Of a stretch of 64,000 bases of DNA, positions 1-64,000 are shown in pieces (the stretch's first letter is position 1; every line of letters begins with the position of its first letter). Source of the stretch: Vermamoeba vermiformis (lineage: Eukaryota); assembly GCA_045837725.1 (NCBI GenBank), contig JBEWZL010000044.1, forward strand, positions 310,001 to 374,000, given 5' to 3'. The position numbers and the translations under genes were made by a program. The notes under the pieces were generated by a model, which made no database searches, was not told the origin of the DNA, and was given only the letters and a program-made list of their open reading frames with translations.

Positions 1-30
1 AATCTAACATTTATACATTGCACGTTATAT

Positions 31-1000
31 TTACACGGTTTCTGTCGCATTTTCAACTTGCCACTCTTGCTCGTAAAACAGCAGATCGAGCACATCCATC
101 ATAGTAAATGTTCGTACTTCGTGCACGCTGATGACTTCATCGAATACATTCTGCATCTTGTACCACTTAGCGTCTCTTCGTGCCTCTTGCAACATGCCGA
201 CAATGTTCTCGCACAACTTGTTGTCGAATAGGTTCTTGATGCACCGACCAGTACACAAGTCTTCATACGGCAAGTTACACACCTCCGTCATGCAGTCTTC
301 ATATTGGTTATTCGGTATCATTGCGTCTAACATACCTAGGAATGAAACTACGTGTTATAAAAGCCAGTACAAACTAATGAAATAAATTTGATAATATTTC
401 CTTTTATGGTAAATAAGCTACGTACCAATCGAATAAACATAGCCAGCCCCGCCTTCGCAGTAAATATCGCCCCAATTATTATGGAACTTGCCCATGTAAT
501 GTGGCTCTTGCCAATCAAAGTGCGACAAGCGCTCTAGTAGTCGCGGATACACGATGAAACTGTCGTCATCGAGTTTTACGAACCATTTTTTCTGCGAATA
601 ATGCTGGTACGCGTGCTTGAATGCCGCAATCACTTTGTTCTTCATTGCGCGGCCTTGCTCAGCTGCAACAATAGAATTAATAACTGCATAAGATTTATAT
701 GCACCTATTTGTATCTATTACCTCCGCCTACATTGACGCAGTTCGGTACTTTCGTGCACTCAAAATCAGAATAAAATACGAGACTATCATTGGGTAATCG
801 TTTGAGCCACGTTCTATAGCCCCAATCTTCACGCTCTGCTCTTCCAGTGCCTGTGCAACAAATTGGATTATAATCAAAGCTAAGATAATTTCAGCGAAGG
901 AACTTCGTATCGGATCTCCAAATCTTACCAGTAAATACCATGAACAATACGTCGTCCAAGGTAATGGGATATTTTGGTGCTGTGCTCGTAATGTCATCAT
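31..1000 (-). CDS. GT31 family (C1GALT1/fringe-like) beta-1,3-glycosyltransferase, spliced
   Basis: Exon peptides KKWFVKLDDDSFIVYPRLLERLSHFDWQEPHYMG, YCEGGAGYVYS and YEDLCTGRC match the GT31 DxD and GGAG motifs. ORFs at 31-333, 418-645 and 728-1000 are joined by GT-AG introns. Confidence 0.8.
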
Positions 1001-1476
1001 TATTTTTTGGGCTGTTACTCTGCTTTGTTGGATCTGACGTTGGCACGGAATTGCTAAATCCGAAAATTAGAAAAAATAGTAGGAATAATTAAGCGTGTAT
1101 ATATAGAGCATAAATACATTTCCTGCTATAATAGAATTTTTCCACTTAAATTAAAAATAATTACCTAATTGGCATTTTAATATCATCGTCGTTAATTGTG
1201 TGAGTCTCCTCAACCACTTGCACTATTTTTGGTGCATTGTATGTGCTCAAAAACGTTGCCCAAAAGGTCAGCGATATGATAGATCCAACTACTACACCAA
1301 AGAAAAATTGTCTATTTATGACCATTGGTGAGTGTATTAATAGTCCGTTGAGCTGTCACTATGTCTTCATCAATTGAACTATGGTGTTATGTAAAGGCAC
1401 TGCACGTTGAATAAATAAATCGATTTTAATTAACTATTTACATCAAATTCACAAAATTACTATTGTACAAAAAGAG

Positions 1477-3308
1477 TTAGTTGTTGCGTGGACTTGCAGC
1501 GCCAGCATCGATCGTCTGCATGCCGTGGGCAGCTAGATCGTTGACAGGGAGGCAAATCTTGATCTCAGGGATCATGCCAGCCATGGGTCTCAAATCAGAA
1601 GCCGAGACGCGAGGGCTGATAGGAGGCGTCTTGAGAGCCAACTGAGTATCCATCAGGATCTTGACTTGAGGGTTGTACTCTTGTAAGCTAGAGACTGAAG
1701 CTGGAGTCAATTTCTCGCAGCGGCGGAGATCCACCGATTTGATCGGTGAGCGGATGTCAACCAGTGTTTGAACAGAGAAGTCGGTGATCAAGGAGCAGCT
1801 TCTCAAGGTTAAGTTGGAGAGCGCAGGGCACGATCTAATGATCCAGGTAACGCTCTGCAATAAATTGGAATTAGATCAAGTTTGCAAAATATTTCCTAAA
1901 ATAGACGGCATTCAATTTACGAAAGATTCTTTACCTTATCCGTAACTTTACTGCAAAAGCTGATATCCAACGTGCTTAGCTTCTTGCAGCGCTGTCCAAT
2001 GAACATCAAGCCAGAATCAGTGATGCTCCAGCACGAAGAGAGGTTCAAACTCGTCAAATTTCTGCAATAACTAGCGCACGCCAACAACGCCTCGTTGGTC
2101 AAAAACTCGCAGGCCGACAAGTTCAATTCCTGCAATACGCATCGTTAGTCCTGCACAACACTGAAGTCAGTTCCACATACCTGAATGTTAGGACATGAGC
2201 TGACAATTTGCTTCAGTGAACTGTTTCTCAAATTGATGCAGCCGGCAAAGTTCAAACGAGTCACTTTGTTGCTCAAAAAGCTGATCATGTTGAATCCTTT
2301 CTCTATAATAGATAATAATTTTGGGTCAATTACCGCAAGAGTAATCAGATCTAAGTTACGTACCAGTGAGTTGCAAGCAGTGCGACAAATCGATGCTCGT
2401 GACTTTAGTAAATTTCTGTAAAATCTTCTTCAACACGAGGTCTATTTTAAGCGAATTAGTACGCGGTCATATATACAGCGAAAATGACACGTGTCATTAA
2501 ACTCGCTTTCGATGCAGTAAATCGCTACTATATGATTCCTAGTAGCATATTTAAGCCTTACTATTGCTGAATTAAAACTTACCGGTCACATTTTTAATCG
2601 GGGAGAAAAATCCAGAGAAATCAATGGTTTGCAAAGGCAAGCTAGCGGTCATGTCGTACGTGTTGTGACACAACTCAGAGAAGCCTACTAATTGCCTATA
2701 GTCATATCTTAGTATATTGTCATCGAGGGATAGGTCTATAATCATCTAGCAATCAAAAGAATTCCTTACTTGATGTCTAAGTAACTGGTGAAAATTTCAA
2801 GGATTATTTCGTTCGGCAATTGAGCGAAAACTGAGAGATTAGCCTGCGAATACAGATATTAGTATAATTACATAGAATTTTATTCCGTTGCGACTGAAAG
2901 ATTTGTGTTGGATCGTACCTTGGATTTAGCAGGATCGACGACGAATCGATCGGACTTGGGATAGGAACCCTCTCGCGAGGCAGGAGGGGCACTAGTATAC
3001 ACCTCTTGGCCTGCTTCGGGTGTAGCAACCAAAATGTCAGTCGAGTTACGTTGCGTGATGGTGAATCTGCCCAGTGCAGCGATAGTCTCAGAACGATTTC
3101 TCTTGTGACTGAATGCCGAGGAAGAAGCTGAAGTAGGCTCTGCAATGCTGTTGCTGCGAGGTTTGGGGGAATAAGACTCTTCCATATTAATGACATTGTC
3201 GTCATCATCATCGTCGTCGTCGTTCACCATTTCAATGCGCAGATCTTCCGCTGAAGTCTTTGAAAGTAACGCGTAAATATAGTCTCGCGGGTTAAATACG
3301 TCGGTCAT
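1477..3308 (-). CDS. F-box/leucine-rich-repeat protein (FBXL-like), multi-exon
   Basis: ATG at 3308 (MTDVFNPRDY). F-box-like FAQLPNEIILEIFTSYLDIK. Cys-containing LRRs such as LNLSACEFLTNEAL, CRNLTSLNLSSCWSITDSGL and CPALSNLTLRSCSLITD. Confidence 0.85.
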
Positions 3309-3672
3309 TTGTAAATTAAATAAAGAGCACAAGAAAGAAGCGTTAGAAAGTTGAGGCCAAAAATGAGATCCAGCCGCGTTTGGCTTAAAGTACAATAAAT
3401 GAGAGTTTATGAGGCCAAAAACTCGACATTTAAAGTTACTCATTGGCCAGCACGAAGTCACGTAATACTTGAGCGTCGTTCCTTCACCGTTCTCGCATAT
3501 TTTTTGGAAATTTCGATGAACGCTGCAAGCGGCTCTTCATATGTCATCCAAAAGCTCGTACAAATTTCCAAGTCGATAAAATAACACGTTCTTGCCAACA
3601 TCATTCGAATTTAATCGGAAAGATTTGGCAACAAATCGGGCTTGATTTAATTTTGAAGCCTTGTTAAATCGG

Positions 3673-4137
3673 CTAATTCTCTGTCTAGGATTGTTTCATA
3701 TTAACTGTTTTATGCACTTACCGTATGCGTAAAGTCTGCTTTTCTGAATTGCTGGTCATATTTGATAATTTGATAACATCCATCACAAACCCGACTATTC
3801 TTCATTGTTCTGAGGTTTAGTATTGTCTTATTCTTGCTACAATTCGCACAAAAAGGTCCTGCGCACCTCTTGCAAGTATGCTGAACGAGCTGCAGTTAGT
3901 TGTGATCGGATGGGAGAAAAAAATAATTGCAAAACAATTATTGACTCTATTACGATGATTGTAAAGAGTTATTATTGAATTTAGATACGCATGAATAAAA
4001 TAAATGCTTAAATTCAGCAAAAAAACAGAAATAAATGGAGATCTTACTCTTCTGTTAAACAGATTGAAGGTTTTTTGGCATTGTTTGCAGAACTTGGCCT
4101 TCAAGTGTCTCTTTGACAATACTCGCTTCGCCTCCAT
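3673..4137 (-). CDS. Small stand-alone FYVE-type zinc finger protein (~87 aa)
   Basis: Exon 4137-4048 spliced to the exon starting at 3880 gives CKQCQKTFNLFNRRHTCKRCAGPFCANCS...RVCDGC, the 8-Cys FYVE spacing. The 3' end is uncertain (3673 or 3710). Confidence 0.75.
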
Positions 4138-4853
4138 CGCGTTCGTGGTATACTAGACTATTCGTTTTAGAACAATAAAAATGCGCTTCACGAAGTCAAT
4201 GTCAAAATAACGTCGTCAGTTAGTCAAGGGAAATTTCGATTGATTCGCTGACTCCAGCCCAAAATAGCAGTGACGACTTTCTGGCAGGAGCAATTGTAAC
4301 CAGGACCGGTCTATGATTCGTCAATTTCGCTGCTTTGATATACTTTGCTTTAGCATTATTTCGCGATCCGAAGCTAGTGACCGCAGCACTTGTCATAGAT
4401 ATGCTTCTGCATGATTAGACCACGTTTTGGGCTCGATTTAAGGTCGATTTTACCTCAGTTCAAATTTTTGATCTTGCTGAGGTCTCATATGTCAATCGAT
4501 TGAATGCGTATACCACTGCTGGGTACTTATATGAAGAGACTAGCATTGTTAATAGGTTGATAAGTGGTATTTTGATCGCGGAGAAATCAATCGTGTTTAG
4601 CGGAGGAAAGGTGATCCGGTTGCGTAGGACTGTGGAAAATAAGGGTGAGTAAATTGTACGATACAATTTAGTAATATTTAAATATATCCGCCAGCACGTT
4701 AAATTTAATAAAGTCCGTTAGAGATTTTGTAAAAATTTATGGATTTCAAGATATTTGGCTGTTGTTCTTGTTTAACCGTGAAAATATCTCGAGGATTTTC
4801 TTTTGATTTGCGGTTATATCGTTATTAATTCAAATATTTAGGACTTACAAACA

Positions 4854-6386
4854 ATGCATCTGAATCAAGTCTCGTTCGCTTGGCGCGTTTTTGTTCTTTT
4901 CGGTTTAACTTCGGTATTAGCTCAACATTACGATGTAATGGACAAACTAAGAGGTGTCTACATCATGGGCGCGTTTGGTGATAGTTATGGTAACTAACTG
5001 AAAGAATGAGTTTTGCATCTGATCAATTTTCAGGCGCTGCTACCGAGCAAAGTGCTCTAAAGGGCTTTATTACTCATAATACGTGCCTATTGACGGCTTC
5101 AGGCACATATTATAACGTAAACGAATCAAATGTCTGGTGGATTTGGCCTCCTCCTGCAACCGTCCAAAATTATCCATCCATTACTGATGATACATCCTAC
5201 CGAGCGTTTATTCTTGAGAGTTACATCATAGACGTGCTTGAAAAGAAACGTAAGCCTTTGTATCCATCACCAAACCTAACACTTAGCCAGTACAATTCAG
5301 CGAATCCAATTTCAAGGAGTGGATGCAGCAGCGAAGCGATGTTTTGTGGCAGAAATCACTTGAATGGCCTCGCGATTGGCTATTGTACAGTGAGCGCGAG
5401 ATGATTTCAGATTGGCTCGTCATGTTCGATCTTGCCAAAGTACCGCCACTTCCATCCGCTCCTCGCCAACACGGCACCAATCCGTTCTATAATCCAAACA
5501 CTCCAGTGGTGTTTGGTATGTACTTGTACCTGCAATTAGCTGCCTCGTACGCTACTTCACACTCATACTCAGCTTTTGAAGTTTTTACTATATTTAGGTA
5601 ACTTTTATTTCATAATAACATCTTTACATTAAACCAAACATAGAAATATCACCGCATTAGATGAGCAGTACGCCCATGAGGTCACTGGTTTGTTTGCAGC
5701 GCTCTTGTTTGACGCAATGCAGCATGATCCATTCACCGAACGACACTCATTCTCTGATTGGTGGATCAAACGAGTGATCACGTGGTCTAATTACTGGTCA
5801 AGCAGTGACGACATGAACATGAAAGCGATCAGAGATTATATCAATCAAACGTACTATCTTGGACTCAGCATGCGAGGTCGGACCAGATCTGAGTGAGTGA
5901 ATTTCCTCGAATAGAATTCTCGTGCTAATAGGCCAAGTAGTTTTCTGGTAGCATATCAAGGGCTATTGAATGACCCTAGTATTTCTCCACACCACGCGAT
6001 GAAGTTGCAAGATCCACTCACAATGCTCGGTTTGGTAACTGCCTCACTCGCGTACGAACCACTGAATGCCACGTGTCAAGTCATGTTACTCATGCAGCTC
6101 ATCACTTCTGCTCCCGCTGATACAGGTAAACTCTATCATTACCATTATCGACGTGGAATCATTCATTGGACTAGACACTCTGGCTTCCTTTTTTGGAATG
6201 ATTGTCGGTGGATACTTCGGCGAGACTATTTTACGAGCGGATAATCAGTGCATTTGCGAATCAAATTCAGTGAACTTGGGTGATCAGCTCTCAATTTTGG
6301 ATGAAGTGTTGATGTTCATATATGGAATCGACTACAAACAGCGCGCAGAATTGTTGCTTGAATTTGGCAAGGTGCTTTCGAAATGA
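4854..6386 (+). CDS. ADP-ribosylglycohydrolase (ARH/DraG/crystallin J1) family protein with predicted signal peptide, multi-exon
   Basis: Spliced N-terminus MHLNQVSFAWRVFVLFGLTSVLAQHYDVMDKLRGVYIMGAFGDSYGAATE (intron 4990-5033), an SITDDT motif, and C-terminal GLDTLASFFGMIVGGYFG. Confidence 0.75.
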
Positions 6387-6595
6387 CATCCTTAAAGCGG
6401 TAAGTTGCTCACTGGCTTTTCGGTTATTACTCGAATACTAACAAAAATTGTTCGGTACCAGATACCTCTGATAGCAAAATAAAGACCGCGTGAGTTGCAG
6501 AATGATATTCCGAAAGAAACCACCTCGACACTTGTTGAACGTGCTCAATAAAGACTGAATGTTGTTCGACAAAATCAAGCAAGCTGCTTTGCCAT

Positions 6596-9500
6596 TTATT
6601 TCTGCTGTACAGACTGGTTCTCTTGTTGAATGAGACCCCACACTGCATTCAAGAGCTGATTCAGATTGGCATTGCCTTGTGCAAATGTGTCGATCAAGTA
6701 CTTAAATACCGGTGCACTCAATAGGTCTGTAGCGTGGTTAGTACGAAGTGAATATAACATCAGGCAGTGCGCGTACCTTTAGTTTCTGTGCTGGTACCAA
6801 ACTGGAACAGAACTGACTTGCGGATCTCGACTTCAATGCGGTCATCGACCATGCTGTCCAAGGCGCGGCTCCATTCCTCCCATCTAAAAACACATGGTTT
6901 AGTACCTGCTCACTTCTACCCGCCTGCCTCTACTTACGGATCAACTTGAAGTGTTCTGCGGGCAATTAACAAATGCAAATTGTCACGCTCTTGTTGCGAT
7001 TGTAACTGCAATAGAATATGAGCACTTGTCTATTGTACATTACTCAATGAATTGCCTTACCAGTGATGTGTTCTTGAAGACATCAGCAGCAACCAAAAAG
7101 TCAGAGAACTCCAAGTCATTGCGCTGAATGGTCAAGGTGTCGCTGTTCTCGTCACGCGCCAGACCAAGACTCAGTGCAATCACTTCGTACGGCGAGACAG
7201 GCTTGCGCAAGAACTGCTCGAGATTAGCATCGCCGACTCGTTGCGCCATTGTTTCGAGCTTCGATTGAGCACGCAACAGATACAGATTTTGATCCACCAA
7301 GCGGAATTTATCTGCGGTAAATTATGTTAGTTCCGTGCACGCTATGTAACACGAGTCAGGCGTACCGTGATTGAATTCGTTGAGATTGTAGTCGGCCAAA
7401 TAAGACAATTTTGACAGCGAGAACAGTGTTTGACGTCTGGTTGTGGCGTCTTGTTCTTGCAGGGCCAACTCAGTCAACAAATCACTCGCAGGTTCAAATT
7501 GTTTGGTCTGCAAGAGATGCAACCAGCGCAGTTCAGGATGAGGCACTAAGAACTTGTCGAGGTCGCGCCAATACTCTTCGCTTTGATTCATCAATTCTCG
7601 CTTTCGTCCGTTCAATAAGAGCCATTGGAACAAGAATTCTGGGAACTTTTCGTCTTTGAATTGACGTTTGTATTGTTCTAGACGTTGATTGTCGTTCAAC
7701 ACATCGCAGATTTGCACTAACTCGTTGAATTCCTGCAATAGGTGATATTAATATTTGATATATAGACCCGTGTCCTGTGCGTACTCTGTATTTTTCGGCC
7801 AAATCACGGGCAAAATCAAATTTCTTGTGTGCACTGAACGGATGAATGAATCGTTTCTTGGCCTCGTCGAATTTAATGGCCAATGATTCGTAGTCGAGCT
7901 GTGATGTTTCATTTGACATACTGTGTTAAATGTTAGTAAATGTGATCGATAACCAAACAAGTAATGCCGCTTACTCTCGTGCCAAACTCTCCAATTGAAC
8001 GCGATAGCCGCGCAACAACACATCAGTGAGGTTGTAAGCTTGACTGAAGAGCAGATCGACATTGACTTTCACTGCACTTTGCAAGCTCTCGTTGAGGAAC
8101 AGCTGCGTCAAATCAATTTGTTGTGCCAGCACTTCGCGCACATTAGGCTCGAAGGTCCAAAGTGTCAGTGAGCCGAGACCGACATACAACTGTGCTACTT
8201 GGTCGCGATAAGAATCAACTGAGAGCAGAATTGCCTCGAAGATTTGATTGACTTGACGCAACAGTTCAAAGCGGTTTTGCATGTCAGCTGCGGTCAAGAC
8301 ACGTGTCGTGCTCATGATTGTCAAAGCAATGGCGTGGACTTGTTTCAAAATGTCGTCTACGTGTGAAATCTGAAGGAATGTTAGGACAAGCTGTGAGAGA
8401 TACCAAATCCTGTTTACCGTTTCGTAGAAGAGCTCTTGTCCGCGCCATCGGTCTATCGTTGAAGTTTGCGGAGATCGTTCGGAGATTGCAGCATTGATGC
8501 ACTTAACCATCAATTCAGTTGACAGCTTTTGTTCCTCTTGCGTGTTTTGAAGACTTCGCAATGATGCAGCGGCGTGTAATTTTTCGCCAAACTCCAACAC
8601 TTTTGAGCGGGTGGCAGTACTCAGCTATCACATGATAATTAGCAATCGATAATACTATGTGCTCTTCTTACCTGATCCCATAGACCAGTCCTAACTAGGA
8701 ATTCTAATACGACTTTGTGTTTTCTCTTCTTATCTTCAATTTGTGTGTAAATGAGCAGTGAGGCAGATGACTTGGTAGCTGCATACAACGTTAACCGAGG
8801 TCAAGTGAAGTAAGTGCCATAATAAGTCATACCCTTGGCAATATCTTCTGACCATCGCTCAGCACTAGCCTTAGCGTCAACGAGTTGTTGCGACATGGCG
8901 ATGACAGCCGCATTTAAATCAATTTTCTTCAGTGACTCAGCTACGCCTTTGTAGCGCTCATCTTCAGTGATGTAGCAATTGACTGCGTGAATCAGCGTCT
9001 TAATTTGGACGTCCAACTGTTGAAGTGAATCGATGCTCATGCGCTGTCAAAGTGTTAGTTCAATTGAGTCATCATATCTATGTCTCACATTGCTTACTGG
9101 TGACGCCTCCACAGCAGCGCTGCGTGTCTCAACTTGCATACTGTGCATGGTTAGTAATTGCTTATTATGACCAACAGTCAATCTTACCTCATTGAAGTCA
9201 AGTTCGGCTGTGAAATCAAAATGATGCCATGACGAGGTGAGACGACTAAAATGCCATCGGGTCTTTGTCGTGTAACACCTGTGCCGATCACGAGCTCGTC
9301 GCGTGATTCAAATGAAATTCCGTCCTCGACACGATCATCGTAAGGTACTTGACAGCATTGAACTGTGCGTGCCGCCACGGCATAAGCACCTTCACCAGCT
9401 AGCATCAGAGTGACATCTTCATCGTTAGAGCTGATTAAGGAAGGTCCAAGATTGATGTGGCTCAATGGGGAGTTGCCAACAGTGTCTTGTGCGACACCTT

Positions 9501-10884
9501 CCTCAGAATCCACGTCACCGGCAAACTGAAGAGTGTGGAAGTAAAATCGAGACAAGAGTGTGAGACAGTTGGGACCAGGACCAAGAGCCAATTGGAGCAA
9601 AGGCACGTGCTCGCCGGTCTCGGATATCACACCTGAGATCAGCGCTTGTACGGGCCATTCAGAGACGAGCTGATGGGAGTATTAGGAATGTTTAATGTGT
9701 AAATGCTATTTTGGTACCTTCTCGGCACTGTGTTGTGAAAATTGCCATCGTTGAAGAGTGTTTTCATTCAATACCCAAACATCTCTAGTCCAATTGTAAT
9801 TATATATGTTACATTTATATTATTCTAACGTACCTAGCACCAGAGCTTTGAACATTTCCCGTGATAATTGATCGCACTGGTGGTCCGTTGTTCTTGTTCA
9901 ATCGCAACAGTCGACCCAATCCTCCTAACACACCACTCGATTTGACAATCTCTCGTGCTCTCAACGGTGCACTGCCTTGATTGACAGCCACGTGAAACAA
10001 TCGTCCAGTTGATGAGCCCAACAAATATCCAATGTCTTCAGCACCGCTCAACACGCAGCATCGTTCTTCGCCTTGCAGAGGCAATGACACCTCTACGATG
10101 CGCTGTGGCTCTGCCAATCGAGGCCAGTAGCGCAATGTACCTTCGGGACTGCAATACAACAGTCCGTGCTCTCTGTGCATTATCTCATTTAGCGTGCTGT
10201 TCGTGAACAATTTTAATGACCAGCACGACGTACCTATTTTGAATGACTAATGCCACCATCTTCGCGTCAGGAAGGTCATTGGAGTTCGGCAAGGGCAACT
10301 TCAAGCAGTCCTGCAAGCGTGCACGTGTCAATAACAGTCCTCGAGTGACATCAGTAATAACTGTACCGTTTTGGCTGTTCCCTTTTTGCACTTCCAAAAA
10401 TATAACTGCTGTGACGCCCCTTTCTTAATAATAGCCCACGCATATTCAGATTCGTGAATGTAAATGCTGCTCTCTTTGGTGAGGTCTGGATCGTGTTGGC
10501 ATTAGATATTTTTAAAATTCAAATCAACGAATAATTCATAATACCCAATATTCCATTTAATTCTTCGAGCACTGAAAATGGCAGAGCTGCATACGGCTCA
10601 ATAACATGGCGATCTGTCTCTTGAAAAATATTTTTTTCTGATCTGCTGTATTAAAATTGTTAAGAACTTGCAAACATTATTGGTTTATTTAATTATAGTA
10701 TATTGGTAATTATTATAATATTTTGGCTAATTATATAAAGCGCTTGCCTTGGATTACGTCCGAGTGGCGGTGTTGTTTTTGTAACGACTCTAGACGGTGT
10801 ATTAATAAGACTAGGACTCAACGTATTCCTGTCCGTGGTACTAGGCAGAAAGCTAGGTGTCTGTAATCGCTTGGATGTGAACAT
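6596..10884 (-). CDS. NUP133: Nuclear pore complex protein Nup133, multi-exon
   Basis: N-terminal S/T/P-rich tail and beta-propeller-like exons (SPEGTLRYWP). The C-terminal helical region ELRWLHLLQTKQFEPASDLLTELALQE...RRQTLFSLSKLSYLA is typical of Nup133. Stop reconstructed at 6596-6598. Confidence 0.85.
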
Positions 10885-11306
10885 GCTGATCTAGGCACTA
10901 TCAATTCAGGGCCGTAGTTTTAATGGCGGACTAATGTATATACAATGGACGAATCAAGCACCTATTGAGCTGTGTGCTAGTGGTCGAGCACGAGTGAACA
11001 AAAAAAGAGCGCGAACAATTCCATATTTTTCAAAGCCCAGAAACAATGCACAACAAGGGTCACCTTGCTTTTTATCACCAACTTTACTGTCAGTTCGCGG
11101 TGTTGACAGCACATGCACGAAAGCTGAAGATTTATGCAAGATCTGGTGTTGACTCCGCTGGCTGTTATGAACCCGAAAGCACAGCGTTAAATTTTATTGC
11201 AGCACGTGCTGACCAGAGACATTTCTCGCACTGACATGATGGCGTTTCGGCAATAAATTGCTCACACTGGTCATATTTTTAATTTTAATTCTATCCAGCG
11301 CCACAA

Positions 11307-13609
11307 ATGGTAGTGTTTAACGCTATAAGCGCTCCGATTCAACTTTCTAATCGATATTCTATCAATATAGAAGACCCTCACGCTTGTTTGCACCATCCTC
11401 GTGGCCGTTCACGTTGGCAACGCCACAGCATACGACTTCTACGTGTCTGGCTACGGAGCGACTGTTGATGACAACAACGACGATGCAGCAGTAAGTATAG
11501 GTCTTATCATTAATTAGCGCAACTCGTTTGTTGAAGCTGTCAATAGAATCAAAAAAATTAATGTTTGTGATTGCGTCAAACTTATTAACTCAAGTTGCAA
11601 CAAATCTAAATGGCTCTGCCGGTCTTATTTACCGCTATGAAATTCCTCATAATGATTCGATTACCGAAAATCAGTGTTAATGTCATGTCAATAGATTTTG
11701 TTTCATTTTTGCGATCACAATATTTAATCCGGATTAACACTGTTAATTCAATGTGATTCACAAGTAAATACGCTAACCTCGTTTATAGGCCATTAATGCT
11801 GCTATCTATGCCGCTCGCTATCAAAATCCAGCTCCAACTGAAACCGCGACGATCTTTTTCAATAACGGCACATATTTGCTCAACAACACCCTCAGTGCCT
11901 ATTCTAACTGCAAGAACATCATCTTTGATGGCCGTGGTGCGACATTAGTCTTCACTACATTGAAGGTGGGCTTTTACTTTGACAACTGCGACAACATCAC
12001 GATCCAAAACATGTACATTGACTACTCGCCGCTGCCCTTCACTGGCGGCAAAGTGATTGCTTACAACTCCGTCGCCAAGTCCATTGACGTCGAGATTGTT
12101 GCGCCACATATCGCTGAGGCTCGCACAGCTCAAGCTATCATCACTTACGATCTGGATCGTTCTCGTTTCGGTTTGCTTACGACCACGAACAACACGATTA
12201 AGAACATTGACATCTATCAAACGAGCTATGCTACGCTCTCTCAAGTGATTCAAACTACCCCCACACAAGTGCTGCGTGTCTTCTTCCAGTCCTATGTCCC
12301 GGGCAGTTCATTCGTCGGTCAGAACGTAGTTGTGCGGTATCAAGTCTATCAATACAACGCCATCAACTTCCGCTCGTCGCGCAATTCGATCGTCAAGAAC
12401 ACTGTGGTGTGGACTGCTCCTGGCATGGGATTTGTGGCCTCGCAAAGTGTCGATGTCACGCTCGATGGTTATCAAGTTCGCAGAAAGGATGGTACGTCGC
12501 TGTTAACTATTCATAATAGCGTGCTATAGTATGAACATCTTTCCTTCAGGTCGCTGGATGAGCACTGCAGCTGATGGCAGTCACTTCAACAATGTGCGCG
12601 GTCTCATTACCATCAAGAACTCGTAAGTAATTTCAAATATCTTCGCATCGATGAAAATCATTATAATAATCCGTAAGTAATGTTCTAATATATGCATTTT
12701 AGCTACTACGAGGGCATGGGTGATGACGCTATTAACATCCACAACGAGCTCGGTGCGGTGTACTCGAAGAACACTACCACTATTGGCATTACTAAGGGCA
12801 TCAACAGACCCTCGCTGATCTCTGCCATTCAAGTCGGTGACGTCCTCAGCTTTGCCTCGCCTGACACGCCCTTCACACCCTACGCAACTTTCACTGTCAC
12901 TGCCGTGTCAACTGTCTCACCCATTATCTACTGTAACCTCGATGGCCCTATTACCAACATCAAGTACGTGCTTATTATGATTCTTTCTTATTGAAAACTA
13001 ACCTTTCCCCGTAGTGTCAACGACGTTGTCATCGTCGAGACAATTGCCGCAGCAGTGATTCAAAACACCGTTGTGCGCAAGAACAGAGCACGCGGCATCT
13101 TGGTGAACAACAAGAACACGTTGGTCGAGAACTGCAGCATTGAAGAGACCACTGGCCCCGCCATCTTGATGAGCTGTGACACGAGCAGCTGGTGGGAGGG
13201 TAACTGCGCTGAAGACGTTGTTATTCGCAACAATCGCTTCTACGAGAACAACTTTGGTGTCGCTCAAACTGCTGGCAATGTGCAGCTCTTGGCGCAGAAG
13301 AATGCGACCGCGTACACCTCTGCAGGTACATTCAGAAACTTGTCTTTCATCAACAACACCTTCGACGGCAACACTTACCGCTCGTTCATGCACATTGGTA
13401 CTGCGTCGAATGTATTGATTGAAAAGAATTCGTTTGACAATGCTAAGCTGCTCAATCCCTCCACTGAAACGGTAATCGTGTTGTGCAACAGCAATAATAT
13501 TACTGTGCAGTATAACACCTTGACGAGCACGCAAACGCTTGGCATGGCTTTCCCTGGCGGTTCTTGTAACGCTGCTACAACTAACTTGTACTACCAACCC
13601 AACGTGTAG
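11307..13609 (+). CDS. Secreted right-handed parallel beta-helix glycoside hydrolase, GH110 (alpha-1,3-galactosidase)-like
   Basis: ATG-only first coding exon (11307-11309), then signal peptide KTLTLVCTILVAVHVGNATA, YGATVDDNNDDAAAINAAI, IIFDGRGATL, MSTAADGSHF, GMGDDAINIH and NRARGILV, with many Asn-ladder beta-helix repeats. Confidence 0.75.
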
Positions 13610-13803
13610 AGGCGCATCTGCTAATAAAAAATAATGAGCACGTACTCCTGCACTTAATTTGTCGTGTTGTAGCAATTGTTGACGATAGAATAGACGTTCA
13701 TTAAAGTGCACAAAGTCACGTGATGGCAGCGTGATCGTTCAAGAACAAAACAAATTTTTTCTTTATTTAGCGTCACAATTGTAGCAGATCGAACACACAA
13801 CCA

Positions 13804-16358
13804 ATGGCCAACACTAGCAGACGTGTAGCAGTGATTGTTAATCACTTGAAGCCCGTCAATGAAAATACCATTGAGAAACAGGACTGTTTGTACGCGGATT
13901 TCGACTACACATCCGGTGCTTTAAATGCTTCTACGCTCGCTAAGGAGCGTGCTAAGGCCACATTCGATGTCAACGAATTAAATGTTTATTTGGAAGGTGG
14001 TGCCCACAAAGCTCAGGTAAGATATCGAAGCGGCACCGCTCCGTTTTGGATGGGATCACATTAGTTCCCCACTTTAATTTATACCTTCCATGTGCGCGTT
14101 AAAGGCTGAAACTAATACCATTATAATGTAGATGAAGAACCGCTTTATGCGTGAGCTCGAAAGGTAATTGTTCTGCCGATCTATTTCAATTTTCATTAAC
14201 GAAATGGGCGTTACTAGATCAAAAAAAAAAGAAATGCCAATAACATTTAAAAAAGCGCATTAATTAATATATCCATATTTATTGTTCTGGAAAGAATTAG
14301 TCACTTTGATCTAACCGTTACTCAATCCAGAGATCCGATCTTTAAGACCGAAGACTACTACGACAACAACCGCGATCAAGCACGCGAACGCACTATGGAG
14401 AAAATCGTTCGTGCTCTTAAATACTACGCTCAAGAAGCTGGCGATCGAGAAGCCATTGATATGCGCTCTCAATTAATCAGCTTGATTGATCCTAGCGTTG
14501 ATACTCGCATTGGTGTGCACGTAAGTTCTCTATTTAATGTCGATTTATATGTTTGAATTGAATATTTGATGTGGCTAACTCGTGCCACCAGTACGGTCTG
14601 TTCAAAGGCGCTATTGAAAGCAACGGCACTGAAGAACAAGTGGCCAAGTACGCCTATGACGTGCAGACTATGAAGATCACTGGCTGCTTCTCCATGACTG
14701 AACTCGGTCACGGCAGCTACATCCAAGGTCTCGAGACCACTGCAACTTACGACAAAGAGCGCCAAGAGTTTGTGATCAACACCCCGACCTTGACTGCGAC
14801 CAAGTGGTGGATTGGTGGTGCTGCTGAGACCGCCACGCACACTGTCTGCTTTGCTCGCTTGCTCATCGGTGAGCAGGACTACGGCGTGCACATCTTCTTG
14901 GTTCAGCTGCGCGACCCTGAGACCTTCGCGCTCTTGCCTGGCATCAACATTGGTGACTGCGGCAAGAAGTTGGTACGTATTCATAGGCACATGTGTAGTA
15001 GTGATTCTTAAACTATTTTGCAGGGTCGTCAAGGCATTGACAACGGCTGGATCCAATTCGCCAATGTCCGTATTCCTCGCGAGAACATGTTGATGAAATA
15101 CGCCAAAGTTGCCGCTGATGGCACTTACACCAAGCCGCCATTGGCTCAACTCGCCTACGGAGCTCTCGTCTTGGGTCGTGTCGCATTGGCCCGTCGTTCA
15201 GCCCTCACCATGCAACAAATTGTCACTATTGCCACTCGCTATGGTGCTGTTCGTCGTCAATTTGTAGCTGAGAAGAATGCTCTCGAACAACCCATTCTCG
15301 ACTACGCCACGCACCAATACCGCTTGATGCCTCTCTTGGCCGCTGCTTATGCCTTGCACGTGACCAGTCTGACTCTCGACAAGCTGTACGCTCCTCTCAA
15401 GAACAAGAAGGAGTTGAAGAAAGAGGACTTGAATGCACTCAAGGACTTGCACTCCACTTCAGCTGGCATCAAGTCATTCAGCACTTGGGCTGTGCAACAA
15501 GGTGCAGAAGAGGCACGTCAAACACTCGGTGGTCACGGCTACAGCTCGTACTCTGCCATTGGAGACATTGCCAACGACTTCTTGGTCAACTGCTCGTGGG
15601 AGGGTGACAACACAGTGCTCTCGCAACAGACTGCTCGCTACTTGTTGAAGGCCTTGCAGTCTGTCATGATGAGCAAGCCTCTCGGTCCCAGCGTCAGCTA
15701 CCTGAGCGAGTTGCCCAACCTCGTTGGTGCCAAGGCTAAGGTCAACAGCGATGCTGATCTCTTGGACCCGAAGTTCCAACGCGAGGCCTTGGCCTACTTG
15801 TGTGTCAAGCTCTTGACCGATGTTGCTCCTGCTCTTCAAGCCAAGATCGCCAATGGCGTGCCTGAACGTGTTGCTTGGAACGAGTCGACTGTTGAACTCG
15901 TTCAATGCGCTCGTGCTCACACTTACCACTTCATGATCAACGCATTCATTGACTACGTGAATGCTGCTCCTAAAGAAGAGATGCGCGCTGCTTTGAAGCA
16001 ATTGTGCGACTTGTTTGCCTTGAACTTCTTGGCTCAGAACTTGACTCCTCTCTTGGAGGGCGGTTATTTGACCGCTGAACAGTCCAAGCTCATTCGCCGC
16101 AAGGTGCTCGAGTTGTGCGGTTCTGTGCGCACTCAAGCCATCCCGCTCACTGATGCATTCAACTTGTCCGACTTTGTCTTGCGCAGTCCTTTGGGCCGAC
16201 ACGACGGCAATGTCTATCAAGCCTACTTCAATCAGGTGCTCAATGCTCCTAACTGCCAGCGCAACAAAGCACCGTACTGGGAGCGATTGATTAAGCCTTT
16301 GAACAACGCCACTGCCAAGATTGATTTGCCCGTGGAGAATAACGAAGAAAGCAAATAG
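13804..16358 (+). CDS. ACOX: Peroxisomal acyl-CoA oxidase
   Basis: Motifs GCFSMTELGHGS, ATKWWIGG, GIDNGWIQF, LGGHGYS and CSWEGDNTVL. N-terminal PTS2-like RVAVIVNHL. Confidence 0.95.
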
Positions 16359-16439
16359 ACTTTTTTGTTAAATAAAGCGAATAATTTTTGTTTCACGCTG
16401 GGTTTGTGACCTTTAATATATACAAATACACTGGAGTGC

Positions 16440-17752
16440 TTAGTGATTGATGAACTTGTCGTGTGACTTGATGATCACTGGAACAAGCAACTGTTCCACG
16501 TCTTGAGTGCGATGTTGATTTTCAGGCACGGAGATGGTGGTGGGCGTGGTGCTGCCTTGTTCATAGACGTGCACCGTGTGTTTGTGTTGACCTAATATGT
16601 TGCCAATCACCATTTGAACTCCGTAGTCCTTGAAGTGCTTCAGACATTTGCCTTCAAGAATTGCAGGAATGGTTTCGAGCTACACAGCGTGTAAGTTGCA
16701 TGCAGGTGATTTGACACGGAATTTGACTTACCTTGAAAGTGATGACATAGGCATCAGGACACCACTCAGACTTGAGGGGCTTAATCATCTTCGGCACGAC
16801 TGGGAATGTAATTGAGAGCGGACCTTGTGAGGACTGAATCTTGTCTTGGGCCTGCAAAGGAGTGTTAGTTCATGCAAGTGTAAGTGTGTGACTGATGTAC
16901 GTACAGTCATGTCGTCTGGCAAGTAGAAGTCAGACACAGCAGCAGATGAGAAGACAATGCCGTTCTTGCCCAGTGCATGCAACTCCATGCAGGTCATGCG
17001 CAACAAGAGCAAATATTCTTGCAGCGAGACAAACGTCAATTTCAACAGCCGATTTTCAGCCTTGACCTAGCCAGGGATTAACACTTGTGCTCTATACATA
17101 TAGTATATATCAACTCTTACTTTTTGGAATGTTTTCAATATCTCTTTTACGCTATCATTTTGACTAGGGTTCACTGAATAAAATGTGAGTGCGTTGAGTT
17201 TTCACGTGAAATTTCACACAACTCACCGGTTACAATACCATCGCCATTCACATGTAAGAAGTCCATGAAGAGATCGTCGTGCTGAATGACAAATGATCTG
17301 CTGTAAGGTTGCAACGAGTGCAATCGATGCAAGAATATAACTGAATAACCGGCTTGAAGAAAATATCTAAGGACAGTCATCTGATTAATATTGCATAATT
17401 ATTTGAATAATATTTTCGCTTACTCGGCTGCAGCTGCACCTCGTTTACCACCACTATTAAATTAATTAGATTATTTGCAAAATTATAATTATAATTTAAA
17501 TTTACCTAAAATTATCCAAATATCGCACAGTATTTTTCTCTAATGGGATCATCGTGCCTCCAGACTATTAAAATATAATTACTAATATTTCAAATTAATG
17601 AAAATTATTTAAGTGCCTACTGTGATCAGCACGACTTTTCGATTGTTAGTGGCTTGATATTTCAAAAACTCGCTTGTTTTGGCTTGCTTGTCAGCATAGT
17701 CAGTTGGTAAGGTCTTGATGCCATCATAGAAAGCTTTAACGTCGTCAGCCAT
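16440..17752 (-). CDS. PPCS: Phosphopantothenate--cysteine ligase, multi-exon
   Basis: Spliced [48 protein letters not shown], plus SAAVSDFY, VPKMIKPL and ITFKLET. Confidence 0.92.
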
Positions 17753-18380
17753 TGTTTAGTGTTCGTTGTGTTGAGATGAAATTTGTTGAAAATTAAATGT
17801 TCGCTCTAACGCTATTTGTACGCAAAATTTTATCAATTTTATTTTTCACCTAAATTGGCAACTTTTCTCGTTTTACAAGTCATAATCGAATTAGTTCACT
17901 ATTGTTATACCAAACCTCAGTAACCTGTCGCTGAATTGGTAAGGCCTCTCTGTTGCTCATTGCTGCATTTGCCTCTATCACGGCATCGTACCAGTCTTTA
18001 ATTCATAAATGCTAAAGTGGTTGCATTCTAATTACATGTAAAGATTCGGTTCCGATTCGGTGTTCGTTTAGTTATTGTAAAAATGACTCGTTGACAACCA
18101 CACAGCACTTACTTTCTCACTAAATCACGCAAGCTAGTGAAATGCGGGCGATATCTGTATTAGTAGCAGAGATGATGATCTATTTCACCCATTTTCAGGT
18201 AAAAATAGCCACGAACAGCGATTCTTTAATTTAAATATTAATCTAATAATATTATTATTATTTGGTCGCCGTAATACTTTGAAGAGATAAAAGTCGTGCT
18301 CTTTATAATAATTAAATCCGAATTTGGTGTTAATTACCAAAATTATTCTACAAATACAATAATTATTATCGGCTCCATTC

Positions 18381-20033
18381 TTACACGTTCTTTTCAGTAG
18401 CAACAGCGGATATAGTATTGATCGTGCTGGCCGAGCCTTCTAATGCAGGCTTTCTGCCACAGAACACGATGTTCATCTTTTTCTTCATGTTGTGGCCGAA
18501 GATCTTGACTGCCGACTGCGCCACAATCAACGTGCTGCGAATAACAAAGTAGACCACTGACGTCGCAGTGAAGTTTTGGAACTGCGTGGTGAGAGCAATG
18601 ATGTCGAGCATAATGTTGCCAATAATAGCCACGGAGATAATCACCGCTGCTGCAATCATGCGCTGCACGAGCTGTTGTGTCGCACGACGGCGCTTAGAGT
18701 TGTGCTCGTTGAGGGTCTTGAGCCGGGCCTGGATCTGACGAATGCAATTGCTGATGGCAACGAGGAAGAAAATAGTCGTGCCCACTCCTGTGGCATAAGA
18801 AATAGCACGCGCAATGATGCCGTAGATGCCACTGACGTTGTAAGTGCCGATAATGAATGCTTCCACCACAGTCATGGTCACCAGCGCGGATGTGCCGAGA
18901 ATGAACCACAACTTGTTGGCAATGAGCCACGACGAGGTCTTGTTGCTGATGCGCGATTTCTGATGCGAGATGTGCAGCCACTCAATGGCCAGCAAGAGCG
19001 TCGATACGACGGGGATGTTGTACGAGCAGTAGTATATAGCTAAGAGCTCTGACCGCGTGAAGAGACCCAAATAGGAATAGGGATCGAGATTGTAGATGAA
19101 GTTGAAGATGTTGGACACCGTCTCAATGATGAACACAGTGATGGCTGCATTGAAGACTAGTGCCGCCTGTTGTTTCTTGCGCTGACTGCGCTCTTTTTTG
19201 TTGGATTTGCTCTTCTTCTTGCCCTCGTCTTTGTTCTGCAGCTCTTCACCTTGATGCGACTCAGCACCAGACTCGTCGTCAGTGGACTTGTTCGTAGTAG
19301 TGTGCTTTGAAGACGTTGATTGGATTGAAACCTTGCCCGTGCTGTGACGCGAAGTCGAACTCACATCTGTCAATTTTCGGATGTAGATCGCATTGACCAC
19401 GATATAGAAGATTCCAGCAATGATTAAGATACCAAAGAACGACAAGTAGATGCCTTGATATGCCTGCAACGCACCACTCGCGTAGTAAACGAGCCAAGGA
19501 TTGACATCCGGATAGAAGTAGATCGAGCAATTATGCGCAGCCACACCTTTGGCGATGATAGCCAAATCACCAATATACAACTCGAAGAGGGGTGTAGTGC
19601 CAACCACTTTGTGCTCGAAGGGCTGATTGACCTCGCGACCAGTCTGGCCCACAAAAGTTCCATCCCCCAGCGACGAGATAATTGTGCCTGCCATGCCTGC
19701 TTGTTGTGCATAGTCGAGTTTCAGACCGTGCGAGCAACCGCCATTGTCTGACACCCACACCGTCAGTTGTTGGCCGGGAAACTCGGGCACAAAATTCTGT
19801 GCGAGCATTTGATAGTACTCCAAGTGACAGGTGGTCGTGTCGTCGAGCATGGCCATTGTCGCATTGAACGGTGCAAAATTGGGGTATGAATGCGTGTAGA
19901 CTGGCGCTGGAAACTGATAGCCTTCAAACTGCTCTGCTCCCTCACCGCGACAATTAAACAGCTGGGCAGATCTCGCCGTGGAGACTAAGAACAGCAAACA
20001 AAGAATATTAACAAGCTTGCAGCTGTGGTGCAT
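18381..20033 (-). CDS. Intronless 550-aa membrane protein: signal peptide, PA (protease-associated)-like ectodomain and 7 TM helices (GPCR-like)
   Basis: Single uninterrupted ORF with an N-terminal hydrophobic signal. GGCSHGLKLDYAQQAGMAGTIIS resembles the PA core motif. Seven hydrophobic segments follow. Confidence 0.7.
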   Translation of the reverse strand: MHHSCKLVNILCLLFLVSTARSAQLFNCRGEGAEQFEGYQFPAPVYTHSYPNFAPFNATMAMLDDTTTCHLEYYQMLAQNFVPEFPGQQLTVWVSDNGGCSHGLKLDYAQQAGMAGTIISSLGDGTFVGQTGREVNQPFEHKVVGTTPLFELYIGDLAIIAKGVAAHNCSIYFYPDVNPWLVYYASGALQAYQGIYLSFFGILIIAGIFYIVVNAIYIRKLTDVSSTSRHSTGKVSIQSTSSKHTTTNKSTDDESGAESHQGEELQNKDEGKKKSKSNKKERSQRKKQQAALVFNAAITVFIIETVSNIFNFIYNLDPYSYLGLFTRSELLAIYYCSYNIPVVSTLLLAIEWLHISHQKSRISNKTSSWLIANKLWFILGTSALVTMTVVEAFIIGTYNVSGIYGIIARAISYATGVGTTIFFLVAISNCIRQIQARLKTLNEHNSKRRRATQQLVQRMIAAAVIISVAIIGNIMLDIIALTTQFQNFTATSVVYFVIRSTLIVAQSAVKIFGHNMKKKMNIVFCGRKPALEGSASTINTISAVATEKNV

Positions 20034-20964
20034 GATTGGGTATGTAAATAAAATAAGTTTAAAATTGTGTGGACGAGCTATTTCTGCCCCAAACGCGGAA
20101 AAACTTTCAGGCTCGGCCCGGTGTGTGAACTTTCGTCGTGAAATTTTCCTTATTTACGAGCATTTAGTTTGATGAATAACATTTATTTCTGCAGGGACTT
20201 ATAGGAAAGAGGCTAAATATGATCATGCATGCAGTGCACGGTGAATGAGTGCTGTTGGCGCACTGAAATCGAGCTGAAATTGGATGCCAAGTCATCAAGC
20301 GGAGGAATGCACTGCCATATGTCGATTCAATTTATCCTCGAGCAAAGTGCCATGAGAACACTATCGATAGGACTTTATAGCACCGATATACTTTTGAATT
20401 CGTTAAAGAATTGCGTGCGGATCTGACGATTTGTGTCACAATTCAGAATTTAACTCCAATGCGGCCCCTAATAGATGATATGACATGATCAGGCGTGTAC
20501 TTCAATCATTGCAACAATTTCAAAGATATTTGTTTTGTCGGCAATGATTCGATTTGTGATGCATGACACCGTTGGATATTGGGTATATATAACTCGCTAT
20601 TAGCAATGCTCTATCTCATTGCTTGTTGACTTGTTAATGCGCTTGATCATGACTCAGACTGTCTTAGATAAACAGTTCACGACCAGTACACACTTATGAA
20701 ATCGGCTTCAATTGCAATAGTTCCGATGTTCGAGAGTTGCTTGTATTAATTTGTATTGCCATGCTTATGCACTTCTTCGTTGAGCACAATTCTGCAGTGA
20801 TTTGACGGATCTGGCGTCTTTAAATTTACACGCAATCGTAAATTAACTAAAGGGGGCTTAATTTCACAAACTCATATCGGCAGTCAGGTAAAATGTAAAA
20901 GGATGCCGCTCGTTGACAAATGTACTTTTTTGATCAACTTCATTCGTGCACAACAATTCAATTA

Positions 20965-21614
20965 ATGGAGTTCGAAGAGAACAAGCGAGGCGATCCTGTT
21001 AAATTAGCAAGAATCTTGCGCGTATTTTCGATTTTGCAGATTGTAAGGCTGAAACCGTGATCTGATCTGATCAAAATATTAAATCTTTCTATTAAAGGGC
21101 TTTGCTGTGGTAGAATTTGTTTTGTTCTTTTTAATAGTAAGTGGTAGTTTTGTGCACTCGCAGTAATTTTTAATTTTTAATTTAAAATTAATTTGTATCA
21201 GGTTGAGGATAAAACAGATTTGCAAGGCTTGGTTTTAATTGTAGCAGCACCAACAACGCTGTTATTTGCTATTGAAGGTTTTTATGCTGCCTACAACTAT
21301 GATGGATTTTTAACGACTTTGGTACGTAGCTCTCGACCTTCCCAGCCTTACTAACCTCGTATACAGTTCCTATTCTATTTGATTATACGCATCATTGTGT
21401 ATATATGGGAGGTCATTAATGCCGTACTGTTCAACTTGGGCGCGTACTTTTACGCCATACCAGCCATCAGTGCCGTACTTCGAGTAAGCTGATCTAAATG
21501 ACTCCCGTGACTAATCTAACCCTCTATTAGTTTGTTTATGTATATGTCACTGTAAATCTGATGCGCTTGTTGAACACGGATGATCTAGTGATTATCAAGA
21601 CACACGACACTTGA
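20965..21614 (+). CDS. Small multi-pass (about 4 TM) membrane protein of unknown function, 5 exons, absent from the ORF track
   Basis: MEFEENKRGDPVKLARILRVFSILQI|GFAVVEFVLFFLI|VEDKTDLQGLVLIVAAPTTLLFAIEGFYAAYNYDGFLTTL|FLFYLIIRIIVYIWEVINAVLFNLGAYFYAIPAISAVLR|FVYVYVTVNLMRLL...*, joined by canonical short GT-AG introns. Confidence 0.7.
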
Positions 21615-21785
21615 ACAGGCCCGTCACCTCAATGCCGACCAATCAGATTGACTGCTCGGAGGATGTCAATGGCTCAGCACCGTAGCTAACCATGAATATA
21701 TATCATGTTGATCTTGTCCATGGACCAACACAGAGCTACATAAACCAGCATCCAGGAGTTGTTTAACTATTGTTTTATTTGTTGT

Positions 21786-23543
21786 TTATTTGCAGTTAGC
21801 ATTGAACCACTGTCGCGCATACTCGGTGAGTCGCTTGTCCACGGCTTTGGACCGCACAGTCAAATCAACGTCCTTCAATCCACTCTCCATGTCGGCATTG
21901 TTGTTGATGAGCAGCGCCACGGTCTCGTGCATTTGATTCAAGAACTTGCCCGTGTTGTTCTTCACAATCTTGCCGTTGCAGCCCTTGTCAGCGATCTCTT
22001 GCAGTCTGCTCTCGCTCAACACTTTCTTCACAAACTTTTCAATGGCCGCGGTGACTTCTGCTTCGGGAATGTCGCGTTGTGGCTTGGCTTGAGCCTTGTT
22101 CTTCTTTGAGGGCGGAATAATAACCTCCCAATCACCTTCATTCATGCTCGGGCCTGTGTTATACAGCTTCTGTTCATATTCGCGCAGCTGAATCATAAAG
22201 CCGTTGTTGGGCTGAATCAACGATCGCTTGCTCTTCACGAAGTTGAATGCCTTTTGCAGCGTCATTTGATTGTGTCTCATCAAATAAGCTATAACTATTG
22301 TCAGCATATTTGTGGTGCAGTATTTAAAGCACATACCAATAACAATGGAAGCAGATCTGGACTTGCCGATGACGCAGTGAACCAAGACACGACGACCAGC
22401 CTCACGACATTGTTCTAATAAGAGTGAGACTTGTGCACTAACATTGCATTCAATAGGTTCTATTACCTAAGAACTCAAAGGCCTCATTGAAGATCGAAGT
22501 GACATCTTCATCGACCACATCCACCAAGTGCAACTTCTTGTAGACAATCTTCTCGCCCTCCGTCACTAATGTCATCTCTTCGAGCTTTTGATGCAAGTGA
22601 CCGTCACCGTCTAAAGAGCCATTTGATTGTGCGTCTTTCTTCTCAAACAGTGCTTCATCTTCTTTGATAGCTTTATCTACCGCGTTGTTGTTGTTGTTAC
22701 TGCCCTCAGCCTGTGCATCAATCACGTGCTGCAATTGCGTGTTCTTGACGTCAAAGCCCTCGTCTTCATCGTCGCTGTCAGGTACGCGCCATTCACGCGC
22801 GACATTCAACACGCGTGTGATGCCTAACTCGCGCAACTGTTGCTTGTCATTGGCATCGCGTCCACTGCCCAAATATAGAAAGTCGTATAATATCTCTGAC
22901 GCTCCGTGTGGAATTTTATCGATACTTTTTTGTTTCTTTTCCTTGGCCTTAGCCTGCAGCACAGTTAGTAAATGACTCGAGCAGTGCGTTGTGTGGACTC
23001 ACATCGTCAGTCTTGATGAGACTAATATAGCGTTGCGAGCCAGCACCTGCGCTCTGTGATGTCATGCCATTGCGCGTGGACAGTTTGTGCACGTGTTTGC
23101 GGTGCTCGTTGCTTAATGACGCGGGAAATTTCAGTTCCTAAGAAGTCATTTCAGGTCTCTATATGCATCAACAACGAGATCGAGTACTTACTGTGTGGTC
23201 TGCATCGTCAGCAAAGTCGCGTACACAGTCTTCGAGCCATTTAAAGGTAATGTCTTGCGGTGCGGTTAACACTAAATTAAATTAAATCAGAACTATTTTT
23301 ACTCGGTATTGTATGCTATTGTATGCATATTACAGGCTTTAATATCGACAAATAAATTATTTTAAAATTTATCTCGATTATTTCCCAGCGGTCTGGATGA
23401 GATCAAGACAATGACTAACGCAACGATTTATCGAAGACCATAGTAGTTTAATTACCTTTGACACTGGCCTTGTCCCCTTTTTGAGGCTTGGAATTCTTAT
23501 CCTCCTTGGATTTAGAATTCTTACGCTTATTGTTCTTTTCCAT
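21786..23543 (-). CDS. Dual-specificity protein phosphatase (MKP-like; N-terminal region possibly rhodanese-like)
   Basis: SEILYDFLYLGS, catalytic LVHCVIGKSRSASIVI, and AYLMR...LQKAFNFVKSKRSLIQPNNGFMIQL. Confidence 0.9.
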
Positions 23544-23691
23544 CGAGTTGCAACTGAGTAAGCAGCCGTGGTATTGGTATTATAATTTACAATTTAATCG
23601 TAACCGACAAAATGCGAAACTTAGTTTAGATTCTGAGATTTTTATGATAAAATCACAAAACACGTGCAAATGCTAGATCCAACACAAGAAC

Positions 23692-26098
23692 TTAAGGAGT
23701 AAGTCTCTCAGGGTCTCTAGGGAACATGCTAGTGCGGCGAATGTTGTCCAAGTTCAAGAAGAATTGCACAACACGTTCCAAACCAACACCGCATCCACCG
23801 TGTGGGGGAGCACCGAACTTGAAGCAGTCCAAGTAGGCCTTGATAGTCTCGAGTTCAATACCCATGGACTTGGCACGGCTCTCGAGCACGGTAGGGTCGT
23901 GAACTGCAAGAAGTGATTAGCATTGCCAAATATAGTAATAAACTAGTGGCACTTACTTCGTTGAGCACCGCTGATAATTTCCTGACCGCGCATGAAGAAG
24001 TCGTAAGAGTTGGAGTAACGCGGATCTTCAGCATCGAGCATTGTGTAGAACGGTCGAACGGCAGAGGGGAACTTGTCCACAACGAAGAAGTCAGTTTGGT
24101 ACTTCTCCTTGACGATGCGGCCCAGCAACTTCTCAGCAGGGGTGGAGAAGTCATCGAAATCTCCCATCTTGATCTCGGGGTCGTTGGCTTCGTTCACCAA
24201 CTTGACGGCCTCAGGGAAGGTCAAGCGGAGCTTCTTGAATTGGAAGGGCTCGTAGGGGAATTGGTGGCTGACTGTACGAGAATAGTGGTTAGACCGTGCA
24301 GTGGAGAGGTGCAATGATTAAATTGAAATTAAATGGTTCAGAACCGTGTCAAATCACTGGTATTCATACTACGCAGATAAGGTTGAAAAGTTGTTTCATC
24401 ATTAAATCAATCACTGTCATTATGCGCAATTATGATTGTGCGATCTGACTTACCAATGACCAACTCGTGCTTGAATTGAGTGTTGAGGCCCTCGAAGATA
24501 GTCATGAACATGTCTTCAATGACGTCCAACACCTCGTGGTAGTGTTGCTTGATTTGCATCTCCATATCGAGGCCTGTGAATTCAGTCAAGTGGCGAGGAG
24601 TGTTCGAGTTCTCAGCGCGGAAGACAGGACCGATTTCAAACACACGATCCAAGTCAGCGACAATGGCCATCTGCTTGTACAATTGAGGGGACTGGGCGAG
24701 GTAAGCAGGGCGATCGAAGTAAGTGACAGTGAACACGTTAGCACCACCCTCACTCTTGGCGGAGATCAACTTGGGAGTGTGAATCTCCACGAAGCCGTGC
24801 TTGAGCAGAGCTTGACGGAAGAAGAAGCAAGTGGCTGATTGCAACTTGAAGATGGCTTGATTGGCCGCAGTCTGGACCAAGGTCAGTAATGCTAATAACT
24901 GGCACTATGAACGGGTACTTACACGGAGGTCGATGACACGGTTGTCAAGACGCAAATCTTGCTTGACAAAGGCGAACTTTTGAGCGGCAGATTTCTTGGC
25001 CTGCAAAGTGTTGACTTGGGCCTCGAGTTCTTTCTTGGCAGCCTCGTCCTTCTCGGCTTGCAACTTCTCGAGGAGTGGGTTCAATTCAGCTTCAATGGCC
25101 TCGATCTCTTCGCGCTGTTTGTTCAACAAGGGTTGAGGTCTGTAGTCATAGGTCAGTATTAGTTATCAAATTTATCGTTCATGTCATACCTTGAGACGTC
25201 TTCGTATTGAATGGGCAAGCTGACAGCTTGAGAGATGACGAAGAACTTTTGCACTTTGATTTCAATGAATTGGTGCGTGGCTGATTCGATCTTCTCAGCG
25301 ACCTTGTTCACGACACCAACGACGTCAACAATCGATTCACGAGGAACGCTTCAAGAGAATGTCAGCAATTGTGTTGCGCCATGTAATGTAATTTCACTTA
25401 CCCAGCAATGAATTTAACCATTTCGCGCGGCAAGACATTGGGATCTTCGTTGACTTCAGCGATACCTTGCAACGAGTGGGTGCTTTGACGCAACAACAAA
25501 AAGCAAAGTTTGCTACCTGCATTGCAAGTTAACTTATAGACCTTGTGCAATAATAGTCATCGTACCAACAGGGCGAGAGTTCTGAACGCGAGCTCTGATC
25601 AAAACAGTTTGGCCAGCGTGAGATTCAGAAAGCTCAGCGAGAGAAGTATAGACGCGCTTCTCCGATTCATCGGCAGCCTTCTTTTCGACTAAAGGACGGT
25701 CACCAAACAAATGGCCATATTTTTGACGAATTTCAGCAAGTTTCTGAAGACGATCGTCAAGTTAATAAGGATACTACGACAAAAATATTTTTAAAATGTA
25801 TTTTTACCTTCTCTTCTTCTTCCTTTTGTTTTCTCTCCTATAAACAAGCAATGCATTAATTTCCGTTGATATTTTTAAGTTTTTTTTGAAATTATTTATT
25901 TTCATGAAACAAATAATTAATGGCTTTGGAAACTTACTCTCTCGGCTCTTTCAGCGGCCTTTTGCATTTTGGCTAATTCCCTACGAATACGTTTAGTTAC
26001 GTGGGGTTTCTGAATGATCGGATCTGATCTTACTTCTTAGAGGGTCCCTTCTTTGCGGCACCTTCTTCAGGCTTGGGTGGGTTGTTATTAGGCTCCAT
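23692..26098 (-). CDS. DARS1: Cytosolic aspartyl-tRNA synthetase
   Basis: [49 protein letters not shown] and [15 protein letters not shown]...[10 protein letters not shown]. Confidence 0.97.
24338..24402 (-). ncRNA. Candidate intronic box C/D snoRNA in an AspRS intron
   Basis: The sense strand reads ATGATGA (box C) ... CTGA (box D) over 65 nt inside an unusually long (~180 nt) intron. No rRNA target or terminal stem was recognised. Confidence 0.35.
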
Positions 26099-26362
26099 GA
26101 GTAATAGTGTGTTAAAGCCGAGTGAAAAAAAAACAATAAGAACACAAGGTTCTGCGTCAATTTTCAGATCATCGCGGAGGCCAGTTTTCATTCTTACATT
26201 ATTCCCTAAATGAAAATAGGCTTGCTGATGGACATATCGAATGATTGGCACAATTAAAACATTCGGAGATTTATACTCTACAAGGGTTCCTCAACCAAGA
26301 GGAGGATTCGTTGTACAATTTGACACGAGCTAGCATTTACATAATACTCAGTTAGGTCCTCC

Positions 26363-29005
26363 CTATTTGAGATTCATTATCAATGCTCGCACGAATATCT
26401 GCTCGTATTTGGTGGACTCGAAGATGACACCCGGATTGTCGGATGGACAGCGCAAGAAATTGGGCGCGAAGACCATGGCCAAGTTGTTGACGGTCATCTT
26501 CGTCTTGTCTTGATTTTCAGGTGCTGCAACGAGCTGCAAGTACTTCACCATGTAGTGCACCACACGTTGATGCAGCTCTGGCAGTTGTGCGATCAGATCG
26601 AGCATGGCTGGCACATCTTCGCGCTTAGCAGCCTCAATGCAAGGGTCATATAGATGCTCTGGTATAATAGGTTCGTCGAGTTCGCGCAGCCAGAGCTTGA
26701 GCAGACCTGCAGGCACGTGTGGGTCTCTTGTGCGCACCGTGTAGTCCCCGGACTCAATCTGCAAGCGGAGATTTGTGATGGCATCGCCGTCACCTGGCAC
26801 GCGGAATATACCTTCAGTCACGTGACCGTTGCATGCAGCAACAGCATCTGAGAGCACTGTGAGCACATAGGGCAGTGGTGAGGCAGGTGCTTGGTGATAG
26901 ATCTGCGAGTACAACACAGGCGCGGGGGGCTGGCCTTGCAACTTCTTGTTTTGGCTCTCCACGATCTCTTCTAGGCGACTTCCAAATATGGAAATTTCGA
27001 ATGGTGCAATCTGTTGAGTATTATTAGCAAGGCCACAACAAATCAAAAGACAGTGCGTACTTTGGTCCGTTCAATTTCTTTCACAGTCGGCACACGACCA
27101 CGAGCCCCGAGCGAACAGACTTTGGGCAAGCGGCGCAGACAATAAGCAGCATAGGCGCGCAGTTTGAGGTCTTCGAGCTTGAGCTGCTCTTTGATGTAGC
27201 TCAACAGCCACTGCTCCAAGTCTTTGGTGGGCGGGAAGTACGAGCAGGCAATGCACATCAAGTCCCAGCCCTTGTACGTGCCCTCACTAGCAAAGAGATC
27301 AATATTCGCGTCAGTGCGTTTGACACGTGTCACTTACAGATCCGGATTAAGCGTCGTTTGTTTGCAGAGTTGACAGTAGAGTTCATCGCGCAGTTCGGGC
27401 ACATTGATCGCTTTTTCCACAATTTGTTGCGCTACTTGATTGATGTCGCGCTTGCTCGGCTTTTCACCCATGTATGTTTGCACCACTGACAGCGGTCAAT
27501 ATTAACAACGACGTCTAATGACTGTTGCACTTACTCTTAAACAGATTGACGGCCTCTTTGGTAATACTCGCTTTGTTCATTTTGAGCAGCGAGGTCTTCA
27601 GCGCCTCTTTGGACCACTTGAGCAGTTCTTGCAGCGGAATGGCTCGTCGAAACACTCCTTTTTTGGCAGTTTGGAAGTATTTTTTCGCGTAACCTTCGAG
27701 CTGAAACAAATTGATATCTCGCCTCAGATCATTGGTCAAATTTGTGCTCGGCTGCAGCTAAAGTTAGCAACACGTGTCAACATGTCAATTAAATTTTAAA
27801 GTCTATCTCACCGGTGCTCCGCGTGCTGTTGTTTCTAAATGAGAATTAGATTAGCGCTGTGGTATACAACTTAATTGCAGTGAGTATACTTACTGTCGCC
27901 AGCGGCATCTGTGTTGGAGCGAGGTTTGAGATCAAGCTGTCACGTGTTAGATAGACAGACACTGCGCAACATGTAACTTACATTGGACGGTGAGCTCGGG
28001 GGCACATAAGTACTCGAGGGCGGTGTGTTGCCGTTGTACAAACTGTTTGGCTGGCTGTAATTGGTGCCACTGCTGCCGTCGCTGATTTGACGCTGCACAG
28101 CAGTGCGTTTGGGCGGCAAGGGCGGTGTTGAGACTGGAGAGAAGTTGGGACTGCCCGTGCGTGCTGAGAGTGGGGGCGGGAAATTGTTCGGGATGTCAAT
28201 GTTGCTCGAATAGTCGCGCTGAAGTTGCGGCGAGGCAGGCAAATACCCTGAGGTGATGGAGCGTGTCAAACCGCCTGACTTGGCGAGCGGTGAGCTCGGG
28301 TAGGGTTTGTTGCGCGCTGGTGGAGTGGGAGGTGGGGAGGGCAAGGGCGGCAGATGGGAGGGCACTGAGGGCAGATTGGGTGGGGGAAGGGGCAGATCTG
28401 GCAGCACTGAGGGTGGCGGTGGCGGTAGATTAGACAGTTGAGGTGGCGGTGGTAGTGTGGCGAGGGGTGGGGGCAGTGGTGCTAGTTCGGATTCGGGCTC
28501 TGAATATTCGGGGTCTGACTCGTGGTTGGGGTCAGATGCAGCCTCTGCGCTGTCACCTTGATCAATACTGCCACGAACAGCATTTGGTGGTGGAGGTCCA
28601 AGTATATTGCGTAATTGCTTATCGTCAGCAGAGCTTAGCGGGATTGGATGCACACGTAACCCTGTTGGCAGCTCCCAATATGTTTCTTGCTCTGTGTTAT
28701 TGTAATAATATGCTGCATTTGTATTTTCATCATATAATTCCCACCACTCTGGTAAAGCGTTTTGTCTATTGAAATTAAATTATTCAATTATTTTTTTTTT
28801 GGATCATTAAATTTCGACCTACAAGATATTATTGCTGTTTGGTTTTGTCCACCTGCATTCTCCAGTGTTTGCGTTGGCATAAAATAAATAATTCGTGGTC
28901 GGATCTGTCAGCTCGTACCATCGGTCGTTAGAATTAGATCTGTTTGGAAAATTAGCTTTGGTGTTCCGTAGCATTTATGATTATATACCGTCCAAACCGA
29001 CTCAT
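26363..29005 (-). CDS. WW + proline-rich + MyTH4 + RhoGAP protein (ARHGAP39/Vilse-like)
   Basis: WW: RWYELTDPTTNYLFYANANTGECRWTKP. MyTH4: ELRDELYCQLCKQTT...GWDLMCIACSYFPP. RhoGAP: EGIFRVPG, LLKLWLRELDEPIIP and KMTVNNLAMVFAPN. Confidence 0.9.
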
Positions 29006-29393
29006 GGCAATTCGATGAGCATTGGTTCTATATTTACAAATTGCTTGTGTAAATGAATAATGATTTTGTTGGGAGAGGTGATTCGGCGAGATTTTTTGTT
29101 AAATTGATTCAACGTCTGTGATCGAGTACATCACATAATACGACTCATTTGTTGATGGAGTCCGCTGAATAATGAGAACGAGTATCGTCTGGGTAACACA
29201 ACGGAATTGCAACATCGCTGGAATAAACTAAGGATCGCCTCCTTGTGCTCCTTAAACTGCACAACTGACTCTTTATATAATACAATTGAGTATTCGTTTA
29301 CCTTTTGTTGGTTTACTTCACTGTCTTGCCACCCATTTTCGTTGTTGGTAGATCCCGCCTTATTTGAATAACACAACACCTCAATGAGCTGAC

Positions 29394-32300
29394 ATGACAA
29401 GCCACACGTATAATATTCGTGGCGTTGAGGTCAAATTTCCTTATGCTGCCTATCAATGTCAGCTGATTTACATGGAGAAAGTGATCGAATGCTTGCAAGA
29501 GGTAAGATCTGCACTGCAAAATCACGTAATAGCCTCGCCAATAATTTTAAAATATTTTTTAACACCTTAACGACCATTCTGATTTCTTTCTGGCGATGGC
29601 AAGCAGTTATCAATACCAAGAAAAATTCAAATAAACAGCTTGAAATAGCGTTCCGACCCCACTCTTAATTACAAAATTATCATCAATGTATTTAATATTC
29701 ACACTAGTCTCATTTAACGGCCGTTACTGACCAGTACACATCCAGGGCAAGAACGCGCTGCTCGAGAGTCCTACAGGCACAGGTAAGACACTCTGCCTCT
29801 TGTGCGCTTGTCTCGCTTGGCGCGAACACATGGCGCAACAGTTGCGCGGCAGTCAGGGGTCGTTGGGCTCGGATCAGGCCTCGCTTGAAGCGGAACAACT
29901 GCTGAGTGCGGCGACTGACCCGCGCAACAAACTGCCGCTGGTGATTTATGCCTCGCGCACGCACTCGCAGCTGTCACAAGTCATTCGCGAACTCAAAAAC
30001 ACGGCTTATCGGTGCGTATTTGACACAGGTCGGTGATTGACACGTGTCACTGATGATCTTTGCAGACCTCGCACGAGCATACTTGGATCACGTGCGCAAA
30101 TGTGTGTGCATCCCACGGTGTCAAGTGTCAAAGGCAATGCGCAGAATGTCATGTGTCGCCAACACGTCGCGTCACACAAGTGCTCGTACCACGACACGGT
30201 GCAAGGTGAGTGCGGTGTGTGTGTTCAGTGAAAATTAACGCGCGCAACAGAAATGAAGAAAAAAGACGAGCTGATCAATCAAATCTCCGACATTGAGGAC
30301 TTGGTCACGCTGGGCCGCGAACAGACCACGTGTCCGTTTTATTTGACGCGCGAACTGCAACACAAAGCTGACATGCTGTTCATGCCGTACAACTACCTCG
30401 TGGACTCGATGATCCGTCAGACTCTAAAAATAGATCTCAGCAATGCGATTCTCATCTTCGACGAGGCTCATAACTTGGTGAGTGCTGTGCAGTGCGTACT
30501 GACATCTGCTGACACGTGTCAAACAGGAGTCTGTGTGCACCGAAGCAGCCTCGTGTGACATCACCACCGATGATCTGCGCGGCTGTTTGAAAGAGATCGA
30601 GCGCGCAGTGAAGATTGTGTCGTCCACTGGCCACGACTATGCCGCGCAAGTGGTGCCTGACACCGACGACATTGACGACTCGATGCCTGGCACGAGCGGC
30701 ACTGATCACGTGGATGCGAGTGAATTCATCAAGCTGAAAGGTAGTGTTATATAAATAAGGATGTATTGTTAGGAAGTACTGACTGGTGGCAGTGGTGATT
30801 GAAAAGCTGAAAGACATGATCGAGAGCATGACACTGCCGCGCGACGGACTGACCGAGAACGGTGCAGCCATCTATCAACTGCTCGAGAAAGTGAAGATCA
30901 CTGCCGAGACGAAGAGCACTGTGCTCGACACCATCAACACGGTCACGAGTGTGTTGACCAGCAGCGAGGGCACGCGATACAGCAATCTGCACACGTTCAG
31001 TGAAATACTGCGCAAGTTGTTCATGGAGGGCTTTGACGTGACGCAGACCTCGCAGTACTTCAAGCTGCACGTGCAGGTGTTGAACAACAACAACAAGGGC
31101 TTCAAGAAAGCTACGATCATGAATTTCCAAGAGACGCGCAAACTCAGCTTGTGGTGCGTGAAACAATCGAGCAGTGACACGTGTCAAATACTGACCTGCA
31201 TTGTGACCCTCAGGTGCTTCAGTCCAGCAGTGGCCATGAATGACTTGCGCCACTTGGGCATTCGCAACATCATTCTCACTTCAGGCACGCTCTCGCCACT
31301 CGATGCATTTGCTTATGAAATGCAAACGTACGTCATGCGAGGCACTTCTTCTGTTGTAACACTTTCCAAATTAGGGAATTCCCAATCCGACTCGAAAATC
31401 CGCACGTGATTCACCGCGGCCAAGTGTGGGTCGGAGTGGTGCCCGAAGGACCCTCGGGCATTGCACTCAACTCCAAATTTGACAACCGCAACTCCGTCGA
31501 GTACCGCCAATCACTCGGCCACTCGCTGGGTAAGTCATATAGAAAGGCTATTAATAGCACTCGTCTGACAGCCTGTCGTCAGTGAACTTGGCGCGTATCG
31601 TGCAGAAAGGCGGGCTGTTAGTGTTCTTCCCCTCATACGACGCACTGTCCTCGGCCGTGGAGTACTGGAAGACACCGGTACGTGTGCCCTCCATGGCATT
31701 AATGCGACTCTGATGCATGACCACCAATATGATTGACTAACACCGCGCTAGATTGGAGACAATGCCGAGACAATATGGGACCGCATCTGCAAGTCCAAAC
31801 AGATCATCATTGAGCCGCGCGAGTCCATGAACTTGACTGACGCCATGAACGACTTTTACGAGAAAATTCGAGACCCGGACTTGAAAGGCGCGGCATTCTT
31901 TGCGGTGTGTCGCGGCAAGGTGAGTGAAGGCTTGGACTTTATGGACGACAATGGCCGCGCGGTGGTGATCACTGGCCTGCCCTATCCGAATCAATTCGAC
32001 GCCAAAGTGCGACTCAAAAAACAGTTCTTGAATGAGATGCAGCACAACCCCCACGCACTCAGCCTCGGTGTCAAGGTACGTGTCACATGTCAACCGGTCA
32101 CCTCGCTAATGACACCTGTCAACAGCCCTTGTCCGGGGATGATTGGTACAAACAAAGTGCCTTCCGAGCTGTCAATCAGGTAAGTACAACACAAGTCTCC
32201 ATTTGACACCTGTCATAACGCGTGTCATTCACAGGCCGTGGGACGAGTCATTCGCCACAGTCGCGACTATGGTGGCATTATATTGTGCGATGAAAGGTTC

Positions 32301-33884
32301 AAAGGCGCGTCAAAGTACTTGTCCTCGTGGCTGCGGCCGTACTTCCAAGTGTTTGACAAATTTGGCGAGGCACTCAAGTCACTGAGCGGCTTCTACAAAG
32401 AGGTCGATGCCAACATTGTGTCCAATCACAGCAAGTCGACCAATCAGCTCGCACTCGGCAAACAAGCGCACAGCAGTGAGTCCCTGGCAGTTCAATGTAT
32501 CGCACGTGACTTACCATATTTAGGCATCAACATACACGACAGCATTAAAGAGATCAATCAGTCGCGCGGCAATGTATTCACGCGCTTGAAAGAACAGAAG
32601 GTGCGTTCTATAAATAGCTTTGTGCACGAACTGACCAATCAGCAGCAAGAGAAAGAAGACAAGACCCGCACGAGCAGTGACAATGCCCCCAGCACTAAAC
32701 AGCTGACCATTCACACCAAAAAACAACAAAGTTCGCTCGAGTTCTTAGCACTCGTTAAAGAGCTCTTGGACCGTGCCAAATACAAGTTGTTCACCGTGGT
32801 CATGAAGAAATATCGCGCCAAGACCGTGGACAATCACGCCATGTGCCACGAAGTGCTCGAGATATTTGCAGATCAGCCGGTGCTGCTCGATGGATTTGAA
32901 AAGTTTTTACCTGAAAAACAGCGCGATTATTGGCGCAATTTGGTGACTGCAAAGATCAAAAGCGAGACAGCGAGTGCCGACAAAGAGGTGACAGCATTGA
33001 CGGCGAGTGGCACGACGAATAATACGACCGATGTGAATACGAACACTACTAAGACCACTGCGAACACGACCACAACAGGCGTGCAAGACACTGATGCAGT
33101 GTTCTTGAAGCCAGTGCCTGTCGAGAATGATCGCAAAGAATTGATCTCAACACGCGAGATTAAACCACGTGCCAGCGACATGACCTCATCGAACAGTGCA
33201 ATCTCGCCGCCAGATCGTGGTATCAAGCGCAAATTCAACGAACTGCTGACAAGTGACGACGAGCTGCAGTCCTCGCCGAGCACACGCGACTATCCGCACA
33301 AGAAGTCGAAGCTGAGCGAGGAGAACAAGATCATTCAGATCACTGACACCAGCAGTCTGGAGCACGAGACCACTGACACTGCGCTGCAAACACGACCCAA
33401 ACCCGCCCTGGTCGATGTGCTGCAAATATCCGATGAACTCAAGCCTGCAAAGACGCCTGAAAAGCGTGAGATGATGTCGCCGAAGAGCCGTGTGATCTAC
33501 GACCTCGTGACTGGACTGCCCACCAAATCCGCTAAGAAGCCCAAGCTGCACAAGAGCGGACCAATGAGTGACAACACGAACAACGAGTCGCAGCACGGCG
33601 AAGTGATCTCGCTCGAGGACAGCGAGGGCCAGACTCGTCCCAGCATGAGCAAGAGCGCGAGTGACATCAGCTCGGTGCGCAACAGCAAAGAAGAGCCCGC
33701 GGAGCAGAGTCCGCAGTGTCCGATCTGTCTGAGCAAGCTGAAAGAGCCCTTTATCTCGGTGAAGTGCGGACACATGTGCTGTTATCTCTGTTGGCTGCAG
33801 TGGTTCAAGACCAAGCTCGAGTGTCCGGTCTGTCGGGAACGCACGCGCGAGAAAAACTTGAAAAAAGTGTTCTTTTACATGTAA
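29394..33884 (+). CDS. RTEL1: RTEL1-like Fe-S DEAH helicase with harmonin/PAH-like domain and C-terminal RING finger
   Basis: IRGVEVKFPYAAYQCQLIYMEKV, LLESPTGTGKTLCLLC, YASRTHSQLSQV, FDEAHN, ILTSGTLSPL, AVCRGKVSEGLDF, GRVIRHSRDYG, and a C3HC4 RING CPIC...CGHMCCYLC...CPVC. Confidence 0.9.
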
Positions 33885-33966
33885 ATACGCGAGGACTGTT
33901 CATACAAAGCCCAGTCGTGTATTATTTGATCTGTATATTATTATTTGATTTATATTATTACAACTG

Positions 33967-34763
33967 TTACTCGCGGTGTTGGGCTCGGTACAGTGCATGA
34001 ACGGCATCAAATTTCTGTTGCAGCTCTGGATACTCGCGCAGTTGATCACGTGCCAGCTGCCAATCAAAGCGCGAATTCTTTTCGTCACGTGCCTCACCAT
34101 GCAGTGCAGTCATGATGCAGCGCTCGAAGCCCAGCAGTGTCAACAGCGCCGAGAGCAGTGTCGCGTCAGTCACGTGCATCGTGTCAGTCACGTGCTTGTA
34201 ACGGCGTGTCAACCAGGGCCAATTCCCGTCACGTGGCCACGTGCCAGAGTACGACGTGGCCGCAGCGAACCAATCAGCAACGAGTTCTATCAGCGCCTCG
34301 TCTGTGACACGTGTCAGTCAATCTCCCACATATCTCCGCTGTCACTGTACCTGTCATTCGCGCACCCTTGTAGTACTCGTGGTGGTGGTCGTTGTGCTCG
34401 TAGTGATGACGCCACGCGGCTGCGTACTCAGTGGATGTACCTCCTGAACTGTGGTAGTGGCGTGCATAGGGCCAGAACTCGGCCGCTTAGATAACAAACT
34501 GAATTAAGTATAGTGCCATATCTCTATCATAGTTATTGGGGCATTACGCGAGAACTTGCTCAGATCGTGCAACAAGAGTCTGCGCCACGTGACGCGCAGT
34601 CCAGTGCCCGCTAAGATCTTGTTGAGCCATACACTAATTATATTTAATACATAGCGTAGTATCGCAGCTAAGCATACCCCGCGAGGATGATCTGCCACTT
34701 GTGATGCAGCACGGTGAGTATCAACGAGAGCGCTGCTTTTAACGAGGAGAATAAGGACCACAT
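33967..34763 (-). CDS. DUF5662-like (HD-type, His-rich) protein, 4 exons
   Basis: Reconstructed MWSLFSSLKAALSLILTVLHHKWQIILAGVWLNKILAGTGLRVTWRRLLLHDLSKFSPAEFWPYARHY...AAAWRHHYEHNDHHHEYYKGARMTDEALIELVADWFAAATSY. The HK, HDxSKFS and WxHHxxxNxHH motifs and ExxxDW are characteristic of DUF5662. Confidence 0.75.
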
Positions 34764-35212
34764 GAATACTATACTATCCGCGCTACTGCTGTATTCAATC
34801 AATACACAGTGTTTGGTCCTGTGGTGTTCGCTGTGAAGTCAAGTTCGAAATGTAGTGAATTCAGGAACGATAAATTAATAGTTAGGAACATGACACGTGT
34901 CAAAAGGAGCTGGCAGGTGCACCTTGCTGGCAATATTACACGAAGATAATAGATGCTACAAGTGACTTGTGAATCTGAGTAGTAAACAGTTCAAATGCGC
35001 CAATCAGTATCCAGGAGTGAATCAAGTACTATTCAATTGGTCACTTTCTAAAGACACTGACGGTGTTCAGTAGTGGACTACTCGAGGGGACATTTGTTTT
35101 ATTTTATTGCTGATCTACAGCACAACGACAGCACAGTACTCGATTGAATAATTACAAGGGCATTAGTTTTAGTATATATACTGTATAATATCAACTCGAC
35201 TATCAGAACACG

Positions 35213-35963
35213 ATGAGTACTGCTAAGTATCCCATGTCCAGAAAGTAAGTCAAGCAGGCCAATAATTTTCCTATTATTTTTACCGCCATAAATATTATGA
35301 ATACAATGCCCACAGCAGTATAATACTGGTGATTTATTTATTTTAATATTTTGGTAATTATTCTCGATCTGAACGTGCTGCTAGGGACACGAGTCAAGCC
35401 AAGTGTCAGAAGTGCTTGCAAACAGGGCACTATATTTATCAGTGCAAGAACGAAGCGGTGTACAAATCCAGACCGAGTCGCTCCACCTGGCTCAGAAAAC
35501 CCAGCACCAGACCTGCCTTTCAAACTGACGACAAGCCTCCCGACACCAACTCTATGTAAGTAATAGCATTGTAGTCGCACATCACTGTAAAGGCGGTCAA
35601 ATTAATGCAGCCACATCCAGGTACAAACAGATGAAAAAAGAAATGAAAAAGCTCAAGCGAAAGCAAAAGAAGAAGAAGAGACACTCGAGATCATCCTCAT
35701 CAAGTAGCAGCAGTAGTTCTAGCAGCTCTAGCAGTTCTAGCAGTGACAGTGACAGCGAATCCAGCAGCGGATCAGATTCAGAGAGTGATTCTGAGTCTTC
35801 AAGCAGCTCTTCGTCTTCGTCTTCATCACGTAGTCAATCATCATCATCATCATCATCATCATCGAGTAGTGATAGCGATGATGCAAACAAAAAGAAACGT
35901 AAACGATCTGGATCTGAATCTGACTCCGAAAAGGAACGCAAAAAAGCAAAGCGGGAAGATTAA
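35213..35963 (+). CDS. ZCCHC10: Zinc-knuckle protein with Ser-rich tail (ZCCHC10-like)
   Basis: Spliced KCQKCLQTGHYIYQCKNEAVYKSRPSRS (CX2CX4HX4C plus RPSR), followed by a Lys-rich and poly-Ser low-complexity tail. Confidence 0.8.
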
Positions 35964-36127
35964 TAGTACCAATTATGTAATATACGAGTAAATTTCATTG
36001 CCTCCATTAACTACTAGATTGAAATTCTGTTAAATTAGCCGAAATTCACGAGAGTTGACTCGCGGAGGAATTATTACTCATGTTTTAAACCCCAATCAAA
36101 TTTAAATAACAATAACAATAATATAAC

Positions 36128-37990
36128 ATGGCTGAAGATAATGACCTCGCGCGCAGTGATATTCTCGATGCAGACAATTATGAAGAGCTGATCGACGATG
36201 ATGACGATTACATGGACGAAGATGATGACGACGACATGTATTTCGATGATGTTGTCGAGACTAAGCCCACCACTATGCGCAAGAACAGCACTCTAGCACC
36301 GCCCTCCAGTTCTGGCAATAATCCTAACAAATCCAAAGACTGTTATGAATTTCAGGTGAATAACGCTCGTTAATTTTTTAAATATTTTATACATATGTGA
36401 ATTGAATTATTATAATATAATTTCCAAAAATCTTAAAACTCTCAGCTTCGTTGGCAAAAAAATTTTCGTTTTGGGATTTGGGTTCGAGTCTTATTTTATT
36501 CAACCAACGACTAATTATCCTTAGGTTACATTTGAAAATGATATATATGGCGTGGAAGTGGCCAAAGAAGGCAATGTGTATGATCTGAAGAAAGCCATCT
36601 CAGAACGTACTGGCGTCGCACCAGCCAATCAGCAGCTCGATGGCTTTGCAATGCCCGCGCACGAACTCACTGACGACTTGCCACTGCTCGCACTCGATGT
36701 CATGCCCATGCACCCCTTGCTGCTGCGCCAGTTCAAGCCTGTCATTGTAAGCTTTGCGATAATTATTTGAATCACGTGATCACTTTAACTGACCAATCAC
36801 GTGCTAGAAAAATGTGACAGCCAATCTGCAAACAGCCAAGACACACGACTTGACACTCGAAGACTTCACCGCGCTGTGGGACACTGCGACCGTTGACGGC
36901 GATGCATTCACCGCACAGTTCGAGGTTTGACACTTTGACACGCGATATTTGCAGCTATCACTCACAGCACTTATTTGCAGGAATTGTACGGACCAGTGCA
37001 CCCGACATTCAGAGGAGCGCCGTACAATGAATTGACCAAATTTCTCCGCACGCGTCACCAGCTGTGCGTGGTGCTGTTGGATGCGGATCTGAAACTGCAC
37101 TCAGAACTGCTCGAATTCTATTCGCAGACCATCACCTCCGAGTCACTCGCACAACTGCTCGACACCAATTTTGTCACGTGGGTCGGTCAAGTGGACCTCG
37201 AAAAAGAGCTCGAATTCCAGCAATTATTCGGCGAACCCATCAAATTTCCTTTTTTGGCAGTGATCGGTTACATCGACAACAATCTCACGCTGCTGACCAC
37301 GCACCAGGGCCAGCAGATTGGTCCCGATGAATTGATGGGCAAACTGATTGAACTGCTCGACACGTACGGTCCTAATTTGGAAAAAGCCAAAGAGCGCAAG
37401 TGAGTATTCTCTGAACCAGCGTGTGATTCACTTCCTTATTGACACGTGTCATTTGCAGTGCGGAGGCGGACAGGAAGCGCATGGAAATTGAAGAGCAGAA
37501 CCGTGCCTTCGAAGAGAGTCTGCTCGCTGACCGGCGCAAAGAAGAAGAGCGCCTTGCTGAAGAGAAGAAACAACAGGCGCAGTACACTTCGGGATTGACA
37601 CGTGTCAAACAGGCGCGTGAACAAGCACTCGCCAAGTTGCAAACATTGCCCGCAGAACCAGCGCCAGGTGTCAAAGCCGCGACCATTCAGATTCGACTGC
37701 CCGATGGCACCAAGTTACAACGGAAATTTCCGGCTGATGCACTGCTGCAAGTGGTGCTCGACTTCACAGAAGGCTCCGTGGCACAGCTGTTGCAAGACAC
37801 GACCTTCTTGGACGACAGCACGCCTGATCTGCACGCGCCTGACGTGCGACCGTGGAGCATCACCAACTACGAGTTCGTGAACAACTTTCCCAAGAAACGC
37901 TTTGACGACACAGCGCTCACTCAGTCACTGGCGGCACTGGGCCTCGCACCACAGGGCATGTTGTTTTTGCAAGAGAAGAACAAACAATAG
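36128..37990 (+). CDS. FAF1-like UBX protein (ubiquitin-like + UAS thioredoxin-like + coiled coil + UBX)
   Basis: VYDLKKAISERTGVAPANQQL (UBL), ELYGPVHPTF...FPFLAVI (UAS), EEQNRAFEESLLADRRK, and IQIRLPDGTKLQRKF...NFPKK...LGLAP (UBX). Confidence 0.88.
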
Positions 37991-38111
37991 CCTTATTTGG
38001 TCATCAAAACAAATACATCTGTAATTAACTGCTGTAATTAAACACAACTTCGCTAACAAAAGGTTTTTATACAAAACAAGATTTACAATACCAGCACTAT
38101 TTATATATCGC

Positions 38112-39412
38112 TTATTCATCGCCGCCTTCGTTGTTGCCAGCATCGCCGTCAGTGATGCCGTTGGTGCTGATGGCAAAAGTAGCTTCAGCTTCAGGCAGAC
38201 ACGGCGAGTCGTACACCTTGCACACACGCAGATCACCACGGCCCTTGCGCAGTGAGAGACGAGTGGTCGAGGCGTGGGCCATAATATTGCCTCCAATAGG
38301 CTTCTTGGGGTCTGGCGTGAACATGGAGCCACCGTCGACTTGTGCCACGACTTGATTGGTGATCACAACGGCCACTCCGAACTCATCGGCGATACGCATC
38401 AATGTGCGCAAAAATCTGCAAATACGTGTTAATGTGAGGTCTGCAGTGATGCCCAAATATAGTAACGTACTTGGCGAGGTGCATTTGACGCGCACTCAAT
38501 TCACCACGGCCACTGTAGTCAGTGCGGTAGAGGGCGGTGGCTGAGTCGACGACAACGAGTGCAAAGCGCGACTCGCTCATCATTTCACAGGCCTTTTTGA
38601 GCAGCGACATCTGATGGTCGCTGTTGTAGGCCTTGGCGTGCGCAATGTTCTCGAGCACATCGTCACCCGACAGACCATAGCGCTCAGCAATAGCGAGAAT
38701 ACGCGAGGGTCTGAAGGTGTTTTCAGTGTCGATGTAGAGTGCTTTGCCTTCAGCACCACCTTGATCCACGGGCAGTTGACAAGTGACGCACAGTTGATGG
38801 CAGATCTGGGTCTTGCCTGTTCTGAATTCTCCAAAAATTTCGGTAATTGATCCAGTCTCAATACCACCTGTTATAGCGCACGATCAGATGATGCAATGAA
38901 TTTTAATTATTTTTTCCACGTATTGTAATTTAGTGGAATTTTTTTCAACTCACCATCCAGCAGCTTGTCCAGTGCTTGCGATCCTGTAGAAATTTGAACA
39001 ATATCTTCACGTGCAATATGATATTCACGAGCAGTGGTAAAGCCCATGGGCACCAGTTTAGCAGCTGAAAAATTAAATAATTAATTTTTAATTTGCAACT
39101 AACGCCATAATAAATAATTATTACCTTCAGCAAGAAATTTATCTGCTTTGGCCTCGCTAATACCCTTCAACGCAACTAACGCCTTTTTAGGAGCAAAAGC
39201 TACAGATTCAACCGTGTAAAATCCGTGCTCAGCTAACTTTTTGCAATCACCCTCAGTAATACCACCAATACCCTACAATATTATTTTAGTATGTGCTACC
39301 GCTTTTTGCAAATCCGATTATTTACGGCTAATTTGGAGATCGGAAGAGGACCACCGATCTCTTCTTCTTCCGCGGCTTGTTGTTGTTGTTCCTTGGCCTT
39401 GGCTTTAGACAT
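38112..39412 (-). CDS. RAD51: DNA recombinase RAD51
   Basis: [55 protein letters not shown] and [16 protein letters not shown]. Confidence 0.97.
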
Positions 39413-39624
39413 GGTTGTTATTGTCGTTGTATTGTGGAAACACTGAGTTTTGGATAAATCAAAAAATAAAAAGGCGGTTCAAAATTCTTGGAAAGAAATG
39501 TCGGGTTTTACTTCGGGAACCCGAACGACCGGTAATTCACGGATCAACTCAGATCACGATTATTTTTACCCATTGTGTAGAACATTCAATAAAGGTGCGG
39601 ATCCTCGTGGTATCAGAAGCAAAC

Positions 39625-40878
39625 ATGGATGTAAGAACTCCTTCACAACAACAAATACAGCAAAATGCCCGCAAATAATTCTAATCACCTTTATCCTGAC
39701 AGCGGAAAGCACAGTTGAAGAATTTGATGAAGAAAGAGCGACAAGATCGCACCCAGAAGATCGATTCACCTTTAGCCAAATATCCTTTTGATTCTTATTC
39801 TCCTGAGTTATGCTATATTTATTGTCATTTTTTCTTAATTTTTGTTGCACGTATAACAGTGCCGGACAATTGTTGTGCATTCTGTGTCAAACTCCAGTAC
39901 AAGCTGACTCGCTATGGGACGCGCACTGCAAGACAAAGAAACACTTAGAGGTAAGCGATATGTTGATATATTTATTATAATACATTAAAACTGTGCTCGG
40001 GATGCTGATCCGCACAGGGCTTGGTGGCACTCAAACAAGCCAAAGCAGCCAAACAACAGAGCGGGGCTGTCAAGCGCACTGCTTCAGAGGTGCCGAGTGA
40101 GGACGAACAGCCTGTCAAGCGTGTCAAAGTGACACCTCTGAGTCAGACACCAGTCCCCGCACCTGCACCGCAAGCCGCCGAACCAGAACCCGAATCATCC
40201 GCGCTAGTGACGTACGACGAAGAAGAGCCTGAGCCCGAAGAGGTCGAAGAGAGTGGCTTGGACGCTGACACCGTGGCGCAGCTCGAGCGCGAGATGATGA
40301 GCGAAGAGGAGATCAACAAACTGATCGCACAGTCACGTGCCACACAGCAGAGCGAGGAGATTGAAGTGGAGGTCAATCTGCCTGAAGGATTCTTCGACGC
40401 ACAGCACGCTGAGAGAGCTGTCAAAACTGTCAAACAGGCACCAGCACCCACCACTGACACGTGAGTAAACGTCATGCTTGGCAACTAGGCATTGACACCT
40501 GTCAAACAGGAGTGCGGACCAGGAGTGGGACAAGTTCCAAGCGAGTCTTCCAGTGACAGGTGATGACACAGTGTCAACCGCACGCCCAGACGAGCTTGAA
40601 GATGACACGCGTCAAGACGAGGAGCCGGACATTGACACGGAGCAGATTGAAAACGAGATTCATGAAGAGCTCGAGCAACAACAGTAAGTGACACGTGTCA
40701 AATCGAGGGCTGTACTAACGGCACGTACAGGTCACTGCTATCTCGCTTGATGGAGATTAAAAAGAAAGCAGCGGAACAACTCTCGCAACCAAAAAAGGCA
40801 GTGCCCAAAGAGGTCGAAGCCAGTGACGAGGACGATGATGACGTGGATCCATTTGATTGGCGCGCTAAAGGGTTCTGA
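39625..40878 (+). CDS. ZNF830: ZNF830/CCDC16-like zinc finger protein
   Basis: Spliced IDSPLAKYNSAGQLLCILCQTPVQADSLWDAHCKTKKH, plus LPEGFFD and C-terminal DWRAKGF. Confidence 0.88.
39780..39850 (+). other. U12-type (minor spliceosome) AT-AC intron
   Basis: 5' end ATATCCTTTT, branch-like TTTCTTAAT about 11 nt before a terminal AC. Its removal restores SPLAK-YNSAGQLLC. Confidence 0.9.
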
Positions 40879-41072
40879 ACCTCTGTTTGACACGTGTTGA
40901 CATGTAAATAATTCTGAGTGACAGTCGTTTATTTGAGGCTATTATGGGCTGTTATTTGTGTCGGGCCAGGAATGCTATTGTAAACTATTGCAAAGTCTGA
41001 TTATTGATGACTGGCCTGTCAAAAGTGTCAAACTCAGTCCTCCACGCTGCGCTGGTGTGTATTCGTGCTCTT

Positions 41073-41847
41073 TTAGTTTGTCGCAAAGATCGAGGTGTCA
41101 CGCACTTCGAGGGTGCGGATCAGGTTCTGAAATAACTGCAAAGATTCAGCTGCAAATGACTGATTGGCAGTGGCGTCAATGTGGCGCGAAGAAGACGAGG
41201 CAGGATTGAGTGCTGCGGGCTCATTGAAGGTCACGAGCAGATCTGTTTGAATGGCGGGCAATCTGATCACTGCGAGATACAGATTCACGATATTTGCAGC
41301 TGATTCGTTGAACTAGTGCAAAGATTAATGAATGAAGCTATTTTTAGCGCAGTGCGTACCTTGGCGACTTGTTGGCGACCAAAGAGTGCGATCTTGACGA
41401 TGGCAGGACTGCATGGCGATTAGTAAGACTACAACAAGCTCCAGCCAGCATCGTCATGATCACAATACTACTGGGTCTATATTCAGCGCATCAGTACGTA
41501 CTCGGCAAAGTGCGGTGCCTCTTGTGGTGTGAAGGGCTGCACGGAGACAATTTCACTGACGGGACAGACATTGACAGCAGCGATCTCTTTGAAGTGATGC
41601 TGCGCGATTTGATCGTCGCTGATCGTGGGCTCATATTGCAACAGCTCTATAATCACACTTTGATCGCGCGCTGGATCTGAAAACACTTCTTGGTTGTCTG
41701 GCACTTGACGAAAATCACTGAAAAATAGTACATTAATTAGCACAGTACTATGGTGTGGCTAGCGATGGCTGCGCACCTCACGTCGTCAAATCTGGTTGGA
41801 ACTGCGGCAACAAGAGCACCTCCGAATAATTGTCTGAGATCTGTCAT
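41073..41847 (-). CDS. MOG1: Ran guanine nucleotide release factor Mog1
   Basis: MTDLRQLFGGALVAAVPTRFDDVSDFRQVPDNQEVF...DQSVIIELLQ and LAVIRLPAIQTDLLVTFNEP. Confidence 0.92.
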
Positions 41848-41849
41848 TG

Positions 41850-41857
41850 TTTGGCGC
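41850..41857. promoter_or_regulatory. E2F-like site TTTGGCGC in the MOG1/ORC2 divergent promoter
   Basis: Matches TTTSSCGC between head-to-head MOG1 and ORC2. The motif is short and could be chance. Confidence 0.3.
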
Positions 41858-42064
41858 TGTGTTGTGGTAGCAAATTGTGCTGAGTTAATAAAGCAGTGGT
41901 TGTGCTGCTATTTAAGCGTGAAAACAATAAAAGTTGTTGAACGATTTTTTGTGTCTTTTTCTTGGCCAGTTGCGCGCCTTTTTATTTGAATAGTTTGTTG
42001 CGACCACCACAACTGCGGCTACTAACACTGCGTTATAGCACAGACTAACCACAATTAAACAAAT

Positions 42065-43778
42065 ATGTCAGATAAACGTAAAGTAAGTGCGATCCAAATT
42101 CTAATTTCATTTGGATATTATAATATAACCGATAAAATATTGTGAATATAAAATATTAACTTAAATTGATAAGAAAATTCGTGTAAAAAAATCAGCGGTG
42201 CCAGATCTGCTCGATCTCGATGACGATGAAATAGAAGAGAAATTGAAGTCAAAAAAAGAGCCAAAAATAGCTTCACCTGGCCGTCGATCACGTGCTAGCC
42301 CTGGTAGAGCACTCAAAGCCACCAGCCCTGGCAAGTCACTCGCAGTCAAACACACGGCCGAGAACAAGAGCACCTCAGATACCAAATTAGGCAAGTCAAA
42401 AACAACGGTCAAAGGTGATTCAGCTTCCAAAAAAGGTACACAAACAGAATTACCAAAAAAGGAAATCACTTCTGCAAACAAGAAACGGAAGCGGGAGAGT
42501 GACGCGTCGGAGGAGTCACCGGCACGCAAAAAATCACGTGTCGCGCACGAGTCAACAGATGACACGCGTCTAATGTCAGATGTCTTCGTGTCAATTGAAC
42601 CCTTCGACGAACACGCTGAACGACACGTGTCAGAGTCAGACTCGGACGACGGCGGAGAAACTTCGTACTTCGATCGACAACAGACCACAAGCTCAGGTCA
42701 CACTTTGACAGGTGTCAAACTGCTCGACTCCAAAGAAGTGCACGCGACTGTCAGTCAACTGCGCGACACGCACCAAATGGAGAAAGAGGCCCTGGTTGAG
42801 AGCTATCGCGATCAGTTCCCACAGTGGTGGTGTCAACTGCGGTGAGTACAGCACTCATTGTGACACGTGTCATTGACTGACCACTGATGTAGATCTGGAT
42901 TCAATCTCCTCTTCTACGGACTCGGCTCCAAGAAACAGCTGCTCGAAGACTTTGCAAAAATTTACTGCAAAGACAATCCGCTGATTGTAGTGAACGGCTA
43001 CTTTCCTAATTTGACCGTGAAGGCGATACTGAATGCGCTGGTGACCAAAGTGCTGAATGTGAGTGACGCGAGTGTGAATGCGCAGTTCAAGTCCGTTCAT
43101 GAACAGATCGAATATTTGCAGCACATCTGGGCCAAGCACGAAGAGATTCGCAGTCCGCGCGTGAAACATCGTCTGCACAAGCACGCCAAGCTGTACCACG
43201 ACGTGCCAGACCGCATCTACTTGCTGCTGCACAACATTGACGGCGCTGCTCTGCGGACCCCTCGCGCGCAAGAGCTGCTGGCACTGCTGGCACACATCCC
43301 ACAGCTGCACCTCATGGCCAGCACCGATCACCTCAATGCCGCGCTGCTCTGGGACAATCGTCAACTCGATCGATTCAATTGGCTCTGGCTGCACGTGCCC
43401 AGCTATGCGCGGCTGCAGAGCGAGACCTCGTACGAGGGCCAGATCTCCGATCAGTTCGCTGCGCGCAGACCTGGGGGACGCCGCGGGGCCCTGCAAGTAC
43501 TGCAAACATTGCCTGATAAGGCAAAGCAGATCTTTGTCGTCTTGGCGCGCAGTCAGCTCGCAGATCCGCAGTCACGTGGCTTAGAATTCGAGCAATACTT
43601 GGCGCAGTGTCAAGAGCAGTTCTTGACGAGCACGAGTACTGTATTTAAAGCGACACTAGGCGAGTTCGTGGACCATCAACTCATTCAGATGAAGCGCGGG
43701 GCTGATGGCGCGCTGTACTGCAACACTCCACTGCACGCTTCGACCTTGAAGCAGATCTTGGAAGAAATCGAGCAATAA
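42065..43778 (+). CDS. ORC2: Origin recognition complex subunit 2
   Basis: QFPQWWCQLRSGFNLLFYGLGSKKQLLEDF, VVNGYFP, LLLHNIDGAALR, LMASTDHLNAALLWD and LGEFVDHQLI. Confidence 0.95.
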
Positions 43779-44004
43779 CATTGGTTTCAATTGTAAATAT
43801 GCCTGTTGTACTATAAAAAATGTGTAAGCGAAAAAATTTTCAGAATTCAAGACTATTGGATCACTATTTTATCAAATTTACTTTGTTTTTTTTTTTTGGA
43901 TCAAACCGAATCATCTTATTGCGCTGCTGTATACTACGAGCAGCATATGTCATTAGTATGCATATGATTAACTAGTTGCAAGATGAGAACTTGATCCAAC
44001 AAAC

Positions 44005-45824
44005 ATGAACCCAAACGAACAATTAATAACAGCAGATAATACCAGCGCGCAATCCAATAATAGCACTGAATTAAATATAGAGCCCAGCGATCAGCAGGTA
44101 CGCATTAGCAGCGTGTAGATTTAATTACGAATTATTTAATAATTATGACGTTAATTTTAATTCAAATGCTCGTCTTTGATTATTTTCTTACGCGCGGCAA
44201 TGTCATGACCCGGCGCTGTACATAAGAGTGCATAATAACAGCTCTGACCCCTTGATTGCAGCTCGATCAGAGTTCAGATCTGCTCCTCGACGAGTTTTTG
44301 ATGACAGCGCTGCGCAGTGTCAAAGACCGACCTGCACTGCTCAAGATTGAACTCGAGATTGAACGCTTCGTGCAGGACACTAGGTACGCACGGCACTTAC
44401 TATTTTAGGCAAGTCACTGACCAATCGCGTGCAGTCAAAGTCACGTGACATTTCCACCCATGTCGTCCTATCACCGACTCATGGTGCACAAAGTCGCGCA
44501 CCACTGGGGACTGCAGCACTTGACAGGTGTCACTCAGACGTCCGGACCACAACCTGCCAAATATGTACGTGTCGAGCGCGGCGCGGTCACTGTGGCACCG
44601 CTGTTCAAACTGCGCGAACTGTGCGAGAGTGACGTGTCAACGAGCACTGTGACACCTGTCAACACGACACCCGCACCAACACCTGTCACTGCACCTGTCA
44701 AAGTCAGTCCTGGACCTGTCAAACTGCTGCTCCGACGCAACATGAGCACCGAGGCCAAAAATAGCTCAACCGGTGCACCACAGAGTGGCACTTCATTGCC
44801 AAATCAGGCAAGTGCAACACGTGATCAAGCGAGTGATTCGACCAATCAGAACTCGCCCAGTTTGGAAGAGCGGGAAGCCGCGTATGCCAAAGCACGTGCT
44901 CGAATTTTCAGTGAACAACAGGCCCTAGAGAATGCAGCGAATAACAACAATTCAGTGAACAACGGTTCAGTGAACGGCGCCAATGACAACACCTCTGTGA
45001 GCGCTGCAAATGGCAACAAAGTGTCACACGACGACGATGAGTGGTACGATGCCAACGACTTGCCTAATTGGGAAGAGGACGAAGCAGCGGAATATCGCCG
45101 AGATCTCAGCGCGAGATACAACCCCTCCTCGATGAGTCACGTGACACGACCAGCCCTGGTAGAGCAACTTGATCGACTGCAACTGAATGACGCGACACGT
45201 GTCACGAACGTCAAACCCGCAGCTGCACTGATGACACGTGTCAATGCTCCATCAGCACAAGAACAAGTTGCTAAATTAGGACATATTTTAGAGGTCACTG
45301 GCCTCGCTGACGTAACCTCCGCACCTTATTTGGAAGTTGTCAATCAACTCAAAGACGTTGCCACAATTAAGCAACTTCCTAAAAAGGAAGGTCAACCTCC
45401 ACGCGTGGTAGCCATATTTGGCAGTTCCACTCAAGCTCAGAATACGATGGAGTCTTTCAATGCGCGGAATAATTCCGTCAAACTGCAGACCATGACTGCG
45501 CGGGTGACACCTGTCAACGTGTCATTCAACAGCCAAGCTCCCAACAAAAGTGTCAATCGACCTGTCAATCCTCGACCCGCACCCAACCCCGCCTATTCTC
45601 AGCCCTATTATCCGAACCCCACAATGACACCTGTCACTCAGGGTTATCCTTATCAGCAGTACTATCCGAACCCCATAATGACACCTGTCAACCAGGGCTA
45701 CCCAGTCAACTACCACCCCGCCATGTACGCACAGTATCCCCCGAACACGGCGCCGAATCCCGCGATGTACCCGCCCTATTACTACCCGAACCCGCAGTAC
45801 TACACGAACACTGCCCCGAAATAA
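44005..45824 (+). CDS. R3H + SUZ domain RNA-binding protein with Y/P/N/Q-rich tail
   Basis: FPPMSSYHRLMVHKVAHHWGL (R3H) and SLEEREAAYAKARARIF (SUZ). Confidence 0.88.
45606..45703 (+). repeat. Two-copy 54-bp-period coding tandem repeat (YYPNP[T/I]MTPV[T/N]QGYP), each copy carrying TGACACCTGTCA
   Basis: Motif copies at 45625 and 45679 have near-identical flanks. Confidence 0.8.
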
Positions 45825-45979
45825 CTTCTGTACAGCTCAGTGACACGTGTCACTCACCGTCTTGTAATAAACTTTTGTATTTGACGCAGTGGCGTGTTAC
45901 ATACAATTTTAGTTGCTAGATCTGGATGTCAAATTACAATGTGCTTGCTAGGCCCCTAGTCTCGCGGAATATGCTGCAA

Positions 45980-47084
45980 TTAGAGCTGCACAGTCTTGGC
46001 GTGTTCCCAGCCCTTCAAATAACCACGTGACACGCTGTAACGGTTCTGTTCAAAGTGTTCGAGTGCTTGGCGCTGGTCCGTGACGCCCTTGTACTGCCAG
46101 GCCTCGCTGAGCTGTGGTCGTGTCCAGCCCCACACTGCCAGACCTGCAGTCCACGCCCACGCACCCAGCACGGGCACCTTGTGTGTGCGCCACAACTTCT
46201 GCGACAAGAGCGTGGCACCAGTCAAGTAGATGACAGGACCGAGCCACACTGCTGCTTGGCCAAAGCTCTCTGCGCGGGGCAGCAAGGTGGCCTCGCGATA
46301 GCTGAACATGCGGTGATATTGTGGCGGGTCATTTTGAGGGGCGAGATGGGAGGCGTAGATCGGGGCTCCGGGGGCTGATTGGAGGGGCACGTACGACGGA
46401 TAAGTGGTGGTGAGCGGCGCAGTGGATTGGTTGTCGAGTTGATATTCAGCGCTCTGGGGCTCGAGAATGCTTTGACTCGGATTTGCTTTGTTGTAACGCA
46501 CCACCACCTGCATGGATGAATTAGTATATTATTAATGACATGAATAATGTGGTGCTATGTTGATAGAAAATATCGTTAATAATATCAGTGAGTTTATTTG
46601 GCGGAGATGCATTTCCATAAAGATAAATAATTAAAATAATTATTAAATAAATCCTGAGAATAGTAATTACCTTGTTGTTATTGTTGATTAAGCTAGAGAC
46701 AAATTTTACAGAAGTTCCTCGTGACAAGAAATGGAAAGGCAGCGCATCTTGAGTGCGGGTTTTAATTTTGCTGAAGTCGTAGTGTTTGATACCAATCGCA
46801 TCATTCACGTGCACGTCATTGCTGCCGCTATCAGTTTTGTAGCTGTAAATAATGCGTGGGGCGTAACATTGCTCCTCGAGTTGAATCACATCTGTCTTCA
46901 ACACCTGACCCTCAACGCGCACCCAATCACTATTGTTGTTATTATCGCTGCTCTTGCTGTTGAATGGCCATGCTTGCGCGAGTTGCAGCTTGCCCATGTA
47001 ATCAGCGGCTTTGCGCGCATAGTAGGGCACGCCGATGTAGCCGAACAGACCCAAGCCAATCAAACTTGCAGATACGTGAGCCAT
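45980..47084 (-). CDS. Membrane protein with DUF3592-like domain, 2 exons
   Basis: N-terminal TM, then WVRVEGQV...YAPRIIYSY...VVVRYNKANPSQSIL (intron 46508-46670), then C-terminal hydrophobic segments. The start could instead be 47207. Confidence 0.6.
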
Positions 47085-47261
47085 ATTTAATGAATAATAT
47101 GTGTTGCAACCACTGAAGGCTAATAGATATTTGTTGCTAGCTGTTGATCCACTGGGTTCCTGGTCCCGAAATAAATGTCGGGAACGCTCCCGAAATCTTT
47201 CCCGCAATTTATATGCAACTAGCGGATCGGATTGAGATTACATTTACTACATACATACACG

Positions 47262-49121
47262 TTATTGGTCCCACACAGATCGTTTCGGTTCTTCAGGCAC
47301 TTTCACTGCTTCAGATGTACCATTCGATTCTGTGTTGTTCTCTTGCGTAGTGTTGTCAGCAGTGTTGTTATCAGCGGTGTTGTTATTGGCATTGTTGTTA
47401 TTATTGGCGGTGGTATTGGCACCATTGACCACATTCAACAGCGCAGATTCAGTCGTTACAGGCAAGTGTCCCATGAGGATGTCCTTGATCCGCTTCAACT
47501 CCGCGACTGCGAGGTAAGTGGCATCGTTCAAATTAGGCAATGTCAGCAACTGACTCTGCAAGCACGTGACAATGCTGTCGATGCGTCCTGCCACATTCTG
47601 CTGCACCCCCTTGAGCTGCGTCACCTCTTCTTGCAGCAGTTCACTCGCGGTCTTCACGCGCTTCGTGCTGGCACTGGCACTCGACACCACGGGCTTGTCT
47701 TTCTTGGCGGCTGCGAGGGGGTGTGCGAGGGGGTGCGCGTCCTGTGCGGCGACAGGAGCAGGCACGGTGCTGCGCTTGTCAGGCAGGGGCTGCACAATGC
47801 TCTGATTGCGCGTGAGTGCGAGGGCGTTCTCGATGAACGGCACCACGTCCTCGACAGGCGGGTACTTGAGCAGTCGTTTGAGACACGCGCTGTAGTCCAT
47901 GTGCAGCAACTGCTCGCGGATGTAGATGAGCATTGCCGCAGCGAGGTAGTCGAGCAGTGTGTTGCGCGCGTCATAGGCAAACACCGCATCCCACAGCGTG
48001 AGCACGTCCTCAAAGTGGAACTCGCGGCCAAACAGCAGCTTGACCCACTTGATCATGTACAACTGCGGCTCAATGCCCAGCTGTGCCATGTGTCGCGCCA
48101 GCTGTGCGTCGTGCTTGGCGAGCAGCGTGTCCTGCACCTCCGCACTCTTCGCGATGATGGCATTGCCGCCGCTCTTGCTCACCGTGTAGTAGTCGCGCTG
48201 TCGCTGCATCAGACCACTGAACAGCGCGTAGGCATCGTGCTCCAGCTGTGTGCGGGGCAGCAGTTCGTGCACGGCCTCGTCGCTGCTCTCGTGCCGCTTC
48301 TCCTGCTCCAACAAGTACACCACATTCGCGAGCAGTTCGTGCATGCCCTGTCGATAGCCGAGCTCTGCGTGCTCCTTGGCGTACACGAACAGCACGCGCA
48401 ACATCAGCGCACGCAGCTCTTTCTGCGCGAAGAACTCGTGCTCGGGGTGCAAGCGCTCGAGATCTTGCGTGATGTCCTTCTCGAGCTCCGTGTCTTGGAA
48501 GAACTTGCTCCACGGACTGTCCGAGCCCGGGGCCAGCGGGTTGTTGAGGCGCGGATCCAACTCGCGATCACGTGACGGATTGATGTAGCTGGTGGCACGC
48601 AGCTGTTCGTATTGAGCACGTGATGCGCGCACGTGTTGCAGCAAGGCCGCTTGTACCGCGCTGCGTCTGAGCGCGACATCTTTGACAGCGGCGAGTGCCG
48701 TGTAGTCAATGGTGAGGGGTGCGAGGAAGAGGCGCCAGGCCAGTGAGCGCAGCTTGTAGTGCTTCAAACGACCACTCAGCGCCTCTTTCTTCAGCAGCGT
48801 CGGACCTGTCTCGTGCACGAAGAGCAGATCGAACTGTTCGCTGTCAGAGGTGCGGTCAGTACGCAGTGATAATACGCGTCATCATCGGTGACTATAGACG
48901 CACTGTATTCGCAGCTATCAATATTGCGTTGCAGTAGTAAATTTCCTTGACTTATTACATGCACCGCTATTTAATGGGTATTGTTGTATATCGATGCAAC
49001 CTATTTATTGCACGAAAATAGAGCGTAATATAATATAATTGCGCGTAATTTCAATTAATGAGCTGCTTTTCAAATAATATATTGTCGGATCTTACTTGAT
49101 ATCTTGTGTTACACTGTCCAT
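47262..49121 (-). CDS. TBC1D5: Rab-GAP TBC domain protein, TBC1D5-like
   Basis: LRSLAWRLFL, NNPLAPGSDSPWSKFFQD...ITQDLERLHPE, YRQGMHELLA, EHDAYALF, IEPQLYMIKWVKLLFGREF and LLKYPP. Confidence 0.9.
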
Positions 49122-49487
49122 CACGCTGAATTGTGTATCTTTATGCTGCTCGACACTATCTTTGTATTAAATTTCGCAGTCTCGCTGGAGTCGTGCTCGA
49201 GATCTGCGCTGACTGTTGCAATTTGGTTATTTTTGTCAGCACTGCTAGACGACACACTACATCTTGGACTTGACTAAACTGGATTAGTATAGTAGTGAGG
49301 TAAGATCAGACCCATCTATAAACTGGGCTCGTTGTTTGTGCAGGGGCCAGATCTGGATCCGAAACAACAAGTTTGGTGCATGTTACAAATTACACCAAAC
49401 CAATTTTAAAAAATCATATTTAATTCCTGGTATCACCTGCCAACAAACTATCATGTCCCGTATTTGAACTCACTCCAATTATTGCAG

Positions 49488-50587
49488 ATGCACCGTTTCG
49501 TATTGGGACTGAGCACTGTACTGCGCACCACAGCGACTAATAATTGCTCGCGCGCTATATTTAGACACTACTCGACGCGCAAGTCAGATCCGCTTGTCAT
49601 CAACGGCACGCACCTCGCTGAGCGCATCGTAAGTTCATTCAGCCCTCTGACCCCAGCCTCTGACCACACTTTCAGACCCAGCACGTGCGCCACCAAGTCA
49701 CTGCCTTCACTGCCGCACAGCAGCGCCGTCCTTCACTCGCCATCTATCTCTCCACGCACGCGCCCCCTGACTCGCTGCGATTCGTGGCCAAAAAAGAGCA
49801 GGCCTGTCACGTGACTGGCATTGAGTGTCACGTGATCAAATTGCCGCACGAGGGCAGCACGGCGGAGTGGCGCGAACACATTGCGCACTCGCCGCACGAT
49901 GCCGTGGTGGTGCAGTGGCCCGTGCCGAGTCAGATCGACTTTGACACGTTGACAGCTGCCATCAACCCCGTGCAGGATGTCGATGCCTTGACACCTGTCA
50001 ATGCGGGGACTCTGGCACTCGGTCAAACACCCTATCACGTGTCATGCGCTACCCTCGCCGTACACGAGGCCCTGACCGATGCTCTGCAACAACTGTACCC
50101 CGAAGTGCCACCTGCCACACTGCTGTCACGTGTGCGCTGCGTGCTGATTGGTCAGTCGGTGGTGGTGGGCAGACCACTGCTCAATTGGGCCCTCAATCAC
50201 CACTTGGGCTCGATCAGCACCATTCATCGCGACACCCCTCGCGTGATCAGTCAACAATTGGTCAACGCGCACGTGACTGACCCCCACGTGATTCCCGTGC
50301 TCATCTCCGCGACAGGAGTGCCGCACTTGCTCGTGCCCGACACTGACACGCGCGCGAGTGAGGACAAGTTGCGTGTGGCCGCGGGCCAGATCCTGATCGA
50401 CATTGGCTTTCATGTGGACCCGCGCACTCATGTCGTGCTCGGAGACTTCTCACCGCGCTGTTACGCGACATCACGTGCCTACACTCCCGTGCCTGGTGGC
50501 ATTGGGCCACTCACTGTTGCACTCTTACTGCGCAATGTCGTGGCTGCTGCCCAACTGAAAACGCGCGGCAAGGGCACTGTTGCATAG
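49488..50587 (+). CDS. folD: Methylenetetrahydrofolate dehydrogenase/cyclohydrolase (FolD family), probable mitochondrial presequence
   Basis: VINGTHLA, VVQWP, INPVQDVDAL, IGQSVVVGRPL, IDIGF and TPVPGGIGPLTVALLLRNVV. The N-terminus is Arg-rich and lacks acidic residues. Confidence 0.88.
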
Positions 50588-50697
50588 TGGAGGGAGGCAA
50601 TTGCAGCACAAGAGTTCTCGTATTCGGAGCCAAATGCATCACGTACGTGGAGCGCATCCTCCTGCGTCGATCTTGCAATGTAACGGCTAGCTTGGAA

Positions 50698-50710
50698 TTT
50701 GCGCGGGAAA
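50698..50710. promoter_or_regulatory. E2F-like element TTTGCGCGGGAAA upstream of Cdh1/FZR1
   Basis: Overlapping TTTGCGCG and GCGGGAAA (reverse complement TTTCCCGC) about 95 nt before the ATG of a cell-cycle gene. Confidence 0.35.
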
Positions 50711-50804
50711 CAATCAACAAAAGCTGACAAGGCATTCTACGCACAAACAACACGCGAGTAGCACACACGAGTAGACGAGAGCAGCGCAGCTTGTAACGGC
50801 CATC

Positions 50805-52448
50805 ATGTTCGATGCCGAGTATGAAGCAAGGCTCTCTCCGACTAAGCGATCCCCGCAAAAGCAAGACAAGAAAACTTCTCCAGCTAAAGAGATTTACAGT
50901 GACAGGTATTATTAAAAAAACATTATTGGCGATTGCAAATGTTTTAATATTCTACAAACTAGATTTATCCCTTCTCGATCTATAAATCTGCAAGAGAGTT
51001 TTTCTTTGTTGAGCAGCGACCCTATAATCAGCGATGTATCTATGATGTCAGAAGATATAGCGCCTAGTACTCCCAAATTGAACTCCTCGACGTCCTCCAT
51101 CTACCAACAAGTGCTTCAAAACGAGCTTTTAAGCTCGCGCAAAGTGATTATCAAAGACGAACTCGACGTCGCTGCCTCCCCACCGCGCGACAGCACTGTC
51201 ACACCTGTCAAACGCCGACTGTTCACCTACCGCACGAGTGAGAGCGAGACCAAGTGTTCAGTGAACGGCAGTGCTGATCACGTGATCAATCTCCGCACCA
51301 GCGACAGCGAGGCCCTGATCACGACGCTCAGTCCGATCAGTGTCGCATCGCAGCGCTTGCTCTCCTCGCCACCCAAGTCCACGCGCAAGATTGCCAAGAC
51401 ACCGTTCAAAGTGCTGCAAGCGCCGAGCATACGCGACGACTTCTATTTGAACGTGCTCGATTGGGGCGGCAACAATCAACTCGCTGTCGCACTCGGCCGC
51501 GCACTCTTCTTGTGGAATGCCACCACGTGTCAAGTGCGCAAAGTGACTGAACTGGATGCGAGTGACACGATTGCGAGTGTGCACTGGCTCGATCTCAAAG
51601 CACACCTCATCGCGATTGGCACCGCACGTGGTCACATCCACATTTGGGATCTCGTGCAAGAGCGCTGCGTGCGCACGATGAGTGGTCACAAGTCACGTGT
51701 CGGCACACTGGCCTGGTGGTCGAGCAGTGCCGCACAGTGCTTCTCTTCGGGCAGCAGAGATCGACACGTGCTGCACCGTGACTTGCGCGAGGCACGTGAC
51801 TGGACCTGCAGACTGGCCGCGCACAAGCAAGAGGTGTGCGGACTCAAGTGGTCAGCGCTGTCACATCAACTGGCCAGTGGCGGCAATGACAACAAACTCG
51901 CAGTGTGGGACCCGCGGTGGACGAGCGAGGACACGCCACTGTTCAAATTCGAAGAGCACGTGGCAGCAGTCAAGGCCATCGCTTGGTCCCCTCATCAGCG
52001 CGGACTGCTGGCGAGTGGTGGTGGCACAGCGGACAGGGCCATCAAGTTCTGGACGACACTGAGCGATGAACTCAGCGCTTCACTGAACGACCTGTCAGAT
52101 GCAGCACTGCCACGACTGGCCCCACCGCGACAGCACTCCTCCATTCAATCCATTGACACTGGCTCGCAGATCTGCAATCTGTTGTGGAGCACGCACACGA
52201 ACGAACTCGTGAGCACGCACGGGTACAGTCAGAATCAGATCACGGTGTGGTCTTATCCCTCCATGCACAAATTAGCCACGCTCACTGGACACACCATGCG
52301 TGTGCTGTATTTAGCGTTGAGTCCTGATGGCCAGACCATTGTTACAGGGGCTGGTGATGAAACATTGCGGTTTTGGAATGTATTTCCTGCACACACTAGC
52401 GCAGGGCCCGCAACAAGCTCGAAGATTTACCGCAATGAGATCCGATAA
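50805..52448 (+). CDS. FZR1: APC/C activator Cdh1/fizzy-related
   Basis: MFDAEYEARL, C-box DRFIPSR across an intron, RKIAKTPFKVLQAP.IRDDFYLN, WD40 repeats and a C-terminal IR tail. Confidence 0.93.
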
Positions 52449-52609
52449 TCCACTTGTGTAATTTGAAAACTTGTAGATAGTAAATAGTTAAGATAAACCT
52501 GAACTCCCTGGTCCACTTGGAAAGTTGTTCGCTATCTGTACAAGTGCAAAGAACCTGAACAATCCAAAGCAGAAACTACTGGTGGACGTCCTGTCTGACA
52601 TCCACTATG

Positions 52610-53927
52610 GACTGCACGTCCCCCAACCATACATTTTATAGTACCAAGTTTTTAATAGGATTTCTATATGCCATGTATGTGGTTAAGCATATTCTCATAT
52701 AAAAAGGTTTGCCACTATGCTGGACAAAGTTACAACATAAAAAAGTATTACTAATGCAAAAAAATTTGGACAGTTAGGTGACGATGAATTGTAGCCAAAG
52801 TTCAGTGGTGCATAAAATACGTATCGTTGTGTTGTGCCAAACATGTGCTGATGGATGGGTTGAAACTTAATGCCGAAAATTTACAAATTGCTGTTACCGC
52901 AATAGCTTTGACAATTACATATTTTCTTGTTATATAGTCCATGTATTTCCAAAGTTAAAATGTTTTTGCAGCATATAGAACAAAGTTCCAGTACATTAGT
53001 TCTTTGCAGAACAAGGACATTTTCAGCCTCCATCGGTTAGCCCAAAGCCTCCTGATGCCAAAAGTAGTCCTTCTTGGGTCCGTTGGTGCATGGCAAAGTT
53101 TGGTATAAGTTGGTCAATTACTAACATCGACGGGATGTCTGCCACTGGGGATGTGGGTTCTTTGCAGGCGGGCACGAGCAGGTGAACCAGCAGGCACTTT
53201 GAGGTCAACTATCCCCTTGAATAAGGTATCCAAAGCAATGCAATCTTGCTAGCAGCTCAATTTTGCCCTTCAGTCTGAGATCTGAATTTGACGGCGTGGA
53301 CAATCTCTATGTTCATTGGAGTGTAACCTGGAAGCGTGGCTCAAAAATGAAGCCAATCACAGGCCAGAGGCAGAAGGTCAACAATTCTTCATAGAAATTA
53401 GTCATAATACACTACTAATCTCCAATCTGCTGATCAAATTTGGTCTTGGACCAGGTGTCCCTGCGTGATATAGCATCGGATTTCAATAAGATTTAGATAT
53501 TATATACATGTTATGATTAAGCATTTCCCTCATTCGGGATTTGCCACAGCTGGACATAATTAACAGATAAATTGATTTTGCGTAATTGTTAATTGCAGGG
53601 CTGTCCGCCAAAATTTTTTCATCCGTCTGTGGACATCATCCATCCGTGGTCACTGCAGCGTTGATGTTAGTAATTGACCAACTTATACCAAACTTTGCCA
53701 TTTGTACCAGCAGGACCAAGAAGTACTACTATTGGTATCGAGAGGCTTTGGGGTAATCGCTGGAAGCTGAAAATGGCAATGTTCGCAAAGAATTTACGTA
53801 CGAGAACATTGTTCTATTTGCTTCAATACCATTTAAACTTTGGAAATACCTAGAACCATCACTTTATACATGGCAATAGAAAGCTGATTAAAATCCCATA
53901 CTATATATGGTTGGTGGATGTGTGGTC
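52610..53927. mobile_element. Degenerate nested inverted-repeat (foldback/MITE-like) element
   Basis: Perfect 39-bp inverted pair 53090-53128 / 53663-53701, extending imperfectly to about 52943 / 53849. Outer inverted pair about 52610-52678 / 53866-53927. Degenerate direct repeat about 52672-52740 / 53507-53570. No credible ORF. Confidence 0.6.
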
Positions 53928-54451
53928 CGCCTTTGGATATAGAGTAAGATTCAGGGCAAACTGCAAAGTCGAGCATAGATGATGCGTCAATGTTCTTGCA
54001 GAACTGGACTTAGTTTGAGTTAGAGTCTTCGCAAAATTTTGCGACAGTCTTTCTGCTGTTGGCCTGAAACTCTTAATCATGCCAAGAGATCAGTACAAAC
54101 CTGAATTGTTCCACTACATCATGATGGACTGGAAATGTTTCTTGTCTGGGACATGCAACTTGTCTGGCCAAATATCTACTGCCAAGAGCCTAGAACGTCA
54201 GGTAATATTAATGGTTGGAAGCATTTCACTTTGGTAGGACTTGATATCACAGCCATTGTACAAATCCGGATGATTTCTGTACCTGACGACTCATCCCACC
54301 CTGGCCTTTTCTATGCAACTTTCTGTAAGAATTGCAACTATTCTGGCGCGAAGAGTTGATGTGCGCGTCAATTTTTTGACCCTGTCAAAAGGCAGTTGAC
54401 GGCACACATTTTTTGAGCCGAACAAATGTATTAACAACACAATAGAGCACC

Positions 54452-55544
54452 ATGCTGCCGCGTGCGCAAGTGACATTGGGCGCTGTATTTGCGCGTTTTA
54501 AATTGTGCCGGTCCTACACCACTGCATCAGATACACAGCAGTTTATTGACACGCTCCAATCCCGGATCAAATCGTCACCACGTCATAAAATGAAAGTCGG
54601 ACCAACTAGCAAGCGAGCTTCAGTCTTAGGTATTATAGTTGAACGAGAGTTAATTAATTCTATTTTTTGATTAATTTTTTGTATTTTTCTAAACGGCATC
54701 CAACCAACAATATTACTAATAACGGCTAATTTGTCATTGTAATAGTACCCTTTTGCCGAATTTCCGATCGCATTTCAATTCTCTATGTTAAGAGATCCGA
54801 GCAGATGAACAACCACCGCGGGGAGGGTACGAGGAGCAGTGTGGCCTGGCAGCAATAATAATAACACTTGTGTATTATAGTGGCATTTTCAGGAGGTATG
54901 GCCGATGAAACAGATCGCGATCCCATTCACACAGCACTGCGCGAGACCGAAGAAGAGATCGGTGTGGGCAGCGAGCGCTTGACCGTGCTGGGCACACACC
55001 ACGAAGTACCGAGCAAGACAGGCGTGATTGTGACACCCGTGCTCGCCTTCCTTGACGCACCACGCAGTTACCACCACGCCGAGGAGCTGTTGCGCACTTT
55101 GACGCTGAGCAGAGAGGAGATAGGTGCGCCGTATTAGCAATCCATATAGCCACACATACATATATATATAGTCACCTTATGTATATAGTACTCATCTCAT
55201 CGCTAGAATTGGCCTTCACAGTCGCGGTCGAAGACTTGCAGTCGACAGATCCAGCGCTCCTCGGCCTCACCACGGAGCCATTGCGCGGCATGATGATGGT
55301 ACGTGTGAAGGGTGTGCTGTCATATGACATGCGTGACTAATGATGATGGACACTACAGCCGCGCTGGAACAAGATTCACCGCACCACATCCGAGGACTAC
55401 TTGCCACTGTGGGGCATGACCGCGTACATTACACAACTAGTGCTCACTCAACTGCTGCATAATAGCACTAATAATAATGGCACTAATAATAACAATAATA
55501 ATAGCAATAGTAGCAGTAGTAGTAAAAACAACAGTGCACTCTGA
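54452..55544 (+). CDS. Nudix hydrolase, CoA-diphosphatase type (NUDT7/8-like), probable mitochondrial presequence
   Basis: RASVLVPF...KRSEQMNNHRGEVAFSGGMADETDRDPIHTALRETEEEIG (NuCoA plus Nudix box) and LWGMTAYI. Confidence 0.9.
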
Positions 55545-55607
55545 ATGCCCTGCAGTGCTGTTATTCGCCGTGAAATATTTACAAGTTGACACTTAAGTTG
55601 ACAGGTG

Positions 55608-57537
55608 TCATTTGCGGTACTTCTTCAGTGAGGAGCTATTATTAGCCTTGTTGCTGTTCTTTGCAGATTTGTTTGCAGTCTTGTTCGATGAATGAGTCGT
55701 TGACGCGTTGAATTTCTCCGCACCAGACTTTGACACTTTGTGTTTGCGCAAATTCTCCGCCTCTTCTTCTCGTTTTCGTTTCTTTGCATTTGTTGATTCA
55801 GTGGCATGTGACACGTTATCGACCTCCACGTCAGTATTGACACGTGTCACTGCAGCAGTGTCGTGATTGAGCACGTGACCGAGCGCCGCGTCCTCGTCAT
55901 CTTCGCTCCACTCCTCCACTGGCACTGTGCCACTACTCTTCTCTTGGTCTCGGCGCTGTTCTATGCGACGCTGATTGACACGTGTCAGCAAGTGTCATTT
56001 GTACTAATTAGGCAACACGTACCTGTTTGAGCTCGCGATGTCGTTCAAAGAATCCGCTCTCATCGAGTCGCAGGCGTGCCACTTGAAAGGCCTTGAGCGC
56101 GGGATTGAGATACTTGAGCACGTGCTTCTCTTCGTGCGCGTACTCCTCGAGCTTGCGACCCAACTTGCCCTCAATGTACTGCAGCAGCGTCACTTCGTAC
56201 TGACTCACCAGACTGATTGCACGACCTTGCCGTCCCTTGCGCGCAGTACGACCCACGCGGTGCAAGTAGTCGCGATAGGAGCGCGGAATATTGTGATTGA
56301 CGACCAGTGCCACGTGACCAATGTCGAGACCTCTGCTGGCGAGATCGGTGGCAATCATGATGCGCTTGACGCCCGATTTGAACAGCGATATTGCCTCGGT
56401 GCGCTTGAGCTGCGATTTCTGCGAGTGCAAGGAGACCACGGGCAGCGTGAGCTCGTTCAACATCTCACTCAACAGCTCGCAGATCACTTTGTTGGCGACA
56501 AACACCACGCACGAGGCAGTCCTGTCGCTGGTCTGCACGAACTGATCGAGCACGTAGGCCAGGTAGCAGTCCTTCACAGTCTGCGGCATGAACAGGTACT
56601 CTTGGCGCAGTGTCGTCACGGTCTCAAAGTTCACCGTCGTGTCGTATCTGAACGGCTTGTTCAGTGAAAGTTGTCCTAATTTGGCAAGATTCTTGGTCAT
56701 GGTGGCAGAGAAGAGCAGTGTTTGACGCTTGGCTGGCACTTCGCGCAAGATGACGGGCAGTTCTTGCACAAAGTCACGTGACAGCAGGCGATCAGCCTCG
56801 TCCAGAATCACGAATCGAATTCTTTTCAGCGACAGCAGCGTGTTGCTCTGCGTGCCCTGTTGTTGCAGACAATAGGCCAGACGACCAGGCGTCGCAACGA
56901 TCACGTGCGGCACTTTGTACAAGAGATTGAGCTGCTCTTCGATCTGATCGCTGCCGCCCACCATCACTTGTACCCGTAAGTGCACGGAGGCACCCAGAGC
57001 GCGGAACACATCGCCGATCTGCGCCGCTAACTCGCGCGTGGGGGTGAGCACGAGGGTGTGGGGACCGTAGGGCTCGCGCGACCAGTCCACCAGACTCGGA
57101 ATCGCGAAGCAGAGTGTCTTGCCCGAGCCTGTCTGTGCGCAGCCAATCACATCGCGACCACCAATCGTCGCGGGCAAAGTGTGGCGCTGGATCTGCGTGG
57201 GGCGATCTACTCCGAGTCCTGCGAGGGCAGTTTTGAGCCATTGAGGTATTTCAGGCATATCATCGAAACTCTTAACTTCGCGATGCGGTTCACTGGCGGT
57301 GCCTTCGATCTCTTCTGTCTGATCGTTATTTTCATCAAGTTGTTCTTCGTCTTGCAATTCTAGTTCGGTGACAAAATCTTCTAGCTCTTCTTTGGTTTCA
57401 ATTCTGCTCTTGGAACCATTATTTGTGTTATTTGTTAATTTTACTGCATTATTTTGTAATTCTGTCTTCTTATTTGAAGTTGTTTTATTCGCCGATGGGG
57501 CTGAAAATAACGCAATTTCATCGTCCGAATCTGACAT
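55608..57537 (-). CDS. DDX49: DEAD-box RNA helicase DDX49/Dbp8
   Basis: AQTGSGKT, EPYGPHTLVLTPTRELA, DEADRLL, FSAT, ATDLASRGLDI and HRVGRTARKGR. Confidence 0.9.
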
Positions 57538-57775
57538 CTAATTAAATATCAGTAAAGAATGAGTGTCAGTTTTTTTTGGGATCCGGCGTCGATCGCGATC
57601 TGGGCGATCCAAATTTTAAATCACGTGCAGAATTACCTCTTTGATCTATTTCTGTATCAACGCGCAAGAGATGTGGTGAATAAGAAAAATATGACAACAA
57701 ACAATGGATTAATCAATTTTGTTTTCGAATTCACAACTATGTACAATTAAATAATAATAATAATAATATGACACT

Positions 57776-60700
57776 TCAAGAGCGATTCATAGCGACTATC
57801 TTGTCCTTCATGGCTCTTAGTTCACCCAATATCTCGGTGAATGGTGGTCGTTTGGTCGCATCTCCCTTCCAACACCGCTTGATCAGGGCTGCGAGAGGTT
57901 TGGGACACTGCGCAGGGAGCTTGGGCCGCTTGTTCTTGTCGCACACGAGCTTCTTGAGCTCAAAGATGTCGTGCACGTCTTCAAAGGGCTGTTTGCCACT
58001 GACCATTTCGTAGAGCAGCATGCCGTACGAATAGACATCGGCCTCCTTGCTGTAGCGCGACTTGTTGTCTTTGCGCTTGCCCGTGAGCACTTCAGGGGCC
58101 TCCCACTTGGGTGTGCCAGCCATGAGTGTCATGCCCTGATCGATGTTGATGTCGCGACTCAGTCCCAGATCTGCCACTTTGGCGACATCTTCGGCGCTAA
58201 TCTGTAAGTGAGCTCATTAGTACGGGCACTGATTGCACAACGATGCCAGTACAAGGCACTTACGAGTACGTTTTCGCTCTTGAGATCGCGGTGAATAATG
58301 TCGAAGGAGTGCAAGAAGATCATGCCCTCCGCAATCTCCACCGCGTACTTGAACACCTTGTCCGTGGACAGCGGGGCACGCTCCACCACTGATTTGAGCG
58401 AGCCTTGGTGCATCAGCTCCGTCACTATCATGAACACACCTGCAACACTGTGTGAGTACCGCGCCTGTGTACATAAGGTGCGAGTGACGATTACCCTCTT
58501 CATCGCGCCGCTGTTCAATGCACGCGCCTTCGAATCGGACCACATTCGGATGCGAGATCATGCTCATAATGGCCACCTCGCGGTAGAAGTCTTCGAGTCT
58601 GAAGGCAAACGAGGACTCGCTGAACACTTTGATCGCCACATCGTGATGATTGTACTGGCCCGTGTACACCTTGGCGAATGCACCTGCTCCCAACAACTTG
58701 CCGCGCTGCAGCTGCGTCTGTTTGATCTCTTTGCTGATTTGCAGCTTGCCTTGGCGCGCAAATTCGAGCAGGGAGGGCAATGCTCCTTGTTTGCAGAGCA
58801 GTGTTTTGAGTTGATCTGCAAAGATGAAATGACAGGTGTCAAACAACAATCTCCACACAAGTCACGTGTCACTTACCGTTGTAGCAGAGATTGACCAGGG
58901 CACGTGCAGCAGCAATGCGCAGCTCTTCACTCTTGCCGCTCTTCATGCGCTCCAACAGTCGCTCCAAGGCACCGCTCAACTTCTCCAGTCGATAGTCGTC
59001 CGAGGACTGCTTCTCATTCGCTTTGGTCACGCGCTTCACCATGGCATCGCGGATGTCTTCCGCACCCGATGCGAGCACGGCAATCAGATCGCACGCATCG
59101 CGCTGCACGTACTCCTTGCTGCCCGTGAGCAGATTGAAGATGAAGATGACGTCGTAGTCGAGTATCTTGCGCTTGATCACGTCATTGTCGCTGTCGTCAT
59201 CTGCAAATTTGGCGAGGCAGTAGAGTGCTGCAGCCATGATACGATCAGGCACATCGCGCAGATTGGAGGACTCGCGCACGAGAGCCAATCGGAGCAGTGC
59301 TGTAACGAGCTCTACAATGCTCTGCTCGTCGTTCTTGAAGCCACTCAGCACGAGAGACTCGCTCTCCAACACTGCGAGGGCCCACTCAGCCAACAACATG
59401 TGCGCTGATCGTGCGAGTGGTGCAATCAAGTGCAGTGCTGCATCGTGCACAATCACATCGGTGAGGCGCGCATTGAGAGCCAGACACGTGTGCAGACTGC
59501 TGCTCTTGCTCGTCTTCTTCTTGCGCGGACTGGCGACGCTGTTGCTGGTCGGTGGTGTCGTGCTGCCAGCAGTGCTCGTGTCAGCAGTCTGTGTGCTGCC
59601 ATTGCTGTTGGTGCTCGAATTGAGGCCATCACCTTCCTCACTGACCTCCTCAGAGATGATATTCAGCGCTGGTTTGCTCGTGTTGTTGTTGACGGCAGTG
59701 TTGAGTGCGACAATGTTGTGCGGCGTGAGATTGAATCGCGAGGGCCGTGAGAATGGACCGCTCAAGGGATGACTGATCTTCATGCCCTCCAGCACTGATT
59801 TGCGACGCTGCTTCACCTCTTCTTTCTTGAGATCTGACACGCGCGTGTTGGGCAGGGAGGTCAGTGTCGCTGGTGCACTGGGCTCGTTCTTGTTGTTGTT
59901 GTTGTTCGTGCTGGGACTGGTCTTGCTGTCCGCGACATCTGCCCCCGTGAGCACGTTCCACACAGTCTGCAGCTTGGAGTAGAAGGAGAGCAGTGGTGCG
60001 GGGGCATCGCTCTTGCTCTTGGGCTCGCTCTTGCTCTTCTCAGGCACGATCACCCCTGTCTTGTAGAACTCGTTCAGCAGCTCTTGATCGCCGGGCAGCA
60101 CGGTCTTGCACAGCGGATAGAGCGCTTCAATCTTGGGTGTGAGCAGAGTGACGAGATCACGTGCCACTGAAGAGATGGAGGACCGCTCACTCTTGCTGAA
60201 CTGTTGGGACTGCAGCTCTGCTATGAAGGCCTGATAGCGCGCAATGGTGTGCAGGTGCGCACTGAGGTACTGCTTGACACAGCTGTGGTACACTGACACG
60301 AGCAGCTTCTTCTCGCCACTGCTCCACTGCTTGTCGCTGTTCAGATCGCGATATCGCTGCAGCAGTGCATCGACCTCTTCTTTGCCTGGCAGGTGCTTGG
60401 CATGCAAGCGGTACAGACGCAGCAGGGGCAGTGCGTGCGTGCCACTGAGTGCCGTGCCGGATGTGCGTCGTGCCTGAATGCGCTCCTCGTGCAGGGTGAT
60501 AATGCGCCGCAGACAGTTGAGGTCAGCGTGGACAGCATGGCGGAACAATGCCACCATATCTCCAATGTGATCTGCCAGCTCCCACTTGTTGACCAGCAGT
60601 TGCGCGTCGATGCCCTTGAGCAGTGTGAGCAATGCACTGCGCGTCTCGCTCTCACTCGCCACACACAGCTCCAACACCTCGCGCAGCTCGTCTTCTTTGA

Positions 60701-61805
60701 CGGCCAGCGAGTCCGCGCGATCTTTGGTGCGGAGATACAGCGCCGTGACAGCAGCCAGCACGCGACTCTTGACGATGACTTGTTCGAAGGAGAGGTAGCA
60801 GCCCTGCTCGAGATCGGGCAGCACAATCACAATCTCACTCTCGCGCAGATCGCGGTACCAGCGCGCACAGAACTCGAGCAGTGCTTTGCGCCGTTCAGGG
60901 GTCTCAATCAGTCCCGAGTGCAGGGTGAGCACGTGCTGCACGGTGATGACGCCCTCGTAGGGCAGCTGTGCGAATGCGAGCAGTGCAGTCCAGTCCTGCA
61001 GCAGCTTGTCGAGTGGTCGCTCGTAGATGCGATTGAACACAATCTTGCGCGACGAATCAGACTCCGCAGGGAACAGCAGCGTGTTGATCAGCCGCAGTGC
61101 GACACCTTGTTGCCAGTACTCGCAGCCCCGTTCACTGCCTACATTCGTGTTTGCAGTGGGCTTGCGCGTCATGTCAGCACTGTTGCTGCGATCACGAGTG
61201 CGGCGCGGCGAGTTGTTGGGCGAGGAGTTGGTGTCTGCAGCGCGCTTGGTGCCCGATCGCGAGCCCCCGCGCTGATGTCGCGGTGTGAGGGCCGTGTCTT
61301 TGAAGCTGAGCAGGCCCGTGCCGTGCGCCAGATCGTTCTCCCACTGTCCGCGGTACACTGCCCCGCCGCTGAATCGGAAGGAGCCCTCGCCGTGCCGCCG
61401 ATCGAGCCACCACTGGCCCTCGTAGCAGTCCTCGCGCGCACTGGCACTGCTCTCGCTGTCTGTGAGCGGCTGTTTGAGCTGTTGACGCGTGGTGCGGTAT
61501 TTGAGCGTGCCCCAGCCGTGCTTGAGCGTGCCTTGCGGGGCCTTGATGTACTCGCCCTGATAGTCGTACTCGTCTGTCTTCACACTGCCCTCGCTCTGCT
61601 GCTTCTCCAGCTTGTGCAGCTCGTCTTCGCTCTTGATCCCGAGCTCGCTCAGTCGTTTGTTCTTGTACACGGCATTGTTTGCTGCATTGGATGCGCCGAG
61701 TATAGCACTCTCACCGAGTAGTTTGAGCGGATCTTGACTCTTCTTCGGATCCTTTGACGTGCTCGGTGATGCTCGGCCTTCACCTCCCGTCGATCTACTT
61801 GCCAT
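57776..61805 (-). CDS. Tyrosine-kinase-like (TKL) Ser/Thr kinase with N-terminal MORN repeats and ARM/HEAT-like helical region
   Basis: MORN: YEGQWWLDRRHGEGSFRFSGGAVYRGQWENDLAHGTG. Kinase: LGAGAFAKV, VAIK, HRDLKSENVL, ADLGLSR, GTPKWEAPE and DVYSYG. Confidence 0.9.
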
Positions 61806-62330
61806 ATCTACTTATCTGATCGATTTGTTATTAAAAGTAAAATCTATTGCTACTGCATCGAAGATTGGCGACATTCATTCAACAGCGAACAGTGTAATCG
61901 CTGAAATTTATTATTTTAATTATTAAATTGAAAACTCGTTTATAATCAATAATTTAATTTCAACAGCTCTCCGATATGCATGGTAATATTATTCGCGTAT
62001 TATACTGACACTTTCTATCGACTTACTTGGATCCTCTATTGAATTAAATTGACAAGTTCGATAAACAACATGAAGATTACGACGACAATAATCACACTTT
62101 CACGATGAATACTAGTCGAGTATTGTCGTGTCAATACACTACTAATGTCGTTATCAATACTGGTGCGTTGATTGTTCGCGCTAACAAACAGATTCACACT
62201 TGTGCATTGAGAATTAAATAACTCCTGTTTGAACGAACACACGTCACTTGAGACTAGTGATTAACAAATACACTAGCTCTAACTAGTTACTATTGTCAGC
62301 AGCGCCACTAATCAGCTACAACAGCGCTAG

Positions 62331-64000
62331 ATGGCAAATATTAAAACTGTGACGCGGCTGCCATCTGCTGCCCAGCTGCTCGATAGCACTCGTCGTACGT
62401 ATTGGCGGCATATATAATAAATGCAGTATATTAATCGACGAATTAGCCGTGTTCGTGTGGGGCGACAGCGAGTTCGGCAAGCTCGGATACGGCCAAGAAG
62501 CTCCGTGCAAAGTGCCGGAGAAATTGAAGACTATTCGCGGCGATAAAGTCATATATATCGTGTGTGGAGCTCATAATACGGCATTTATTGGAGGTACGCA
62601 CAAAGTATAATTATTTTAAATTGAATTTTATTTAAAAAAATTACTGCAATTACCTGACACTTGCGATCATAATATTGCATTAATTTCAATATGTACGGGC
62701 GTTATATAATTAATAAAATAACGCGCAAATTGACGGTCAGTTACTAACGCATCTGAATTCTACCAACAGAATCTGGTGCGATATATATTGCAGGACGAGG
62801 CAAATCAATGCACCGTCAAGAATCGAGTGTGTTGGGCTTGGATGTGCTCGATCCTTTCATCGCCAGTCCCAAAAAATTAGCGTTCAACTTTCCAAATAAG
62901 GTAAGTGCGATCACGTGCCACACGCAACTCTACTCACCGCTGTTGCAGATCAAACAAATACAGCTGGGCAACTACCACGCGATGGCCCTGACCACTCAGG
63001 GCGAAGTGTTCACGTGGGGCTGGGGCGAGCAAGGACAGCTCGGCCACGGCGACGACAGCAATCAGCCGCTGCCCAAATTAGTCGAAACTCTGCGCGAGGT
63101 GCTGTACATCGGTGCTGGCACGCAGTTCTCGATGGCACTGACCTACTACGGCGAACTGTACGCGTGGGGCCACAACGACATGGGGCAGCTGGGCATCGGC
63201 AACACCACCATGCAGAAGTCACCCGTGCGCGTCAAGAAGGTGCAGAATGTGCTGCACTTTGCTTGCGGTACCTCGCACGCTGTTGCAGTCACGTGGGAGG
63301 GCGCGGGCATGCAGAGTGTGGTGTGGCAGTGGGGACAGCAGAACACGCACGGCAAGGTGAGTACGGCAGCTATTTATAGGCGCATCACTCATCACGTGAC
63401 AGGTGCAAACACTGCCGCTCGAAGTGAATGAACTCACCAACAAGGGCATTCATCGCGTGGCATGTGGCGAGTGGCACACCCTGGCACTCAGTCTCTCTGG
63501 CGAGGTCTACACGTGGACACTCGGTCAGACCGCGACACGTGTCAAAGATCTGAGTGGCGTGTGCGTGAAACAAGTGGCATGTGGCTCCCATCACTCGCTC
63601 GCACTCGACGATCACGGTGTGGTCTGGTCGTGGGGCAGCAGAAATCACTCGGGACAGCTCGGCAGACTCACGGCTCCCTCTTCATCTTCCGCGCAGTCCA
63701 CCGCCAGTCCTGGTACTATGCGCAGTGCTCCTCCCACTGGCGGGGTAGATCCGAATGTTGCAGATCTGATTGCAGATCTACTCACCGTACCAGGGCCGAA
63801 TGAAGAGACGAAGCCCACACTGAGTGCCTCCAGCGAGAACAAGCCCCTCCCCCTGCTGCCCATCAGTTCAGTCAGTTGCGGCGCCTATCACTCGGTGGCA
63901 CTCTCCGAGTCCGACCCGTTCAAACTCGCGCAGTACCGTCTGTTGCGCATTGAACGCAGCTACGCGCTCAAGATGCAGGTGGTGGTCGAGCAGTACATGC
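62331..64000 (+). CDS. RCC1-repeat protein, probably followed by a DH (RhoGEF) domain; truncated by the window end
   Basis: VFVWGDSEFGKLG, GEVFTWGWGEQGQLGHG, LYAWGHNDMGQLG and VACGSHHSLAL. The final LLRIERSYALKMQVVVEQYM resembles the first DH helix. The start codon is tentative. Confidence 0.85.

Follow-up and report, generated by a model that had tools for sequence, protein, structure and literature searches.

The window analysed here is a 64,000-nt stretch of DNA from a Vermamoeba-like amoeba. Among its genes are those for a RhoGAP/WW protein, an RTEL1-like helicase, a FAF1/UBX protein, ORC2, an R3H-SUZ protein, a methylene-THF dehydrogenase/cyclohydrolase (MTHFD), a DEAD-box protein and a MORN/Arm protein, and these genes carry copies of a 12-bp element of the form TGACA-NN-TGTCA (Table 1). 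The whole window contains 15 exact copies of TGACACGTGTCA and 12 of TGACACCTGTCA/TGACAGGTGTCA (read as TGACACCTGTCA, 8 on the plus and 4 on the minus strand), 27 in total. This program count reproduces exactly the hand count of a first-pass annotation of the same DNA; the interval to which that annotation had assigned the motif, 27321-58841, holds 26 of the copies and misses one, at 2485.

Table 1. Position and setting of the 27 exact copies
Copy	Position	Strand	Centre	Setting
1	2485..2496	.	CG	unassigned; AT-rich left part, no long ORF
2	27321..27332	.	CG	predicted 51-nt intron 27287-27337, minus-strand RhoGAP/WW gene, directly after GTAAG
3	30038..30049	.	CG	predicted intron 30012-30065, RTEL1-like helicase gene (+)
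4	30510..30521	.	CG	predicted RTEL1 intron 30478-30526; 3' splice site 5 nt downstream
5	31175..31186	.	CG	predicted in-frame 60-nt RTEL1 intron 31154-31213, just past end of ARCH domain match
6	32110..32121	+	CC	predicted RTEL1 intron ~32076-32125, 4 nt before AG; beside 54-nt mini-exon
7	32204..32215	+	CC	predicted RTEL1 intron 32180-32234; opposite side of mini-exon from copy 6
8	34305..34316	.	CG	between RTEL1 stop (33884) and next gene; low transcript depth
9	34891..34902	.	CG	unassigned or intergenic; low transcript depth
10	37440..37451	.	CG	GT..AG intron 37400-37458, FAF1/UBX gene, 7 nt before 3' splice site
11	37596..37607	.	CG	UBX gene coding exon, frame xTG-ACA-CGT-GTC-A
12	40493..40504	+	CC	predicted intron 40461-40509, unnamed gene, 5 nt before AG
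13	40689..40700	.	CG	predicted 47-nt intron 40684-40730, directly after GTAAG
14	42706..42717	-	GG on +	ORC2 exon 1, LTGVK
15	42861..42872	.	CG	ORC2 intron 42842-42892
16	44521..44532	-	GG on +	R3H-SUZ exon, LTGVT
17	44650..44661	+	CC	R3H-SUZ exon, VTPVN
18	45232..45243	.	CG	R3H-SUZ exon, MTRVN
19	45505..45516	+	CC	R3H-SUZ exon, VTPVN
20	45625..45636	+	CC	R3H-SUZ exon, MTPVT; unit 1 of 54-nt tandem repeat
21	45679..45690	+	CC	R3H-SUZ exon, MTPVN; unit 2 of 54-nt tandem repeat
22	45841..45852	.	CG	3' UTR, 16 nt past R3H-SUZ stop codon, between two convergent genes
23	49989..50000	+	CC	MTHFD gene exon, LTPVN
24	55599..55610	-	CC in gene sense	minus-strand DEAD-box gene
25	55838..55849	.	CG	last exon of DEAD-box gene, VTRVN
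26	55976..55987	.	CG	predicted 52-nt intron 55971-56022, DEAD-box gene, 5 nt before AG
27	58830..58841	-	CC in gene sense	predicted 61-nt intron 58816-58876, minus-strand MORN/Arm gene

The arms TGACA and TGTCA are invariant and 2 bp apart; other arm spacings occur 0-1 times each. The centre is CG (15 copies), CC (8) or GG (4), and GC was found in none of the 27. This 15:12:0 ratio fits independent half-sites TGACAC (0.78) and TGACAG (0.22), a model that, by arithmetic from the centre counts, predicts 1.3 GC-centred sites. A central CpG within ACGT is thus present in 15 of 27 copies and lacking in 12. Outside the 12-mer there is a weak A-T...A-T preference, and flank preferences are strand-symmetric when the 24 gene-assigned copies are oriented by gene strand (chi-square P = 0.14-0.40).

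Chance accounts for little of this. With Markov models trained on the window itself, the expected number of TGACACGTGTCA is 0.004 (order 0) or 0.033 (order 3), against 15 observed, which bears out the annotation's estimate of far below one copy, and 100 dinucleotide-preserving shuffles gave means of 0.00 for TGACACGTGTCA and 0.02 for TGACACCTGTCA/TGACAGGTGTCA. TGACACGTGTCA is the top over-represented word in the window, at 455 times its order-3 expectation. Local 5- to 6-mer composition, which the annotation had named as a possible explanation, is insufficient, because even the higher-order expectations, 0.74 (order 5) and 1.8 (order 6), remain far below 15.

Placement and flanking sequence

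The copies are strongly clustered: one 32-kb half of the window has 26 of the 27, a skew with P = 2e-7 under an even spread, and the local density is ~0.8 per kb, in coding as in non-coding DNA. Exact copies are absent from the acyl-CoA oxidase, class II tRNA synthetase, dual-specificity phosphatase, RabGAP, CDC20 and RCC1 genes; the copy-free genes comprise ordinary genes of the poor half and several within the rich half. Neighbouring sites are often close together: 7 of 25 neighbour gaps measure 120-200 bp, against 1.5-1.9 expected, in a bin picked post hoc. By context, 12 copies fall in short introns, 10 in coding exons, 2 at or after stop codons and 3 in unassigned DNA, so that 17 are non-coding; 24 lie within transcribed gene bodies, 7 of them in one gene. 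We observed no bias of the copies towards 5' ends or promoters. The annotation's view that the motif occurs in introns, coding exons and intergenic DNA independently of promoters therefore stands, with copies in exons, introns and UTRs.

Some individual settings merit comment. The intron of copy 10 is the one RNA-confirmed motif intron among the 12 intronic copies, its joint 37399>37459 appearing in one read each from runs X21 and X23 and one transcript contig each from runs X5 and X9. Copy 5 may instead be exonic. Copy 8 is probably intergenic, and CCAAT and GTCACGTG words occur around it. In copy 24 the first three letters, TGA, supply the stop codon with which the last ORF of the DEAD-box gene (55608-55994) ends. 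The intron that holds copy 27 begins GTAAGTGACACGTGACT.

We compared 30 + 30 nt of flanking sequence among all copies. The best pair outside the tandem repeat shares 28 of 60 positions, close to the mean maximum of 27.3 of 60 for random-position flanks; the tandem pair 45625/45679 shares 37. The flanks are thus unrelated, the tandem pair aside, and do not align as fragments of one element, so the copies are not transposon copies, as the annotation had concluded, nor a satellite.

Codon choice in coding copies

All 10 coding copies are read in a single frame, xTG-ACA-SST-GTC-A, which encodes Thr-[Arg/Pro/Gly]-Val. Among window ORFs readable in frame, with the UBX stretch left out, 13 of 19 such tripeptides use ACA-(CGT/CCT/GGT)-GTC, whereas codon usage predicts ~1.6%. 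The UBX exon with copy 11 is itself backed by contiguous transcript contigs (37459-37930 and 37459-38007). In MTHFD, the LTPVN of copy 23 aligns gap-free with the FHPTN of DVDGFHPTN, a conserved FolD block; since the copy overlies an ancient conserved protein block with no insertion, it reflects a choice of both codons and residues.

These data bear on whether the element could arise simply from sequence composition, codon bias, a repeated peptide or an error of assembly. Ten copies do encode the same type of tripeptide, and a 54-nt tandem repeat holds two of them. However, Markov and shuffle nulls fall short by orders of magnitude, most copies are non-coding, the tripeptide codons depart widely from general usage, and the motif recurs in independent metagenome contigs. 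Transcript contigs (X5, X9) moreover span four exonic copies with no difference there among the 40 of 277 differences listed. We consider this explanation refuted.

Retention in a related species

We aligned ~5 kb of the window with two metagenome contigs, L001 and L002, of one related species that is ~18% diverged overall and ~40% diverged at neutral sites, with four-fold sites ~60% identical. Eight of nine alignable copies are kept, against background 12-mers with all ten arm positions unchanged in 124/894 (same-frame coding) or 531/3356 (all) cases (P about 2e-6 to 2e-5, the background rates being rounded to 0.15 and 0.2). Copy 14 is identical in L001, copy 19 is retained in both contigs, and copies 20, 21 (position 958) and 22 are present in L002. 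Two kept copies switched centre within the allowed set: copy 15, CG>CC in L001, within an ORC2 intron only 33/51 identical overall, and copy 17, where L001 reads TGACAGGTGTCA with intact arms, CC>GG and diverged flanks. The sole alignable copy lost is copy 18, which L001 and L002 read as TGCCACGTGTAA. Third positions of four-fold motif codons are identical at 12/13 sites in L001 and 9/10 in L002, compared with 187/311 and 61/107 in the background, and solitary half-sites TGACAS are kept at 12/20 against a background of 0.284. Retention of eight of nine copies despite ~60% four-fold identity indicates, on the strength of this alignment, that the 12-bp element is under selection at the nucleic-acid level. 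The annotation had allowed for a process that generates the motif; the data show retention by selection.

The same comparison weighs against relics of mobile elements, whether termini of MITEs or introners or excision footprints. Like such elements, the motif is a short palindrome with TG...CA ends, often within very short introns, and two motif introns, 40682-40723 and 42838-42879, show 81% complementarity across 42 nt. That similarity, however, is composed of splice site, motif and branch site, and the copies lack common flanks, target-site duplications and inverted repeats longer than the 12-mer. Their positions are old and conserved, whereas neutral footprints would have decayed at this divergence, and the MTHFD copy is not an insertion. 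This origin is largely refuted and very improbable.

An element acting in RNA seems to us quite unlikely. It could do so as a site for an RNA-binding protein on pre-mRNA or mRNA, or by pairing of two copies in one transcript, whose 12-bp duplex would loop out 110-185 nt and thereby modulate splicing. An RNA role would suit the location of most copies in transcribed gene bodies and of the intronic copies, which frequently lie 4-20 nt from the 3' splice site or immediately follow GTAAG; on our reading of the intron calls, 4 of 7 close pairs have a splice site or an entire exon between their members. A two-copy duplex has a computed energy of -19 to -20 kcal/mol. Centres on the sense strand, where both CC and GG are found, are CC 10 : GG 2, a skew that could hint at strand-specific RNA-level constraint and could alternatively reflect Pro versus Gly and intron pyrimidine richness. 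Against these points, the single-copy fold is weak (-2.1 kcal/mol), flank preferences are strand-symmetric, and the arms are conserved as sequence with no compensatory changes. Close-pair centres are complementary in 3 of 7 cases versus ~2.8 expected (arithmetic from counts), and in the relative the ORC2 pair gained full complementarity while the R3H pair lost it. Of the 13 RNA-supported joints inspected, out of 43, only 1 holds an exact copy; it is therefore no general splicing signal. Finally, two copies (34305, 34891) sit in DNA that transcripts cover poorly, if at all, and these count in favour of a DNA site, as does the one between convergent gene ends (45841).

Candidate readers of the site

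The reading we tentatively favour, with a probability of roughly 0.45, is that the element is a selectively maintained site on double-stranded DNA, bound by a symmetric dimer. Because the related species has the motif at the same places, it looks like a protein-docking site rather than chance or a transposon. Two inverted TGACA half-sites around the 2-bp C/G centre would form the binding unit, and its reader would be a symmetric, sequence-specific protein, probably homodimeric, whose sites lie within the transcribed bodies of some genes only. Coding constraint would set how each site is accommodated: coding copies take only the Thr-[Arg/Pro/Gly]-Val frame, one copy supplies a TGA stop, and short introns or UTRs take the others. 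Binding could act in gene-body regulation or in organising chromatin locally. The gene-body bias, with 10 coding copies and 7 in one gene, is unusual for a transcription-factor site and counts against this reading. We found no described equivalent of this palindrome system in the literature searched.

A eukaryotic counterpart of cyanobacterial HIP1 (GCGATCGC) is what the annotation had proposed. As a palindrome spread genome-wide and maintained through DNA methylation, repair or recombination rather than gene-specific regulation, we regard such a counterpart as unlikely. The motif and HIP1 are both short, perfect, hugely over-represented palindromes in coding and non-coding DNA without common flanks, and HIP1 too is described as retained at orthologous sites above background (PMC13756078, PMC4390886). 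The central CpG of 15 copies and the uninterrupted MTHFD block would also suit such a system. What holds of the proposal is position independence and conservation (8/9 versus 531/3356). Genome-wide spread is not supported: HIP1 occurs throughout the genome and is linked to two methyltransferases, whereas this motif is strongly uneven within 64 kb, occurs in some genes only, and has a degenerate centre in a eukaryotic host with introns. The 12 copies without a central CpG would escape a CpG methyltransferase, so no single enzyme of this kind can read the whole set.

For the favoured DNA-site reading, the nearest known recognition pattern, by analogy, is the dimer site of TALE (MEIS-type) homeodomains, with inverted TGACA half-sites separated by 2 bp. 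TGIF-type sites, TGACAGCTGTCA, have the GC centre that is missing from all 27 copies. The annotation's TALE comparison holds for the GG/CC form, which matches letter for letter the human MEIS3 SELEX consensus, TGACAGGTGTCA, in a published table (PMC5449588); the verified published TALE sites cover only GG/CC, and the form commonest in the window has centre CG. Another difference is that most sites in the window are within gene bodies, some of them in coding sequence, and are locally dense. A TALE homeobox factor, EiHbox1, is reported in the amoebozoan Entamoeba invadens (PMC11586516).

The CG form also contains CACGTG and ACGT and has 11 of 12 letters in common with TGACACGTGGCA, a plant G-box named as an HY5-related element (PMC4415419), and the CACCTG/CAGGTG form fits the E-box CANNTG. 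Unlike in these sites, the invariant part of the motif is the arms, not the core: the 12 copies without an ACGT core keep perfect outer TGACA arms. The classical E-box flavour, GTCACGTGAC, forms a separate, weaker family of 5 copies in the window.

Count, anatomy and surroundings of the palindrome

An exact count reproduced the 27 or so copies that the first-pass annotation had tallied by hand, 15 of TGACACGTGTCA and 12 of TGACACCTGTCA or its reverse complement (8 on the forward and 4 on the reverse strand). The interval given there, 27321-58841, holds 26 of them, and one copy, at 2485, lies outside it. Chance predicts far below one copy, as had been stated: dinucleotide-preserving shuffles gave 0.00 copies of the CG-centred form and 0.02 of the CC/GG-centred form. 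Markov models trained on the window itself predicted 0.004 (order 0), 0.033 (order 3), 0.74 (order 5) and 1.8 (order 6) copies of the CG-centred form against the 15 observed; local 5- to 6-mer composition thus does not explain the count. The 12-mer is the most over-represented word in the window, at 455-fold over the order-3 model.

The anatomy of the site is strict. Between the arms TGACA and TGTCA the two central letters are only CG (15), CC (8) or GG (4), and the 2-bp spacing holds in 27/27 copies, with each other arm spacing occurring 0-1 times in the window. The centre frequencies fit independent half-sites (TGACAC 0.78, TGACAG 0.22), under which 1.3 GC-centred sites, the form of TGIF-type TALE homeodomain sites, would be expected and 0 were seen. 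Outside the 12 letters we observe only a weak symmetric preference: of 42 oriented sites, 24 have A at -2 and 21 have T at the mirror position. Orienting the copies by gene strand leaves the flank preferences symmetric.

With its short GT..AG introns, the window is nuclear DNA of a eukaryote. The closest named relative of one encoded protein is a EukProt entry of Vermamoeba vermiformis (82-87% identity), which makes a Vermamoeba-like amoebozoan the source. As first described, copies occur in introns, coding exons and other DNA: 12 lie in introns and 10 in coding sequence, 2 coincide with or closely follow a stop codon, and 3 are unassigned or intergenic. The genes that carry them are tabulated below; the acyl-CoA oxidase, dual-specificity phosphatase, class II tRNA synthetase, RabGAP, CDC20 and RCC1 genes of the window contain no exact copy.

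Genes carrying the 12-mer and other features discussed in the text (window coordinates)
Feature	Position	Exact copies	Remark
RhoGAP/WW gene			holds one copy
RTEL1-like helicase gene		5	
FAF1/UBX gene		2	
Unnamed gene	near 40 kb	2	
ORC2 gene		2	
R3H-SUZ gene		7	
Methylene-THF dehydrogenase/cyclohydrolase gene		1	
DEAD-box helicase gene		3	
MORN/Arm gene		1	
RNA-confirmed intron	37400-37458	1	copy 10
Predicted RTEL1-like mini-exon, 54 nt	32126-32179		between two motif-bearing introns (copies at 32110, 32204)
Exon	40510-40683		likewise bracketed, by copies at 40493 and 40689
Motif-bearing intron pair	40682-40723; 42838-42879		81% reverse-complementary over 42 nt
Stretch in a minus-strand gene that lacks the 12-mer	41203-41502		highest read depth in two raw-read RNA runs
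CACGTG, examples	44439-44450; 45135-45146; 34167-34192		
TTCA[G/C]TGAA	2212; 6266; 17170; 30224; 30996; 44907; 44951; 44966; 51257; 52079; 56660		
AT-rich nested inverted repeats	52938-53854	0	arms 82, 70 and 43 nt
Bacterial TGACAGCTGTCA loci			L022, L009 (Rhodobacterales-type contigs); L003, L013, L023 (one MAG)

We compared 30 + 30 nt of flank among all 27 copies. The best pair shared 28 of 60 positions, close to the mean maximum of 27.3 for random positions from the same region (95th percentile, 30); the exception is the tandem pair 45625/45679, with 37 of 60. A repeat search of the window returned families built round the 12-mer itself, one 54-nt tandem repeat and nothing else, and the marks of a transposon, MITE or introner (common internal or flanking sequence, terminal repeats, target-site duplication) were not seen at the copies. 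The earlier statement that the motif is not a transposon is therefore upheld, and its flanks do not align as fragments of a transposon or satellite. That the copies are relics of mobile elements is highly improbable: the random-like flanks contradict it, as do the cross-species conservation and the gap-free alignment described below.

Codon choice and retention in a related species

All ten coding copies lie in one reading frame, xTG-ACA-SST-GTC-Axx, and encode Thr-[Arg/Pro/Gly]-Val. The first frame contains TGA, which at copy 24 (55599) is exactly the stop codon of the DEAD-box gene, and the third would force cysteine. Among 19 such tripeptides in open reading frames that can be read in frame (the off-frame UBX stretch was left out), 13 are spelled ACA-(CGT/CCT/GGT)-GTC, where codon usage predicts about 1.6%, so the constraint acts on the nucleotides and not on the peptide. 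This codon choice and the excess over Markov expectation leave next to no credence for the motif as a by-product of composition or of a favoured peptide. Copy 23 (49989) encodes LTPVN, which aligns without gaps to the FHPTN of bacterial FolD, part of its conserved DVDGFHPTN block. The alignment rules out a 12-bp insertion or an excision footprint as the origin of this copy; judged from sequence, the motif is here, at least, written by choice of residue and codon without any 12-bp insertion. Given the conservation of copies, such an origin is unlikely in general.

A scan of one metagenome yielded two genomic contigs of a related species (L001 and L002), with introns retained, that align to 42.1-47.1 kb of the window; conservation as reported here refers to one relative and about 5 kb. 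Identity by codon position was 0.858, 0.896 and 0.642, and two introns were 0.65 and 0.50 identical; the ORC2 intron with copy 15 is present but diverged. Each of the nine exact copies on the two contigs has an orthologous counterpart in the window. The aligned stretch of the window holds 9 copies, of which 8 are kept, where background 12-mers have their ten arm positions unchanged in 124/894 cases (same-frame coding) or 531/3356 (all), a rate of 0.14-0.16. At rounded background rates of 0.15 and 0.2, the probability of such retention is about 2e-6 to 2e-5. Among those kept are the copy in an intron at 42861 (centre CG to CC), that in the 3' UTR at 45841, and that at 44650, whose arms are intact, flanks diverged and centre flipped from CC to GG; the copy at 45232 is lost and reads TGCCACGTGTAA. 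Motif codons have 12/13 and 9/10 of their four-fold sites identical, against backgrounds of 187/311 and 61/107, and solitary half-sites TGACAS are kept in 12 of 20 cases against a background of 0.284. The Thr-X-Val peptides are also kept in protein orthologues from three further sources, and in one of these sources Pro is replaced by Gly at two motif sites, the signature of a CC-to-GG flip.

The first-pass annotation had proposed a eukaryotic system resembling HIP1, the highly iterated palindrome of cyanobacteria. Much of the phenomenology is common to the two: a short perfect palindrome in excess (15 + 12 copies, where Markov orders 0-3 predict 0.004-0.03), occurrence in coding as well as non-coding DNA between unrelated, random-like flanks, and orthologous copies conserved above background (8/9 against 0.14-0.16). 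The roughly even density of a genome-wide palindrome was not seen within the 64-kb window, where 26 of 27 copies fall in 27-59 kb; if copies were spread evenly, the probability of finding no more than one in the other half would be 2e-7. We consider a genuine, genome-wide HIP1-like system rather unlikely, and hold doubts of the same order that the motif is a truly new eukaryotic system of this kind. A fuller version, in which the palindrome would be substituted into exons, introns and UTRs over large chromosomal domains, kept by selection and read by a dedicated chromatin or architectural dimer at sites paired at about nucleosome distance, seems equally doubtful; if true, it would amount, in Vermamoeba-like amoebae, to a gene-body DNA code laid on top of the protein code, for which no equivalent has been described in protists.

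Intronic copies and RNA-level readings

The intron holding copy 10 is confirmed by RNA, its joint appearing in 1 read in each of two RNA runs and in 1 transcript contig in each of two others. Contiguous transcript contigs span copies 11, 16, 17 and 18, which are therefore exonic. Ten of the 12 intron calls are predictions; a protein search for a full-length RTEL1 orthologue that would fix exon borders returned no match, and these assignments accordingly rest on GT..AG pairs that restore long open frames and on Pfam domain continuity in RTEL1. Intronic copies tend to lie 4-20 nt before AG or immediately after GTAAG. A general splicing signal would recur in most introns at a fixed position; an exact copy occurs in 1 of 13 RNA-supported joints inspected (30 further joints lie outside this count), so the motif is not such a signal, and ten copies are exonic.

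We also considered whether the element acts in RNA. The intronic positions, the pairs that straddle splice sites and the preference for CC over GG centres on the sense strand (10:2) speak for this, but a single copy folds weakly and no covariation was found. Pairing between copies is energetically possible, but the centres of close pairs are complementary about as often as chance predicts, and in the relative one pair has gained complementarity and another has lost it. We regard an RNA-level element as decidedly unlikely.

Some further observations concern splicing in the region. In the tabulated pair of reverse-complementary introns, one intron's 5' splice site is the mirrored counterpart of the other's branch-site region, and the palindrome lies between them. 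Loose read ends at 27317, 27770 and 30035 and an apparent joint 30526>45226 carry letters that are absent from the window with up to 2 mismatches allowed; such ends at motif positions probably come from other motif-bearing loci or strain differences. At 41203-41502, raw-read runs show a joint 41314>41502 and many loose ends and transcript contigs show 41312>41360 and 41408>41502, which suggests strain or isoform differences.

A candidate dimeric reader and related words

The perfect two-fold symmetry, invariant arms, fixed spacing, tolerant C/G centre and strand-symmetric flanks are marks of a double-stranded DNA site that would be recognised by a symmetric dimer. The copies in poorly transcribed DNA (34305, 34891) and between convergent gene ends (45841) also point to recognition of double-stranded DNA. 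Our preferred reading, with a probability of about 45% on present sequence comparisons, is that the reader would be a TALE-like or other dimeric DNA-binding protein. The earlier comparison with TALE dimer sites holds for the inverted TGACA half-sites at 2-bp spacing in all 27 copies, and 12 of the 27 are identical to the listed consensus of the human TALE homeodomain protein MEIS3 (PMC5449588); for the 15 CG-centred copies our literature search turned up no TALE consensus in print. Among Amoebozoa, Entamoeba invadens has a TALE homeobox factor that has been studied (PMC11586516). The CG-centred form resembles the plant G-box TGACACGTGGCA (PMC4415419). However, bZIP G-boxes and bHLH E-boxes need an invariant ACGT or CACGTG core, whereas 12 of 27 copies here carry CACCTG or CAGGTG, so the arms must be the main contacts.

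Between neighbouring copies in 27321-58841, 7 of 25 gaps measure 120-200 bp, a bin chosen after seeing the data; a uniform null predicts 1.5 such gaps and a within-gene null 1.9. The excess suggests that sites are paired at about the distance of one nucleosome.

If a dimeric protein does read the site, a free-living amoeba lineage would keep hundreds to thousands of precise protein-docking sites in its genes, and those within codons would dictate both codons and residues (Thr-Arg/Pro/Gly-Val). This would be an unusually clean natural example of overlapping DNA and protein codes and a way into the study of how gene bodies are regulated or chromatin is organised in Amoebozoa, in which, to our knowledge, almost no cis-elements are known. 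Vermamoeba is known to host giant viruses and is also a host of Legionella. The question lends itself to direct testing, the site being short, exact and conserved.

Searches of the main text of articles for the 12-mers returned only primers and one motif table, and those for iterated palindromes in eukaryotes and for Vermamoeba palindromes, introns or motifs, of the same coverage, only cyanobacterial or giant-virus work. We rate as unprecedented the distribution of this candidate TALE-like dimer site, conserved as it is within gene bodies and inside codons. Close motif pairs occur at 34 prokaryotic and 2 viral loci in other collections; the ten inspected hold either tandem repeats or, in Rhodobacterales-type bacteria, arrays of TGACAGCTGTCA whose flanks are conserved, and scattered copies with unrelated flanks are absent from them. 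In some bacteria the GC-centred TGACAGCTGTCA is arrayed in 7-10 copies at intervals of about 100-150 bp, flanked by the conserved GAGT...ACTTT, or occurs as pairs spaced by about 142 bp. Such loci resemble iterons, partition sites or MITE-like elements; they are a different phenomenon and unrelated to the amoeba motif.

Other words in the window are also enriched. CACGTG occurs 101 times, where Markov models of orders 0-3 predict 14-47, and the relative keeps 7 of 12 solitary CACGTG sites (background, 0.28). Coding sequence also holds GTCACGTGAC, a flavour of its own (5 copies, 25-fold over expectation), and CAGTCACGTG (9 copies); one example reads Ser-His-Val-Thr. The AT-rich inverted repeats, with 526-777 nt between arms and the innermost arms 98% complementary, could represent a foldback element or a MITE. 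A second quasi-palindrome, TTCA[G/C]TGAA, has 11 copies against 0.9 expected from shuffles, three of them in the Asn-rich part of the R3H-SUZ exon, and transcript contigs carry a 15-nt strain-specific insertion at 44942 that contains the related word TTCAGTG.
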